A stretch of DNA of 64,000 nucleotides from Terriglobia bacterium (lineage in GTDB: Bacteria; Acidobacteriota; Terriglobia; 2-12-FULL-54-10), in the NCBI GenBank assembly GCA_963666975.2, contig CAXVYR010000003.1, positions 1 to 64,000 of the forward strand, given 5' to 3'. The translations under genes and the position numbers were made by a program. Shown in pieces: positions 1 through 64,000 of the stretch (position 1 is its first letter; each line of letters begins with the position of its first letter). A model generated the notes under the pieces. That model was given only the letters and a program-made list of their open reading frames with translations, was not told the origin of the DNA and did not search any database.

Positions 1-1752
1 AAACGCTGCCCCCGACAACACGCCACGCGGACCACTGCCGCGAAAGAACCACGAAAAGAACGTCTCCGCGCTGCCATCGTCATCTTCGTCAATGGCCCCT
101 CGTTCTTCGGGAATCTTGGAAGGTTCACTCTCCGCTTCGTCGAGCGGTTTCTTCTGCTGTTGCTCGTCCGGGCGCCTGGCTCTCTCGCGCGCATATCGTT
201 CGAAAATCTCGTGGATCTTTGGCGCCAGGCCAGGAAGCACCGCCGTCATGCGATCGCAAAGCCAGCGATCGAAGTGGGCGTTCAGTTTTGCCGCCAGCTC
301 GTCGACCGTTCGAACACGACGAACGAACACCAACACTTTGTCGCCGGTTTCGAACACCGGCGCAAACGAGTCAGCGGTACTGTCAAGTTTCGGATGCGGC
401 AGCGTGCCGCCAAACTTGGTACGATACGACTCGACCATTGCCGCAATCGCTTTGGTATCGATACCTCGGCATTCATCGTCGGTGTCCCCTTGCTTGCCAT
501 CGAAGATCGAGGACGGTCCATCCTCATCGTCTGTGACAGTCGCTTCTTGAAGCCCAGCGGGGCGGTTGCTTCTCCCGATGGTTTCCAAGAAGCTCTCGAA
601 CGAGGAGAGCATGCCGATCTGAAAGCTGTTCTTGAACCGTTCGTCACGGAGGATCTCGGCCACCTTCTTCTGCATCAGCCCGACCACGAGGCGCTGCTTA
701 GGATCTGCGATGCGCATCGGCTCGTCGTGAACCCGGTAGCCACCCTGGCGCCACTCGCGTCGATACATGTTCTTCGTATAGAGCCGTCCGTTGATTCTCA
801 GACCAGCCACGCGCCGCACCATGAGCCGTCCGAGGATCTTTCGCTTTTCATCTTCGGACACGTCTGCACTGAGGAGGCGGTCAACGCTAACCGGGTCACT
901 ACCGTTCGAGTCCCAGAGCCTGGCCTTTCCGTAGCCGAGCACGTCCAGTTGACGTTGGATCGCGGCATAGTCACCTTCGAACGGTGTCGCCGAGAGGAGC
1001 AGCACGTGCTTTGCCTTGTGACGGTACCAGGAATACCCATTCGCCTTCCCTTCGGGATGGCCAAAGGCAAACCCCATCACCCGGTTTCGATTGCTGACGC
1101 TGAGGCCAAAGTCGTGTTTGAGGTTGTGGGCTTCGTCAATCACCAGGAGATCGACCGGTGGCATGGCTGCATTGATGGCGCAGCCGTAGGCATCACGGAA
1201 GGTCTCCGGCGTCTTGGCCGACAGGGTTCCTGATGGCAGCCATCTCACCCGTTTCTGCAGCTTCCGTCGCAAGCGGCGCCGGCTGTCGGGATCCTTGACT
1301 GCGAGGCTAAAGCTGGTCATGCGGAGAAAGAAATCGCGGTCTGCATTGAGTAGGGCTTCGGCGACGAAATCAACCAGCGAGTTACAGTACACCGGCTCCC
1401 AAGCCGGTTCGCCCTGTAGCGATTTCACGCGGTTACCCGTCAGCTGCCAGTTGAGACGGACGAAGTTCTTGAGCTCCTTGATCCACTTGCGCTGGATGTT
1501 CTCGCGTGGGGCAATGACCATGATGCGTGCGTGAGGATTTAAGTACCGCGTGAGCGCCATGACGCCGAGCGCCACGTAGGTCTTCCCCATCCCGACCTCG
1601 TCGGCCAGATAGGCACACCTGTTCCTCTCGAGCATGTTGAACAACGCCGCAGTCCCTTGTTGCTGCTGCTCGGCAAAGCCAAATCCGCGGGCCAACTCCG
1701 TCGGCGCGAAGTCGATCACTTCTCTGACGAACGAAGGTGTGACGGTGCTCAT
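1..1752 (-). CDS. SNF2-like superfamily 2 helicase, 5' part (runs off the left edge; not in ORF track)
   Basis: Manual translation from ATG at 1752 (ATGA overlap with the upstream stop): motif I AYLADEVGMGKT, motif II LLVIDEAHNLK (~1110-1150), motif III LLLSATPF (~975-1000). Confidence 0.9.
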   Translation of the reverse strand, partial: MSTVTPSFVREVIDFAPTELARGFGFAEQQQQGTAALFNMLERNRCAYLADEVGMGKTYVALGVMALTRYLNPHARIMVIAPRENIQRKWIKELKNFVRLNWQLTGNRVKSLQGEPAWEPVYCNSLVDFVAEALLNADRDFFLRMTSFSLAVKDPDSRRRLRRKLQKRVRWLPSGTLSAKTPETFRDAYGCAINAAMPPVDLLVIDEAHNLKHDFGLSVSNRNRVMGFAFGHPEGKANGYSWYRHKAKHVLLLSATPFEGDYAAIQRQLDVLGYGKARLWDSNGSDPVSVDRLLSADVSEDEKRKILGRLMVRRVAGLRINGRLYTKNMYRREWRQGGYRVHDEPMRIADPKQRLVVGLMQKKVAEILRDERFKNSFQIGMLSSFESFLETIGRSNRPAGLQEATVTDDEDGPSSIFDGKQGDTDDECRGIDTKAIAAMVESYRTKFGGTLPHPKLDSTADSFAPVFETGDKVLVFVRRVRTVDELAAKLNAHFDRWLCDRMTAVLPGLAPKIHEIFERYARERARRPDEQQQKKPLDEAESEPSKIPEERGAIDEDDDGSAETFFSWFFRGSGPRGVLSGAAF

Positions 1753-2952
1753 CGACGTGCCCTCACGTAAGATACTGGCTCTAGAAACTTTTCCTCGTAC
1801 CACTGCAGGAACTTGTCGGCATGGGCGTCGTCAAGCTCAATGGAATTTCGTAAGGTTGGCAGGTGATCAAGCAACTCGTCCAGGTGCTTGACGTGCTGCG
1901 CTCGCTGCCTGAAGAAGTCTGGATGCCGATTTTCCAACTCCTGACGCAGCTGCGTGGAACAGAGAAACGTCACGTAGGTGAGAATTGGATCGCCTTCTGG
2001 CCTGTCGAGCGTCTTCTGCAGCAGATTTGGGAGAGAATCATACTTGGCACCCAGCAACCGAGCCTCGGCTTCGTTGTCGCGACCATCCTCCAACGCCGTA
2101 TCGACGGCACGTTCGAGACAACCAAAGGCGTGATAGATGCCGGCAAACCGGTCAAAGAGCGTTTTGCGCAAATGCAGCCCGTCGACCGGTGCGACGGAAA
2201 TTCCCTCGAGTTGGTCGAGGATGCGGGCTTCTATAAACTGAGCGCGCTGGTGTGGAGTCAGAAGCGACCAGTATTCGAGGATCTCCTCAGGAGTCAGCTG
2301 CATCAGCAACGACGGGCGATGCCCCATATTTTCCTCCCGCACGAGGACGCGCCATGGCTGACCGCGATGCTCGACGAGGAGGAAACTGGTCGAAAGCAGC
2401 AGCTCCTCCAGGCGACTCGAGGCTTCAGCGCCGAGCGCCGTCCAGCGACCGAGCAGCGGCTCTTTCACCGTTGCCAGGGATTTCCCAGCCGTCGTCAGCA
2501 CCTTGAATCCATCCGCCGTTGATTCGTTGAGGCGATAGCTAAGCCGCTTCGTCCCCCAATCGAACTGAAGGCTGAGATCGAGCCCGACAACATCGAAACC
2601 CTCTGCTTCCGTGGACGTCGTCGATGCGAACCGGTCTGCGTCTCGGTTCAAGGGTTCCAACCACCAGCGCTGGTAATACCCCGCGTCGGTAATGTCGACA
2701 AAGAATGCAGCTTCCAGGTTACCGGCCGTACCGTGAGAATGGCCGGCTCTGGTGAGATTCGGTGAGCCAACGAGCAGGAGATCAGGGCCACCACGCTTCC
2801 ACATACGATATACCTTGGCGTGCACACGGCGCGGGGCGAGCCGCTCGGAGGTGTCATCTCGTCCGTGCTTGACGACCTCTTCCGGAAGGTAAGCCCATCG
2901 GGTCCCGTCCAACGCCGCGATTGCTTCGTATGTCGCTTTCGTGACCCGCGAA

Positions 2953-4401
2953 GAAGGTGTCCCAAACTCAGTTGCAGGTTGGAACGGCGGGTTGAGTTCA
3001 TATTACGCCACTTTCTCCTTGTGAGAGGAAGCAGCGTTTGGACTTCGGTCGAGAATCGAAGCCAAAGCCCAGAGATCGTGATAACCCATGATCTTCCGGA
3101 AATTCTTCTCGGTCAGCAGGAATGCTCCTGCCACCCAGCGCAACGTCATCTCACCGTCGCGCCAGCGGCAAACATTGCCAGTCTTTTTCCGTACGCCCGA
3201 CTGCGGACTCTCGATCAGGTTCGTGGTTGCCAGGCAGCGGTGGAGGCTGGGAGGAACGTCGGCTCGATTGATCGTAAAGGTCTCCTCCAACCCTTCGCGC
3301 AAGCTGGCGGCGGCGGCCGGATGATCGCACTCGATCATCCCAGCGAGCTTCTTTATGCGCACGATGCCTTCCTCGGCTTGGGGCAATCGCCAAGCGGCCC
3401 GCATCAGCGAGCGCACCTGGTTCGCCAGCATCTTGTCATCCTTCGGTAACCGCTCGGCCACGTTGCGCAGCTTATGGGTACGGCAACGCTGCACCAACTG
3501 ATTGCTGCCGAATACTTCCTCGATCCCCCCGCGGAGCGCTTTGGCGCCGTCGATCACAAACAGATAGCGCTAATCCGTGCGCAGACCTTGCTGGCGCAGG
3601 CGGGTGAGAAGGTCTTTCACCGCAGCGGCGTTTTCGGTCGCGCCCAGTTGAATCCCCAGCACATGTTTGCGGCCCTCGCTGTCCACGCCCACGGCGCTGA
3701 TGACGTGATGGGAGCCAAACCGCATTCCGTCCAGGTAAATCACCAGAATCTCGATGCTGTCCCAGCGCCGCGCCAACAGTTCTTCCAGCCGCCGCGCTCC
3801 TTGCTCGGCCGCTTCCCGGCTGACCTGAGACTTCGACACCCCAGCGCTGTTGGCCATCTTCTGGATCACCTCGCGGTAGTTCCGCGTCGAAACTCCTTTC
3901 CACAGTGCCTCGAACATCTCCTCGCCCGTCTTCTCGCTTTTCCGCAGTGCTTCGTAGGCCGGCACCGCTTCTTCCCCTCCGCCCTTCCGGCGCAGCCTCG
4001 GCCGCTCCACCCGCAGCTGGCGATCGGCCAGTTTCACCCTCCCCAATTGCCGGCCATGCCAGCGCACCTCTCCGCTCGCCTTCCCGGGACTCTTTGGCCC
4101 CGCGATTTGCTCTGCGCTCATGCTCAGAATCGTTTCAATCAAACCTCGCCCGGCCCGATCAATCACCTCATCCACCGCCAGACGCGCCTCCGTGATCAGA
4201 TCCACCACCGGCAACAGCATCTGTCCGTTGGTTTGGCAAAACTTCTGGATGGTTTCTTCGGCTCCCTTGGAACCCAGTTCCAAAACGTGATATTTTCCCT
4301 TCATTCGGCGGTTCTCCTTCTATAGGATTTAGGCTTGGCCCGATTCTATTCGATTCGGGCCGAACCGCCGTTCAACCTTCAACTATGTATGGGACACCCT
4401 C
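2953..4401 (-). mobile_element. IS256-family element, copy 1
   Basis: Terminal IRs GAAGGTGTCCC/GAGGGTGTCCC; 8-bp target duplication CCCGCGAA at 2945-2952 and 4402-4409. Confidence 0.92.
3003..4304 (-). pseudogene. IS256 (mutator-type) transposase with nonsense mutation
   Basis: IYLDG, FVIDG and QRCRTHKLRN motifs; TAG at 3570-3572 where copy 2 has CAG. Confidence 0.9.
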
Positions 4402-5286
4402 CCCGCGAAGCACCATTTAGCTCAGTGGGCAGATAGACGCGAATCTCCCGAGGCCGCAGGGCATCGGCCAGATCGCGAAGCGGACCCTCATCCTGTGCAT
4501 CAAAGTACGGTGAGATGACCTCCAGATTCAGGTCTTGTCTGTCGAGGTAGAGCTGCCGCAACCAATCGGAGAGCGTCTTCTGGCTCTGTCCTCCAAAGAT
4601 GCGGGGGTGATACGTGCCGCCGGACTTGTTCTTCCCAAACGAGTCACGTTGGGTCCGGCGCAGTAGAAACGCATTGATCTCGTCGAGGGCTGATTGGTCA
4701 TCGGCATCGGCTGCTGACCGCCGAACTCGTCGGATCAGCGACAGCAGGTCGAGTCGGAACGAGCACCGCTCGTCATTGATGTCCCGGTCCTTAATCTCCT
4801 CGATGTGCGCACATTCAACGTTTTCCCACCACCCAGCTCGCGTGAGATTGGCTGACAGGATTCCGACGACGAGGGCCTGTCGCGAGGGCTCAGCATCACT
4901 CCCATCGTCAGCTGCTTCCCCGCCAGCCTCGTGGTGCTCGTCGACCAGCAGCAAGATCACCTTCGGGTGGAAATAGCCGGTGCGTCGACTGACATCGAGT
5001 CGTCGATAGTCCAGCTGTGCCGGTTCTCCGTCCTGTGCCAGCGCACGGCGGTCGTAGTATACGGCCAGGTGGTCGACGGTTCGAAGCGCGTCCTCGAGCT
5101 GCACGCGCCGCACTTTATCCGGCTGGCTGAACGGTTGGTCGAACAAAACCGGAAGGATATTGAGCTCGAAGAACCCGGGGTCGAAGCTGAACGTCGTGAA
5201 CACCACGCTTCGCACACGTCGGCCGTCGATGGCCTCAGCCACCTGCTCCGTGAGCACCTTCATCGGGATGACGGTCGATGGCATTG

Positions 5287-6564
5287 TCAATGCTTCAACT
5301 GCTGCGTGACGTCCTTCAGCGCATCAATGAAGTAGCTATTCATCCACAGGTACGGGAGTTTGTCTTTGGCCGGCAGCAACTGCTCCGTCCCACGGTATCG
5401 GACGTCGAGCCGTCGCCCGTCCCCAATCCGTGCCCAGGGAGCGCCCCCGCGTATTTGCATGATGGCCTCGTTCCAAGACAGGACTCCGTCGAGGGCGGTT
5501 TCGAAATCCCCTGCGTGCAGGGCCGCGTGAACCTGGTCCATCAAGGATCCAACGGCATCGGTCGAGGTCGATTGGATCTCGCTCAGCAACTCCTCAAAAG
5601 CTGCCCTGTCAAGATTCGGTACCTTCGAGCCCCACATGCGACGTATTTCCTCCGCGACGTTGGTGACCTGCTGCCCATGACGCGCGAGCAGGTGCTGAAA
5701 CAGTGCCGCCGTTGGGGCCAGGAAGGCTTCCAGGTGCGCGATCCGGTCTAGCGACACGGATAGACCCTCATCCTGTCGCCGGGCTCGCTTTGCCAGGTGG
5801 AGAATTTCGGCTCGTCCGGCCAATTCTCCGAGCTCGGTGTCCGATTCCAACAGCCGTCGAAAACGTTCTTGACGACCCTCGTCGGCACCGGACACGTAGT
5901 GGCCATCCCGGAGATATGTGCCGTAGAACTCCAGCTCGTCGGAAGTGAATCGAGGGTTGAGGATCGGGGTGAAAGCGGCAAAGACGGGATCCCGGTCGTT
6001 GGTACGAAGTCTCCCTCCTTGGGTGAGAAGCTTCCTGAGCTTCCCGGCTGAGCCGTTCAATCTGCTGATGTAGTGGCGCTCGATGAACTCGCGCCCGGCA
6101 GGCATGACGTCGAGTGCATCCTGTGGAATCAAACCGGACGTTCGCGCGGGTACCGAGTACAAGCCCCACAAGCCATAGATCTTCTGATCGGACAAGATCA
6201 TGCCCCGTCGGTCGGCGGCAATGACCACGTTCCCGTGCTGTTCGTCCGTAAACCGCTGCACACGCTCAATGCCACGAATCTCCCCTTTGACACCGTGCGC
6301 CACATGCCGCACATACGCGCCGACCTGTTCCATCCGCAGGAAGATGTCGAGCGCATCTTCCCGATTTGCCATCCCCCGATCGAGGAGATCTGCCGCGAAG
6401 TAACGGCCGAGCAGGAGGACCGTGAAGCCACGGATCGATGTGCTCTGTGTCGTAAGGTTGGTGACGACGTGCCGACCGAACGCCGACCAGATGGGTTGGA
6501 CGCCTAACGGATCACGGGAACCCTTGATCTTGGCGTTGGGGTCTTCAAGGGTAAGGAACGGCAC
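5287..6564 (-). CDS. Hypothetical protein, first gene of the PLD-helicase operon (DUF6361/ZacA-like N-terminus)
   Basis: 425-aa ORF with N-terminal GSRDPLG...LTTQSTSIRGF motif; stop abuts the PLD start. Confidence 0.7.
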   Translation of the reverse strand: MPFLTLEDPNAKIKGSRDPLGVQPIWSAFGRHVVTNLTTQSTSIRGFTVLLLGRYFAADLLDRGMANREDALDIFLRMEQVGAYVRHVAHGVKGEIRGIERVQRFTDEQHGNVVIAADRRGMILSDQKIYGLWGLYSVPARTSGLIPQDALDVMPAGREFIERHYISRLNGSAGKLRKLLTQGGRLRTNDRDPVFAAFTPILNPRFTSDELEFYGTYLRDGHYVSGADEGRQERFRRLLESDTELGELAGRAEILHLAKRARRQDEGLSVSLDRIAHLEAFLAPTAALFQHLLARHGQQVTNVAEEIRRMWGSKVPNLDRAAFEELLSEIQSTSTDAVGSLMDQVHAALHAGDFETALDGVLSWNEAIMQIRGGAPWARIGDGRRLDVRYRGTEQLLPAKDKLPYLWMNSYFIDALKDVTQQLKH

Positions 6565-6629
6565 GGCAGGAATTGTACGTCATCAGACCAATCCGGATCA
6601 ATGACCTCGTTTCGCAAAAAACTTGCCAC

Positions 6630-6750
6630 TGGTTATCCGCTCGGGTCGGGCGAGGATCGCCGGCCGTCGGCCCTCATAGAGCTCATCCGGTGTCACGTTC
6701 CCCAATGCTTCGTGCAACCTCCGGTGGTTGTAGTCAGGGACGAACCTAAA
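6630..6750 (-). pseudogene. DDE transposase C-terminal remnant (IS3/IS481-like)
   Basis: [23 protein letters not shown], typical of the end of an integrase-core transposase. Confidence 0.6.
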
Positions 6751-7845
6751 AAGCATTTCCAGCATAAAGCTGCACCGGGAACTTGAAATCACCCAAAAAT
6801 CAGCATAGCACTTGGCACACCGGATTCGCCGAGCATGGAAGGCGGGATCGGACACCCTGACCAGACCGAGGTTTTGTACCAAGCGTTGTGAGAGAGTTTA
6901 CCCCGCATTTCCAGTTTGAAATTGTAGAAGCAACTCTCGACTAACCTCCAACATCAATATTGATGCTGGTTCCAGCATCAACATTGCCTTCCGGAGGTGT
7001 ACACCCAATGGGTGAGAACCAAAAACAGGCGTTTCAACTGTCGTTTAACCGCTTTCTGCGGGTCGCATTTCACGGATCACGGGTCACTTCCGACGGAGGT
7101 CTGATTCTGGTGCGGGAGCTGGATGAACGGTTGGGATTCGGCAAACTCATCGAACAACACCTGACGGACACTCGGGCAAAGAACACTCGGTTGCCCCTCA
7201 CGGACCTTCTACGGCAGTCCGTGTACAGTCGCTTGGCTGGATACGAGGATGTGAACGATGCCGAGCATCTCTCCCAAGATCCGACGTTCCGGCTGATCGG
7301 TTCCGAGAAGAATTGGGATCGAGGGGCAGCCCTGCCATCCCGGTTGCAAACCTTCGAGACGGAGTTGCTGGCTGAAGAGGAGAACTTCGCGGGGCTGGCA
7401 CGGCTGAACCGGGAACTGATCGGCAAGGCAGAGGTGTTGGGTTCGCCGTACCGAAAGGTGTTGGATATGGATTCGACCGAGATTCCGGTCTACGGCGAAC
7501 AGGAGCAGAGCGCCTACAACGGGCACTTTGAGTCCACCTGTTACCATCCCCTATTGCTGTTCAACCGCGAGGGCGACTGTCTGGCAGTCAAGCTCCGTGC
7601 CGGCAATGTTCACAGCGCGGAGAGTTGGGAAGAGTTGCTGCTGCCGGAGATTGAACGCCAGCAACGGATGGGGAACGAAATTGTGTTTCGGGCTGACGCG
7701 GCCTTTGCCAAGCCAGAGGTTTACGAAGCTCTGGAGGAACGCGGCGTGAAGTATGCCATGCGCATCCCGGCCAACGACAGCCTACAGCGGGACATTGAGG
7801 AGTTGCTGACTCGGCCGGTGGGTAGACCGAGCAAGAAGCCGTTAG

Positions 7846-9506
7846 CCCGCATTTCCAGTTTGAAATCGTAGAAGCAACCTTCTGCTAACCTCCAACATCA
7901 ATATTGATGCTGGTTCGAGCAGCAACATTCCCTTCCGGAGGTTCACACCGAATGGGTGAGAGACAAAATCAGCCATTTCAACTCACTTTTAATGCCTCGT
8001 TGAAGGTCGCTTTCCACGGATCGAGGGTCACCTCCAACGGAGGGTTGATTCTGGTGCGGGAGTTGGACGAACGATTGGGATTCGGTGAACTCATCAAGCA
8101 GCACCTAGCCGATCCTCGGGGGAAGAACACACGGTTGCCCCTCGCGGACCTGCTACGGCAGTCGGTGTACAGTCGCTTGGCTGGATACGAGGATGTGAAC
8201 GATGCCGAGCAACTCTCACGAGATCCGACCTTCCGGCTGATCGGTTCCGAGAAGAATTGGGATCGAGGGGCAGCACTGCCGTCCCGGTTGCAAACCTTCG
8301 AGACGGAGTTGCTGGCTGAGGAGGAGAACTTCGCGGGGCTGGCACGGGTGAACCGGGAGCTGATCGGCAAAGTAGAACCGCTAGGTTCGCCGTACCGAAC
8401 CGTGCTGGACATGGATTCGACTGAGATCCCGGTTTACGGCGAGCAGGAACAGAGCGCCTATAATGGGCACTTCGAGTCTACCTGCTATCACCCGTTGTTG
8501 CTGTTCAATCGCGAGGGTGACTGTTTGGCGGCCAAGCTGCGACCCGGTAACGTCCACAGCGCCGATGACTGGGAAGAACTTCTCCTGCCGGAGATCGAGC
8601 GGCAGCAGAAGCTGTGCAAGGAAGTGGTGTTTCGTGCCGACGCGGCCTTTGCCAAGCCGGAGGTTTACGAAGCGTTGGAGGAGCGGGGTGTGAAGTATGC
8701 CATCCGCATCCCTTCCAACGAGAACCTCCAGCGGGACATCGAGGAGTTGCTGAAACTTCCGGTAGGAAGGCCGGGCCAGAAGCCGTTGGTGGAGTACAAG
8801 GGGTTTCTGTACCAAGCCGAGAGTTGGAAGACGGCCCGACGGGTGGTAGCCAAGGTAGAACATCATCCGGGGGAGTTGTTCCCGCGAGTGGGGTTCATTG
8901 TGACGAATCTGACGCTTCCGAGTCGAGCGGTGGTGCGGTTCTATAATAAGCGCGGGACGGCAGAGCAGTGGATCAAGGAGGGCAAGCAGGCAGTGAAGAT
9001 GACGCGGCTCAGTTGCCATCGGTTCCGCTCCAACGAGGTACGGCTGTGGCTGACCATCATTGCCTATAGTCTGGGAAATCTTTGGCGGCGGCTGGTGGTG
9101 CCACAGAGAATCGGGAACTGGTCCTTGACGAGCCTCCAGCAGCGGCTGGTGAAAACCGGAGGACGCCTGATTAAGCATGCCCGCTACTATTGGCTATTGC
9201 TGGCAGAGAGCCACCTGACGAGACGTTTATTTGCTAGCATGCTGGGGCGAATAGATGGGCTGTCGCTTCCGTCGGGATAGCCCAGCCTGCGGCGCACCCA
9301 AGAAAATGATTCCGATATCCCCCAGGCATGGAGAGGTGTCTGCAAAAGCTGGTTCTGGAAGCCGAGGCGATGGGTTTTGGGGACTCGGAAAGAGCGGCTG
9401 GAAGCCGCTAGCAGTATCTCGGAGAAAATATTTGTCTGGAAGGGCTCAGTTGAAGGCCAACGGATGTATACTCACGAGTCGGATGGGCCAAAAAACTAAT
9501 TCCGGG
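7846..9506 (+). mobile_element. IS1380-family element (inner copy)
   Basis: Same left end CCCGCATTTCCAGTTTG, right end AATTCCGGG, flanked by duplicated TTAG (7842-7845 and 9507-9510). Confidence 0.92.
7952..9280 (+). CDS. IS1380-family DDE transposase (intact)
   Basis: VTSNGGLILVRELDERLG, LDMDST, FRADAAF and RGTAEQWIKEGK motifs. Confidence 0.92.
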   Translation: MGERQNQPFQLTFNASLKVAFHGSRVTSNGGLILVRELDERLGFGELIKQHLADPRGKNTRLPLADLLRQSVYSRLAGYEDVNDAEQLSRDPTFRLIGSEKNWDRGAALPSRLQTFETELLAEEENFAGLARVNRELIGKVEPLGSPYRTVLDMDSTEIPVYGEQEQSAYNGHFESTCYHPLLLFNREGDCLAAKLRPGNVHSADDWEELLLPEIERQQKLCKEVVFRADAAFAKPEVYEALEERGVKYAIRIPSNENLQRDIEELLKLPVGRPGQKPLVEYKGFLYQAESWKTARRVVAKVEHHPGELFPRVGFIVTNLTLPSRAVVRFYNKRGTAEQWIKEGKQAVKMTRLSCHRFRSNEVRLWLTIIAYSLGNLWRRLVVPQRIGNWSLTSLQQRLVKTGGRLIKHARYYWLLLAESHLTRRLFASMLGRIDGLSLPSG

Positions 9507-10293
9507 TTAGTGGAATTCAAGGGCTTTCTATACCAAGCGGCCAGTTGGAAGACAGCACGCAGGGTGGTGGCCAAGGTGGAGCATCACCCAGGGGAGCTGT
9601 TCCCGCGAGTAGGATTCATTGTGACGAACTTGACGCTTCCGAGTCGGGTGGTGGTGCGGTTTTACAACAAGCGCGGTACAGCGGAGCAGTGGATCAAAGA
9701 AGGAAAGCAAGCGGTGAAGATGACGCGGCTCATCTGCCACAGGTTCCGATCCAACGAGGTTCGGCTGTGGCTGACCATCATTGCCTATAGTCTGGGAAAT
9801 CTTTGGCGGCGGCTGGTGGTGCCACAGAGAATCGGGAACTGGTCCTTGACGAGCCTCCAGCAGCGATTGGTCAAAACCGGAGGACGCCTGATTAAACATG
9901 CCCGCTATTATTGGTTGTTGTTAGCGGAGAGCCACCTGACTCGGCGGCTGTTTGCCAGCATGCTGGGGCGGATAGATGGGCTGTCGCTTCCGTCTGGATA
10001 GCCTAGCCTGCGACACCTTAGAAACCGATTCCGATATCCCACAGGAATGGAGAGGTGTTTGAAAAAGCTGGTTCTGGAAGCCGGGCCGAGAGTTCTTGGG
10101 GACGCGAAAAGGGCGGCTGGGAGCCGATGGCCCTCTCGGAGGAAAAATTGTGCTCGGTAGGATGCAAATGGATGTACACTTTTAACCGCCGGGAGGCCAA
10201 AAAGTTAATTCCGGATTAGGGGTTGCGGCAGCGTGTGGCGACTTCAAACTTTAACATCGTGCTGGAGAAGTGCGACGCGAGGAGAATACGGTC

Positions 10294-12198
10294 ATGAAGG
10301 ACAAAAGGAGCATAGCTTTTCTGGCTATTCTAGGAATTTTTGCTCTAGGAGCACCGCGGACGCAGGCCGCGGGTATCGTCATTTATCCGGACCTAGTGGT
10401 ATACAACGCGAAGGTTGTCACGGTGGATGATGTTTCTTTCAATCCGAGCGTGGGAACCATCGCTGAGGCGATGGCGATTAAGGACGGCAAGATTCTGCTG
10501 GTGGGCAGTAACGCGCAGATTCGGGATACAGCGGGTCCCAACACCCGGCAGATTGACCTGAAGGGGAGGATGGTGATGCCGGGGATCATTAATACCCACG
10601 ATCACCCCAATGACTGGGATCCATTAAATCCCAAAATCGTGCAGAAAGTCATCAGCGACGACATTGAAATTGAACGTTTTCTCCAGGACCCGCCCGAGGA
10701 GCAGCTACAGAGGTTCCCCCGCGTATTGGAGGCAGCGGTGCTGAAGGCCAAACCGGGACAGTGGATTCGCATCAGCCTTCTTTACGGAGAGGATTTCAGC
10801 ACAGAGTACCGCAATGTGCTCCAAAGCGCCTTGGGCACGAGGATCACCAAACAGCAACTGGACCTGGCTGCCCCGAACAACCCTGTTATAGTCAGGGCTG
10901 GCTTTGTAGGGATGGTACTGAACCAAAAAGCAATCGATGAGACGAAGAAGGTTTATTACGGAGATCTTTCCAAAATGCCTTTCTCATGGGTTGACACCGA
11001 GGGAAATGCTAGCAACGCCCTTGATGAGGTAACAGGCCTTGGTACGGTTAGTTATCGTCAGGTAGAAACTGATGTGATGTGGAAAGATCGGGTGGACTTG
11101 ATCGCGGAAATTTACCGCTACGGGTTGGAATGGTTGGCGGGGAACGGGATCACCACGTTTAACTCCCTCGTCCATGCTTGGAATTCTCTTACGGCTTATC
11201 GAATGCTGGATCGGCAAGGCACGATGGCCGCCCGGATGGGTTGGGGCTACGGAGCAAGTGCGAAGATGATGAAGAGTTATTTGGACGACCCTTATCTGCT
11301 GGCAGACCTGACCAGCCGGGAGGGGGAGGGCACAGACTATATATGGTTCACAGGGAGTTGGGGAGGACACAATCAGAGCAGGTGTACCACGCTGCCCGGC
11401 ACGTCCCCTGAAGTCAAGGCACGAGAGGGCGCGTGTCACCTAGCTCCAGGCACTGTTACCTATCAGAATTCGTATGCGCTGGTGAAACATGGGGCGAGGT
11501 TGAATGCCTACCACCAAATGGGTGACCGAGACACTGACTATGTTCTGGACCTGGTCGAGAAGGCCAGCCAGGAGGCTGGCCTGACGATCGACCAGATTAA
11601 GGCGAGACGCCATATCCCCTTTGATCATGGGGACTTTGTTCGTCCCGACCAGGCAGAGCGCGCCGCGGAGCTGGGAATGATTGGTGGAACCTGGGATTTT
11701 ACCTTGTGGGAAAGTGCGGATCAGAGGTTCAAGGATTATGGGGAAAGGGGTTCAAGTTGGCATGTTCCCCGAAAAACCATGGTCTCGGCGGGACTCATGA
11801 ATACTTTCGAAATTGATCGTCCGTTAGGGTATACAAATCTGAACGGCTTCACAGTTCTGGGTGCAGGACTAACCAGGAAGGGACAGGACGGCAGAGTGTA
11901 TGCTCCAGAAGAGCGGATTGACCGGCAGACGATGCTAAAGGTGGCTACCATTTGGGGAGCCTACTATATGTTGAGAGAAGATTTGCTGGGTTCCCTGGAG
12001 GCTGGCAAGTTTGCTGACTTCATTGTTCTTGATAAGGACTATATGACAATCCCAGAAGATCAGATCAAGAACATCAGGGTATTAATGGCGGTGTTGGGAG
12101 GCAAGACCGTTCATTTAGTGCCATCACTCGCCCGGGAAATCGGGATGCAACCTGCGGGCGCGCAGGTGGAGCTGGGTGGACCGGGATCGCGATACTGA
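10294..12198 (+). CDS. Secreted amidohydrolase family 3 (YtcJ-like), paralog 1
   Basis: Signal peptide; IDLKGRMVMPGIINTHDH, YHQMGD, DH and GSLEAGKFADFIVLD; RBS GAGGAG. Confidence 0.88.
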   Translation: MKDKRSIAFLAILGIFALGAPRTQAAGIVIYPDLVVYNAKVVTVDDVSFNPSVGTIAEAMAIKDGKILLVGSNAQIRDTAGPNTRQIDLKGRMVMPGIINTHDHPNDWDPLNPKIVQKVISDDIEIERFLQDPPEEQLQRFPRVLEAAVLKAKPGQWIRISLLYGEDFSTEYRNVLQSALGTRITKQQLDLAAPNNPVIVRAGFVGMVLNQKAIDETKKVYYGDLSKMPFSWVDTEGNASNALDEVTGLGTVSYRQVETDVMWKDRVDLIAEIYRYGLEWLAGNGITTFNSLVHAWNSLTAYRMLDRQGTMAARMGWGYGASAKMMKSYLDDPYLLADLTSREGEGTDYIWFTGSWGGHNQSRCTTLPGTSPEVKAREGACHLAPGTVTYQNSYALVKHGARLNAYHQMGDRDTDYVLDLVEKASQEAGLTIDQIKARRHIPFDHGDFVRPDQAERAAELGMIGGTWDFTLWESADQRFKDYGERGSSWHVPRKTMVSAGLMNTFEIDRPLGYTNLNGFTVLGAGLTRKGQDGRVYAPEERIDRQTMLKVATIWGAYYMLREDLLGSLEAGKFADFIVLDKDYMTIPEDQIKNIRVLMAVLGGKTVHLVPSLAREIGMQPAGAQVELGGPGSRY

Positions 12199-12265
12199 AG
12201 GTCATCAACAATAGCGGAGCGCAATACGGGTGCTTCCCAAAATAGCTTATGAGGAGAATAGGGTT

Positions 12266-14176
12266 ATGAAGGACACGAGGGCATTAGCTTTTCTGGCTAT
12301 TGTTGGCATTTTTGCTCTGGGAGCAATACGGACGGAGGCTGCGGGTATCGTCATTTATCCGGACCTGGTGGTTTACAACGCGAAGATTGTCACGGTGGAT
12401 GATGTCTCGTTTACCTCGCGGCTAGGAACCATCGCGCAGGCGATGGCGATCAAGGACGCCAAGATTCTGCTGGTGGGCAGTAACGCGCAGATTCGGGATA
12501 CAGCGGGTCCCAACACCCGGCAGATTGACCTGAATGGGAGGACGGTGTTGCCCGGGGTAATCAGCACGCACGAGCACCCAACCGATTGGGACACGATGAT
12601 TCCCCAGATTATGCTGAACGTGATCCCCCAGGATGTCATTGCGCAGCGTTGGTTGGAGGGGACCCCGGAGGAACAGATCCAGAAGTTCCCGGCTGCTTTG
12701 GAGGAAGCGGTACGGAGTGCCAGGCCGGGGCAGTGGATTCGGATGAACTTCATGTGGGGCGATGGCTTCACGTACGACATTAGGGTCTATGCCAGTGAAA
12801 GTCGCGGTGGCGACCCTGGCGGTGGTTGGGCGGGTGGAAAGATTACCAAGGAGATGATGGACCGAATTGCTCCGAACAACCCCGTGCTGGTGCGGGGCAT
12901 CACGGGCACCCGGCTGGCCGGCATTAGCACTATGCTGAATTCGAAGGGAATTGAAGAAGCCCGAAAAGTCTTTCAGGATACGGGTGACCTGCGAGGACCC
13001 CAAGTCGATGAAGAGACCGGTGTGGCCGGCCTGAACTACCGGACCCTGGACCCCGACGTGGTGTTTAAAGACCAGCTAAAGCTATGGACGGAGGCCTTAA
13101 GGCAGGGTCTCTCCTGGGACGCGGGGTTAGGCTATACGACCCATGGCACCTTTCTGCATGCCAAGAACACCATCAAAGCATACAAGCGTTTGGATAAAGA
13201 GGGCCGGATACCAGCGCGAATGGCCTGGGGGCATGGCAACCTAAAAGAAGAGCAGTTACCGTACTTTTTCACCGACCCGCTGTTGCTAACGGACTTGGCG
13301 ACGCGAGCAGGAGAAGGCAGTGACTACCTTTGGTATTACGGGACGGGACAGGCTGCGAGTGGTACTCTTAGTTTGCCCTTGGTCGGCGACCTGCCGGTAA
13401 CCTGGGGTAGTTATGCTCCTTCGTCCGCTTTTTACAAGAGTCTTTACACGTATGTTCGAGAAGGGGGCCGGCTGATGGCCTACCACCAGTACGGTGATGT
13501 AAACATAGATATGGTGATGGACCTGATCGAGAAGGCGAGCCGGGAGGGGGGCCTGACGCCGGAGGAGATCCGGGAGCGGCGGCACACGGCCGATCACATG
13601 AATGCCTGGCCACGCCCTGGAGATCAGGTGGAGCGACTAAAAAGGCTCGGAATTATTGTGGGCGCCACTATGAGTCATATCTGGGAAGATACGCCGGAAT
13701 GGGTCGAGAATTATGGGGAACGAGCTGCGGAGTTCGTGGTGCCAAGGAAGAATGTGATCGATGCCGAGATCATGAACACATTTGAGACAGACCGTCCTTT
13801 AGGCACTACAGCAGACTTCAATGTTTTCGACTTTATTGCGTGGGGGATTACCCGGAAGGGGCCGGACGGAAAAGTGTGGGCACCCGGCCAGCGGATTTCC
13901 CGGGAGCTGAGTTTGAAGACGGCCACCACGTGGGGTTCCTATTACGTACTGCGAGAGAAGCAGCTGGGCTCGCTGGAAGTGGGCAAGTTAGCCGACTTCT
14001 TGGTGCTGGATCGGGATTACCTGACGATTCCGGAAGAAGACATAGCGAATATTCGGGTGTTGCTGACGGTGGTGGGAGGGAAGATCATTCACCTGGTTCC
14101 CTCTGTGGCGCGCGAAATCGGGATGCAGCCTACGGGGGCCCAGATTGAGTTCGGAGGGCCTGGATCGCGACACTGA
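12266..14176 (+). CDS. Secreted amidohydrolase family 3, paralog 2
   Basis: Signal peptide; PGVISTHEH, YHQYGD, HTADH and GSLEVGKLADFLVLD. Confidence 0.88.
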   Translation: MKDTRALAFLAIVGIFALGAIRTEAAGIVIYPDLVVYNAKIVTVDDVSFTSRLGTIAQAMAIKDAKILLVGSNAQIRDTAGPNTRQIDLNGRTVLPGVISTHEHPTDWDTMIPQIMLNVIPQDVIAQRWLEGTPEEQIQKFPAALEEAVRSARPGQWIRMNFMWGDGFTYDIRVYASESRGGDPGGGWAGGKITKEMMDRIAPNNPVLVRGITGTRLAGISTMLNSKGIEEARKVFQDTGDLRGPQVDEETGVAGLNYRTLDPDVVFKDQLKLWTEALRQGLSWDAGLGYTTHGTFLHAKNTIKAYKRLDKEGRIPARMAWGHGNLKEEQLPYFFTDPLLLTDLATRAGEGSDYLWYYGTGQAASGTLSLPLVGDLPVTWGSYAPSSAFYKSLYTYVREGGRLMAYHQYGDVNIDMVMDLIEKASREGGLTPEEIRERRHTADHMNAWPRPGDQVERLKRLGIIVGATMSHIWEDTPEWVENYGERAAEFVVPRKNVIDAEIMNTFETDRPLGTTADFNVFDFIAWGITRKGPDGKVWAPGQRISRELSLKTATTWGSYYVLREKQLGSLEVGKLADFLVLDRDYLTIPEEDIANIRVLLTVVGGKIIHLVPSVAREIGMQPTGAQIEFGGPGSRH

Positions 14177-16842
14177 AGTAGTGCTCTTGCATAAGGTTTG
14201 CCTATAGATTAGACTGTCAAAGGCGAAGTTTCGATATTGTACAGTTTCCATTTCCATAGGGCTCAAGAATGAGGAGGACACGGTCATGAAGGACAGAAGA
14301 ACGTTAGCTTTTCTGGCTATTGTTGGCATTTTTGCTCTGGGAGCAATACGGACGCAGGCCGCGGGAATCGTCATCTATCCGGACTTGGTGGTTTACAACG
14401 CGAAGGTTGTTACCGTGGATGATGTCTCGTTTACCTCGCGGCTAGGAACCATCGCTGAGGCGATGGCGATCAAGGACGGCAAGATTCTGCTAGTGGGCAG
14501 TAACGCGCAGATTCGGGATACAGCGGGTCCCAACACCCGGCAGATTGACCTGAGGGGGAGGACAGTAGTGCCCGGGGTAATCAGCACGCACGAGCACCCA
14601 ACCGATTGGGACACGATGATTCCCCAGATTATGCTGAACGTGATCCCCCAGGATGTCATTGCGCAGCGTTGGCTGGAGGGGACCCCGGAGGAACAGATCC
14701 AGAAGTTTCCGGCTGCTTTGGAGGAAGCGGTACGGAGTGCCAGGCCGGGGCAGTGGATTCGGATGAACTTCATGTGGGGCGATGGCTTCACGTACGACGT
14801 CAGTGCCTTCGCCGGTGATGACTCTTTCGGTCTCTGCAACGGGTGGGCTGGAACAAAAATCACTAAAGAGATGATGGACCGAATTGCGACGAATAACCCT
14901 GTTCTGGTGCGCGGCATAACCGGCACTCGATTGGCTGGTATTTGCACCATGCTGAATTCTAGGGGAATTGAGGAAGCCAGGAAAATATTTGTCGATACCA
15001 ACGATCCTCGTGGACCTCAGGTCGATGAGAAGACGGGTGTGGCCGGCCTGAACTACCGCACGTTGGATCCCGATTTGATATTCAAAGACCATCTTGATCT
15101 GTGGACGGAGGCATTGCGACAGGGCCTGAGCTGGGACGCAGGATTGGGATACACAACGCACGGGACTTTCTTGCACGCCAAGAACACCATCAAAGCATAC
15201 AAGCGTTTGAATAAAGAGGGCCGGATGCCAGCAAGAATGGCTTGGGGACATGGAAACCTAAATCCAGAGCAATTACCATATTTCTATACGGACCCACTTT
15301 TGTTAGCCGATTTTGCGACCCGGGAGGGCGAAGGAAACGACTACTTGTGGTATTACGGAACCGGGCAGGTGGCTGGAGGAGGGCTCAGTTTACCCCCAAT
15401 CAGCGACAATGCTGCGAAAGCGGCAACCTTAATGAATACCTATTTTTCTTCTAGTCCTTATTACAAACACCTTTACAACTATGTTAAGGAGGGCGGGCGC
15501 CTTATGGCGTACCATCAGGTGGGGGATGTAAGTATCGACAAAGTATTGGACCTGATTGAACAGGCGAGCGATGAAGCCGGAATTACGCCCGAAGAAATTC
15601 GAGCGAAACGTCACACCGCTGATCATATGAACGCGTGGCCACGCCCTGGAGATCAGGTGGAGCGACTAAAAAGGCTCGGAATTATTGTGGGCGCCACTAT
15701 GAGTCATATCTGGGAAGATACGCCGGAATGGGTCGAGAATTATGGGGAACGAGCTGCGGAGTTCGTGGTGCCAAGGAAGAATGTGATCGATGCCGAGATC
15801 ATGAACACATTTGAGACAGACCGTCCTTTAGGCACTACAGCAGACTTCAATGTTTTCGACTTTATTGCGTGGGGGATTACCCGGAAGGGGCCGGACGGAA
15901 AAGTGTGGGCACCCGGCCAGCGGATTTCCCGGGAGCTGAGTTTGAAGACGGCCACCACGTGGGGTTCCTATTACGTACTGCGAGAGAAGCAGCTGGGCTC
16001 GCTGGAAGTGGGCAAGTTAGCCGACTTCTTGGTGCTGGATCGGGATTACCTGACGATTCCGGAAGAAGACATAGCGAATATTCGGGTGTTGCTGACGGTG
16101 GTGGGAGGGAAGATCATTCACCTGGTTCCCTCTGTGGCGCGCGAAATCGGGATGCAGCCTACGGGGGCCCAGATTGAGTTCGGAGGGCCTGGATCGCGAC
16201 ACTGAAGTAGTGCTCTTGCATAAGGTTTGCCTATAGATTAGACTGTCAAAGGCGAAGTTTCGATATTGTACAGTTTCCATTTCCATAGGGCTCAAGAATG
16301 AGGAGGACACGGTCATGAAGGACAGAAGAACGTTAGCTTTTCTGGCTATTGTTGGCATTTTTGCTCTGGGAGCAATACGGACGCAGGCCGCGGGAATCGT
16401 CATCTATCCGGACTTGGTGGTTTACAACGCGAAGGTTGTTACCGTGGATGATGTCTCGTTTACCTCGCGGCTAGGAACCATCGCTGAGGCGATGGCGATC
16501 AAGGACGGCAAGATTCTGCTAGTGGGCAGTAACGCGCAGATTCGGGATACAGCGGGTCCCAACACCCGGCAGATTGACCTGAGGGGGAGGACAGTAGTGC
16601 CCGGGGTAATCAGCACGCACGAGCACCCAACCGATTGGGACACGATGATTCCCCAGATTATGCTGAACGTGATCCCCCAGGATGTCATTGCGCAGCGTTG
16701 GCTGGAGGGGACCCCGGAGGAACAGATCCAGAAGTTCCCGGCTGCTTTGGAGGAAGCGGTACGGAGTGCCAGGCCGGGGCAGTGGATTCGGATGAACTTC
16801 ATGTGGGGGGATGGCTTCACGCACGACGTCAGTGCCTTCGCC
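13607..16842 (+). repeat. About 1.2-kb near-identical direct repeat (13607-14813 vs 15636-16842, offset 2029)
   Basis: Gene 3' end, spacer and next gene 5' end are duplicated with only a few SNPs; identical shadow ORFs at offset 2029 in the ORF track. Confidence 0.9.
14286..16205 (+). CDS. Secreted amidohydrolase family 3, paralog 3
   Basis: Same motifs as paralog 2; RBS GAGGAGG. Confidence 0.88.
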   Translation: MKDRRTLAFLAIVGIFALGAIRTQAAGIVIYPDLVVYNAKVVTVDDVSFTSRLGTIAEAMAIKDGKILLVGSNAQIRDTAGPNTRQIDLRGRTVVPGVISTHEHPTDWDTMIPQIMLNVIPQDVIAQRWLEGTPEEQIQKFPAALEEAVRSARPGQWIRMNFMWGDGFTYDVSAFAGDDSFGLCNGWAGTKITKEMMDRIATNNPVLVRGITGTRLAGICTMLNSRGIEEARKIFVDTNDPRGPQVDEKTGVAGLNYRTLDPDLIFKDHLDLWTEALRQGLSWDAGLGYTTHGTFLHAKNTIKAYKRLNKEGRMPARMAWGHGNLNPEQLPYFYTDPLLLADFATREGEGNDYLWYYGTGQVAGGGLSLPPISDNAAKAATLMNTYFSSSPYYKHLYNYVKEGGRLMAYHQVGDVSIDKVLDLIEQASDEAGITPEEIRAKRHTADHMNAWPRPGDQVERLKRLGIIVGATMSHIWEDTPEWVENYGERAAEFVVPRKNVIDAEIMNTFETDRPLGTTADFNVFDFIAWGITRKGPDGKVWAPGQRISRELSLKTATTWGSYYVLREKQLGSLEVGKLADFLVLDRDYLTIPEEDIANIRVLLTVVGGKIIHLVPSVAREIGMQPTGAQIEFGGPGSRH

Positions 16843-18228
16843 ACTTATCCTAATGACCTTTGCGAAGGCTGGGCGGGCACAAAGATTACCAAGGAGATGA
16901 TGGACCGAATTGCTCCGAACAACCCCGTGCTGGTGCGGGGCATCACGGGCACCCGGCTGGCTGGCATTTGCACCATGACGAATTCGAAGGGAATTGAAGA
17001 AGCCCGGAAAGTCTTTCAGGATACGGGCGACCTGCGAGGACCCCAGGTAGATGAACCGACCGGTGTGGCCGGCCTGAACTACCGGACCCTGGACCCCGAC
17101 GTGGTGTTTAAAGACCAGCTAAAGCTATGGACGGAGGCCCTAAGGCAGGGTCTATCCTGGGACGCGGGGTTAGGGTACACGACCCATGGCACCTTTCTGC
17201 ACGCCAAGAACACCATTAAAGCATACAAGCGTTTGGATAAAGAGGGACGGATGCCAGCGCGAATGGCCTGGGGGCATGGCAATTTGAAAGTCGAACAACT
17301 GCCATACTTCTATACCGACCCGCTTTTGCTAGCGGACCTGGCGACTCGAGCGGGAGAAGGTGGTGATTACCTCTGGTATTACGGGACGGGCCAGAATGGC
17401 AGTGGGGGTCTTAGTCTGCCGCCAATAGCTGGAAAGCAAGTTCGAAGCAGTGTCGGACTCTCTTACGCGACGCTTAGCCCTTACTACAAGTACCTATACA
17501 GCTATGTCAAAGAAGGTGGGCGAGTGATGGCTTACCATCAGTACGGAGATGTCCACATGGACATGGTGATGGATCTGATTGAAAAGGCGAGCGCTGAAGC
17601 CGGAATTACGCCCGACGAAATTCGAGCGAAACGTCACACCGCTGATCATATGAACGCGTGGCCGCGCCCGGGCGATCAGGTCCAACGGCTAAAAAGGCTA
17701 GGGATAATAGTCGGTGCCTCCGTGAGTCACATCTGGGAGGACACACCGGGCTGGGTTGAGGTTTATGGTGAACGGGCCGCAGAGTTTATGGTGCCACTGA
17801 AGAATGTGACCGATGCGGGTGTGATGAACACGTTTGAAACAGACCGTCCTTTGGGTACTACAGCAGACTTCAATGTTTTCGACTTTATTGCGTGGGGGAT
17901 TACCCGGAAGGGGCCGGATGGCAAGGTCTGGGCTCCGAGCCAGAGGAGGCCCCGCGAACTCGGTTTAAAGTCGGCAACTACTTGGGGATCCTATTACGTA
18001 TTGCGAGAGAATCAGTTGGGCTCGCTCGAACCCGGCAAGTTGGCCGATTTCTTAGTGCTGGATAGGGATTACCTGACGATACCGGAAGAAGACATAGCGA
18101 ATATTCGGGTGTTGCTGACGGTCGTGGGAGGGAAGATCATTCACCTGGTTCCCTCTGTGGCGCGCGAAATCGGGATGCAGCCTACAGGGGCCCAGATTGA
18201 GTTCGGAGGGCCTGGATCACGACACTGA
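16315..18228 (+). CDS. Secreted amidohydrolase family 3, paralog 4
   Basis: Same motifs as paralogs 2 and 3. Confidence 0.88.
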   Translation: MKDRRTLAFLAIVGIFALGAIRTQAAGIVIYPDLVVYNAKVVTVDDVSFTSRLGTIAEAMAIKDGKILLVGSNAQIRDTAGPNTRQIDLRGRTVVPGVISTHEHPTDWDTMIPQIMLNVIPQDVIAQRWLEGTPEEQIQKFPAALEEAVRSARPGQWIRMNFMWGDGFTHDVSAFATYPNDLCEGWAGTKITKEMMDRIAPNNPVLVRGITGTRLAGICTMTNSKGIEEARKVFQDTGDLRGPQVDEPTGVAGLNYRTLDPDVVFKDQLKLWTEALRQGLSWDAGLGYTTHGTFLHAKNTIKAYKRLDKEGRMPARMAWGHGNLKVEQLPYFYTDPLLLADLATRAGEGGDYLWYYGTGQNGSGGLSLPPIAGKQVRSSVGLSYATLSPYYKYLYSYVKEGGRVMAYHQYGDVHMDMVMDLIEKASAEAGITPDEIRAKRHTADHMNAWPRPGDQVQRLKRLGIIVGASVSHIWEDTPGWVEVYGERAAEFMVPLKNVTDAGVMNTFETDRPLGTTADFNVFDFIAWGITRKGPDGKVWAPSQRRPRELGLKSATTWGSYYVLRENQLGSLEPGKLADFLVLDRDYLTIPEEDIANIRVLLTVVGGKIIHLVPSVAREIGMQPTGAQIEFGGPGSRH

Positions 18229-18437
18229 AATAGGCTCTTTGACTATGGATTGTCATAGGCGAAGTTCCCGTTTTCTGTAGGTTCCGGGCGCTCGGCTATC
18301 TGGAAGCTTTATTTTCTGAGGGTTACAGACCAGAGAGATTGGTAATAGACTTGCCGCAACTATTTGGAAGTGGTGGTAAGTGCGGTAAATTGAATGATAA
18401 TCCACAGCCATAAAGATAGAATAGCAGGGAGGAGACC

Positions 18438-21400
18438 ATGAGTTTCACCAAAGAGGTAAGTGTATTCGTTTCCATGATCTTATTGCTTGGGGTCGCAGCC
18501 TACAGCCAAGTAACAACGGCTACGATTTCCGGCACCGTGAATGACAGTACTGGTGCGGTAATTCCAGGCGCCACAGTGGCCCTCAGGCATGTGGATACAG
18601 GCAGGAGTCGCACTGTTAGCACGGGTACGGAGGGTCGCTATAGCGCCGCCCAGTTGTCGGTGGGGAGCTACGAGGTCACGGCCGAATCAGCTGGTTTTCA
18701 AACCGTCGTGCGTACCGGGGTTACGCTGACGGTAGGGCGGGAATTTGTTGTGGACTTCACCCTGCAAGTAGGAGCGGTGGCGGAGAGGATTACGGTAACG
18801 GGAGAAGCTCCGTTGGTCGAGACGACGAGCGCCACTGTTACGGGTCTGGTAACTGAGCGGGCTATTCGGGAGTTGCCCCTGAACGGTCGGGATTTCAGCC
18901 AGCTCATGCTCCTCCAAGAGGGTGTGGTCAATATTGCGGACGCGAACATCTTTGAAAATCCTGGAGTTAGCCTAGGCAAGCGCATTAATGTCAGTGGAGC
19001 CAGAGCCACGGCTAACAGTTGGCTGCTGGATGGGACGGACATTGTGGCTCCCATGGAGCAATCCCCGGCAAGCGTCCAAGGACAGTTGCTGGGGGTGGAT
19101 ACAGTGCGGGAGTTTCAGGTGATCACCAGCAATGCCAGCGCCGAGTACGGACGCGCCGCCGGTGCGGTGGTGAATGCCATCACGAAGTCGGGCACGAACG
19201 AGTTGCATGGGACGGTCTTCGAGTTTCTGCGCAACAGCAAGCTGGATGCCAAGAATTTCTTTGACCCCCTGGACCAATCCATCCCCCCCTTTAGGCGGAA
19301 TCAGTTTGGCGGAGTGCTGGGAGGGCCCATTAAGCGGGACCGCATGTTCTTCTTCGGCAGCTATGAAGGGCTCCGAGAGCGGTTGGGCGTGCCCCATGTG
19401 GGCAACGTACCCACAGCGGCCGCTCGTCAAGGTGAGCTGCTAGGAACAACCGTTGATGTTGCTGATGAGGTCAAACCCTACCTGAATCTGTATCCGTTGC
19501 CAAATGGACGGGAATTTACCAATCCGGCCACAGGGCTTCCCACTGGGGTTGGCGAGTTTCTGAACCCTGTCAGTCGGCCCACGAGGGAAGATTACTTCAT
19601 GGGCAAGATGGACTGGGTGTCGTCGGATAGTGATAACCTTTTTGTGCGCTATACATTTGACGACTCCATTCGCCTGGATCCCGAGGCTCTAAATCTTTTT
19701 AGAACAGAGCTCACCACACGGACGCAGTTCTTTACATTTGAAGAAAACCACATTTTCTCCCCAACCTTGCTAAATGTTTTCCGATTTGCATTCAACCGGA
19801 CGCGGACAACAGGAACATCGGAGCAGATCAGTGACATAGATCCAGCGCTAGGTTGGGTGCCGGGTGTTGCTTTTGGCGCCAGCGGACAGTTGAACGTTGG
19901 GGGCCTGACTCTTGTTGGAGGGATTGGGCCACTTCCGAAGATCTATCGGCAGAACCTGTGGCAGTTCACTAACAACATGACGCACAGTAGAGGAACGCAC
20001 ACGCTGAAATGGGGCGCGGATCACAAGTGGATTCAGAATAACATGTTCTCCTGTGTCTTCCAAAGTGGAAATTACGTATTTGACAATCTCACCAGGTTTC
20101 TAACAAGCGAACCTAACAACTTCACCAGTTTCACCAATGTGGGCACCTGCACAAGGAACTATCGGCAGACCATTTTCGGAACTTTCATTCAGGACGAGTG
20201 GAGGGCGAGGCCGAATCTGACTGTGAACCTGGGCGTGCGCTATGAAATGTGGACCCATGTGAAGGAGTTGAATGGCAGGCTGGCGAACTTGCGTTTCTTG
20301 GACGATCCGGAGATGACCATAGGGGATAATTTTAAGAACCCCTCGTTTCTAAACTTTGCCCCACGGCTCGGTGTAGCCTGGGATCCTTGGGGAGACGGGA
20401 AGACCTCCATCAAGGCGGGCTTTGGGATGTTCCATGAGCCGCTGATGTTTGCCATCTACTCGCATACCAATCTGCGCGGACCATTTTATGTCGATGCCAC
20501 CGCGTCAAGAGCTGGTGACGGGTTAACATTCCCCAATGGGTTTGATTTTGTGAAACAACAACCGGGCCAACCACTCCAGGACCTGCTGAGGAGGCTAAAT
20601 GTTCAAACGATAGACTTTGACATTGGGAGTCCCACGACGCTCCAATTCAACTTCATGCTTCAGCGGGAGTTGACGTCCAGTCTGGCGCTGAAGGCGGGCT
20701 ATGTAGGTTCGCATGGCTATCACCTGGTTCGGCTGGTAAATCCATGCATCAGCACTCCAGTCATAGAGGATGGAAGGAAACGGTTCACGGCCGGGGCGCC
20801 GTCAGACTGCAGGGCTGTTAGGACAATGTCCGCCGGGCGGATCAAAACAGATGCAAATTCTTCTTACAACTCGCTGCAGCTCGGATTGACTCAGCGGTAC
20901 TCGAGCGGGTTGCAATTTCAGGTTGCCTACACTTGGTCTCGTTTGATCAACGATGCCGAAGGGCGCTGGGACATATTTGGTACGCAAGGGCTTGGGAATG
21001 CGCAGGATCCATTTGATCGGGGGGCAGAAAGAGGTCTGGGAGCGCCGGATATTCGTCACAATATCGTGACGAATTTCTCCTACGATTTGCCGTTTGGAAA
21101 TGCCATGAGTGGGTTTGGGGGTAAGGTGATCCAGGGATGGCGCCTGAACGGAATCCTTACCACGAGAACGGGCAACCCGGTGACCCTTGGTGTCATCGGC
21201 ACTCGCTCCGGTGCCTCACCTTTTTCGAGATCGGAGCGGCCGAATTTAGTGCCCGGAAGGAGCAACAGCCCCGTGCTGGGCGGGCCAGATCAATACTATG
21301 ATCCAACTGCCTTCGAACTGCAACCGGCAGGATTCTACGGCAATGTAGGTCGGAACACTTTGATTGGACCGGGATTTGCCAGCTTCGATTTTGGGCTGGC

Positions 21401-21596
21401 CAAGGACACCGCCCTGTCCGAGAGGCGTACCCTCCAGTTCCGTTTCGAGGCCTTTAACTTGTTCAACCGGCCCAACTTCGGTACACCTAACCGCAATGTA
21501 TTTCGTGGGTCGAGTCCAGCAGGCAATGCGGGAAGGGTGGTTAGGACCGTGGGCACTTCCCGGCAGATCCAATTTGGGCTGAAGTTGATATTCTAG
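18438..21596 (+). CDS. TonB-dependent receptor (Oar-like, N-terminal carboxypeptidase-regulatory-like domain)
   Basis: Signal peptide; LPLNGRDF, SAEYGR, TKSGTN, RNQFGG; C-terminal RQIQFGLKLIF. Confidence 0.92.
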   Translation: MSFTKEVSVFVSMILLLGVAAYSQVTTATISGTVNDSTGAVIPGATVALRHVDTGRSRTVSTGTEGRYSAAQLSVGSYEVTAESAGFQTVVRTGVTLTVGREFVVDFTLQVGAVAERITVTGEAPLVETTSATVTGLVTERAIRELPLNGRDFSQLMLLQEGVVNIADANIFENPGVSLGKRINVSGARATANSWLLDGTDIVAPMEQSPASVQGQLLGVDTVREFQVITSNASAEYGRAAGAVVNAITKSGTNELHGTVFEFLRNSKLDAKNFFDPLDQSIPPFRRNQFGGVLGGPIKRDRMFFFGSYEGLRERLGVPHVGNVPTAAARQGELLGTTVDVADEVKPYLNLYPLPNGREFTNPATGLPTGVGEFLNPVSRPTREDYFMGKMDWVSSDSDNLFVRYTFDDSIRLDPEALNLFRTELTTRTQFFTFEENHIFSPTLLNVFRFAFNRTRTTGTSEQISDIDPALGWVPGVAFGASGQLNVGGLTLVGGIGPLPKIYRQNLWQFTNNMTHSRGTHTLKWGADHKWIQNNMFSCVFQSGNYVFDNLTRFLTSEPNNFTSFTNVGTCTRNYRQTIFGTFIQDEWRARPNLTVNLGVRYEMWTHVKELNGRLANLRFLDDPEMTIGDNFKNPSFLNFAPRLGVAWDPWGDGKTSIKAGFGMFHEPLMFAIYSHTNLRGPFYVDATASRAGDGLTFPNGFDFVKQQPGQPLQDLLRRLNVQTIDFDIGSPTTLQFNFMLQRELTSSLALKAGYVGSHGYHLVRLVNPCISTPVIEDGRKRFTAGAPSDCRAVRTMSAGRIKTDANSSYNSLQLGLTQRYSSGLQFQVAYTWSRLINDAEGRWDIFGTQGLGNAQDPFDRGAERGLGAPDIRHNIVTNFSYDLPFGNAMSGFGGKVIQGWRLNGILTTRTGNPVTLGVIGTRSGASPFSRSERPNLVPGRSNSPVLGGPDQYYDPTAFELQPAGFYGNVGRNTLIGPGFASFDFGLAKDTALSERRTLQFRFEAFNLFNRPNFGTPNRNVFRGSSPAGNAGRVVRTVGTSRQIQFGLKLIF

Positions 21597-21625
21597 GATC
21601 GGCCCGATCTGGGAAAGTACAAGAG

Positions 21626-21667
21626 GACTCCGCAGTTGCGGTTATTCCTGCCGCTGCGGAGTCTTTG
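21626..21667 (+). terminator. Stem-loop after the first receptor (possible terminator)
   Basis: 10-bp inverted repeat GACTCCGCAG/CTGCGGAGTC followed by only TTT. Confidence 0.45.
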
Positions 21668-22086
21668 AAGAACTCCCCTCGGGGAATCCGCTCCTTACGC
21701 GCCATCGCAGTTAGAACTGCGGGCAACTCCGCCGCCATAACGGGTGTTGGCGGCCTTCAGACCCTCACGCGAGGTGACATTTCCTGGCGGGGTGGGCCCA
21801 AAGGAGAGATAGTCAACCCAGCGGCGACCCGCCCTACGGATAAGCATACCTTGTTACTTCCTAGGGTCTCTCTATGCGAACGGGAGAAGGCGAATTTTCA
21901 CCTTCCGGGACGCACCCACAGACCCTTTATCTGCTGTACGGGGTAGAGACCATAACTATTCCGGATAACATCGATCCTTCCAGCCTGTTGGGACAGGCTT
22001 GGTTCGCGAGTTTAACGCCGCATCAGCAACTTCGGAGCGCAATACCTCCTAACCAGAAAGCCAAAATGTGATAGGGAATACGAATC

Positions 22087-25000
22087 GTGAATGAGGTCTT
22101 ATCTAGGCAAGTGTGGAGTCTGCACGCGTACAGATCGGTAGTGCAGGCTTTGACCCTTCCCGCAGCAATTCTGGCCACGCTACTTTTCTTGCCAAAGACA
22201 GGGGTGTCAGCCCAGGCGACCCTGGCTGCGGTGCGCGGCACGGTGCAGGAGCAAACGGGCGCTCCCATCCCGGGAACCACTGTTGCGGCGAAAAACCTCG
22301 AGACGGGACGGAGCCGCACGGTAAGCAGTAACGCGGAAGGGAAATTCGAAATCCCGCAACTGGCCCCCGGAACCTACGAAGTCTGGGCTTCCCAGGCCGG
22401 TTTTGTGAGCCAGACGCAGAAAGAATTGCAACTGCGTGGGGGTCAGTCGGTAACCCTAACCTTCGTGCTAAAACGGGGTTCCAGACCTCAGGAACACAGG
22501 GCCCAGGACACGGGCAGCGAAATGGCAGAGTCCTCCTCCGCCACCGACCAGATCAGTGAAAGCCAACTGGTCGGGCTCCCTCTCAACGGCCGCAGTTACA
22601 GCCAACTGGCGACCTTACAGGCCGGGGTGAGCGATCCTTCCACGGCTTCGGGATCACGCGGCATCGGCGGTGGGGGCCTGACCGTAGCGGGAGGGCGGAC
22701 TACCTCTAACAGTTTTTTGCTGGACGGGACGAACATATTGAGGAGTGATAACCGGGCCCCGCGGAGTGCGGCAGGCGTGCAACTGGGCTCGGATGCCGTA
22801 CTGCAGGTTCAGGTCTTCAGCGCCAACTACTCAGCCGAGTATGGCCGGGGCAGTGGCGGGGTTCTGAATTCCATTACTCGGTCAGGGACGCCGGAGTTCC
22901 ATGGCACCTTATTCGAGTTCTTTCGCAACAGCAAGCTCGATGCACGGAATTTTTTTGATCCTGGCCCAGAGCCTCCTCCTTTCAAGCGTAACCAGTTCGG
23001 CTTCACGCTCACGGGCCCGGTTTTGAAAGACAGAACGTTCTTCATGGCTAGCTTTGAGGCAATGCGCGACCGGCTGACCCAAACTGTGACCAACTACTTT
23101 CCAGATGAACTAGCCCGCCAGGGGATTATTACGAACGCCGCGGGAGAGGTAATTCGCACCGTTCCAGTAAACCTGCGTGTCCGACCCTACTTGGATCTTT
23201 ATCCCTTACCCAACTCGGCCCGGGTGGGGAAAGGAATAGGCGAAAACCGCGCTTCCCAGGCCTTGCCCACCGATGAAAATTTCTTTACCGTTCGCGTAGA
23301 TCACCAGATCTCGGAGCGGGATAGTTTTTTCGCTCGCTATAGCTTTGACGATGCCAACAGCCAATCCTCACAGGGCGTTTTTCTCTTCAACCAGCTGACC
23401 GAAAGTCGTCAGCAATATCTAACTTTAGTGGGAACCCATAATTTTAGTCCCAGAGCTTTAACCACGTTTCGCTTTGGATACACCCGGCCCGTAAGTGCTA
23501 ACGTGAGTCTCACAGCTATTGAGATTCCACGTTCGTTGTTTTTTAATCCCGACGCCCCCCAATTCGGAGCAATGAACGTTCCAGGTTTGAGTAATTTCGG
23601 GCTGGGGGGCCCCCAGCCGCGAGTCCAAATTATGAATTCCTTTCAATTTGCAGAAGATATGCTGGCTCAGAGAGGGACCCATGCGCTAAAGTTGGGATTC
23701 GAGATTCACCGCTATCGTTGGGATACGTTTCACAACGGGCGAAAGGGAGGGGTTTGGTCCTTCAACAGCCTGGAGAGCTTTCTGCAGGGGGGACCGGAAG
23801 GGACCAGCTTGACGGTTGCTTTGCCGGGTTCCGATAACAGAACGGCTCACCGCCAAACGTTCGTGGGCCTCTATGTTCAGGATGAATATAAGCTCAGTCC
23901 TCGAGTCCAGGTCGACCTGGGCCTGCGCTATGAGTTTGCCACGCTCATTCACGACAGGAATGGCCGAACCGTTTTCCTCCCTGACCCGGTGCGGGACACG
24001 AGAGTGCAAATTGGACCGCTACTGGAGAACAACCCTTCGCTACGCAATCTTTCTCCACGCCTGGGCCTGAGCTGGTCTCCAGTAAGCAGCGGGAATACGG
24101 TCCTAAGAGCTGGCTTTGGCATTTACTTCGATCAAATGCTCCAATACGTGGTATTCCAGCGGAAAAGCACGGTTCCTTTTTACAAGATAGCATTGCGAAC
24201 CAACTTTGACTCCTCCACGGTCTTTCCCGACGCGGTGGCCGCCACGGCCGGAATCCCCTTGATGGCTCACGTAATGGATTACCACCATGTGACTACTCCG
24301 AGGGTGTTGCGTTACAACCTCACGCTTCAACAGCGGCTCCCCGGAGGCTGGCGTGTCCGAGCATCCTATGTGGGCGCGCGGGGCAATCATTTGTACCGCG
24401 GCTACGAAGTCAACCTGTTCCCCGTTCCCATCATCAGAGCCGATGGGTCGCTCTTCTTCCCCGCTCACGATCCTAATGGACCGGATAATCGTGTCAATTC
24501 TGCTTTCGGAGGAATTAACATCGTCAGCAGTGATGCGCAATCCTTTTATAACTCTCTTCAACTTTCGGCTAACAAGCGCCTTGGCCAAGGTATTTCTTTG
24601 GGAGCCAGCTATACTTACAGCAAGTCTGTTGATGATTCCTCCGCTATCCCCCTGCCCATTCTAACTAACACTAGTTCCACCCAGTATGGGCTGATGCGGA
24701 CGCTCGATCGGGGCCTTTCGGATTTCGACATCCGCCACCGTGCGGTGATGAACTACTTTTACGCTCTCCCCTTGGGTGAGGGACATCGCTGGTGGAATTC
24801 CGGCATCCTTTCGCACGTTTTCGGAGGCTGGCGCTTGGGAGGCATTATCCGGTTTCGCAGCGGGACCCCTTTCAGCCCGCAGGTTAATGTCCGAACCCCG
24901 GGTTACCTGTTTGAGACCACTCGGCCCAACCTGGCTCCCGGAAGGAGCAATAACCCCGTAGAGGGCGTTACTGCCAGTTGCGAGGGAGTGGAGGCCGGTC

Positions 25001-25332
25001 AAAAGCTGGGAGGCCCGGACCTGTATTTTGATCCCTGCGCCTTCAGCTTCCCGGAGCCGGGGACCCTCGGCAACGCCGGGCGCAACACCCTCATGGCACC
25101 GAGCGTGTTCAATGTGGATATTTCTCTCCAGAGGGAATTTCTTCTGGATGCTAAGAGGCGGCTACAATTTCGAGCGGAATTTTTCAATCTGCCAAACCAT
25201 CCCAATTTTGGCCAAGCTTCCACCAGCATCTTCGTGGGTTCGTCCGGCCGCCTCAATCCCACTGCGGGAAGAATTCGCAGCACTGCCACTACTGCCCGCC
25301 AGGTTCAGTTTGCCTTGCGATTCTCTTTTTAG
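22087..25332 (+). CDS. TonB-dependent receptor (Oar-like)
   Basis: LPLNGRSY, SAEYGR, RNQFGF; C-terminal RQVQFALRFSF; start codon uncertain. Confidence 0.9.
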   Translation: MNEVLSRQVWSLHAYRSVVQALTLPAAILATLLFLPKTGVSAQATLAAVRGTVQEQTGAPIPGTTVAAKNLETGRSRTVSSNAEGKFEIPQLAPGTYEVWASQAGFVSQTQKELQLRGGQSVTLTFVLKRGSRPQEHRAQDTGSEMAESSSATDQISESQLVGLPLNGRSYSQLATLQAGVSDPSTASGSRGIGGGGLTVAGGRTTSNSFLLDGTNILRSDNRAPRSAAGVQLGSDAVLQVQVFSANYSAEYGRGSGGVLNSITRSGTPEFHGTLFEFFRNSKLDARNFFDPGPEPPPFKRNQFGFTLTGPVLKDRTFFMASFEAMRDRLTQTVTNYFPDELARQGIITNAAGEVIRTVPVNLRVRPYLDLYPLPNSARVGKGIGENRASQALPTDENFFTVRVDHQISERDSFFARYSFDDANSQSSQGVFLFNQLTESRQQYLTLVGTHNFSPRALTTFRFGYTRPVSANVSLTAIEIPRSLFFNPDAPQFGAMNVPGLSNFGLGGPQPRVQIMNSFQFAEDMLAQRGTHALKLGFEIHRYRWDTFHNGRKGGVWSFNSLESFLQGGPEGTSLTVALPGSDNRTAHRQTFVGLYVQDEYKLSPRVQVDLGLRYEFATLIHDRNGRTVFLPDPVRDTRVQIGPLLENNPSLRNLSPRLGLSWSPVSSGNTVLRAGFGIYFDQMLQYVVFQRKSTVPFYKIALRTNFDSSTVFPDAVAATAGIPLMAHVMDYHHVTTPRVLRYNLTLQQRLPGGWRVRASYVGARGNHLYRGYEVNLFPVPIIRADGSLFFPAHDPNGPDNRVNSAFGGINIVSSDAQSFYNSLQLSANKRLGQGISLGASYTYSKSVDDSSAIPLPILTNTSSTQYGLMRTLDRGLSDFDIRHRAVMNYFYALPLGEGHRWWNSGILSHVFGGWRLGGIIRFRSGTPFSPQVNVRTPGYLFETTRPNLAPGRSNNPVEGVTASCEGVEAGQKLGGPDLYFDPCAFSFPEPGTLGNAGRNTLMAPSVFNVDISLQREFLLDAKRRLQFRAEFFNLPNHPNFGQASTSIFVGSSGRLNPTAGRIRSTATTARQVQFALRFSF

Positions 25333-25506
25333 GATTATGGCGAAGATTTGTGGTCGAGCACTGTGCGAGTACCTGTGTGTCGCCAATATCACCTGCATCG
25401 CAAATTCGAGCAGAATTGGCGCAAGAGAATGGCTTTCGAATCGATTGACAGACGGGAAATTCAGCCGGGGAAGTAGAAGGTTCACCAACGCTTCAGGAAT
25501 CCGACG

Positions 25507-26932
25507 GAGGGTGTCCCATACATAGTTGAAGGTTGAACGGCGGTTCGGCCCGAATCGAATAGAATCGGGCCAAGCCTAAATCCTATAGAAGGAGAACCGC
25601 CGAATGAAGGGAAAATATCACGTTTTGGAACTGGGTTCCAAGGGAGCCGAAGAAACCATCCAGAAGTTTTGCCAAACCAACGGACAGATGCTGTTGCCGG
25701 TGGTGGATCTGATCACGGAGGCGCGTCTGGCGTTGGATGAGGTGATTGATCGGGCCGGGCGAGGTTTGATTGAAACGATTCTGAGCATGAGCGCAGAGCA
25801 AATCGCGGGGCCAAAGAGTCCCGGGAAGGCGAGCGGAGAGGTGCGCTGGCATGGCCGGCAATTGGGGAGGGTGAAACTGGCCGATCGCCAGCTGCGGGTG
25901 GAGCGGCCCCGGCTGCGCCGGAAGGGCGGAGGGGAAGAAGCGGTGCCGGCCTACGAAGCGCTGCGGAAAAGCGAGAAGACGGGCGAGGAGATGTTCGAGG
26001 CACTGTTGAAAGGGGTTTCGACGCGGAACTACCGCGAGGTGATCCCGGAGATGGCCAACAGCGCTGGGGTGTCGAAGTCTCAGGTGAGCCGGGAAGCGGC
26101 CGAGCAAGGAGCGCGGGCGGCTGGAAGAACTGTTGGCGCGGCGCTGGGAGGAGGTCGAGATTCTGGTGATTTACCTGGACGGAATGCGGTTCGGCTCCCA
26201 CCACGTCATCAGCGCCGTGGGCGTGGACAGCGAGGGCCGCAAGCATGTGCTGGGGATTCAACTGGGCGCGACCGAAAACGCCGCTGCGGTGAAAGACCTT
26301 CTCACCCGCCTGCGCCAGCAAGGTCTGCGCACGGATCAGCGCTATCTGTTTGTGATCGACGGCGCCAAAGCGCTCCGCGCGGGGATCGAGGAAGTATTCG
26401 GCAGCAATCAGCTGGTGCAGCGTTGCCGTACTCATAAGCTGCGCAACGTGGCTGAGCGGTTACCAAAGGGCGACAAAATGCTGGCGAATCAGGTGCGGTC
26501 GCTGATGCGCGCCGCCTGGCGATTGCCCCAAGCCGAGGAAGGCATCGTGCGCATAAAGAAGCTCGCTGGGATGATCGAGTGCGATCATCCGGCAGCAGCC
26601 GCCAGCTTGCGCGAAGGGTTGGAGGAGACCTTTACGATCAATCGAGCCGACGTTCCTCCCAGCCTCCACCGCTGCCTGGCAACCACGAACCTCATCGAGA
26701 GCCCGCAGTCGGGCGTGCGGAAAAAGACTGGCAATGTTTGCCGCTGGCGCGACGGCGAGATGACGTTGCGCTGGGTGGCAGGAGCGTTTCTGCTGACCGA
26801 GAAGAATTTCCGGAAGATCATGGGTTATCACGATCTCTGGGCTTTGGCATCGATTCTCGGCCGAAGTCCAAACGCTGCTTCCTCTCACAAGGAGAAAGTG
26901 GCGTAATATGAACTCAACCCGCCGTCCCAACC
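25507..26932 (+). mobile_element. IS256-family element, copy 2 (right IR lost)
   Basis: Near-identical to copy 1 in inverted orientation; diverges after CCCAACC (~26932); CCGACG on both flanks. Confidence 0.88.
25604..26906 (+). pseudogene. IS256 transposase with +1 frameshift
   Basis: GCGCGGGCGG at ~26111-26120 versus GCGCGGCGG in copy 1. Confidence 0.88.
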
Positions 26933-27009
26933 GACGTGAGGGTGCGCACACTTCCATCCGCGCCAATTTTCTGAAAAGGCGATAGGGGTACTCAGAATGC
27001 CGGCGTTTT

Positions 27010-28054
27010 TCAAGCCACCAGATTCCATTTGTATCGATGATGAAGGCCGCCGAGACGAGGCAGTGAAAGCAATGTCGCTTTCTGGTTTTTTCTTTGCTCG
27101 ATCGGACGGCGGTTCGGCGTATCTTTACCTAATCCGTCGTGGGTCCGGTCTTCATGGTAATAGCGAATGTAATCACGGACCAATCTTCGCAGGTGAGCTT
27201 CGTTGAATACGATCACGTGATCCAGTAGATCTCGGCGACAGCTGCCCACCCAGCGTTCGGCAACCCCATTCTGCCAAGGGCTGCGAAAAGCCGTTCGTTT
27301 GATGCGAATCTCCATGGACTGTAGCATCTCGGTCACGTCGTTACCAAACTTCTTATCCCGGTCCAGGATCAAATATTTCGGGGCGGAATCCTCCGGAAAA
27401 GCTTCTCGCAGTTGCTGCACGACCCAGGGACTGGTCGGATGTTCTGTAGCGTTGAAGTGGACGATTCTTCTGCGGTCGTGGCTGATGACGAAGAAGCAGT
27501 AGAGAAGACGGAACGTCGCAGTGGGCACGGTGAAGAAATCCATGGCTGCAATCGCTTCGCGATGGTTCTTCAGAAATGTCAGCCAGAGTTTGGACGGGTC
27601 TCCCCTCCGCTTGAACCGAGCCAAATAGCGCGAGACAGTACGTTCGCCAACCTCGAATCCCAATTTCAAGAGTTCCCCATGAATCTTCGGAGCACCCCAA
27701 GTGGGCTTCTCGACTGCCATCCGTCGGATCAGTTCCTGAACTTCCAGAGGGAGTTTCGGTCTGCTGGGCCGGTGACGACAAAGCATTCGCCAATACAAAC
27801 GAAAACCAGCACGATGCCAGCGGACTACGGTATCGGGTTTCACGATCAGCAGCGCATCAGTCCACCGTGACCAGATTCGCCGCAATCAATGCAAGCCAGA
27901 ACAAACGATCGCAGCGATCCAATCTTGGTCTGGGACGCTTACGCTTCAGGACCCCGACCTGCTGACACAGGGCGGCGAGCTCGAGACCGAGGTCATGCCG
28001 AGAGCGAAAAAACGCGCTGAACCAATGAAGAATGCAAAAAAGGAACAGAAACAT
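27010..28054 (-). pseudogene. Integrase-core-domain transposase, frameshifted near 27885
   Basis: LELAALCQQ..RPRL..DRLFW in one frame, then PDTVVRWHRAGF, AMDFFTV, LDRD and SPWQNGVAER in another. Confidence 0.8.
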
Positions 28055-28389
28055 TCGATCATTTTACAGGAGCAGAAGGCACTGATCGACGAAACGGGAT
28101 AGGAGCTATCTCTCTGATTCCACGGCTGGACATGGTTTTGGCGACAGACACTGTGGATTTCAAGGGAAGTCGTTGGCAATAAAATGTGCGTCAGTATTCA
28201 TATATCTAATTGAATATATAGATAGTTATAAACTCTCCTGGACGATTATGGATGTTGTTGGATTTTGATAGATGGCTGTGGTAGCGACAGGCATTCTTGC
28301 CTGTCCTCTTGCTTTAGATAGGCCTGTCGCCGCCTGCCTGCACACTCGAGTTGACCGATGCTTTCCGATAGCATCATTGCAGCAGAGCA

Positions 28390-28500
28390 AAAAAGGTAAC
28401 CGATCTCGTCCAAGACGTGCAGCGCCGGATGGGTCAGCACGCGTAGTCGCCGGGACAGATTGCCCGCGGCCTTGGCGTCGGTGAGCGAGTCGATCTCGTC
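28390..28500 (-). pseudogene. IS21 IstB ATPase fragment
   Basis: AKAAGNLSRRLRVLTHPALHVLDEIGYL (Walker B region). Confidence 0.65.
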
Positions 28501-29030
28501 GAGCTCTCGGTTCGTCGGAGTGAGGGCGAACCGGAACTCTTCGAGGCCTCCGGAAGGATGCAGAGGGCGTCTGTAAATGACCGCGGCAACCTGGCCAAGC
28601 CCCTGCGATTCGGCTGAATAGCTTTGAATGTGCAACTTTGGTTTGATTATGATAGGTAGTCACTTCCATCTAGCTAGGCTTGAGGGGTCACGCGATGACA
28701 AAAGAGTTGAAAATACCGTGGTCCGCGAGCACCCATTCCACACAGGTCGTGAAGGCTCGTCGTGATGGTTCGCACGCGGCCGACTATCGGGCCGCTGAAG
28801 CACAGCGGCACAGCCAGCGAATCTCCGATTCGCAGCACACGCAGATTACCATCCCACTCGACGGCCTCGGACTCCCGGACTCAGGGTGGATTGCTCGCAG
28901 ACCTGTCTAAAAACATCCTGGATGGGCCAATGGAATCCAGTTCACAAAGAGGGGTTCAATGAGGGGATTAATGCAGGCTAACCAACAGGAAATCTATTAG
29001 TATCAGCTAGTTACTACTGACCGATTAAAG

Positions 29031-29258
29031 ATGCAACATCAACTCGTCCACTTCATAGCCAGCGATGCTCACAATACATCCTCCCGCCCCCCTTTGCTCT
29101 CGGAAGCGCGCCGGACGGTTGCCGCAGAGCAAGGAGAAGAGGCAGCCTGCGCTCTGTTTGAAACCAACCCTCTGGCCGCCATCGAAGGCCGGGTGTTGCC
29201 CTGGCAGCCGGAACCGGTCCCGCTGCAACAGCGCCGGTGGTCCTTTTTCCGCCGCTGA
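29031..29258 (+). pseudogene. C-terminal remnant of a PHP-family (CpsB/YwqE-like) tyrosine-protein phosphatase
   Basis: LVHFIASDAHN..RPP.L..A and NP motifs; N-terminal part missing. Confidence 0.7.
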
Positions 29259-29410
29259 AGGCGCTCAGAGAGCGGTTCAATCAAGAGAGGAAATGGTACA
29301 ATGACCCAGGCCATACCGCTTTCCGTGTTTTCCTGTGGACCCCATGCGGCGTGGCCGGCCACGGGGAACCTCAAGGCGGTTCATGGGAATTCCAGCAATG
29401 AAGGAGACCG

Positions 29411-29887
29411 ATGCGCGGAAAAGATAAAGTGATTGCTTGTTTGAATCAGGCGCTGAAAGCAGAGCTAGTCGCCATTAACCAGTACTTTCTCCACGGGGAA
29501 ATGTGCGAAAACTGGGGCTATCGCCGCTTGGGAGATCTGATCCGGAAGAGTTCTATCGAGGAGATGAAGCATGCGGAAGAAGTCATCGAACGGATTCTGT
29601 TGCTCGACGGCTCGCCCAACATGGGCATGGGCCTTCCGCTGAAAGTGGGCGCCAGCGTCAAGGAACAGCTCGAAAACGACCTGGCCTTGGAGTTGGAAGC
29701 GATTGTCGAGTACAACGCCGCCATCAAAACTTGCGTGGCGGAGGGGGATAACACCTCGCGGGCGTTGTTCGAGAGGCTGGTCCAAACCGAGGAAGAACAC
29801 GCAGACTTCTTGGAATCCCAGCTGCACGTGATCAAAGAGGCAGGGATCGAAAACTATCTTGCCCAGCAAATGCACGAAAAAGAATAG
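29411..29887 (+). CDS. bfr: Bacterioferritin
   Basis: MRGKDKVI, ELVAINQYFLH, SIEEMKHAE (heme Met), EEEHAD; RBS AAGGAG. Confidence 0.95.
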   Translation: MRGKDKVIACLNQALKAELVAINQYFLHGEMCENWGYRRLGDLIRKSSIEEMKHAEEVIERILLLDGSPNMGMGLPLKVGASVKEQLENDLALELEAIVEYNAAIKTCVAEGDNTSRALFERLVQTEEEHADFLESQLHVIKEAGIENYLAQQMHEKE

Positions 29888-30324
29888 GCGGGCCGCCAGC
29901 GGACCGTAATGCCGTTCTGTGCTTGTGTCCTCAGGGTGCGCCCTGGCGGCTCCGGTTCCAGCTTTCCATTCACCTCAACCCCCAGTTCCTTCGCCCAGCG
30001 AGCTAAACGATCTATTCGTCGGGCATTCGAGGAAAGGGGAGGTAAATTTCCTCCAAGGCGGCTTCTCCGCAACCCCGGACGGGCAAGAACGAAGAAACCT
30101 TTATCCGCCTGCGCCCCTGTATTTTCACTCGTACGCGTTTTTGGGCGGCAATCACTCCAGTAACCGCAATGCTTCTTTCACATGTCAAAAAGATGGGTGT
30201 AGATCAGCCGAGAGGTTATAATTCGGGTTGCCTCAGCTTTCCGGACAGGGTAGCCGGGTGGATGGAGTAGCCCGCGGCGGGCAATAGTGGCTTTGTCCCC
30301 CAAGAGAGGGGAAGGAGAGAGTCC

Positions 30325-31137
30325 TTGGAGCCGGAACAGCAAACCTTTTCTCACAATCTTGAACGGGAGTTGGCAGCGGTCGAGCAGCGTGATTGGGAGC
30401 TATGGATTCTTGTCCTGGTGACAGTGGGAATCCTGGCCGGCGCTTTTTTCCTCATCATCTTTCCCGCTGTATTCAGGAATGAGCGCACAATCTATATCCG
30501 GGCTGACGTCTCTCCGCAGCTGCTTCTCGGCTTGCTGGTCCTGATTCTGATGTTCGGCATTTACCTGGTTCGGAAACATTTTGAGATTCGGAGCCTCCGT
30601 TTCAAATCCATGAAGAATGCATGGAACTCGGAAGTTTCCCGCGTCCACCTTTTGGTCGATCCGCTCACGCAGGTCTTCAACCGCGCCGCCCTGGAGGAGA
30701 TCCTCTCCAAGGAAATCAAGCGCGCACAGCGCAAGCAATCCACCCTGACGTTCATGTACATCGACGTGAACAACTTCAAGGAAGTCAACACCCGGTTTGG
30801 CCATCTCTCCGGCGACTTAGTCCTGGCGGAAGCGGGAGGCATCCTCAAACAGTGCACGCGCGGGTCGGACTTCGTGATCCGCTTGGGAGGAGATGAGTTT
30901 CTGGTGACTTTGGTGGATACCGAGGGGTCTGGCGCCGTGCCGGTGAGGAACCGCATCAACCAAAAGATAGAGGTATGGAACCGGAATTCTCCTTTGCCGG
31001 GCTTCACGCTGAGCCTGAGCATCGGCATCCAGGAGTATGACGGCACGCAGTCGTTTGACGAGGTGTTGGCCGCAGCGGACGTCAGAATGTACGCGGAAAA
31101 GAATGCGCGGCCCGGAGCCAAACCCCCTCCAGCGTAA
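30325..31137 (+). CDS. Membrane-anchored diguanylate cyclase
   Basis: Two hydrophobic helices; DPLTQVFNR, RGSD I-site and GGDEF. Confidence 0.9.
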   Translation: MEPEQQTFSHNLERELAAVEQRDWELWILVLVTVGILAGAFFLIIFPAVFRNERTIYIRADVSPQLLLGLLVLILMFGIYLVRKHFEIRSLRFKSMKNAWNSEVSRVHLLVDPLTQVFNRAALEEILSKEIKRAQRKQSTLTFMYIDVNNFKEVNTRFGHLSGDLVLAEAGGILKQCTRGSDFVIRLGGDEFLVTLVDTEGSGAVPVRNRINQKIEVWNRNSPLPGFTLSLSIGIQEYDGTQSFDEVLAAADVRMYAEKNARPGAKPPPA

Positions 31138-31262
31138 CCCTGACCTCATCTCAAATTTTGCCTGGCAATCCATCCTAGGTGCCGCCGCCTCTCCGCCAAT
31201 GGGATGGCCTCGCTGCTTCCATCCGTAGTAAGATTGCGCCGTGATACGCGGAAGGAGGCGGT

Positions 31263-31496
31263 ATGGTAGAGGCTTACATCTTCATCGACATCCGTGCCGG
31301 CTGGTCAAAAAAAATCCTGCGGGAGGTAGCCGATCTTCTGGAGGTCACTTCTGTGCATGCCTGCTGGGGACGCCCCGATCTTATTTCTCACATCAAAGTG
31401 GCAGACATGAAGAAGCTCCGCGAGTTGGTCCTCCAACGTTTCCAGCACATCGCAGGGATAACAGCTACCGACACGCATATCGTGATCGAATCCTAG
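31263..31496 (+). CDS. Stand-alone Lrp/AsnC ligand-binding domain protein
   Basis: 77 aa, EAYIFI..VHACWGRPDLI..GITATDTHIV; RBS AAGGAGG. Confidence 0.8.
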   Translation: MVEAYIFIDIRAGWSKKILREVADLLEVTSVHACWGRPDLISHIKVADMKKLRELVLQRFQHIAGITATDTHIVIES

Positions 31497-31610
31497 CAGC
31501 GGTGGCTGGCGGAAGGATTCATCTCGTTTCAGCGCGGACGGCAGAAAACGCTGTGCTGTTACCGGGAGTTGTGGCCGGGCGATGTAGTTGGGCGACGTGG
31601 CCAGGAAAGG

Positions 31611-32204
31611 TCACGGGCTCGGTTCGCGCTCCCCGGGAAAATCCTCCACCTGCTCTGGCGGAGGGTTTCGGGAGAGATGCTGTGTCCACAGGATAATTTT
31701 CCAGATCTCGTCTGAAGTGAATACTTTTCCCAGCGAAGGCATTGCCGTGTAGCGGATTCCCTTGGTGATGACGAAATGAATTTGCGCCTCCGTCATTTCG
31801 CCTTCGGCCTCTACCAGCGAGGGCACCGGCGGATAGAACTGGATGCCCGTCTCGCCTTGCCCGTGCCCGTCCAGGCCGTGGCAAAAGGCGCATTGTTGTT
31901 CGTAGAATTCCCGGCCCGCCTGGAGGTTCTCCTCAGTGGGCGGAAACGGATTCCGAATGTCGCCTTGTGGCTGCCGGGCTTGCCTCAGAAACAAGTTGGC
32001 CAGAAAGGTTTCGACAGCGCCCGGCGTCTCATCCGCGCCCCAGTTTTCTTGCAGAAAAGAAGCGATTGCAATTACAAATACTACTGCAACCAATCCAAGC
32101 CCCAGCCCGGCGTATAATTTTTTAGAAATCCTGACCCCCGGTTGTCGCTCATGGCAAACAGGTCGCGTGATCGGTCCCTTGCCCAACGGCCCCTGTCCCG
32201 TCAA
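31611..32204 (-). CDS. Membrane-anchored c-type cytochrome
   Basis: TM helix, NPFPPT, CAFCH heme motif, GIRYTAMP. Confidence 0.85.
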   Translation of the reverse strand: MTGQGPLGKGPITRPVCHERQPGVRISKKLYAGLGLGLVAVVFVIAIASFLQENWGADETPGAVETFLANLFLRQARQPQGDIRNPFPPTEENLQAGREFYEQQCAFCHGLDGHGQGETGIQFYPPVPSLVEAEGEMTEAQIHFVITKGIRYTAMPSLGKVFTSDEIWKIILWTQHLSRNPPPEQVEDFPGEREPSP

Positions 32205-32950
32205 TTCGGATATGCAATTTCCATGCTCACCGTTTTCCCGGCTTGTACGCTGACGGCTAGTTTTTGTTCGCCGTAATATTCATGCCACACTTCCAAAGTA
32301 TAGGAACCTTCTGGAATGTCCCGGATTTGGAACTTTCCATCGGCGCCGGAAACCGCGTGGAAGGGATGGTTGTCCACTCGAATAAAGGCTTTCATCCAGC
32401 CGTGGACATCACATTTCACAATCACAAATCCGGGCCGCTGGAGGGGATGGCTGGCCTTGCCGCCGACGTGCAGGGAAAGATTTCTCGACAAGGGTCCGGA
32501 GTAGAGATGGGTCGTATGAAAGAACGCATCGCTATTGATCGCCTCGACGGTGCTGCCCGACGTCAGGACTGCCACGTGGGGGTCAAACCGGCACTTGCGA
32601 TTGTCCAAGAGCAGCTTTTCTCCCTGCGGCCGGGACTTCCGGGGAAATCCTTCGTTTGCGAGGGCCAAGATGACATTTTGCAATCCCCGATTTTCCTTGG
32701 AGATCAGGATATCCTCCAGAGAATGCTCAGCCCCGCAAGATGCCGGCCCCGTTACATTTTCTATCACGGTAGGTTGAGGAATAGTCTTTCCTGTGAAAAC
32801 GACCCGGCCTTCGATCGTGCCTGCCCCGCCGGAGTTGTCCCTTGGAAGCGGCGAAAGAACGGCATGAGGAGCCGCGGCGGCATTGCTGAAAGACAAAATC
32901 CCCGCTGTCAGGAGAAGGGAAAGAAACATCTTGGTAATAGGGTTCGTCAT
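32201..32950 (-). CDS. Secreted protein with cupredoxin-like and carboxypeptidase-regulatory-like domains
   Basis: Signal peptide; CRFDPHV, NSDAFFH, KCDVHGWM, LEVWHE. Confidence 0.7.
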   Translation of the reverse strand: MTNPITKMFLSLLLTAGILSFSNAAAAPHAVLSPLPRDNSGGAGTIEGRVVFTGKTIPQPTVIENVTGPASCGAEHSLEDILISKENRGLQNVILALANEGFPRKSRPQGEKLLLDNRKCRFDPHVAVLTSGSTVEAINSDAFFHTTHLYSGPLSRNLSLHVGGKASHPLQRPGFVIVKCDVHGWMKAFIRVDNHPFHAVSGADGKFQIRDIPEGSYTLEVWHEYYGEQKLAVSVQAGKTVSMEIAYPN

Positions 32951-33284
32951 CTGAGCTCAGTATCGCCATCCGACGGGCTCAACATCGCGATCCGGGTGAT
33001 CCGGGCGGTTTGGATTTTGTGATCCGGGATTTTGAATTTCTCCGCAACATTCTGCCATCTCAGTTTACATTCGCCACCATGCGGCGGCAAGAGGAAGCCT
33101 GAAGATCCCCCGGAACGCTTTGCTGCCTCTTGCTGAGGAGTGGAATGTGAGCTACATTGCGCCGGAGGGCTTTTGCCTGGGGAATTTCTCCTTTGAAAGA
33201 TTCCCCCCCCAGGTGGAAAAGAGAAAAAGGAAGAAGGGATGTTGCGGCGTGGCCCGAGAGAAGAGCGGTGAGAAGAGCGGGGAA

Positions 33285-33821
33285 ATGAAATTGAAGAGCC
33301 TGCTGACTGCGCAGCAAATCCAGCAGCGGGTCCGGCAAATAGCCTCCGAGATCGACCAGCAATACGCCGGGCGAAGCGTGCACCTGGTGTGCGTCCTCAA
33401 AGGGGCGTGTATTTTTCTGGCCGATATTCTTCGGCATCTTCGTTCGGAGACGTCGGTGGATTTCATCAGCGTCTGGAGCTACGAGCAGGGAGCTTCCAGC
33501 TCCGGCGAAGTGCGCCTCACGAAGGACCTGGATCACAGCATCGAAGGACGGGACGTGATCCTTGTCGAAGACATTGTCGATACCGGACTGACTTTGGATT
33601 ATCTGTGCCAATTGCTGCTGCGGCGGAATCCCCAGAGCCTGCGCGTGGCCACGCTGCTCGATAAACCGTCGCGCCGGATCCAGCCCGTGAAAATCGACTA
33701 CGTGGGATTTGAGATTCCCGATCAATTTGTGGTGGGGTATGGATTAGACTATCAACAGCGTTATCGAAATCTTCCCGATATCTGTTTACTCCCGGACGCA
33801 GCGGAATCCGAGAGGGTTTGA
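33285..33821 (+). CDS. hpt: Hypoxanthine phosphoribosyltransferase
   Basis: VLKGACIFLAD, VILVEDIVDTGLT (PRPP site), FVVGYGLDY; start uncertain. Confidence 0.93.
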   Translation: MKLKSLLTAQQIQQRVRQIASEIDQQYAGRSVHLVCVLKGACIFLADILRHLRSETSVDFISVWSYEQGASSSGEVRLTKDLDHSIEGRDVILVEDIVDTGLTLDYLCQLLLRRNPQSLRVATLLDKPSRRIQPVKIDYVGFEIPDQFVVGYGLDYQQRYRNLPDICLLPDAAESERV

Positions 33822-33923
33822 GCAAAGGGGAACCTGCGAGTGGGTTCGGGAAAAGCCATAAGCGGGAAAAGCTATAAGAAGGAGAAGCGTCCTGCGAGCG
33901 ATCCAAGCGGGAAGAAAACAATC

Positions 33924-35183
33924 ATGACCGGAATGGCCGGGGTTTTTACCTACCGAAATAATGAACTCTATTGTGAGCAGGTTCCCGCCCGGCAGATTGC
34001 CGAAGCAGCCGGCACGCCCGCCTACGTCTATAGCAGCCGCCGGATCGTGGCGCGGTATCTGGATTTCGACCGCGCGCTCGGAAACTATCCGCATCGGGTC
34101 TGCTATTCCGTGAAGGCCAATTCCAACTTAAGCGTGCTGCGGCTGCTGGCGCGCCGGAAAGCGGGCTTTGACATTGTTTCCGGCGGAGAGCTGTTCCGCG
34201 TTTTGGAGGCGGGCGGGAAAGCCAGCCGGGTGGTTTTTTCGGGAGTCGGCAAAACGAGCGAGGAAATGGATTACGCCTTGCGCTCGCGCATCTTCCTGTT
34301 CAACTGTGAGTCGGAGAGCGAGCTGCGCTTGCTCAGCGAACGGGCTGCGCGACTGAAAGTGCGGGCACGGGTGGCCCTGCGGGTCAATCCCCGCGTGGGG
34401 GCGAAGACGCATCCCTATATCGCCACGGGCCGGGAGGAGCACAAGTTTGGCGTGGACATGGCGGCGGCCGAGGACCTCTGCTTGCGGGCCCAGCAGTGGC
34501 CGGGTATCCGCATGGCCGGCCTGAGCTGCCACATCGGCTCCCAGATTGCTGCCTTAGCCCCCTTCGCCGAAGCGGCGGGGAAGCTGGTGAGCTTGGCGCG
34601 GCGGCTGCAAAGAAAAAAGGTTCCGGTCGAGTATCTGGATGCAGGCGGGGGATTGGCGGTGGCCTATCGCGGAGAGGACCGCCCTCCCTCTATTCACGAT
34701 TATGGGAAGAAATTGTTGCAGTGCGTGCGGGGCAGCGGTTTGAAGCTGTTGGTGGAGCCGGGACGTTCCATCGTCGCCGACGCCGGCATACTGCTGACCC
34801 GCGTGCTCCACACCAAAACAACCGGCGGAAAGAAATTTATCGTCGTGGACGCGGCGATGAACGATCTGCTGCGCCCCTCGCTCTATGGCGCCTACCACGA
34901 AATTCGGCCCGTCCGGCGCAACCGTCGGCGGGAGGCGGTCGCCGACCTGGTGGGACCGGTCTGCGAAACGGGAGATTTCATTGCTCAGAACCGCAAGCTT
35001 CCGGTCGCGGAGGCGGGCGACCTGCTGGCGGTCTTTACGGTGGGCGCTTACGGGTCTGTTTTGAGTTCGAACTACAATTCCCGGCCGCGCCCGGCGGAGG
35101 TCTTGGTAGAGGGCCGCCGCTGGCGCATTGCTCGCCGCCGGGAGACGCTCCGGGATTTGATCCGGGGAGAATCGTTGCCGTAA
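33924..35183 (+). CDS. lysA: Diaminopimelate decarboxylase
   Basis: YSVKANS (PLP Lys), HIGSQ, EPGRSIV, GPVCETGD, SSNYNSRPR. Confidence 0.95.
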   Translation: MTGMAGVFTYRNNELYCEQVPARQIAEAAGTPAYVYSSRRIVARYLDFDRALGNYPHRVCYSVKANSNLSVLRLLARRKAGFDIVSGGELFRVLEAGGKASRVVFSGVGKTSEEMDYALRSRIFLFNCESESELRLLSERAARLKVRARVALRVNPRVGAKTHPYIATGREEHKFGVDMAAAEDLCLRAQQWPGIRMAGLSCHIGSQIAALAPFAEAAGKLVSLARRLQRKKVPVEYLDAGGGLAVAYRGEDRPPSIHDYGKKLLQCVRGSGLKLLVEPGRSIVADAGILLTRVLHTKTTGGKKFIVVDAAMNDLLRPSLYGAYHEIRPVRRNRRREAVADLVGPVCETGDFIAQNRKLPVAEAGDLLAVFTVGAYGSVLSSNYNSRPRPAEVLVEGRRWRIARRRETLRDLIRGESLP

Positions 35184-35211
35184 GGACGGCGCGCACAGGA
35201 TCAGGCCGCTT

Positions 35212-36000
35212 TTACTGAACCGCAAGGAATCCCTTGCCCAGCCATTCGCCTCCGTCCATGGTGAGCGCTTCTCCGTTGATGTACTCCGCGTAGGGGGAAA
35301 CCAGGAAGGCGGCGGCGTGCGCGATCTCCTGCGGGGTGCCGATCCTCCCCACAGGGATTTTGGACAACAGCTTTTTTTCCGCTTCCGGAGTGCCCCAGAG
35401 CTTGCTGGATGCGCCTTCGGTCGCCACAGGTCCCGGAGCAATGGCGTTGACGCGGATTTTATGGGAGGCCCACTCCACGGCCAGGGTTCGCGTCAGGGCC
35501 AGCACGCCCGCTTTGGCGGCGGCCGAATGAACCGTTCCAGGCCCGCCCGTTCAGGCGTAGGTTGCCAGCACGCTCAGGATTTTTCCTCCCCGCTTCTGAG
35601 CGATCATCTCCAGGCCCGCAGCTCGCGTGCAGAAAAACGTTCCGTTCAGCACGATATCCACCACGGCCTTCCAGCCGTTCGGAGAAAGCTCCTCCGCCTT
35701 GCAGATGAAATTTCCGGCTGCGTTGTTGACCAGGATATCGACGCCGCCAAACTTCTTTTTTGTTTCCTGAATCATCCGGTCCACCTGCGCCGGGTCGCGC
35801 ACGTCGGTGGGAACGGCGAGAGCTTCTCCGCCGGCCTTCTGAATCTCGGCCACGGTGGGTTCCAGGTGCTCCCGGCTGCGGCTGGCGCGAACCAGCCTGG
35901 CTCCCAGCCGCGCATATTCCAGCGCCATGGCGCGGCCCAGCCCTGTACCTCCTCCCGTGACGATGGCTACCTGTCCGCTGAATGTATTTGCTGGCAACAT
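35212..36000 (-). pseudogene. SDR, 2,4-dienoyl-CoA reductase (FadH-like), with in-frame TGA
   Basis: TGGGTGLG and NNAAGNF, then ATYA*TGGPGTVHSAAAKAGV; the frame stays open past the TGA at 35551-35553. Confidence 0.85.
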
Positions 36001-36175
36001 AAAAAACGGTCTCCTGTGTCAATTACCAATTATGGTTTCATGCAGAGTGGTGCTGGCGCACCTGCGTTCTCTCTGCGGCGATTGCAGAGGATGGCCCACA
36101 GCGACCCTCTGGAGAACCTTACAAGAGCTCTTTTTCCGGTGGGTGGAATATGCCTTCGACATGGTGTGGTGGATA

Positions 36176-36251
36176 TGGTAGGCGCGGCAGGACTCGAACC
36201 TGCGACCCTCTGCTTAGAAGGCAGATGCTCTATCCACTGAGCTACGCGCCC
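36176..36251 (-). tRNA. tRNA-Arg (anticodon UCU), CCA encoded
   Basis: GGGCGCGTAGCTCAGTGGATAGAGCATCTGCCTTCTAAGCAGAGGGTCGCAGGTTCGAGTCCTGCCGCGCCTACCA folds as a cloverleaf. Confidence 0.97.
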
Positions 36252-36259
36252 ATACGTGC

Positions 36260-36288
36260 ACTCTAACACCTAACTCCTTTAGTCTCAA
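36260..36288 (-). promoter_or_regulatory. Sigma70-type promoter of tRNA-Arg
   Basis: TTGAGA-17 bp-TAGAGT with extended TGn, ending 8 bp before the mature 5' end. Confidence 0.65.
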
Positions 36289-36333
36289 TGAACCCTATTT
36301 CCATTGCGCATAAAAAATCGATCTATTCGCCTC

Positions 36334-36360
36334 AAAATGTGCCAAAAATGTGCCAAAAAT
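36334..36360. repeat. Tandem 11-bp repeat AAAATGTGCCA (putative integrase arm sites)
   Basis: About 2.5 copies between the tRNA and the integrase stop. Confidence 0.55.
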
Positions 36361-36363
36361 CGT

Positions 36364-37527
36364 TCAGTCCGGCCTTGCTGTGCTCAAAATTTGTCGATGT
36401 TCGTTAGCTTGGCGGTCAAGCTTGGTCAATGCTTCTCGCATCATGTTGAGCTTCGCTTGGCTGTAGCGCTTGAACACCTGCGAATCGCCTTGCCGCAGCA
36501 TCTGCGTGACAAAATGATCCGCCACGCCGCCAGCGCTTAATCGGGTCGCGAACGTGTGCCGCAAGTGATAGAGCGGGAAGTACGGAACTCCAGCGCGCTG
36601 GAGCGTACCTGCCCACGTCTTTTTCAAGCTTGTCAAATGCGGCGTCGCCGAGTCGGCCCGCAAGGAAGGAAACACATAAGCTGAACCCCGTGATTGCTCC
36701 CAGTGTCCCCGAAACGCCGCATACGCAGCCTCGGTCATCGGCATCTCGGCCGCGCCGCTCGGTGTCTTGGAATCCTCGATATGTACCACTCGATTCTCCA
36801 AGTCCACCTGTGACCAACGCATCGGTGTCAACTCCTTGTACGGTCGCAACCCCATCTCCACCAGGATAACGATCGCATGACGCAAATAGTCCGGAGCCAT
36901 GAACTCGATCCGTTGCTGCTCGCTTGCCGTCATATAGTGAGGCTTTCTGGTTGCGTTCCGTAATTGAATCGGGAATTCAACCGCACTACAGAGGTTCGTA
37001 TCCAAACATTTCTTCTTCACCGCGACATTCAGAATCCGCCTCAAAATGCGGAATTCCTGGTGCACAGTGGCCGGCTTGAGCTTTCCCACAAGCCGGGTCC
37101 CGAACTTCGTGCGTACCCTCCTTCCGGAGGACAAGCGCCGATCGATGTAATCCTCAATCGCCTCTGCGGTAACTTCCGTTAAGGGACTTTCACCGAATGC
37201 AGGCCGCAGAAACTTGAGGGCATTGATATTTTCCGCGTGTGTCTTTTCCGAGCGGAATGGAGGCTTGGAACGTTTTTCCAGAAACCAATCAGCCCATTGG
37301 TTAAAGGTTAGTTTCTTGCCGGCCAGAATGGCTGGCAACCTTCCCTCGTCCCTGGCATCCAACCGGTCTCGCAAAAGGCGGTTTGCTTCTTGTTCATCTG
37401 CGGTTCCGGTCGATTCCCTCTGAAGCTTTCCTTCTCGGTCCCGGTACCGCATCCACCAAAACGCGGAACCATTGCGTTGGAAGATGCTTCCTCCTCCGCT
37501 CTTCGGTCTTCCTCTCCTATTGTTCAT
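36364..37527 (-). CDS. Tyrosine recombinase / phage-type integrase
   Basis: Arm-binding N-terminus GSIFQR..WWMRY; MGLR, SKT, HLRHTFATRL and KRY; Gln in place of the usual second His/Trp (MLRQ). Confidence 0.92.
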   Translation of the reverse strand: MNNRRGRPKSGGGSIFQRNGSAFWWMRYRDREGKLQRESTGTADEQEANRLLRDRLDARDEGRLPAILAGKKLTFNQWADWFLEKRSKPPFRSEKTHAENINALKFLRPAFGESPLTEVTAEAIEDYIDRRLSSGRRVRTKFGTRLVGKLKPATVHQEFRILRRILNVAVKKKCLDTNLCSAVEFPIQLRNATRKPHYMTASEQQRIEFMAPDYLRHAIVILVEMGLRPYKELTPMRWSQVDLENRVVHIEDSKTPSGAAEMPMTEAAYAAFRGHWEQSRGSAYVFPSLRADSATPHLTSLKKTWAGTLQRAGVPYFPLYHLRHTFATRLSAGGVADHFVTQMLRQGDSQVFKRYSQAKLNMMREALTKLDRQANEHRQILSTARPD

Positions 37528-37732
37528 CGATTCCTCCATTGACATGAAATTGTTGACGCCACTCGACCAGCTCCGACAGTCGGAAGCGGATCGAGCGGCC
37601 CATCATGCGGTAATGGGGAATCTGCTTTCGCTCGACGTAAGCATACACCAGCGAGGCGCTGACGCCCAAGAAACGGGCGGCGTCCTTCACCGTGATTGGG
37701 GCATCCCTTGCTTCTGTGTCAAGGCTCATCAT
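37517..37732 (-). CDS. Excisionase-like helix-turn-helix protein
   Basis: ITVKDAARFLGVS..VY..IPHYRM.GRSIRF; overlaps the integrase start. Confidence 0.8.
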   Translation of the reverse strand: MMSLDTEARDAPITVKDAARFLGVSASLVYAYVERKQIPHYRMMGRSIRFRLSELVEWRQQFHVNGGIDEQ

Positions 37733-37886
37733 TCCCTCCCTACTCTCCATACAAAACCACAAGGGAGAACTCCGCGCGGAGAGTCCGTTGCGATTGTGTG
37801 GTTAGTCCCACTCACACTCGGCGTCACGTTTGATCTGCATGATCTGATCGGCAAAGCGGCGGTGGTATTTCTCTGCCGTCATCGCC

Positions 37887-38846
37887 CTACCCGTCATCGT
37901 GTTGCCTCCCGATGGGCTCGATGAGCCAGCGGTTCTGTGGCGCGTCGTAACCTTTGACGAGCAAGGCCTCCTCCACGAAGCGCCGTCCCTCCCGCCGGGT
38001 CATGTGAATGACCATCGCAATGCCGTCCACCACACCCCGGCAGGTAACTTCCCAGGGAAGCTCCCCGCCGCCTTGCATGGCGCAACTGGCGAGCCGTGAC
38101 AAGGCGCTCTCGGCGTTGTTGGCGTGTATGGTCGTGAGCGAGCCGCCGTGTCCGGTGTTGAGGGCTTGCAGCAGATCGGCGGCCTCCCCGCCGCGCACCT
38201 CGCCCACTACGATGTGATCCGGGCGGTGACGCAAGGCATGACGCACCAGGTCCCGGATCGTCACGGCTCCGGTTGCCAGTCCGCGAGCCTCGAAGCGGAC
38301 GCAATTGGAGTGCTCGATGCGAAGCTCCAGGGTGTCCTCGATGGCGACAATGCGCTCGTCGTCGGGCAGCAATTCAATGAGCGCGTTCAGCAGCGTGGTC
38401 TTGCCTGATCCGGTGCCGCCTGAAACCAGGATGTTCCGGCGGGTGTGCAGCATCCGCTCCGCCGCCTCCTTCACGTTCTTGGGCAGCGCCCCTTGTTCTA
38501 CCAGGTCCACCGCCGAGAAAGCCCGTTTGCCAAATCGACGAATTGTGATTGCCACCTTCGGGCTCGCGGGCGGAACGCAGATCGCAACCCGCGAGCCGTC
38601 ATCCAGGCGAGCATCGACGATGGGAGCCGTGGCCGGGTCCAGGCCGAGAGGCCGCGCAATATGGATCGCGGCCCTTTGAAGCGCCGCAGCGGTCAGCAGC
38701 GGAGCCTTGTGGGAATAGAGCTTCCCATGCCCTTCGATCCATACATTGTGCGGACCGTTGATCATGATCTCGCTCACTTCCTGGTCCTCCAGAACATCCT
38801 CCAGCCCGGGCAGAAACGGTTTCAACAACTCCAGGCCGTCGCTCAT
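37887..38846 (-). CDS. VirB11/CpaF-family secretion ATPase
   Basis: SEIMING, GGTGSGKTT, IEDTLEL, RPDHIVVGEVRG, TTIHAN. Confidence 0.92.
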   Translation of the reverse strand: MSDGLELLKPFLPGLEDVLEDQEVSEIMINGPHNVWIEGHGKLYSHKAPLLTAAALQRAAIHIARPLGLDPATAPIVDARLDDGSRVAICVPPASPKVAITIRRFGKRAFSAVDLVEQGALPKNVKEAAERMLHTRRNILVSGGTGSGKTTLLNALIELLPDDERIVAIEDTLELRIEHSNCVRFEARGLATGAVTIRDLVRHALRHRPDHIVVGEVRGGEAADLLQALNTGHGGSLTTIHANNAESALSRLASCAMQGGGELPWEVTCRGVVDGIAMVIHMTRREGRRFVEEALLVKGYDAPQNRWLIEPIGRQHDDG

Positions 38847-39585
38847 AGCTTTCCCTCAACCTTCGCCCGCCAGTAGGGGAGCGTCCGGGGCAGATAGTGC
38901 GGTTTGAGGTACACCCGGGTCGGCGCAAGCGACTGTGCGCCGTCGTAGGGTAGACAGATGGCCTGGCAGTTCGAGAGCAAGGCAAACTCGCGGGGTTGGA
39001 ATACCGCCTCGCGCTGCTCGCGGAAGGATTTGCTGGCCCCTACGCTGCCCTGTCCGCCGCCGGCCTGGGCCGAGAGCAGGGACACCTCGCTTTGCTTGGC
39101 CGACTCGGTGATGGTGTAGGAAGGCTTGATCTTGGCGACCTGGCCGCATAGCGCAGAGGCGGTTTGAGCGCTGGCATCGTCGCTCAAGGAAAGGAATATC
39201 CGGGTCCGCAGGGTTTGCAGCAGGGTGCGCCATGCTTCCGAGCTGCCCAAGACGGAACGTAACGATGAGATAGATTGGGTGGCGACGATCGGGATGCAGC
39301 GGCATTGCCGGGTGAGGGCAAAGGATTTCTCGTCTCCGGATGGATCGTCCTCGCCCACGGAAGCGAACGACTGGTATTCGTCGCAGATAAACACGGCGGG
39401 CCGGAAGTATCGCTCCGGCTCCGCCGTCATCTTAACTGGTCGCCGCAGGAGCGTTTGCAGCCAGGCGTTCTTGAGCATGACGCCGATAGCGCGGGACAGC
39501 GCCGGGTTGGTTCCGACCGGCATATTCAGGGCCAGCACCTTGCCCGCCTCGATCAGTTTATCGAGGGGCGGCAAGCTCTGCCGTA
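38843..39585 (-). pseudogene. VirD4/TraD-like coupling protein, C-terminal part only
   Basis: FICDEYQSF (Walker B), IVATQSISSL; 5' part replaced at the MITE at 39586. Confidence 0.8.
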
Positions 39586-39704
39586 GGTATTGTCAAGTTG
39601 AGGCCGACGACCGTTTTTGATGCCCAGCATGGCGTGTTCACGGCTGGCTCGAGCCCAGTATCTTGGGGGTCGATCGACTAGCTTTTCGTCAACTTGACAA
39701 TACC
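39586..39704. mobile_element. 119-bp MITE with IS6-like ends
   Basis: Perfect 16-bp IR GGTATTGTCAAGTTGA / TCAACTTGACAATACC; no ORF and no target duplication. Confidence 0.75.
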
Positions 39705-39933
39705 ACGATTGGCGCTGGATTTTTCCACTTCCGTTTCCGTCGGACTCGCGCGCCGTGGAACGGGGAACGAATATCGCCTGGGCAGCACTCCAGCTCGATT
39801 GGGCGCAGGATGGAAAGGACCACCGAAAGATTTGTCAGTTGACACATCCGGAGACGGTGCACAGCTACCTTCGCCGGTGGCCTGGTCTTCTGGAATGCGC
39901 GCAGAGGAACCCCGCAACTCTGGCAATCTATGC

Positions 39934-41049
39934 GGCGCTGTTGCACGATTCAACCTTGGCGCGAGTCAGGCCGTTTTCCCAACCCCTCGTTCATGACACC
40001 ACGGCGTAGGACTTCGGCCTGCCGAGCTCGGCCATCCGGTTGAGGATGTGACACCCGATCGTGGTCTCTTTCCTTTGCGCATTGCTGTTCCTCGCCTTCA
40101 GGCTTCCTCCGAGCACTGACTTGTATCGGAAGAACCCGTTCTCAACGCGCGCCTGCTGTCGGTAGCCCGACTCCTTCTGCCACTCTCGTCGTCCGATCTT
40201 ACGAACTCTCTGAAGAGCCGCTTCTCGTTGCGCCCACGGGCCGTCCGTGGGCCCCGCGGACACCGCACAGCGACGAGGGGGGATCACGATCACGACGTCC
40301 TCTGTACCGGCCGCGCCGACCCGATCGTAGATCGCCCTGTTGTCGTAGGCCCCGTCCGCCGTGAAACGCCGGATGGGAGCCTCGATCTGGTCGAGCAGAT
40401 CCGGCAGGGCGGAGGCGTCGTCCCCGCTGCTCGTCGTGAGTTCGGCCGCCACAATGAACCCCTCGTCATCCACTCCGATGTGCAGCTTTCGCCAGTCCCG
40501 GCGTTTCTTGGATGCCTTGTACTTGTGCGAATTCCATTCGCCGCAACCCAGGATCTTGAGCCCCGTGGAATCGACGATCAAGTGGATCGGGCCGTCGTGG
40601 GCTCGGGTTAGAGGCGGCACCTCAACGATTTGGTTCCGGCGCGAGAGTGTGGTGTGGTCCGGGGCCTTGAGGTCGAGGCCCATCAAGCTGAGCAGCGAGT
40701 CCAGGAAACCCTCGGTCTGGCGAAGCGGCAGGTGGAAGACGACCCGCAGCGTCAACGCGGTCAAGATCGCGAGGTTCGAGTACCGCCGCTGGCCTCCGCG
40801 GAGACCGTTCTTCGCCGGTGTCCACGCGGCGATCGCCTCCTCGCTCAGCCAGATCGTGACGTCGCCGCGGCTCCTGAGGCCCCGCTCGTACTCCCTCCAG
40901 TTCCGGATTCTGCATTTCGTCTTGTACTTGCGGTTGACTCGGCTCGACTTCCCTGCGGCCATGACGTTGCCCCCCTTGATCTCCATGATGGATCGGGACA
41001 CCGAGCCAATGCTAGCGGGGGAGCCGAGGACGATTCATGCACCAACGCC
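39934..41049 (-). mobile_element. IS5-family (IS903-group) element
   Basis: Imperfect IRs GGCGCTGTTGCACGATTC / GGCGTTGGTGCATGAATC around the transposase. Confidence 0.8.
39991..41001 (-). CDS. IS5-family (IS903-group) transposase
   Basis: NWREYERGLRSRG, PDHTTLSRR, VDSTGLK, WRKLH, ADGAYD, GYRQQARVE. Confidence 0.92.
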   Translation of the reverse strand: MSRSIMEIKGGNVMAAGKSSRVNRKYKTKCRIRNWREYERGLRSRGDVTIWLSEEAIAAWTPAKNGLRGGQRRYSNLAILTALTLRVVFHLPLRQTEGFLDSLLSLMGLDLKAPDHTTLSRRNQIVEVPPLTRAHDGPIHLIVDSTGLKILGCGEWNSHKYKASKKRRDWRKLHIGVDDEGFIVAAELTTSSGDDASALPDLLDQIEAPIRRFTADGAYDNRAIYDRVGAAGTEDVVIVIPPRRCAVSAGPTDGPWAQREAALQRVRKIGRREWQKESGYRQQARVENGFFRYKSVLGGSLKARNSNAQRKETTIGCHILNRMAELGRPKSYAVVS

Positions 41050-41308
41050 TACCGCCTGAAAGAAAGCAAGCGGAACAGACCCGTGAAACCTGCCAGCCGG
41101 TCACATATCCACCGATAACCCCGCCCGCCATGTCGCCGCGATCGGCCGGGGTGCCTTCCGCTCCGGCCTAAACGCGCCCCGGCTTGCTTGGGGCACCGGC
41201 CTCCGCTCCAGCCCCCCCTGCCGATCCACCAAATCAAACCCTCCCGCCATCCAGGAGTGGTCTAATTTCTCTCCGCCCCGCTGGTCTAATGTTTTTCCGC
41301 CCTTGACA
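41050..41308 (+). mobile_element. IS21-family right-end remnant (istB tail and IR)
   Basis: YRLKESKR istB-like tail, then repeated TGGTCTA..TCCGCCC units ending TTGACA. Confidence 0.6.
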
Positions 41309-41319
41309 AAAGCTACCGG

Positions 41320-41567
41320 CTCAAGGAAAGCAAGCGGAAGCGCCCCACGAAGCCTGCCCGCCGAACGTAGTTCCGCTCTTCCCCTGCCTGCACGTTGCCA
41401 CGATCTGCAGGGGCGCCTTCCACTCCGGCCTAAACGCGCCGCCTAACGGCGGCGCAGGCCTCCGCTCCAGCCACCCCCGCAGATCCAACAAAACAAACCC
41501 TTCCCCGTTCCCATAATGGTCTGGTTTTGCTCCGCCCTGGTGGTCTAGTTTTACTCCGCCCTTGACA
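41320..41567 (-). mobile_element. IS21-family end remnant
   Basis: TGTCAAGGGCGGAGTAAAACTAGACCACCAGGGCGGAGCAAAACCAGACCA, a tandem transposase-binding repeat. Confidence 0.65.
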
Positions 41568-42164
41568 GACGCCAAAGATTCGCCGAACCACTTGCCGATA
41601 GAACTTGAATCCGTCCGTAGTGATCAGGGGGAGATGACTTCCCGCAGACCGAGCGCAAAGCTCTCGAAACAAGGTGAGCGTGTTGCGATAGCTGCGTCTG
41701 CCGACAACTGTCGCAGGCCAGAGGCGCGACCAGACTTCAATACCAGCGAAGATCCAGACAGGCGGATGCCCATGGCCACCAACCATAGCTCGGATCTCGT
41801 CCACCTGCAGTTCGCGGATTGGGATCTTCGTGATTTTCTGTTGGTTGAATCGGCGACCGGTGGCGGCGGCTTTCTCCAGCCAGCGATCCACCGTGTTCCA
41901 GGCAATCTGCTGGACTCGGGCAATCGCGGATTTATTCACGCCCTCGGCGCTGAGAGCGGCGACTTCATCGAAGGTAGCTCGGCGATGTTGGAGGCGGTGA
42001 TAGACAGTGCCCCGGTTCCGGCAGAACGTCCTGCGGCACATCTTGCATCGGAACCGACGGCGTTTGCCCCAGCGGGTTGGGTAGAAACCAAAACGAACGA
42101 TCATTCCCCAAGAGGGTTTTGCTCGCAGCGGACACTGGGCATTTCGACAGCGGAGACTCTTCAT
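41568..42164 (-). pseudogene. IS1-like transposase, truncated by the IS21 end
   Basis: Zn ribbon (CRNAQC..CKMC), HTH, LQVDEI and ITTDG. Confidence 0.65.
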
Positions 42165-42240
42165 GGCGTTTGGACCAGCGTTCGTCAGTCAGATCTGCAT
42201 TTCGTGACTCTCATGGCGTTTGGACCCGTTCGTCAATCTG
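42155..42240. repeat. Imperfect ~35-bp direct repeat GACTC(T)TCATGGCGTTTGGACC..CGTTCGTCA
   Basis: Copies start at 42155 and 42206; the first overlaps the IS1-like start codon. Confidence 0.6.
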
Positions 42241-42476
42241 GTGATGGGTCTTAAACCATATCACATGAACGGATTACAAGCGCCCCATCAACAATTGTTT
42301 GCGGAAGCACCTGCCCAAAACTCACTCTGACCCTGGTACAAAAATCCAGGACCTCTCAGATGTAAACTCTTCTACCTGTGGTACAAAAGATCGGCCTAGT
42401 CAATTGAGTTGCACGACGTCTGCTTTAGGAAACATTACTGGAAACGCTTCCTCGCGGTGAGAAGGAGAACTATCAC

Positions 42477-43439
42477 TTACGATTTTGCGTATAGATGAGC
42501 GACAAAGGAGTTATAGCCGTTGTACAGTCGTGTAGGCCGGACCTCCCTTGTGTCGATGATTGTCTCTTTTTCCTGCGACCATTCGGGATGCGGTACCGCG
42601 GGATTCACGTTGGCAAACCAATCGTTTCCCACAGGTGCAAAATCGTTCCAGAAAGTTCCTGGCTTTCTGGAGGTAAACTCGATCTTGACGATTGACTTGA
42701 TGCTCTTGAAGCCATACTTCCAGGGCACCACCAAGCGAATGGGGGCGCCATTCTGCTTAGGAAGCTCATGGCCATATATCCCGGTCACCAGGAAAGATAA
42801 CTCATTCATGGCCTCTGCCATCGTCAAAGCTTCATAGTAAGGCCAGGGGTACCATGTTCTCCCAGAAAAAAGAGGGTTGCTTCTGTTCTGCTCCTTTTGG
42901 TTGGGGGCCTGACTCGGCCGGAAAAAGGTCTCCATCCGGACGTACTTCGCATCCGACTTGGGTTCAACCCGGTCGATGAGGGCCTTCAGGGGAAAGCCGG
43001 TCCACGGGACAGCCATCGACCAAGCCTCCACGCAACGATGGCGATAGAGCCGTTCTTCGAGCGGAATCTGACGGATGAGCTGAGACACATCCAGAGTTTG
43101 CTCCTTTTGGACTTTGCCGGTAATTTTGATCGTCCAGGGCTCTGTCCGGAAACGATCTATCAGCTTCCAAACGTCTTTCTCCTCGGTGAACTCATAAAAG
43201 TTGTTGTAGTGGGCAGTATGCCATTCGGTGGTGATCGGGCGGTCGAGTTTGTACCTAGGGTTCCTTTGCGCTGGGTAGAGGCCGTCGGCTGCTGTCGAAA
43301 AGCGAGGAAGGATTCCGGTGGCTCCAATCGCGGTTATTCCCATCGCCGCCAGAAACTTTCGCCGGTTCAGGAAAATGTGCTCTGGGGTGGCTTCCCGCTC
43401 TGGAATTTCCCAACCTTTGGGGATCTTAAGATAAGCCAC
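42477..43439 (-). CDS. msrP: Protein-methionine-sulfoxide reductase catalytic subunit (YedY)
   Basis: Tat motif NRRKFL; YNNFYEF, RHRCVEAWSM, QNGAPIRLVVPWKYGFKSIK. Confidence 0.93.
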   Translation of the reverse strand: MAYLKIPKGWEIPEREATPEHIFLNRRKFLAAMGITAIGATGILPRFSTAADGLYPAQRNPRYKLDRPITTEWHTAHYNNFYEFTEEKDVWKLIDRFRTEPWTIKITGKVQKEQTLDVSQLIRQIPLEERLYRHRCVEAWSMAVPWTGFPLKALIDRVEPKSDAKYVRMETFFRPSQAPNQKEQNRSNPLFSGRTWYPWPYYEALTMAEAMNELSFLVTGIYGHELPKQNGAPIRLVVPWKYGFKSIKSIVKIEFTSRKPGTFWNDFAPVGNDWFANVNPAVPHPEWSQEKETIIDTREVRPTRLYNGYNSFVAHLYAKS

Positions 43440-43604
43440 AACCCATCCTCTGCCCTCAAGTATTAGGCCAAGTTGGTGACTTTTGCAACTAAAAAAGATC
43501 GCCAAATGGGCGAGGCTTTTGAAGGTTATATCTGGCTACAACGGGAGCTTTCCACTTGAAGGATCGTTTGTTGCCTGCTATTTTGCAAGAGAAGGAGAGT
43601 TTTC

Positions 43605-44285
43605 ATGTCGAGCACAAATACCTGGCGAACGGTTTGGCTGGCTAGCTTGGCGGTATTGCTCGTTCCCGTTGTAGAGGCACCAGCCTTTCAACTGGGAGCG
43701 CAACCAGTCCAAGAGATGATTGAGCGTGCAGAACGGCTGGAGCGGACCGTCGAGTTTCAGACGGAGGTCGAACTGGTAATCGCGTATCTACAGTTGAAAC
43801 CGGGAGACAAAGTTGCGGATATTGGAGCAGGCGCTGGTGCTTTTTCTTGGCCGCTGGCCCGGGCTGTTGCCCCCACCGGCAAACTTCTGGCCGTCGATAT
43901 CGATTCAGGCCTTCTCGATTACATTGATCGGCGGGCGAAGCGGGAGAAGATAGAAAACATCCAAACAGTCCTCGGCACATTCGACGATCCTAATTTGCCG
44001 ACCCGCCAAGTGGATCTGGCCTTTTTCCACGATGTATTGCACCACATCGAACACCGTGAAGCCTATCTGAAGGCGCTTTCCTCCTATTTGAAACCCAACG
44101 GGCGCATTGCGCTGATCGAGTTGAACCAGAAGGATCCGCAGACTCCTCATCGGGGTCAACCCGAATTGTTGATCAGCAAGGACGAAGTGAAGCAGTGGAT
44201 GGCGGCGGCCGGCTTCCGCCCTGTGAGAGAAATCAACATGTATGGAATGAAGGACAAGTGGTTCATCATATATGTTCGCCGCTGA
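43605..44285 (+). CDS. Class I SAM-dependent methyltransferase with signal peptide
   Basis: VADIGAGAG, LAVDI, DVLHHI, LKPNGRI; hydrophobic N-terminus. Confidence 0.85.
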   Translation: MSSTNTWRTVWLASLAVLLVPVVEAPAFQLGAQPVQEMIERAERLERTVEFQTEVELVIAYLQLKPGDKVADIGAGAGAFSWPLARAVAPTGKLLAVDIDSGLLDYIDRRAKREKIENIQTVLGTFDDPNLPTRQVDLAFFHDVLHHIEHREAYLKALSSYLKPNGRIALIELNQKDPQTPHRGQPELLISKDEVKQWMAAAGFRPVREINMYGMKDKWFIIYVRR

Positions 44286-44497
44286 CACACGGATAGGCTG
44301 CTTTCCTGCTCCGCCAATAAGCTAGGCTTTCCATGTGTGACAGGTGGATCAACTGCCGCCCTGCTTCCGCTCCTTTCCAGTGGTCTTGGTCCACTGCCTG
44401 CAACATCTTCAGCCACTTCCGTGCGTTTCTCTCCTGTCGGTTCCGATGAAGCAGGACATTTCAACTTGGAATAACCTAATTCAGCCAAAAAAAGTCC

Positions 44498-45911
44498 TGT
44501 TGTTAGTAAGTTAAAATGTCCGGTATTGGTAGCAAGTGAAATGTCCGGTTTCATGATCCGACCGAAAGTGGTTTGGCGCTGACCGAAGGAGCCCGTAGGG
44601 CGACTGAGGTTAGCGCCGCATGGTGTTGTCGGGAAGCCACAGGGCTCCGCCGCCGACCGCCGCACCGGACCGCTACCCCCTCGGAGGAGTACCGGCCCAC
44701 TGTGTGCGGTCCGTAGCCAACGCTGAGAGTATCATCGAGGTGTTCATAGACCGTCACCCGGCAGCCCGCCAGAGTTCCGCGCCAGGGAGTTTTCTCGATT
44801 TGGAGAATCCGATTCTCCAGGCTAACCGTATTGTCCTGATTCACCACCCGTTCGTGCTGGATCGAGAAGATTCGGTCTAACTCCCGTCTGGCTGACGGCA
44901 AAAAGGCGCTGCCCGGTTGGGTGGCCGGCACGGCAAAGCGCCGATTGAACTCCCCCATATAACTCTCCCGCAGGAACCGATTCGCTGCCTCGACCGTAGT
45001 GATCCCCCGCAGGCGCAGTTCCTGCGGCAGCCGCCCCTGCCAGGTCCCGAAGTTCCGCTCGCTCCGACCCCGCGCCTGCGGCGAATAGGCCGGGATCATC
45101 TGGATTCCCAGCTCCCGCAACGCTCGCCCCACCTGGGTGAGCCATTGCCGATCCACCGGCTCGCCCGCCTTCCGGGTCAGGAAGAAATGGCTGGCCCGGT
45201 CGCTGTACAGGGCGCAGAACAGACCCCATTGCTGCACCACCTCCCGTAAGGCCGCTAGCACGGTCCGCGTCGATTCCTGCTCTACCAGTTGCGCATAGTA
45301 AATCTCGCTGGTGGCATCATCCAGGACCACCAGCAGGTCATACCAGCGATCATCGCAGAACCAGCGATGGCGGCTCCCGTCCAGATGCAACAGCATCCCC
45401 GGCAACGACCGCCGAGGTCGTCGCTTCCGATGCTTCCCCCGCTTCCGCCGTTTCGCCACCAGCCCCGCCCCTTGCAAGGCCAGCTTCACCCAGGTGTAAC
45501 TGAGTCGCAGGCCGTGCTCCTCCCGCAGCTTCTCGTGAAAGTGCCGCACGTTGAAGTCAAAGTACTTCTCCCCATACAGCCCCAGCACCCGCTCCACCAC
45601 GGCCAGCGGCACCCGCCGGGGACTGGGTTTCCCCCGCCGCCGGTCATAGAGCCCGTCGTAGCCGTACTGCTCGTAACGCTCGCGCCACCGCCGCATCTGC
45701 CGGTCGCTGATCCCGATGATCTCGGCTGCCTGCCACCAACTGATCCGCTTCGCCATCGCTCGCAAAATTACTTCTTGTATCTTCATCGCCCGCTCCATCG
45801 CGGCTTCCGAGTAGAACTTCATGCCACCTCCTGGCAAAAAGCTCTACCCTACACCGCCCCAAGCGGACAGTTCACATGTTAATTAGACCGGACATATCAT
45901 GTGCTAACGCA
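44498..45911 (-). mobile_element. ISNCY / IS1202-group element with long target duplication
   Basis: Ends carry repeated ATGTCCGG units; flanked by AGCCAAAAAAAGTCC at 44483-44497 and 45912-45926. Confidence 0.85.
44551..45822 (-). CDS. ISNCY (IS1202-group) transposase
   Basis: HTH, LHLDGSRHRWF, LDDATS, LYSDR, SPQARGRSER, TWQGRL. Confidence 0.9.
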   Translation of the reverse strand: MKFYSEAAMERAMKIQEVILRAMAKRISWWQAAEIIGISDRQMRRWRERYEQYGYDGLYDRRRGKPSPRRVPLAVVERVLGLYGEKYFDFNVRHFHEKLREEHGLRLSYTWVKLALQGAGLVAKRRKRGKHRKRRPRRSLPGMLLHLDGSRHRWFCDDRWYDLLVVLDDATSEIYYAQLVEQESTRTVLAALREVVQQWGLFCALYSDRASHFFLTRKAGEPVDRQWLTQVGRALRELGIQMIPAYSPQARGRSERNFGTWQGRLPQELRLRGITTVEAANRFLRESYMGEFNRRFAVPATQPGSAFLPSARRELDRIFSIQHERVVNQDNTVSLENRILQIEKTPWRGTLAGCRVTVYEHLDDTLSVGYGPHTVGRYSSEGVAVRCGGRRRSPVASRQHHAALTSVALRAPSVSAKPLSVGS

Positions 45912-45955
45912 AGCCAAAAAAAGTCCTTGACAGACCTTTGCAGCAAGTATAGAAG
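45912..45955 (+). promoter_or_regulatory. Possible promoter of the receptor operon
   Basis: A-tract then consensus TTGACA (45927-45932); the -10 element is weak. Confidence 0.35.
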
Positions 45956-46094
45956 AGTTACTAGATACGCAATTTTCAAGAAAGTTTAGTTGCTGATGGG
46001 GGTAAATGCAGATTAAGCCCTTACCAATATTAAAGCTAAGACGAAATCAGTAGTTGGCTTTCCTGCCAACTCTATTATATGAGGAGGATGAACG

Positions 46095-49000
46095 ATGGGC
46101 TGCAATCAAGGATTTTTCCAAGGGTGGAGAGTTCTCAGGTTGCCGGAAGGTAAAACGGCCTCAGGAGCGGCGTTGAGAGGATCTTGTTTAGGGGCTTTGC
46201 TGGGCGTTCTGTTGTTTGCGATGGCACCCCTCGTTTGGGGGCAACTGGCGACCGGCTCTATTTCCGGCACGGTGGAGGACCCCACGGGGGCGGTCACGCC
46301 CGGGGTGCAGATCACGGTCCGCAACGTGGAAACCGGGATTACCCGGACGGTCGAGACCGGGCCGGCCGGCCGCTATCTGGTCACGAACCTGGCTCCTGGC
46401 AGTTATGCGGTAGAAGCGCAACTGACCGGCTTCCAGACCGAGGTGCGCCAAGGAATCACCCTCACAATAGGCCGGGAAGCCGTGATCGATCTCACCCTGA
46501 GCGTGGGACAGGTGCAAGAGCAGGTGGTGGTGACGGCGGAGGCCCCCTTGGTGGATACCACCAGCTCGGCCGTGTCGGGCCTGGTGGATCAGCAGCAAGT
46601 CCAGGGCTTGCCGCTGAACGGGCGCAGCCTGACGCAATTGACCACCTTGCAACCCGGGGTGCTTCTCTATCGGTCTAGGAGCACATGCACCGGCGTGGGA
46701 GAGAATATTATCATCAATGGAGCCCGTGCCCGGCAGATCAACTTTCTGTTGAACGGGACCAGTACCCTGAACTTTTTTGGCAAGTCCCCGGGCGGAATTT
46801 CGGGCCACCAGTTGGGCGTGGAAGGGGTCCGGGAGTTCACCGTGCTGAGCAGCAGCTACAGCGCTGAGTTCGGGCGCAGCGCCGGCGGGGTGGTCAACGC
46901 GGTTACCAAGTCGGGGACCAATACCCTGCATGGTTCTGTGTTTGATTACTTGCGGAACGACAATCTGGACGCGGCGCAGTGGGAGGACAACACGTTTAAC
47001 GACGGGGTCCAGCCGCCATTCGTGCGGAACCAGTTTGGGGCCAGCGTGGGCGGTCCCATCCGGCGCGACCAAACGTTTTTCTTCGCTACCGCGGAGTTTT
47101 TGCGGGAACGACTCGGCCAAACGTTGACTGACCGTTTCCCGACCGCGAACTCCCGGGCGGGCATTCTGCCGGACGGGAGCACCATCGAGGTGGCCGAGTC
47201 AATCAAACCGTATCTGGCTTTGCTACCGGTCCCGGACGATCGGTTTGATTTGGGCGATGGGTATGGGCGCCACGTAGCCTCCCTCACGCGGCCCACGGAT
47301 CAGAGCTATGTCAACTTCAGAATCGACCACCATTACTCCGATTCGCAATCCCTGTTTGGCAGCTATGTACTTGACGATTCGGACCGATTCTCGCCGCGCG
47401 CCGACGAACTCACGGCGCAATCGAATCCTTACCGCAATCAATACGCGACGCTGCAATGGGACAGCATCCTCTCCCCGACCATGCTCAACACGGCGCACGT
47501 TGGGTTCAATCGCTCCGAGGCCAATGACATCCCGACCTGTGAGGATTCTTTGCGGGCGCTCAACTTCATTCCCGGCACTGAGTTTTGTTCCCGCGGGGGG
47601 ATTACAGGCACGGGGGGCTTCTTCGGGCCCAGGGTTTTTATCCTCAACTCGTTCCAGTACTCCGATACGCTTTCCTGGACGCGAGGGATGCACTCCATCA
47701 AGCTCGGCGCTCGCTACGAACGCCATCAGGTCAACGGGACGGGTGGCATCTTTCCCGGCGGATGGATGGTCATGGCACCCGGTATTGAGAGGGAAATGAG
47801 GGGGCTGGTGAGCTTTTTTCAGGCTCCCCGGCCCGACGTGGATATAAATCGGGGGTTGAGGCAGAACTTCTATGCTTTCTTCGTGAACAACTCCATGCGG
47901 CTGATGCCCAATCTGACGGTGAACCTGGGCCTGCGTTACGAATTCATCACCCCCCCCACCGAGGTGAATGGGAAGTTGTCCAACCTGGACTCGGTGACTT
48001 CGCCGGAAGTGCGCATAGGAGAACCCTACTTCGAAAACCCGTCGCTGTGGAACTTCAGTCCTCGAGTGGGGATTGCGTGGGCTCCCGGAGGAAGCCAGAA
48101 CACCTCCGTTCGGGCCGGCTTTGGGATCTATTATGATCAACTGCTCCACCATACCTGGCTCGATGGACCCTTTCTGGCGCCCCCCTTCTATAGCGAAGCC
48201 CGTGTCTCTTCGGATCGCTCTTTTGCGCCTGGCAGCTTTCAGGTTCCCTTCCCCAACGCCTTCGATCTGTTTCTGGCGAACGACCCACGGGTAAGAACCG
48301 GGGGGTACCTGTTCTTCATTCAAGGGAATCCCCCACAGCCGTACACGCTCCAGTACAACTTCATGGTGCAACATCAACTGCCGGGACAATTGGTGGTGCA
48401 GGCAGCCTATGTGGGTACCGGGGGACGCAAATTGCCGCGCCTGATAGACAACACGGCTACTCCAACCACCCTCTCCGATGGCAGGCTCTTCTTTCCGGAA
48501 GATTCCGTCCGTCGGAACCCCAATTTTTCCGAGATACGCGCGAAGCAGTTTGATACGGTCAGCTCCTACAACGCGCTGCAGTTGGCGGCCCGGCGGCGGT
48601 TTGCGCGGGGGGCCGGCTTCCAGTTGTCTTACACCTGGTCCAAATCGATTGACATGATGTCGGATTTCCATGGCGCGGGCGATATCATTAACGATACGTT
48701 TTTCGGCACGTTGCCGGAATTGCCCGCATTCGACAAGGGGCGTTCGGCCTTTGATCGCCGGCATAATTTTGTCGGCAACTTTGCCGTGGACCTTCCGTTC
48801 GCGAGGAACCTGGAGGGGGCAGCGGCAAAACTGTTGGATGGTTGGCAGGTGCAGAGCATCCTGACGCTGCAAAGCGGCCTGTCGACGACGGCATTGCTTG
48901 ACACCAGGCGGCTTGGCTCGGGGTATACCCGCACCCGGTCCACCCGGGTTGGGGTGCGGCCGGACCTCGCCCCTGGGTTCACCGCTGAGAGTGTGGTGCT

Positions 49001-49355
49001 GGGAACGCCGAGCGAAAGCAACGATCCCCAGCATCGTTACCTGAACACCGCCGGGTTTGCCTTGCCTGCAGCAGGGTTCTTGGGGACTTTGGGACGCAAC
49101 ATCATCGATGGCCCGGGCCTCGCAACCTTTGACTTTTCCTTGATTAAGAGCACCGCGATCACGGAGAGGGTCAATCTGGAGTTTCGCACCGAGTTCTTCA
49201 ACCTGTTCAACCGGCCCAATTATTCTTCTCCCGCACAGACCGTGTTTAGAGGGGAACAAGACGGGACGGGCATACTGGACGGCAATTTCAGCACCATCAC
49301 CACTACCGTCAGCAGCGCCCGGCAAATCCAGTTGGCGCTGAAGCTCACGTTCTGA
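46095..49355 (+). CDS. TonB-dependent receptor (Oar-like)
   Basis: RBS GAGGAGG; LPLNGRS, SAEFGR, TKSGTN, RNQFGA; C-terminal RQIQLALKLTF. Confidence 0.92.
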   Translation: MGCNQGFFQGWRVLRLPEGKTASGAALRGSCLGALLGVLLFAMAPLVWGQLATGSISGTVEDPTGAVTPGVQITVRNVETGITRTVETGPAGRYLVTNLAPGSYAVEAQLTGFQTEVRQGITLTIGREAVIDLTLSVGQVQEQVVVTAEAPLVDTTSSAVSGLVDQQQVQGLPLNGRSLTQLTTLQPGVLLYRSRSTCTGVGENIIINGARARQINFLLNGTSTLNFFGKSPGGISGHQLGVEGVREFTVLSSSYSAEFGRSAGGVVNAVTKSGTNTLHGSVFDYLRNDNLDAAQWEDNTFNDGVQPPFVRNQFGASVGGPIRRDQTFFFATAEFLRERLGQTLTDRFPTANSRAGILPDGSTIEVAESIKPYLALLPVPDDRFDLGDGYGRHVASLTRPTDQSYVNFRIDHHYSDSQSLFGSYVLDDSDRFSPRADELTAQSNPYRNQYATLQWDSILSPTMLNTAHVGFNRSEANDIPTCEDSLRALNFIPGTEFCSRGGITGTGGFFGPRVFILNSFQYSDTLSWTRGMHSIKLGARYERHQVNGTGGIFPGGWMVMAPGIEREMRGLVSFFQAPRPDVDINRGLRQNFYAFFVNNSMRLMPNLTVNLGLRYEFITPPTEVNGKLSNLDSVTSPEVRIGEPYFENPSLWNFSPRVGIAWAPGGSQNTSVRAGFGIYYDQLLHHTWLDGPFLAPPFYSEARVSSDRSFAPGSFQVPFPNAFDLFLANDPRVRTGGYLFFIQGNPPQPYTLQYNFMVQHQLPGQLVVQAAYVGTGGRKLPRLIDNTATPTTLSDGRLFFPEDSVRRNPNFSEIRAKQFDTVSSYNALQLAARRRFARGAGFQLSYTWSKSIDMMSDFHGAGDIINDTFFGTLPELPAFDKGRSAFDRRHNFVGNFAVDLPFARNLEGAAAKLLDGWQVQSILTLQSGLSTTALLDTRRLGSGYTRTRSTRVGVRPDLAPGFTAESVVLGTPSESNDPQHRYLNTAGFALPAAGFLGTLGRNIIDGPGLATFDFSLIKSTAITERVNLEFRTEFFNLFNRPNYSSPAQTVFRGEQDGTGILDGNFSTITTTVSSARQIQLALKLTF

Positions 49356-49410
49356 GGGTGAGCCACCGATAACTTGACAGAATTTCAAAATCCAAGGGAG
49401 AGATCTTGCA

Positions 49411-50895
49411 ATGCGAGCCATGATTGTCTCCTCGGCATTGCCGGGGGTAGTTTTCGTTCTGTTGATTGCAGTTGCACAACCAACCTTGCAAGGGCAGCAG
49501 ATCACCTATAGGCCAGGGCAATATCCGGCACCCCGTTATCCCCAAGCACTCAAAAACCCCATGGTCGAGGATTTGATGCCTATCGCCCGGCAAATTGTGA
49601 AACGACCGGATAGCGGTCAGATGTTCTATCCCGGTTATGACATCAAACCGGGTGAAAGAGTTTTGATTGCCGTGGCACGGCATTTTAATCCCGTTGTTTT
49701 GGAAGCCATTACCCGCGCCATCCGGGAAGCGGGAGCCAAAGTGGATGTAATGATGGGCAGCGACGCCTATTTGCCCGGCGGGGATGGGGCCACCGAATGG
49801 GAGTACTTCACTTTCATGAAGGCTATCATGAGTGCGCAGGCAGGTGGTATCCCGCAAGAGACCATCATTGCCATGACTCTGGCGGGAAAATACGACCTGG
49901 CCATTTCGGGCATGGGAGGAGGGATTCCTCCCCATCCCCGCGATAAGATGCGCTGGGCTTATATTCCCTGGGATTTGGCGGATATGTTTTACGTTCACGG
50001 AGCTGGCATACCGGCTGACCTATTGAAGTTCATTGACAGCAAGGCCTGGGAATCCCTCTCCAGTGCTGTACAGATCCATGCGACGGATCCGGAAGGCACC
50101 GACATTACCTGGTCGCCGAAAGGCGCTGACTGGCAGGTTCCCGGAAGGCATAATCCCGGGCATCTGTCCTCTCATCCTGGGCGATCTGGAGCTACCGGTG
50201 TGCTGGCAGGCACCTGGAACCACGTAGGACCCTTTCCCCACATCCGCGTTTCCTTCAACAATGATCGCATGGAAGGCATCGAAGGTGGGGGAAGCTACGG
50301 GCAAAAGTGGCGGGCCATTCGGGGTGAGTGGAAAAACGTGAGTGTGCCTACCAAGCCAGGTGCGGGTCTCTTTACCTGGTTGCAGGAGGCCTCGGTCGGA
50401 ACAAACCCAAAATCTCTGCGACCGAAGGCCGCTTTGGACATTGCGATGGGAAACATCTGGGAGAGGACCCGTTCGGGAGTCATGCATTGGGGAATTGGCG
50501 GGGGACACAGCGAGGAAACCGGGATGGCTACGACATCAAACAACTTCGCACTGGCTAACCCAACCCTCGGGGATTCACCATTGACAGAATTCTACGAGGC
50601 ACACCCGGACACACCGACCGGCCACGTCCACATCCACAACTACTTCATCACCATGGAGCTCACCAATGCCGATGGGAGCAAGACTACCTTGATCCACAAG
50701 GGACGCCTCACCGCTCTGGATGATCCACAGGTGCGGCAGGAGGCAGCCAAGTATGGCGACCCGGATAAGCTCCTGCAAGAAAACTGGATTCCGGCTATTC
50801 CCGGCATTAACATACCGGGAGACTATCAGAAAGATTACGCTGGCGACCCGGCGGCATGGATCCGCAAGGACTTAGCGACTAACTGGAAATACTGA
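49411..50895 (+). CDS. Secreted M29-peptidase/NicX-like metalloprotein, subfamily A copy 1
   Basis: Signal peptide; TDPEGTDITW, IEGG, EASVGTNPK, ERTRSGVMHWGIG, GHVHIH. Confidence 0.6.
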   Translation: MRAMIVSSALPGVVFVLLIAVAQPTLQGQQITYRPGQYPAPRYPQALKNPMVEDLMPIARQIVKRPDSGQMFYPGYDIKPGERVLIAVARHFNPVVLEAITRAIREAGAKVDVMMGSDAYLPGGDGATEWEYFTFMKAIMSAQAGGIPQETIIAMTLAGKYDLAISGMGGGIPPHPRDKMRWAYIPWDLADMFYVHGAGIPADLLKFIDSKAWESLSSAVQIHATDPEGTDITWSPKGADWQVPGRHNPGHLSSHPGRSGATGVLAGTWNHVGPFPHIRVSFNNDRMEGIEGGGSYGQKWRAIRGEWKNVSVPTKPGAGLFTWLQEASVGTNPKSLRPKAALDIAMGNIWERTRSGVMHWGIGGGHSEETGMATTSNNFALANPTLGDSPLTEFYEAHPDTPTGHVHIHNYFITMELTNADGSKTTLIHKGRLTALDDPQVRQEAAKYGDPDKLLQENWIPAIPGINIPGDYQKDYAGDPAAWIRKDLATNWKY

Positions 50896-50957
50896 AGGCA
50901 GCAAGGCTTCGGGAAAGGGACCGTCAAGAAGAAGAAATGGAAAAAGGAGGAAAAGCC

Positions 50958-52409
50958 ATGGTAGCCGGTGCCAAGGGGATGTTTCTGTTCTTTTTGATTG
51001 CGCTTGCCGGACCGCTTCTATACTCGCAACAGAGAACGTACCAGCCGGGGGAATATCCGACTCCCCGCTACCCGAAGATTCCGAAGAATCCCACCATAGA
51101 GGACCTGATGCCGACAGCCCGAGCCATTATAAGGCGAGGTGACATCGGGGCCATGTTCTATCCCGGTTATGCCATTAAACCGGGCGAGAGGGCTCTGATG
51201 GCGGTGCCCCGAGATTTTGACCCGCTGGTGATCGAGGCCCTCGGGCGCGCCATCCGAGAAGCGGGAGCTAAGCTCGACTTGATCCTGGGAAACGAACCGT
51301 ATCTGCCCGGCGGAGACGGAGCGACGGAGTTTGAGTACTTCACCCAGATGAAAGACATCATGGCCGCGCAAGCGGGCGGCATCGAACAAGCTACTATCGT
51401 GGCGATGACTTTGGCTGGCAAATATGACATCGCCATTTCCGGCATGGGGGGAGGGATACCAGCCCATCCCCGTGACAAGATGCGCTGGGCATACATGCCC
51501 TGGGATATGGTCGACCAGTTTCTTGTGCACGGAGCGAGCATCCCGCCGGAGTTGCTGAAGTTTATTGACGATGTGGCCTGGAATACGCTGATTCAGGCAG
51601 TCCATATCCACGCCACGGATCCAGAGGGCACAGATATCAGTTGGCCTGCCACGCCGGAGGACTGGGAGAGCCCTGGGCGCCATACGCCGGGCCATTTCAT
51701 GTCTCATCCATTGATTGATCTGCAGGGGATACCGGGCGCTACCGGAGTGGTTGCAGGGACATGGAACCACACGGGGCCTCACCCCCACATCCGGCTTTCC
51801 TTCAAGAATGATCGGCTTGAGGGGATCGAAGGCGGGGGTGCCTATGGACAGAAGTGGCGTGGTATTCGAGATCAGTGGAAGGATGTGAAATGGTCTGGAA
51901 AGAAAGGTTCGGGACTGTTTAATTATTTGTTTGAAGCCTCGATCGGGACGAATCCGAAATCGGCCCGTCCCAAGGGAGCCCTGGAGCGCGCCATGGGCAA
52001 TATCTGGGAAAGGACCCGTGCGGGGGTTATCCACTGGGGGATCGGCGGTGATTCTAAAATGATCGACTTCTTTCCGAGCGATTCGGGCGATCCCGCTGTC
52101 GCCAAGTACTTCCAAGAGAATCCGGATACACCAACTGGCCACGTCCATGTGCACAACTACTTTCTGACGATGGTGCTCACCAACGCCGACGGAAGCAAGA
52201 CCACCTTCGTCGACAAAGGCCGTTTGACGGCGCTGGACGATCCCAGGGTTCGCCAAGAGGCCGCCAAGTATGGGGACCCGGATGAGCTGCTGGGGGAGAC
52301 CTGGATTCCGGCCATTCCCGGGATTAACGTGCCCGGAGATTACCGCAAGGACTATGCCGGCGATCCGGCCGCCTATGTCCGCAAGAACCTGGCGAACTGG
52401 CCATACTAA
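50958..52409 (+). CDS. Secreted M29/NicX-like metalloprotein, subfamily A copy 2
   Basis: Clear paralog of 49411-50895; RBS AGGAGG. Confidence 0.6.
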   Translation: MVAGAKGMFLFFLIALAGPLLYSQQRTYQPGEYPTPRYPKIPKNPTIEDLMPTARAIIRRGDIGAMFYPGYAIKPGERALMAVPRDFDPLVIEALGRAIREAGAKLDLILGNEPYLPGGDGATEFEYFTQMKDIMAAQAGGIEQATIVAMTLAGKYDIAISGMGGGIPAHPRDKMRWAYMPWDMVDQFLVHGASIPPELLKFIDDVAWNTLIQAVHIHATDPEGTDISWPATPEDWESPGRHTPGHFMSHPLIDLQGIPGATGVVAGTWNHTGPHPHIRLSFKNDRLEGIEGGGAYGQKWRGIRDQWKDVKWSGKKGSGLFNYLFEASIGTNPKSARPKGALERAMGNIWERTRAGVIHWGIGGDSKMIDFFPSDSGDPAVAKYFQENPDTPTGHVHVHNYFLTMVLTNADGSKTTFVDKGRLTALDDPRVRQEAAKYGDPDELLGETWIPAIPGINVPGDYRKDYAGDPAAYVRKNLANWPY

Positions 52410-52444
52410 GTGCAGTATCGGTTCTTCGCGGCAAACCGTTCCGG

Positions 52445-52590
52445 CCTAAATGTTCACGTATTCATCCAGTGGGGTCCGTCCAGACAAGAGGGTCTGGGAG
52501 GCGATCCGGCAGGCCTGGGCCGAAAAGGGTGCGGAGATCCAAGCAGGCACCTACGAGTACATCGTAGAGGATTTCTCGTTTGACGTTTTG
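52445..52590 (+). pseudogene. Internally deleted relic of a subfamily B gene
   Basis: VHVFIQWG and RVWEAIRQAWAEKG (N-terminal) fused directly to IQAGTYEYIVEDFS (C-terminal). Confidence 0.75.
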
Positions 52591-52724
52591 TGGGAGCGCT
52601 CGGTTCTGGCCGCCTGTGAAGAGCTTGCGACCGATAGCGAATGAAATGTCGTATAGCAAGGTGGTGAGACCATCGGAATTTGTTTTTGCTACGGTGACGG
52701 TCAATGGGAAGAAAAGAGGAAACT

Positions 52725-54383
52725 ATGATTTGCCGTGATTCCTCCGATAGGAAATTTTTTCATCCGACGCGGTCTTGGTGGACGGGCTTGGTCACGTGCC
52801 TCGTCATGAGTTTGTTGAGCTTTTCCTGTTCCCGGCAGCATGAGGAGGCCATGACCGGGGCAGCCTACCCGCAACCGCGATACCCCCGGTATCTGGTCAA
52901 CCCCGATATGGACGACCTCCTGATTGCAGCGCGAGTTGCGGTCAGCCAGCCAACCGGGCGTGCACCCTTAGGGAAAATGCAGTCTGGGCAGAATATTTAC
53001 GTTTTCATCCAGTGGGGCCAGGACATGAGAGTCTGGGAGGCGGTCAAGCAGGCCTGGGACGAGAAAGGTGTGGAGGCCCATGCGATTGGAATCTGGGATG
53101 TCATGGGAATGACGAAGGAAGACTATGACAAAAGGATGGAGCTGAACATAGTCCACGGCAATGAGGGCTGGAAGGAGGCAGGGATATTCCTCCGCCGAGA
53201 CTACAGACAGTATTTTTCGGAAGAAATCCAGAACCAGTTTGGTGACCCGATTGTTGACTTCCAGATAATCGACCCCTATCTGATCGCTTATCTCGACAAG
53301 CATCCGGAGATCACGAATATTTATGCCGGCATTGGTGGCCGCAATTTCTTTGTGAGTTGGCTTGGGCCGAAGCATGCCGATAAGTTCCAGGGGAACTGGA
53401 TTTACTACCGGCCGGTCGATCTGCTCTCCAAGGCGGCGGAATTTCCTGCCGATGTCTGGAATCTGGTAGATGAGAAAACGTTGCGCCCGATCCCCTTCGT
53501 TTCCGAGGTGACCTTCCAGGACCCCGAGGGAACGAACCTGCACTGGACCTTGACTCCGGAACAGTCCAAGCTGTGGAGCCTTAATAGCGGAATATCCAAT
53601 CACATTTACATTTATCCCAGTCCCTTACGTTCGACAATGCAGGAAGGAGGAGTGCTGGCAGCACACGCTAACCATACCGGCATTTTCCCGACCATGACTG
53701 TTAACCTCGATCGTTACGGGGCTATCGAACGGATCGAGGGTGGCGGGCGTGTGGCAGAAATGTTCAATATACTGCTGAATCATCTCGCATTCCAGGATGT
53801 GAAGTTTCCGAAAGCGCCCGCGCCGGGTTACTGGTTTTTCCGACAGGATGGCTTTGCGACCAATCCGAAATTCATTCGCAGCATACCGGCGCTGATCGAA
53901 GGGGGGGCGTTTTTGCCGAATGCCTCCGAGCGGAACCGGGCAGGAATCCAGCACCTGGCGTTTGCCTACAATTCCACAGATCCCGAGGATCTGGCCTATG
54001 CAGAGCAGAGAGGAATTCCGTTAGGAGATGGCCAGCATAACTTTCACATGCACGTTTATTTTCCGACTGTGCAGTGGAAGCTGCGGGACACGGGAGAGTG
54101 GCTGACGGTAGCGGAAAAAGGGTATGTGAGGATGTTTGATGACCCGGAGGTACGTGCGCTGGCGGCGCGTTACGGAGATCCTGACTTGATCTTCCGGTAT
54201 GAATGGATCCCATCTGTTCCAGGGATCAATATGCCGGGAAACTACGAGAACGATTTCGCCCGCGATCCCTGGGGCTGGATTATGTCGGAATGGCAACGGA
54301 TCCAAGAAGGAACCTACGAGTACTTCGTAGAGGAATACTCGCTGGACGAGCCGGTGGCAGCGCTTCATTCTGGCCGCCCGTAA
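52725..54383 (+). CDS. M29/NicX-like putative lipoprotein, subfamily B copy 1
   Basis: Lipobox-like LLSFSC; QDPEGTNL, DGFATNPK, ERNRAGIQHLAF, HNFHMH. Confidence 0.6.
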   Translation: MICRDSSDRKFFHPTRSWWTGLVTCLVMSLLSFSCSRQHEEAMTGAAYPQPRYPRYLVNPDMDDLLIAARVAVSQPTGRAPLGKMQSGQNIYVFIQWGQDMRVWEAVKQAWDEKGVEAHAIGIWDVMGMTKEDYDKRMELNIVHGNEGWKEAGIFLRRDYRQYFSEEIQNQFGDPIVDFQIIDPYLIAYLDKHPEITNIYAGIGGRNFFVSWLGPKHADKFQGNWIYYRPVDLLSKAAEFPADVWNLVDEKTLRPIPFVSEVTFQDPEGTNLHWTLTPEQSKLWSLNSGISNHIYIYPSPLRSTMQEGGVLAAHANHTGIFPTMTVNLDRYGAIERIEGGGRVAEMFNILLNHLAFQDVKFPKAPAPGYWFFRQDGFATNPKFIRSIPALIEGGAFLPNASERNRAGIQHLAFAYNSTDPEDLAYAEQRGIPLGDGQHNFHMHVYFPTVQWKLRDTGEWLTVAEKGYVRMFDDPEVRALAARYGDPDLIFRYEWIPSVPGINMPGNYENDFARDPWGWIMSEWQRIQEGTYEYFVEEYSLDEPVAALHSGRP

Positions 54384-54417
54384 GAAGAGGATGCGGATTG
54401 TCAAAGCTTCGATCCCT

Positions 54418-54569
54418 CTAGAGCATTTCTCCAGTAGGTGTAGAGTTCTGGCAGCCGCGTAGCGTCAGCGTACTCGCTGGCCATTGGGTCGCCAGAGCCT
54501 GCCCCGAGCCAGCCGATGAGGATGGTGGCGCTACATTCCTCCTATACACTTTCGGGAGAACTGCTCTAG
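54418..54569. mobile_element. 148-bp MITE inserted at CTAG
   Basis: 28-bp imperfect IR (23/28 identical) starting CTAGAGCA; the paralogous spacer at 56299-56302 is the empty site. Confidence 0.85.
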
Positions 54570-54605
54570 TTTGCGTGAGTTTCAACGGAAAGAGAGGACA
54601 GGACA

Positions 54606-56264
54606 ATGAGTATCGGTGATTGTTCACACAAAGCATTTTCTAATTCGGAGCGATTGCGCTGGACAGGCTTGGTCACGTGCCTCGTCATGAGTTTGTTGAG
54701 CTTTTCCTGTTCCCGGCAGCAAGAGGAGGCCATGACCGGGGCAGCCTACCCGCAACCGCGATACCCCCGGTATCTGGTCAACCCCGATATGGACGACCTC
54801 CTGATTGCAGCGCGAGTTGCGGTCAGCCAGCCAACCGGGCGTGCACCCTTGGGCAAAATGCAATCTGGGCAAGAGGTTTACGTTTTGGTCCAGTGGGGCC
54901 AGGATATGCAGGTCTGGGAAGCGATTAAACAGGCATGGGCGGAAAGAGGTGTGGAAGCCCATTCACTTGGGATTTGGGAGGTCATGGGCATCACGAAGGA
55001 CGAGTATGACAAGAGGATGGAGCCGGATATCGTCTACGGCAACGAGGGCTGGAAGGAGTGGGGGATTTTCCTCCGCCAAGACTACAAACAATATTTTCCG
55101 GAGGATCTGCAAAAACAGTTCGGGAACCCGATTGTTGACTTCCAGATAATCGATCCTTATCTGATCGCATATTTCGACAAGCATCCTGAGATCGAAAATA
55201 TTTATGCCGGCATTGGCGGCGGAAATTTCTTTGTGAGTTGGATTGGAGAAAAGCACGCCGCTAAGTTTCAAGGGAACTGGATTTACTACCGGCCTGTCGA
55301 TCTACTTTCCAAGGCCGCGGAATTTCCCGCGGATGTCTGGAATCTCGTGGACGAGAAAATCCTGCGCCCAGTCCCATTTGTTTCAGAGGTCACCTTCCAA
55401 GACCCCGAGGGGACGAATTTGCACTGGAGCTTGACTCCGGAACAGTCCCAGCTGTGGGGCCGCAATTCCGGCGGTTCCAACCATATCTATGTTTATCCCA
55501 ATCCCTTATATTCGACATTGCAGGAAGGAGGAGTGCTGGCAGCGCACGCGAACCATACCGGCATTTTCCCCACCATGACCGTATACCTCGATCGGTATGG
55601 ATCTGTGGAAAGTATCGAAGGCGGTGGGCGTAATGCGGAGCTTTTCCGAATGATGGTGGAAAATCCGCTATTCAAGGAGGCAAAATTGCCGAAATCCCCC
55701 GCGCCGGGTTACTGGTTCTTCCGGCAAGATGGCTTCGCGACCAATCCGAAATTCACCCGCAGCCTGCCGGCCCTGGTTGAAGGGGAGTCGTTTTTGCCGA
55801 ATGCTTCCGAGCGCAACCGGGCAGGCATCCAGCACCTGGCGTTTTCCTACGATTCCGATGATCCCGAGGACCTGGCCTATGCAGAGCAGCGAGGAATTCC
55901 GTTAGGAGATGGCCAGCATAACAGTCATATGCATGTCTATTTTCCGACCATACAGTGGAAGCTTCGAGACACGGGAGAGTGGCTGACGGTAGGGGAAAAA
56001 GGGTATGTCACGATGTTTGACGACCCGGAGGTGCGCGCGCTGGCGGCGCGTTACGGAGATCCTGACTTGATCTTCCGGTATGAATGGATCCCATCTGTTC
56101 CAGGGATCAATATGCCGGGAAACTACGAGAACGATTTCGCCCGCGATCCCTGGAGCTGGATTATGTCGGAATGGCAACGGATCCAAGAAGGAACCTACGA
56201 GTACTTCGTAGAGGATTACTCGCAGGACGAGCCGGTGGCAGCGCTCCATTCCGGCCGCCCGTAA
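54606..56264 (+). CDS. M29/NicX-like putative lipoprotein, subfamily B copy 2
   Basis: Paralog; LLSFSC; HNSHMH. Confidence 0.6.
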   Translation: MSIGDCSHKAFSNSERLRWTGLVTCLVMSLLSFSCSRQQEEAMTGAAYPQPRYPRYLVNPDMDDLLIAARVAVSQPTGRAPLGKMQSGQEVYVLVQWGQDMQVWEAIKQAWAERGVEAHSLGIWEVMGITKDEYDKRMEPDIVYGNEGWKEWGIFLRQDYKQYFPEDLQKQFGNPIVDFQIIDPYLIAYFDKHPEIENIYAGIGGGNFFVSWIGEKHAAKFQGNWIYYRPVDLLSKAAEFPADVWNLVDEKILRPVPFVSEVTFQDPEGTNLHWSLTPEQSQLWGRNSGGSNHIYVYPNPLYSTLQEGGVLAAHANHTGIFPTMTVYLDRYGSVESIEGGGRNAELFRMMVENPLFKEAKLPKSPAPGYWFFRQDGFATNPKFTRSLPALVEGESFLPNASERNRAGIQHLAFSYDSDDPEDLAYAEQRGIPLGDGQHNSHMHVYFPTIQWKLRDTGEWLTVGEKGYVTMFDDPEVRALAARYGDPDLIFRYEWIPSVPGINMPGNYENDFARDPWSWIMSEWQRIQEGTYEYFVEDYSQDEPVAALHSGRP

Positions 56265-56338
56265 GAAGAGGAAGCGGATTGTCAAAGACTCGGTCCCTCT
56301 AGTTTGCGTGAGTGTCAACGGAAAGAGAGGACAGGACA

Positions 56339-58006
56339 ATGAGTATCGGTGATTGTTCACACAAAGCATTTTCTAATTCGGAGCGATTGCGCTGGATAGG
56401 AGTGGTCACGTGCCTCGTCATGAGTTTGTTAAGCCTTTCCTGTTCCCGGCAGCAAGAGGAGGCCATGACCGGGGCAGCCTACCCGCAACCGCGATACCCC
56501 CGGTATCTGGTCAACCCGAGTGCGGAAGAACTTCTAGGCGCTGCACGTTTTGCAGTCCGCCAGCCGGTCGGTCGCGCGCCGTTGGGGAAAATGCAATCTG
56601 GCCAAACCGCGCACGTGCTGATCCAGTGGGGTCAGGACATGCAGGTCTGGGAGGCGGTCCGGCAAGCCTGGGCGGAAAAGGGTGTGGAGGCTCATGCGAT
56701 TGGAATCTGGGATGTCATGGGAATTACGAAGGAAGAGTATGACCGGAGAATGGCAAGCAATGTGGTTCTCGGAAACGAGGGATGGAAGGAAGCGGGCATT
56801 TTCTGGACAGGAGATTACAGAGAATACTTTCCAGAGGATATTCAAAACGAGTTTGGCAATCCGATTGTCGATTTTGCGATCGTTGATCCCTATTTAAACC
56901 AGTATCTGGACGAGCATCCGGAGGTCCAGAACCTGTATGGCGCCATTGGCGGAGGTGGTTATGCCAGATGGCTTACGGAGGCACATAGGGAAAAGTATCA
57001 GGGGACTTGGATCTACTATCGCCCGGTTGATCTGGTGAGCAAAGCGGCCGAATTCCCGACGGATGTCTGGAATCTGGTCGAGGAGAAAACGTTGCGCCCG
57101 CGCCCCTTTGTTTCCGAGGTGACCCTCCAAGACCCGGAGGGGACGAATCTGCACTGGATGCTGAATCACGGACAGGCTCAATTGTGGAGCGCTCGTGGTG
57201 GAGCTGTTGGTGACAATGCCTCCAATCACATTACCATTTATCCCAACCCATTGCATTCGACATTCCGCGACGGCGGCGTGATCGCTTCCCACTCGAACCA
57301 TACTGGGATCTATCCTACTATGAAGGTTACCCTCAATTCGTATGGAGCAGTCAATAACATCGAGGGGGGGGGGCGGACGGCTGAGATGTTCCGGTATTTA
57401 CTAAACCATCCCAACTTCCAGGATATCAAGTTCCCGAAAGCCTATGTGCCGGGTTACTGGTTTTTGCGACAAGATGGCTTCGCGACCAACCCAAAGTACG
57501 TCCGCAGCTTGCCGGCGCTGATTGAAGGAGAATCGTTCTTGCCGAATGCCTCGGAGCGGAATCGGGCTGGGGTGCAGCACTTGGCCTTTGCCTACAGTTC
57601 CGATGATGCCGAGGACTTGGCGTATGCGAAGCAGAAAGGCGTTCCTCTGGGAAATAGTCACAACTTCCACATGCACATTTATTTTCCGACGGTGCAGTGG
57701 AGACTGCGCGACACGGGAGAATGGATCACGATATCGGAAAAAGGGTATGTGACCATGTTTGACGACCCCGAGGTCCGTGCGCTGGCCGCGCGTTACGGAG
57801 ATCCTGACTTGATCTTCCGGTATGAATGGATTCCGTCTATTCCAGGGATTAATGTCGAGGGGAACTACGAGAAAGACTTCGTCCCGGATCCCTGGGGCTG
57901 GATGATGGCGGAATGGCAACGGATCCAAGAAGGAACCTACGAGTACTTTGTAGAGGATTACTCGCAGGACGAGCCGGTGGCAGCGCTCCATTCCGGCCGC
58001 CCGTAA
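56339..58006 (+). CDS. M29/NicX-like putative lipoprotein, subfamily B copy 3
   Basis: Paralog (most divergent); LLSLSC; HNFHMH. Confidence 0.6.
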   Translation: MSIGDCSHKAFSNSERLRWIGVVTCLVMSLLSLSCSRQQEEAMTGAAYPQPRYPRYLVNPSAEELLGAARFAVRQPVGRAPLGKMQSGQTAHVLIQWGQDMQVWEAVRQAWAEKGVEAHAIGIWDVMGITKEEYDRRMASNVVLGNEGWKEAGIFWTGDYREYFPEDIQNEFGNPIVDFAIVDPYLNQYLDEHPEVQNLYGAIGGGGYARWLTEAHREKYQGTWIYYRPVDLVSKAAEFPTDVWNLVEEKTLRPRPFVSEVTLQDPEGTNLHWMLNHGQAQLWSARGGAVGDNASNHITIYPNPLHSTFRDGGVIASHSNHTGIYPTMKVTLNSYGAVNNIEGGGRTAEMFRYLLNHPNFQDIKFPKAYVPGYWFLRQDGFATNPKYVRSLPALIEGESFLPNASERNRAGVQHLAFAYSSDDAEDLAYAKQKGVPLGNSHNFHMHIYFPTVQWRLRDTGEWITISEKGYVTMFDDPEVRALAARYGDPDLIFRYEWIPSIPGINVEGNYEKDFVPDPWGWMMAEWQRIQEGTYEYFVEDYSQDEPVAALHSGRP

Positions 58007-58107
58007 ACGACCCGGGGACGCATAGCAAAATGGAATGTAGGGAAGTGGCGGCAGACATCGAGCTTTTATTCATACGGTGACAGGCAACGGAAAGAAAGGA
58101 CAAAACT

Positions 58108-59766
58108 ATGATTTACCGTGATTCCACGCCCAGAGGATTTTTGTGTTCGACACGATCCCTCCCGATGAGCGTCATCGTATGCTTCGTTGTTAGTTTGATT
58201 AGCTTTTCCTGTTCCCGGCAGCAAGAGGAGGCCATGACCGGGGCAGCCTACCCACAACCGCGCTACCCCCGGTATCTGGTCAACCCCGATTCGGACGACC
58301 TCTTGAGTGCTGCACGCTTTGCGGTCCGCCAGCCGACCGGGCGTTCGCCCTTGGGGAAAATGCAGTCTGGGCAAGTCGTTCATGTGCTCATCCAGTGGGG
58401 GCAAGATATGCAAGTCTGGGAGGCGGTCCGGCAGGCCTGGGCCGAGAAAGATGTGGAGGCTCAAGCAATTGGGGTTTGGGAGGTCATGGGCATCACGAAG
58501 GAAGAGTATGACAAAAGGATGGAGCCGAACATAGTCTACGGCAATGAGGCATGGAAGGAGGCGGGAGTTTTCCTCCGCAGAGACTACAAACAGTTTTTTC
58601 CGGAAGATATCCAGAAACAGTTTGGCGACCCGATTGTTGATTTCCAGATAATTGACCCCTATCTGATCGCTTATCTCGACAAGCACCCTGAGGTCCAGAA
58701 TATTTATGCCGGCAATGGTGGCGGCGTTTTTTTTGTGAGGTGGCTTGGGGAAAAGCACGCCGACAAGTTCCAGGGGAACTGGATTTTCTACCGGTCGGTC
58801 GATCTGCTTTCCAAGGCGGCGGAATTTCCCGCCGACGTCTGGAATCTGGTGGACGAGAAAACGTTGCGCCCGATTCCCTTCGTTTCTGAGGTCACGTTCC
58901 AAGACCCCGAGGGGACGAATCTGGAATGGGCCGTAACTCCGGAACAGGCCCAGTTCTGGAGCAAGAGTGCCGGGAATTCCAATCACATCTACATTTATCC
59001 CAGTCCTCTGCACTCGACTTTCCAGGAAGGAGGGGTGCTGGCAGCACACGCCAACCATACCGGCATTTTCCCGACCATGACCGTTAACCTCGATCGTTAC
59101 GGGGCTATCGAAAGGATCGAGGGAGGTGGGCGTGTGGCAGAAATGTTCAACATCCTGCTGAATAACCCGGCATTCCATGATGTGCAGTTTCCGAATTCAC
59201 CAGCGCCGGGTTACTGGTTCTTCCGGCAAGATGGGTTCGCGACCAACCCGAAATTCCTTCGTAGCATACCGGCGCTGATTGAAGGTGAGCCGTTTTTGCC
59301 GAATGCCTCCGAGCGCAACCGGGCAGGCATCCAGCACCTGGCTTTTGCCTACGATTCCGTTGATCCCGAGGACCTATCCTATGCAAAGCAGCGAGGGATT
59401 CCATTGGGGGAGGGGCAGCATAATTTTCACATGCACGTTTATTTCCCCACCGCGCGGTGGAAGCTGCGGGACACGGGAGAGTGGATCACGATATCGGAAA
59501 AAGGGTATGTCACGATGTTTGACGACCCGGAGGTCCGCGCGCTGGCGGCGCGTTACGGAGGTCCGGATTTACTCTTCCGGTATGAGTGGAATCCATCGAT
59601 TCCTGGGGTCAATGTAGGAGGAGAGTACGAAAAGGATTTTGCCCAGGACCCCTGGAACTGGATTATGGCGGAATGGGAACAGATCCAAGCAGGCACCTAC
59701 GAGTACTTCGTAGAGGATTACTCGCTTGACAATCCTGTGGCTGCGCTCGATGCTGGCCGCCCGTAA
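58108..59766 (+). CDS. M29/NicX-like putative lipoprotein, subfamily B copy 4
   Basis: Paralog; LISFSC; HNFHMH. Confidence 0.6.
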   Translation: MIYRDSTPRGFLCSTRSLPMSVIVCFVVSLISFSCSRQQEEAMTGAAYPQPRYPRYLVNPDSDDLLSAARFAVRQPTGRSPLGKMQSGQVVHVLIQWGQDMQVWEAVRQAWAEKDVEAQAIGVWEVMGITKEEYDKRMEPNIVYGNEAWKEAGVFLRRDYKQFFPEDIQKQFGDPIVDFQIIDPYLIAYLDKHPEVQNIYAGNGGGVFFVRWLGEKHADKFQGNWIFYRSVDLLSKAAEFPADVWNLVDEKTLRPIPFVSEVTFQDPEGTNLEWAVTPEQAQFWSKSAGNSNHIYIYPSPLHSTFQEGGVLAAHANHTGIFPTMTVNLDRYGAIERIEGGGRVAEMFNILLNNPAFHDVQFPNSPAPGYWFFRQDGFATNPKFLRSIPALIEGEPFLPNASERNRAGIQHLAFAYDSVDPEDLSYAKQRGIPLGEGQHNFHMHVYFPTARWKLRDTGEWITISEKGYVTMFDDPEVRALAARYGGPDLLFRYEWNPSIPGVNVGGEYEKDFAQDPWNWIMAEWEQIQAGTYEYFVEDYSLDNPVAALDAGRP

Positions 59767-59890
59767 CGCAAGGAGACTGAGGGGCCAAACGAAATGTGCA
59801 GAACCGGGTCCTCCCGGATGATATCCATGCAGGGAGCGGTGGCCAGTGCAGTGGTTCCCCTCTGCGGCTGCACAGCGAGGATGTGAGGTT

Positions 59891-60427
59891 GTGACGAGAG
59901 CAACACTTCTTGCGGGGGCGCTTGTTTTTGCTGTTGCGGTTGGAGTGCCGGCGGCCTCGCTGGCCCAAAGCAGCAGGTTCACGCTAGGAAGCGGATCGGG
60001 GGGCCCCGGTCATAGCGTAGGATTGCCGATCTACCTGACTCTCCCCAAAGACAGCGAGTTCGAGCGCATCATTGCAATCGTCGAACCCACTGCTGCCCTG
60101 GCGTATGACCGGGTGGAAGCAATGGAGGAGAACAGCGTTGTGCTCCGCGCGAAAGAGTCCGCTCCCGGAACGGACGGGAAGAGGCGTGTGGAAATCACGC
60201 TGGAAGGGGGGCAAGGAAAGCCGTTGCAGACCGGGCTGGCGGGCATGATTTATTTCACCATTGACCAAGATGCACGGCCGCAGATGGCCTCTCTGCCCGT
60301 TTCGGAGGTGAAAGGTTTCCCGAAGGGAAGTCGCGTGGCAGAAAATTTACGCGGCGATCAAGGGAGTGTCACGGTCTACGAGCCTGGGACAGAACCTGTT
60401 ATGACCTGCTTTTTTTTCACGCACTGA
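59891..60427 (+). CDS. Secreted cohesin-like beta-sandwich protein ending in CFFFTH
   Basis: Signal peptide (ASLA-Q); GSGSGGPGHSVGLPIYL and G.AGMIYFTI fit a cohesin-like strand pattern; start uncertain. Confidence 0.55.
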   Translation: MTRATLLAGALVFAVAVGVPAASLAQSSRFTLGSGSGGPGHSVGLPIYLTLPKDSEFERIIAIVEPTAALAYDRVEAMEENSVVLRAKESAPGTDGKRRVEITLEGGQGKPLQTGLAGMIYFTIDQDARPQMASLPVSEVKGFPKGSRVAENLRGDQGSVTVYEPGTEPVMTCFFFTH

Positions 60428-60614
60428 GGAAGTCTCAGCACGCCTTCTCAGGCTCGCCTCCAGAAAAAGTTGGGCAGGCACGCCCCGCTTCTCCGTGCTG
60501 GGTTGCGGGTGGCCGGTTTGTTGAAAGCCGGCCTGTGACCACTCAACAGAGGGGGCAGTCCGCCAAGGTAGTCGTAACAAACAATTTCTGTCTTCAGCCA
60601 GACAACAGGATTAC

Positions 60615-63600
60615 ATGAACCGCATTGTGCTTCATTGGTTTCTGCTTAGAGTCGTCGGCCGGCGCGTCATGCTGGGCTACGGTGTAGTCGCGCTTTTGTC
60701 GGTGGCGATTCTGGCGTCCCTGTACATGGCTTCGCGTTACGGTCTGGAAGCTTACGTTGACGACCAGCTCGGCCGGATTCCGTGGGAGATCTCCGTCATC
60801 CAGCGCGGCGAGACGTATCGCTATGCTGAACTTCAGGAAAAGTATCGGCAGCGCGCGGGTGTGCGCGAGGTGCAGGGGCTGGGCTTTCTGCGCGTGCGCA
60901 ACCTGTCGCCGGTGAGATTGGAGGCCGGGAACCAAGCCGTGCCCGTCCGCTGGATTGTGTTTGTTTCCGCCTCCAGCGAGGGATTATTGCCGCCGGAGCT
61001 GCGGAGAGGCCTCGAAGAGAACGGCGGTAGCGGCTCCTCGCCGCGGGTGATCGAAGCCGCGCTGGTGGGCGCTCCCGGAACAGCCGCAGGCGGCGGCAGC
61101 CTGGGAAGCATCCGCGCGGGCAGCGCGTTGCGCGTTTCCGTCGCTCTGGATCCGGAGGGGTTTGCCACGGTCCCGGACGATCATTCGCACGGTCCGGGGG
61201 CAATCGAACAGGACTCCTTACGCGTGCTGTTCGAAGGGGAACTGGCGAGCAACCCCCTGCAAATCGACCGGCAGGAGTTCAACCGGTGGATGTTGCGGGA
61301 GGTGGGGTCGTTGACGTACCTTCCCGAGGAATCCATCGTGCTGCCCGTGCCGATGGAGGATTTCCAGCGACTGGCCTCCCAGTTTCACGACCTGTTTCTG
61401 ACCTCCGAGGGAGTGCACGGAGGGGGAGCGGCGCCCACCTACGTGCCGGAAATGACCCACTTGATTGGCGTGGACCGGGAGCGGTTTGTTTCCACCTGGG
61501 ATCTGTACGGCTCGCTCCGGCGACTGGAGCCGGAGGTACGAGATATCTTCCGGGAAGCGCAGCGGCTGACGCCGTTTTCCTGGGCGAACAGCGATCTGGT
61601 TCTTTTGCTGTCCCGCATGAATGCGATTGCGCGGCTGATTAGCCTGGCGACGTTGCTGGTCTCGATTCCGCTGTTATGGATGGGGTGGGTGCTGGCGAGG
61701 TGGCTGGGGCGGCTGCTGGTTCTGGACCAGCGGCGGCTGATCGGCCTGGCCCTCATCCGGGGCGTTGCCAGCCGCGATGCGGGAAGGGCTGTTCTGTTGG
61801 CCCTTGGTTTAGGAGGCGCCATCGGTGGCTTGGCCGGCCTGCTTCTGGGCACCGGGCTTCCCATCCTGGGGTACTCTCTGGCGGGCCGCGCTGTGCCTCC
61901 GCAGATCGTATTGCTGGAGGCGGTGGTGTACTTCGGGGCTTTTCTGATCGTCGGGGTGGCTCTGGCGGTGCTGTCGGGACGGGATGTGCTCCGGTTTGTG
62001 CGCCGCCTGACGCCGCGGGAAGCCATCTCCAGGGCCGAGGGCGAAGCGGCGGAGAAGGCGGCCCCTGCGTTGTCGCGGTACGACGTGGGAAGTTTCCTGG
62101 TGGCGCTGGCGCTGGGAAGCTACAAGATCGGGTCGTGGATTGCCGGCCAGTCGCCCTTGCTTGACGCTTCGCGGGATCTTTTGCCCAACGGGGTGGTGCA
62201 GGCCCTGGTTGTCCTGGAGGGGGTCTTGAACTTTGTCGCTGTTCCGCTGTTGCTGTACGGGCTGGCGGGCTTGCTGCTCTGGAGAGTCGCCCTGGTCCAG
62301 AAAGTGATCGGCAAACTGACGGCTCCGCTGGTCGGGAGTCTGGATTGGTTTGTCAGCCAGTACATGGCGCTACGGCGCCAGCGGGTGGCGCAGCTTCTGT
62401 TCGTGGCGGGGATGGCGACGGCCCTGAGCCTGATGCCGCAGGTTGCCGGCGACGGTTTTTATGACCGGGTTGTCCGGGGGGTCAGAACGTCGCTGGGATC
62501 GGAGATGCTTTTGGAGTTCGACCTCCAGGCGCTGGGCAGCGATCTGGTAGGCCCGGCCGCCCTGGGCCGTTACCAGCAGGCGCTGCAGCCGCAAGTGAAC
62601 CGGTTGCGCGAGATGATCGCAAGCGATGACGATGTCGCGACCGTGGAAGTGATCCAGCAATTTCTGATTCCCAGCATCTACATACCGGGCCAGAGCGGCC
62701 TGCTGCTGAACCTGATCGAGGACCCCGGCCATTACCTGGCGATGGTGCAATACGAGGACGGCCTGGGGCTGACGCGGAGCTTCCCGGATGCGATCGCCTC
62801 GCTGGAGGACGGGAAGGTGCTGGGGTCGCTGGGGCTGTTCCGGCTGCGCGCCATCCAGCTGGAAAAACCGGTGATTCTCGGCTACGACTCCCGGGGCGAG
62901 GAAATCCTCTCCCAATTTGACGATATCGTGGCCTTCCTGCCGGGCCAGCCGGCGAGAGCCATTGAGCAGCGGGAGGGGTTCGCGACGGCTGAGATCGACT
63001 ACCTGAATTACCTGCTGACGGCAGATGCCCGCATGGTTTTCTCTCAGGAGCAGTTGTTGCAGTCACCCAATTTGCAGGAGTTGACCGTCGTGCCGTCCCG
63101 GGCTGTTTTCCTGATTACCACCCGGAACGGGGTTGCCGGCGCCGAGCTGGCCGCTCGTCTGAGCACGCGGCTTCCGTGGAAGGCCGAACAGGCCCGGTGG
63201 GAAGCGGCGGAACGCGAGCGCCTGGGAAAAGACATGTTCGTGTCGCTGGCGATGGAAAACATGCGGGTCTACATGATCGGGAGCCTGCTGCTGGCATGTG
63301 CCAGCGTGGGGGCCATCGCGTTGTCGAACTTTGTGGCAGACCGGCGCACCTTCGGGCTGCTGCGGCTGCGGGGGGTGGCGCCGTCACTGCTGCTGCGGAT
63401 TACCCTGTCGTTCTTCCTCCTGCCCGTTATGGCGGGCGTGCTGGTGGGCATCGCCGTGGGGGCGGTCTCGGGCTTCGGCTTGTCACAGGCCATCTGGGAT
63501 CTGCCGCGTGTGCACGGGATCGGCGACTTTCTGTCCAACCAGCTGATCTTCTCGGCAACAGCTGGGGTGATCACCGTAACGCTGATCGCCATCTTTGCCG

Positions 63601-63668
63601 CCTTGGCATGGGGCATTGGGGTCTGGCTGTTCCGGAGGACGGCGCGAGAGGCGATTCGGGAGGGGTAA
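60615..63668 (+). CDS. Large FtsX/MacB-like ABC permease (two permease repeats)
   Basis: QRRLIGLALIRGV and RRTFGLLRLRGV repeats, multiple TM helices, two large extracytoplasmic loops. Confidence 0.8.
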   Translation: MNRIVLHWFLLRVVGRRVMLGYGVVALLSVAILASLYMASRYGLEAYVDDQLGRIPWEISVIQRGETYRYAELQEKYRQRAGVREVQGLGFLRVRNLSPVRLEAGNQAVPVRWIVFVSASSEGLLPPELRRGLEENGGSGSSPRVIEAALVGAPGTAAGGGSLGSIRAGSALRVSVALDPEGFATVPDDHSHGPGAIEQDSLRVLFEGELASNPLQIDRQEFNRWMLREVGSLTYLPEESIVLPVPMEDFQRLASQFHDLFLTSEGVHGGGAAPTYVPEMTHLIGVDRERFVSTWDLYGSLRRLEPEVRDIFREAQRLTPFSWANSDLVLLLSRMNAIARLISLATLLVSIPLLWMGWVLARWLGRLLVLDQRRLIGLALIRGVASRDAGRAVLLALGLGGAIGGLAGLLLGTGLPILGYSLAGRAVPPQIVLLEAVVYFGAFLIVGVALAVLSGRDVLRFVRRLTPREAISRAEGEAAEKAAPALSRYDVGSFLVALALGSYKIGSWIAGQSPLLDASRDLLPNGVVQALVVLEGVLNFVAVPLLLYGLAGLLLWRVALVQKVIGKLTAPLVGSLDWFVSQYMALRRQRVAQLLFVAGMATALSLMPQVAGDGFYDRVVRGVRTSLGSEMLLEFDLQALGSDLVGPAALGRYQQALQPQVNRLREMIASDDDVATVEVIQQFLIPSIYIPGQSGLLLNLIEDPGHYLAMVQYEDGLGLTRSFPDAIASLEDGKVLGSLGLFRLRAIQLEKPVILGYDSRGEEILSQFDDIVAFLPGQPARAIEQREGFATAEIDYLNYLLTADARMVFSQEQLLQSPNLQELTVVPSRAVFLITTRNGVAGAELAARLSTRLPWKAEQARWEAAERERLGKDMFVSLAMENMRVYMIGSLLLACASVGAIALSNFVADRRTFGLLRLRGVAPSLLLRITLSFFLLPVMAGVLVGIAVGAVSGFGLSQAIWDLPRVHGIGDFLSNQLIFSATAGVITVTLIAIFAALAWGIGVWLFRRTAREAIREG

Positions 63669-63688
63669 AGAGAGGGGTAAAGAAAAGA

Positions 63689-64000
63689 ATGGTGATGAGG
63701 AGTCTGTTCCGCCGGTCGGGGATGGAGTGTTCTATCCGGGGGTTGGTGAAGCAATACGAAGTTGGTGACAGTATCTATCCGGTCTTAAAAGGGATCAACT
63801 GCGATATGCAGCCCGGGCAAGTGGCCATCATCCAGGGTCCCAGCGGATGCGGCAAGACTACTTTTCTAAATTTGCTGGGAGGCATCGACGAGCCGGACGG
63901 CGGCCAGATCCGAATCGGCGGGGTTAATCTGGAAAGGGTTGAGTCCGACTTGGCCCGTTACCGGCTGTTGGACGTGGGGTTCGTGTTCCAGGCCTTCAAT
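63689..64000 (+). CDS. LolD/MacB-type ABC ATP-binding protein, partial (not in ORF track)
   Basis: Manual translation: VLKGINCD..IQGPSGCGKTTFLNLLGGID..VGFVFQAFN. Confidence 0.9.
   Translation, partial: MVMRSLFRRSGMECSIRGLVKQYEVGDSIYPVLKGINCDMQPGQVAIIQGPSGCGKTTFLNLLGGIDEPDGGQIRIGGVNLERVESDLARYRLLDVGFVFQAFN

Follow-up and report, generated by a model that had tools for sequence, protein, structure and literature searches.

A candidate two-unit envelope module of a Terriglobia bacterium combining a TonB-dependent receptor, exported NicX/M29-fold proteins and a type VII-like ABC machine

FtsEX, together with EnvC, PcsB or RipC, is a type VII ABC system that acts on a periplasmic hydrolase through an extracytoplasmic domain; FtsX has four transmembrane segments (TM) and works as a dimer, and its partners are coiled-coil regulators of peptidoglycan hydrolases in cell division. 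The YbbAP-TesA complex of E. coli, published in 2025, is outlined as a type VII ABC transporter of ten TM with two periplasmic domains, to which a periplasmic hydrolase encoded alongside is docked (PMC12646458). The block of ten genes described here lies at the end of the window, i.e., the whole stretch of 64,000 nucleotides that was analysed. It resembles YbbAP-TesA, as outlined in that source, in its single permease with ten predicted TM and large predicted periplasmic domains between TM1-2 and TM7-8, in its ATPase of the LolD/MacB/YbbA kind and in the periplasmic enzyme gene adjoining the transporter genes. At the same time, the partner is a 500-aa protein of the NicX/M29 fold and not an SGNH thioesterase, the permease is ~200 aa longer and could not be matched by sequence to any PDB chain, the locus also includes a cohesin-like protein and a TonB-dependent receptor, and the complex is a putative one. 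With FtsEX the locus shares the type VII ABC kind, whereas neither a 4-TM dimer nor coiled-coil division partners are indicated. The preliminary description of this DNA had found no described match, a claim that has to be given up, as YbbAP-TesA is a close described analogue so far as PMC12646458 presents it. It had also named, as an outcome that would refute the candidate system, a match to a family already characterised and assigned to a pathway; no protein of the block gave such a match.

The at least ten co-oriented genes of the preliminary description were all recovered as closely spaced open reading frames on the + strand, from 46095 to C3:64417 (Table 1), with successive intergenic gaps of 55, 41, 294, 222, 47, 101, 79, 187 and 20 nt. 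B3 has another possible start at an in-frame ATG nine codons inside the GTG. The six exported proteins are indeed paralogs of one family, two of A type and four of B type, with 73–84% identity among B1–B4 and 29–32% between A and B.

Table 1 Features of the gene block and its borders (C3, positions past the window)
Feature	Length (aa)	Position	Strand	Basis
IS481-like transposase gene, left border		44551..45837	-	Pfam HTH_32/HTH_28/rve
Oar-class TonB-dependent transporter	1086	46095..49355	+	Pfam
A1, exported NicX/M29-fold protein, type-I-like signal peptide	494	49411..50895	+	
A2, A1 paralog	490	50937..52409	+	69% identity to A1
B1, B-type paralog, signal ends LLSFSC, C-terminal GTYEYF tail	559	52704..54383	+	
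B2, B-type paralog	552	54606..56264	+	
B3, B-type paralog, GTG start	564	56312..58006	+	
B4, B-type paralog	552	58108..59766	+	
Secreted single-cohesin-fold protein, C-terminus CFFFTH		59846..60427	+	AF2 model, Foldseek
FtsX-type permease, 10-TM	1017	60615..63668	+	Hydropathy, Pfam of homologs, ESM Atlas
ABC ATPase, type VII kind	242	63689..64000, runs on to C3:64417 past the window	+	NCBIfam
Transposase gene, right flank		C3:65169-66674	+	

The permease of the window has no Pfam match of its own, even at E ≤ 10. Its earlier assignment to the FtsX/MacB type is nevertheless borne out by five of seven aligned homologs, which match PF02687 (FtsX), by its ESM Atlas neighbours, which are FtsX clusters (score 0.99), and by hydropathy, which gives ten TM and two loops of about 280–300 aa, predicted to be periplasmic (residues ~41–337 and ~611–884). 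A profile of the permease family found nothing among PDB sequences, including YbbP (9GE6-8), MacB and LolC, so what the system has in common with YbbAP is topology and gene order, and homology is demonstrated at most for the FtsX domain. The full ATPase has its best NCBIfam matches to LolD (8.8e-56), DevA, MacB, YbbA (3.8e-51) and FtsE, all of them below the equivalog cut-offs.

A lack of co-occurrence in other genomes had been named beforehand as refuting the candidate system; the parts do co-occur. Of the 41 genomes searched, 5 contain permease homologs, all five from the same taxonomic family, and in every one of them a family gene of B type directly adjoins the permease and ATPase genes. 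Additionally, 19 of the 38 metagenome permease loci were informative, i.e., had at least 1.5 kb visible upstream of the permease start; in 15 of these the gene immediately before the permease is B-like, in two a B-like gene comes immediately after it, and in two there is none. Two further metagenome loci show the order permease, ATPase, B. The family tree, built from 114 proteins, places all 21 permease-adjacent members in a single clade (29 tips, support 0.96); seven of the other eight tips are array-mates in permease loci, and the eighth (L010) comes from a locus that ends at the contig end, with no permease visible. The flanks of the permease loci vary freely. The pairings themselves are repeated in independent lineages whose permeases are as little as 30% identical, and receptor–enzyme and cohesin–enzyme adjacency also recurs in other genomes. 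In another genome of the same genus (G001), the receptor/A and B/cohesin/ABC units stand in a different order; given this and the IS elements at both block ends, the block is two linked, separable sub-modules, one of receptor and A enzymes, the other of B enzymes, cohesin and ABC genes. The envelope-spanning machine proposed initially is thus upheld as to the linkage of its genes and not as to its unity. Such a permease is missing from most genomes that carry the family and occurs at none of the 79 genome loci of family genes.

The first gene of the block encodes an outer-membrane receptor, as previously proposed, with Pfam matches to OMP_b-brl_4 (3e-171), CarboxypepD_reg (2e-19) and Plug (3e-5), i.e., the extension, plug and barrel of Oar-class TonB-dependent transporters (TBDTs). 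At 7 of 79 genome loci, a co-oriented TBDT gene lies 27–415 nt upstream of a NicX/M29-like family gene, and one precedes such a gene in several metagenome loci (e.g., L137, L151); the order is seen in several Acidobacteriota. The receptor is one of ~37 TBDT paralog HSPs in the 4.2-Mb genome (mutual identity 30–40%), so chance adjacency is expected at roughly 1%. The arrangement is like that of receptor-plus-hydrolase nutrient loci, where a receptor lies beside exported hydrolase arrays, and unlike them in its uncharacterised enzyme family and attached type VII ABC unit. The same window carries, at 10270–25332, four tandem exported Amidohydro_3 genes with two Oar-class receptors, without an ABC system.

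Gene content, folds, conserved linkage, clade structure, retention of the metal-site positions and presence in RNA libraries are established by the analysis. For the complexes, direction of flow, chemistry and substrate of the block, we infer the following, tentatively and with somewhat less than even confidence: a conserved two-unit envelope module in which receptor-mediated uptake is followed by periplasmic processing and a B enzyme partners the ABC machine. The first unit would consist of the Oar-class transporter and, after it, the A-type members of the metalloenzyme family, exported by Sec, and the second of B-type members, the secreted CFF[F/Y]xH cohesin-fold protein and the type VII ABC machine. 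The substrate would cross the outer membrane through the receptor and be transformed in the periplasm by the A and B enzymes; a nitrogen-containing small molecule, a heterocyclic amide or peptide-like compound, is favoured, a guess drawn only from the contexts of cytoplasmic relatives and from the neighbouring amidohydrolase arrays. By analogy with TesA and YbbAP, the B enzyme may serve the ABC machine as its dedicated partner in the periplasm: cytoplasmic ATP hydrolysis would move the periplasmic domains of the permease, which would offer the docked B enzyme a substrate from the periplasm or the membrane, or gate that enzyme, and no solute would be carried across the membrane. The cohesin-like protein may serve as an accessory binder of the exported metalloenzymes.

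The first alternative, which we regard as unlikely, is a plain nutrient-scavenging locus without a physical enzyme–transporter complex, where the receptor imports, the paralogous periplasmic hydrolases degrade, and the FtsX-type ABC system, MacB- or BceAB-like, works on its own, clearing the periplasm or outer leaflet of a toxic or useless product or protecting the cell. MacB-type exporters that act on periplasmic substrates are the subject of a review (PMC5985334), and the Amidohydro_3 array with its receptors manages without an ABC system; the absence of the permease from most family loci and the free variation of permease-locus flanks point the same way. Such a locus, however, would leave unexplained the tie between the permease and a single monophyletic enzyme clade that has a tail motif of its own (GTYEY-like, at the C-terminus of 18/29 B-clade proteins against 0/85 other family members), and the position of the enzyme gene directly before the permease and ATPase genes in most informative loci; the block also holds no membrane-fusion or outer-membrane-factor gene.

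The M29/NicX fold of the family, already proposed in the preliminary description, is confirmed by an AF2 model (pLDDT 89.7), Foldseek, VIA-align and hhalign, the last with E 3.7e-11 over 317 columns against ten M29 sequences. NicX, the 2,5-dihydroxypyridine 5,6-dioxygenase of Pseudomonas putida (PDB 7cn3, 7cup), binds Fe(II) via His265, Ser302, His318 and Asp320 (PMC7910607); the present family has 13% identity to it, is ~140 aa longer, is exported here and shows Glu, Glu, His, His, His at the M29-equivalent positions. In the hhalign alignment, A1 E326, E351, H359, H407 and H409 fall on the M29 Glu, Asp (of FDEN), His, His and Asp positions, which correspond to dinuclear-site positions of crocagin CgnB and of aminopeptidases as presented in PMC10070186. 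Unlike the M29 peptidases AmpS, AmpT and PepS, the family has no Pfam PF02073 match, carries His in place of the terminal Asp ligand, has no aligned counterpart of the first Glu ligand and possesses extra N- and C-terminal elements. CgnB and CgnE are cytoplasmic partners in RiPP biosynthesis, whereas no precursor-peptide or RiPP genes are seen here.

The putative metal site bears on a second alternative, which we consider improbable, that the exported members, or the B type at any rate, bind ligands without catalysis, like CgnB/CgnE, and recognise the substrate outside the cytoplasm as partners of the ABC system. CgnB and CgnE share the fold and bind peptide and, according to the results summarised in PMC10070186, showed no aminopeptidase activity. 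Judged from sequence, the B clade keeps the site less strictly, so some B proteins may be binders and not enzymes: position 326 is Gln in 14/29, with an adjacent Asp in 12, E351 is kept in 18/29 and H359 in 23/29, and the site is degenerate in the G003 member, which lacks the ERxRxGxxH stretch. The partner–permease–ATPase order also resembles a binding-protein operon. Nevertheless, B1–B4 all retain D226, E228, H251, H271, E351, H359, H407 and H409, and the A-type and cytoplasmic members hold the full set almost invariantly (outside the B clade, E326 in 85/85, H359 in 85/85 and H409 in 84/85). Solute import is not known for type VII ABC systems, with which the framing in the abstract of PMC12646458 agrees; this also counts against recognition of this kind.

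Of the localisation described before (two soluble, four lipid-anchored), the lipid anchor is a tentative assignment. A1 has its type-I-like signal; in B1–B4 the stretch before the mature part, inspected by eye, reads LLSFSC or LLSLSC, which provides a Cys right after the signal region and is no canonical lipobox, and the B-like proteins of G006, G007, G003 and the second G000 module have ordinary signal peptides without Cys. Export is not intrinsic to the family: no signal peptide is present in many of its members from Chloroflexota, Deltaproteobacteria, Actinomycetes and Bacillota.

The secreted cohesin-like protein of the preliminary description was confirmed by its model (overall pLDDT 80.6; residues 44–177 above 88, tail ~55–64), for which cohesin modules occupy the top Foldseek ranks (best E 4e-9). 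The homologs' start maps to ~59891. It is like cellulosome cohesins in fold (TMt up to 0.74), and unlike them in having no Pfam Cohesin match, no dockerin (PF00404) in the 98.9%-complete genome, a single module and an invariant CFF[F/Y]xH C-terminus, which persists among paralogs of a mere 21–28% identity. Genes of ~200–240 aa ending in CFFFTH, CFFYMH, CFFYLH or CFFFSH adjoin family or permease genes in 6/79 genome loci, 6/38 metagenome loci and G001, and most permease loci are without one. The string CFFFTH had no match in the literature searched.

This tail and the Cys of B1–B4 fit a third alternative, which we consider likewise improbable: secretion or surface display, with the Oar-class transporter exporting the enzymes over the outer membrane and a Lol-like ABC system extracting lipid-anchored B proteins or handling the tagged cohesin protein, which would fix the enzymes to the cell surface. 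Oar shares the CarboxypepD_reg extension at the N-terminus and is presented as needed for PopC secretion in Myxococcus (PMC6434023), and the tail is sorting-tag-like in being invariant and lineage-restricted (exact CFFFTH in 12/14 genomes of the taxonomic family against 0/300 other genomes of the phylum). Against this stand the ordinary B-like signal peptides noted above, the occurrence of CFFFTH genes in three genomes in which the search gave no permease (G009, G012 and G013) and their absence from G006 with its two permeases; moreover, the tail has no transmembrane segment and is confined to one paralogous family instead of varied cargo.

That unrelated genes were brought together by chance, through IS-mediated rearrangement in a plastic region, is suggested by the transposase genes on both sides, the many more IS, an integrase and conjugation-gene remnants in the window and the differing G001 order. 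This reading is scarcely credible, being contradicted by the co-occurrence of the same pairings in independent lineages.

Contigs of metatranscriptome libraries, which may contain DNA and carry no strand or level information, cover 26, 26, 20 and 13 of 30 bins at ≥ 99% identity in four runs from two studies.

Ten genes, tightly packed in one orientation from 46095 to C3:64417, were found where the preliminary description had claimed at least ten co-oriented genes; the window itself is the opening 64 kb of contig C3 in a genome of 4.23 Mb that is 98.9% complete. As this observation was confirmed and the components co-occur elsewhere, the block is a real module. By analogy with YbbAP-TesA, the E. 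coli type VII ABC machine with a docked periplasmic hydrolase, the best description is that of two joined units, one made up of the receptor and periplasmic enzymes and the other a YbbAP-TesA-like ABC-enzyme unit, with a cohesin-like accessory. The ABC-enzyme unit uses a new enzyme family, to which the exported A and B paralogs belong; the module is not a categorically new system. Promoter and terminator scans of the block gave nothing decisive, the best promoter-like site being located at 45871-45900, ahead of the receptor gene.

Features of the block, its borders and the other CFFFTH-ending cohesin-like genes of the same genome (C1, C3 and C4 are contigs; positions without a prefix are those of the window)
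Feature	Position	Size or identity	Remarks
Transposase gene	44551-45837		left of the block
Receptor, first gene of the block			TonB-dependent transporter, Oar subclass; CarboxypepD_reg + plug + OMP_b-brl_4 (Pfam)
A1, A2		69% identical to one another	ordinary signal peptides
B1-B4		73-84% mutual identity; 29-32% to A	signal region ending SFSC/SLSC
CFFFTH protein		193 aa	secreted; C-terminus CFFFTH
Permease		1017 aa	
ABC ATPase			gene extends beyond the window end
Transposase gene	C3:65169-66674		right of the block
CFFFTH cohesin-like gene	C1:6564-7337		
CFFFTH cohesin-like gene	C3:409079-409756		
CFFFTH cohesin-like gene	C3:686687-687346		
CFFFTH cohesin-like gene	C3:767016-767789		
CFFFTH cohesin-like gene	C3:1065153-1065323	57 codons	remnant
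CFFFTH cohesin-like gene	C4:1689683-1690294		
CFFFTH cohesin-like gene	C4:2142157-2142828		

The genome has ten genes of the enzyme family: six in the block, two at C3:780256-783415 that adjoin a second permease (51% identical) and its ATPase, one near another Oar-class receptor gene and one adjoining an exported amidohydrolase. Permease homologs were present in 5 of the 41 genomes searched: within the taxonomic family four of 13 further genomes had one, whereas the 27 genomes drawn from the rest of the class had none. In all five permease-bearing genomes a family gene directly adjoins the permease and the ATPase. A scan of metagenome contigs provided 38 permease loci (30-58% identical), and among the 19 informative ones, with at least 1.5 kb visible upstream of the permease start, a B-like gene was located directly upstream of the permease in 15, directly downstream in two and was absent from two; this count includes near-duplicate loci of one lineage (L129/L130, L132/L135, L136/L139 and L122/L123/L125). 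Two additional metagenome loci are ordered permease-ATPase-B, several share the window's order receptor-B-permease-ATPase, and the flanks of the permease loci otherwise have nothing in common. The co-occurrence of the components elsewhere, which the preliminary description had proposed as a check, was borne out in both samples, of which the metagenome loci were found via the permease and the genome loci via the family, with relatives that are not independent.

The same association was evident in a FastTree phylogeny of 114 family proteins, where all 21 permease-adjacent members fell into one 29-tip clade with support of 0.96 (the B clade, which includes B1-B4). Of the remaining eight tips, seven belong to array-mates from permease loci, and the last comes from a locus cut by the contig end with no permease visible (L010). 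A GTYEY-like C-terminal tail occurs in 18 of the 29 B-clade members and in none of the 85 others. In G001, a genome of the same genus, the order is B, B, cohesin-CFFFTH, permease, ATPase, and a receptor 91% identical to that of the window follows about 3.5 kb on; the window's block therefore consists of two separable halves. Of the G001 B genes, the first (L096:15510-17237) is split into ORFs of 212 and 321 aa and is probably broken, while the window's genome instead has four intact copies. Two permease genes in tandem were observed at the loci L098, L124 and L152 (B, B, permease, permease, ATPase or B, B, permease, ATPase, permease), which suggests hetero-assemblies or specialisation.

The window's permease has no Pfam match, its profile matched no PDB chain by sequence, and seven of its homologs gave no NCBIfam match. 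PF02687 (FtsX) was matched by five of seven aligned homologs that are 31-81% identical (best E 3.8e-12) and likewise by the homolog at the metagenome locus L144, and the permease neighbours in the ESM Atlas are FtsX clusters (0.99). The top NCBIfam matches of the full ATPase were LolD, DevA, MacB, YbbA and FtsE, with E-values of 9e-56 to 1e-50 and none reaching an equivalog cut-off; the ATPase belongs to the LolD/MacB/FtsE/YbbA group. No gene for a membrane-fusion (HlyD-type) or outer-membrane-factor (OEP-type) protein was found in the block or its flanks, and in this the block differs from a MacAB-TolC-type tripartite pump, where both components would be expected beside the transporter.

The hydropathy profile of the permease has ten helices, with loops of about 297 aa after TM1 and about 274 aa after TM7. 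According to excerpts of PMC12646458, YbbP has 10 TM helices with periplasmic domains between TM1-2 and TM7-8, and one TesA hydrolase is held between these two domains and encoded by an adjacent gene. Judged by hydropathy, the permease shares this layout of ten helices and periplasmic domains between TM1-2 and TM7-8, and it likewise has a periplasmic enzyme encoded beside it and evolving with it. The claim that the module matches no described system did not stand: YbbAP-TesA is an analogue by topology, gene order and adjacent enzyme gene. Because the permease has the layout of YbbP and, as YbbP has with tesA, an enzyme gene next to it, we read the B enzyme, from gene order, clade structure and topology, as the likely partner, on the periplasmic side, of a type VII "mechanotransmission" machine.

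The enzymes themselves escape the usual sequence models. None of the six paralogs has a Pfam, NCBIfam or PDB sequence match; PF02073 (Peptidase_M29) was not matched by any of them at E ≤ 0.01, nor by A1 and B1 at E ≤ 10. A phmmer search of the PDB with A1 and B1 found no match, and the only PDB match of the family profile was a universal stress protein at E 0.78. The family is real all the same: 247 proteins were found at E ≤ 1e-3 among 8000 candidates scored, every one unnamed or "hypothetical", and a library of 1.84 billion representatives contained 938 family clusters (50% identity) at E ≤ 1e-3 and 199 at 1e-30. Relatives are encoded in 401 stretches of one-genome-per-species contigs, from Acidobacteriota, Chloroflexota, Deltaproteobacteria, Binatia, Actinomycetes and Bacillota.

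The NicX/M29 fold proposed earlier was confirmed by each structural approach. The AF2 model of A1 (pLDDT 89.7, pTM 0.89) retrieved by Foldseek, below E 1e-3, solely PepS, NicX, AmpS, AmpT and CgnE/CgnB, and VIA-align scored it at 23.5 against NicX (313 residues aligned), 14.9 against AmpT, 14.8 against PepS, 13.6 against AmpS, 11.9 against CgnE and 10.7 against CgnB, the best unrelated chain reaching 7.6. The two-domain AmpS/AmpT fold is present in the family, and so is the overall NicX fold. Profile-profile alignment with M29, using a comparison set of ten sequences from five Bacillota genomes, gave a probability of 97.2%; a PF02073 search of 41 genomes of the class had found no strong M29 gene. 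Weak GT4-like Pfam matches in the N-domain of three homologs, below the cut-off, are read merely as a Rossmann-like N-domain.

The dinuclear-site ligands of M29 are Glu, Glu, (Asp/Glu), His, His and Asp. In this profile alignment, which does not use coordinates, A1 residues E326, E351, H359, H407 and H409 align in turn with Glu, Asp, His, His and Asp of M29, so that H409 stands in for the M29 Asp, and the first M29 Glu ligand has no counterpart. PMC10070186 assigns the dinuclear site of CgnB and of the aminopeptidases to these positions. The iron ligands of NicX are His265, Ser302, His318 and Asp320 (PMC7910607), whereas by spacing the family equivalents would be E326, H359, H407 and H409, a differing set. 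Within the NicX/M29 fold the family forms a separate branch that has its own putative metal site, and hydrolase, oxygenase and binder are candidate roles for it. The metal-site residues are near-invariant outside the B clade and relaxed within it; B1-B4 of the window retain all of them but position 326, with Gln-Asp in place of Glu-Ala. One permease-adjacent member in the genome G003 (L101:15688-17289) has no ERxRxGxxH stretch and carries Gly at the H409 position, and judging from its sequence it is a probable pseudoenzyme inside the B clade.

Export was estimated by a crude test, a hydrophobic N-terminus ahead of the conserved YPxPRYP motif, which detected an exported member in 25 of 79 genome loci, mostly of Acidobacteriota. 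Bacillota and actinomycete members have no signal; export is a trait of lineage, not of the family. The SFSC or SLSC signal end of B1-B4 is merely lipobox-like, the bacterial lipobox motif being [LVI][ASTVI][GAS]C, and its Cys is missing in B-like proteins elsewhere. The neighbours of the signal-less members are NMT1/SsuA-type ABC importers, LysR or sigma-54 regulators, hydantoinase A/B, amidohydrolases, a phosphotriesterase-family gene and an FAD monooxygenase, and this gene context, the sole clue to the substrate, points indirectly to catabolism of nitrogenous small molecules as the family's possible role. In three such loci of Bacillota and Streptomyces, an ORF of 167-192 aa with no Pfam match lies closely 3' of the cytoplasmic family gene (L039:12549-13061, where one NMT1-type gene intervenes, L047:11513-12091 and L053:11359-11862).

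The receptor has the CarboxypepD_reg N-terminal extension, the plug and the 22-strand barrel domain by which the Oar subclass is defined in PMC6434023. Counting the receptor, the genome contains about 37 such paralog HSPs, with 30-40% identity to it. From this receptor density, adjacency of receptor and family genes would be expected at about 1%; a co-oriented receptor gene 27-415 nt upstream of a family gene was found in 7 of 79 genome loci, which is far above this level. Variants of the arrangement were also observed. In the genome's third family locus (L002:8496-9224, on contig C4), an ORF for a 242-aa Cys-rich protein with no Pfam match lies between the family gene and an Oar-class receptor gene, and in the metagenome locus L144 the receptor gene and the B-like gene are separated by a gene for a 594-aa FAD_binding_2 flavoprotein (3058-4842), which may hint at redox chemistry in that variant.

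The cohesin-like character ascribed to the CFFFTH protein was upheld at the level of fold by a structure model and Foldseek, with a cohesin-type sandwich at residues 44-177 and low confidence for the last 14 residues. The protein has no Pfam Cohesin match, no dockerin (PF00404) was found in the genome, a literature search on cohesin and dockerin in Acidobacteria found nothing relevant, and the string CFFFTH was found in no paper of the literature searched. The exact CFFFTH-stop pattern has eight copies in the genome, one of them a remnant and two of them identical, those on C1 and at C3:767016; contig C1, 8.7 kb long, therefore duplicates part of C3. Save for the invariant P-x(2-6)-[GAT]-CFFFTH end, identity among the paralogs is no more than 21-28%. 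Three of the other CFFFTH genes adjoin exported amidohydrolase or amidase genes, and one precedes an RND efflux operon with two HlyD-type genes and an AcrB-type RND gene. Of the 14 genomes of the taxonomic family, 12 contain the exact pattern; none of 300 other genomes of the phylum does, and reversed-pattern controls gave 0. At six of the 79 genome loci and six of the 38 metagenome loci, a family or permease gene adjoins an ORF of about 200-240 aa ending in CFFYMH, CFFYLH or CFFFSH, counted by ending and size, with homology to the window's protein shown for L122, L123 and L125 (32% identity). The CFFFTH protein is thus a recurrent yet not obligatory companion of exported metalloenzymes. The idea of the ABC machine as an obligatory sorter of CFFFTH proteins was dropped: across the 14 genomes of the taxonomic family the phyletic patterns of CFFFTH and permease do not match, and the machine is therefore not its dedicated sorter.

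The working model of the module as a whole, with its deduced mechanism, substrate and contacts, is offered tentatively, at somewhat below an even chance; that the gene linkage is functional is considered far more probable. We regard as unlikely the reading that the module represents a new class of type VII ABC "mechano-enzyme", with CFF[F/Y]xH cohesin proteins as a partner family acting in tail capping or metal delivery. In that case, cytoplasmic ATP hydrolysis would power or gate a periplasmic NicX-like metalloenzyme, the TonB-dependent receptor would supply the substrate, and the cohesin-fold proteins would be a previously unrecognised periplasmic partner family of exported metallohydrolases, whose Cys...His tail would act in one of two ways: as a trans-acting "cysteine switch" that caps the metal site and is released by the ABC machine, or by delivering metal after Sec export.

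The preferred description, a receptor-enzyme unit joined to a YbbAP-TesA-like unit, has a wider meaning of its own. The YbbAP-TesA principle was not described until 2025, and then for a single E. coli system; if B docks on the permease, this principle would apply generally, with unrelated enzymes as partners, and would be linked to TonB-dependent uptake. Moreover, the analysis defines an unannotated enzyme family of about 940 clusters in several phyla, for which no Pfam or NCBIfam model exists; as the third functional branch of the NicX/M29 fold, it has a putative Glu/Glu/His/His/His site of its own. The CFF[F/Y]xH cohesin proteins are a separate puzzle, being fast-evolving secreted proteins, yet with six invariant C-terminal residues, encoded beside exported metallohydrolases.

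Additionally, seven studies have sequencing runs in which the stretch was found. Contigs matching at ≥99% identity occur in four metatranscriptome runs (from two studies; one labelled sponge metagenome), which cover 26, 26, 20 and 13 of 30 bins, including receptor, A, B, cohesin and ATPase genes, and which show no strand, ends or level, from libraries of a kind that can carry DNA. As metatranscriptome libraries contain its genes, the module is probably used in nature. The interval 60.9-62.8 kb within the permease gene was barely covered by the RNA-library contigs, which, with contigs, is no evidence of silence, and the apparent "joints" between B copies in one run (X14) are as expected from assembly across 73-84% identical paralogs.

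The surrounding window contains a phage-type integrase, a T2SSE-type ATPase, a TraG-like fragment and at least eight transposase ORFs (36364-39574 and many other sites), and the region has the look of a plastic island that was once mobile. A second locus of the "paralog array plus receptor" design, with no ABC unit, is located at 10270-25332. It consists of an array of four exported Amidohydro_3 paralogs in tandem (637-648 aa) and, after them, two TonB-dependent transporters of the Oar class (1052 and 1081 aa); DDE transposase genes (6960-10001) lie immediately upstream.
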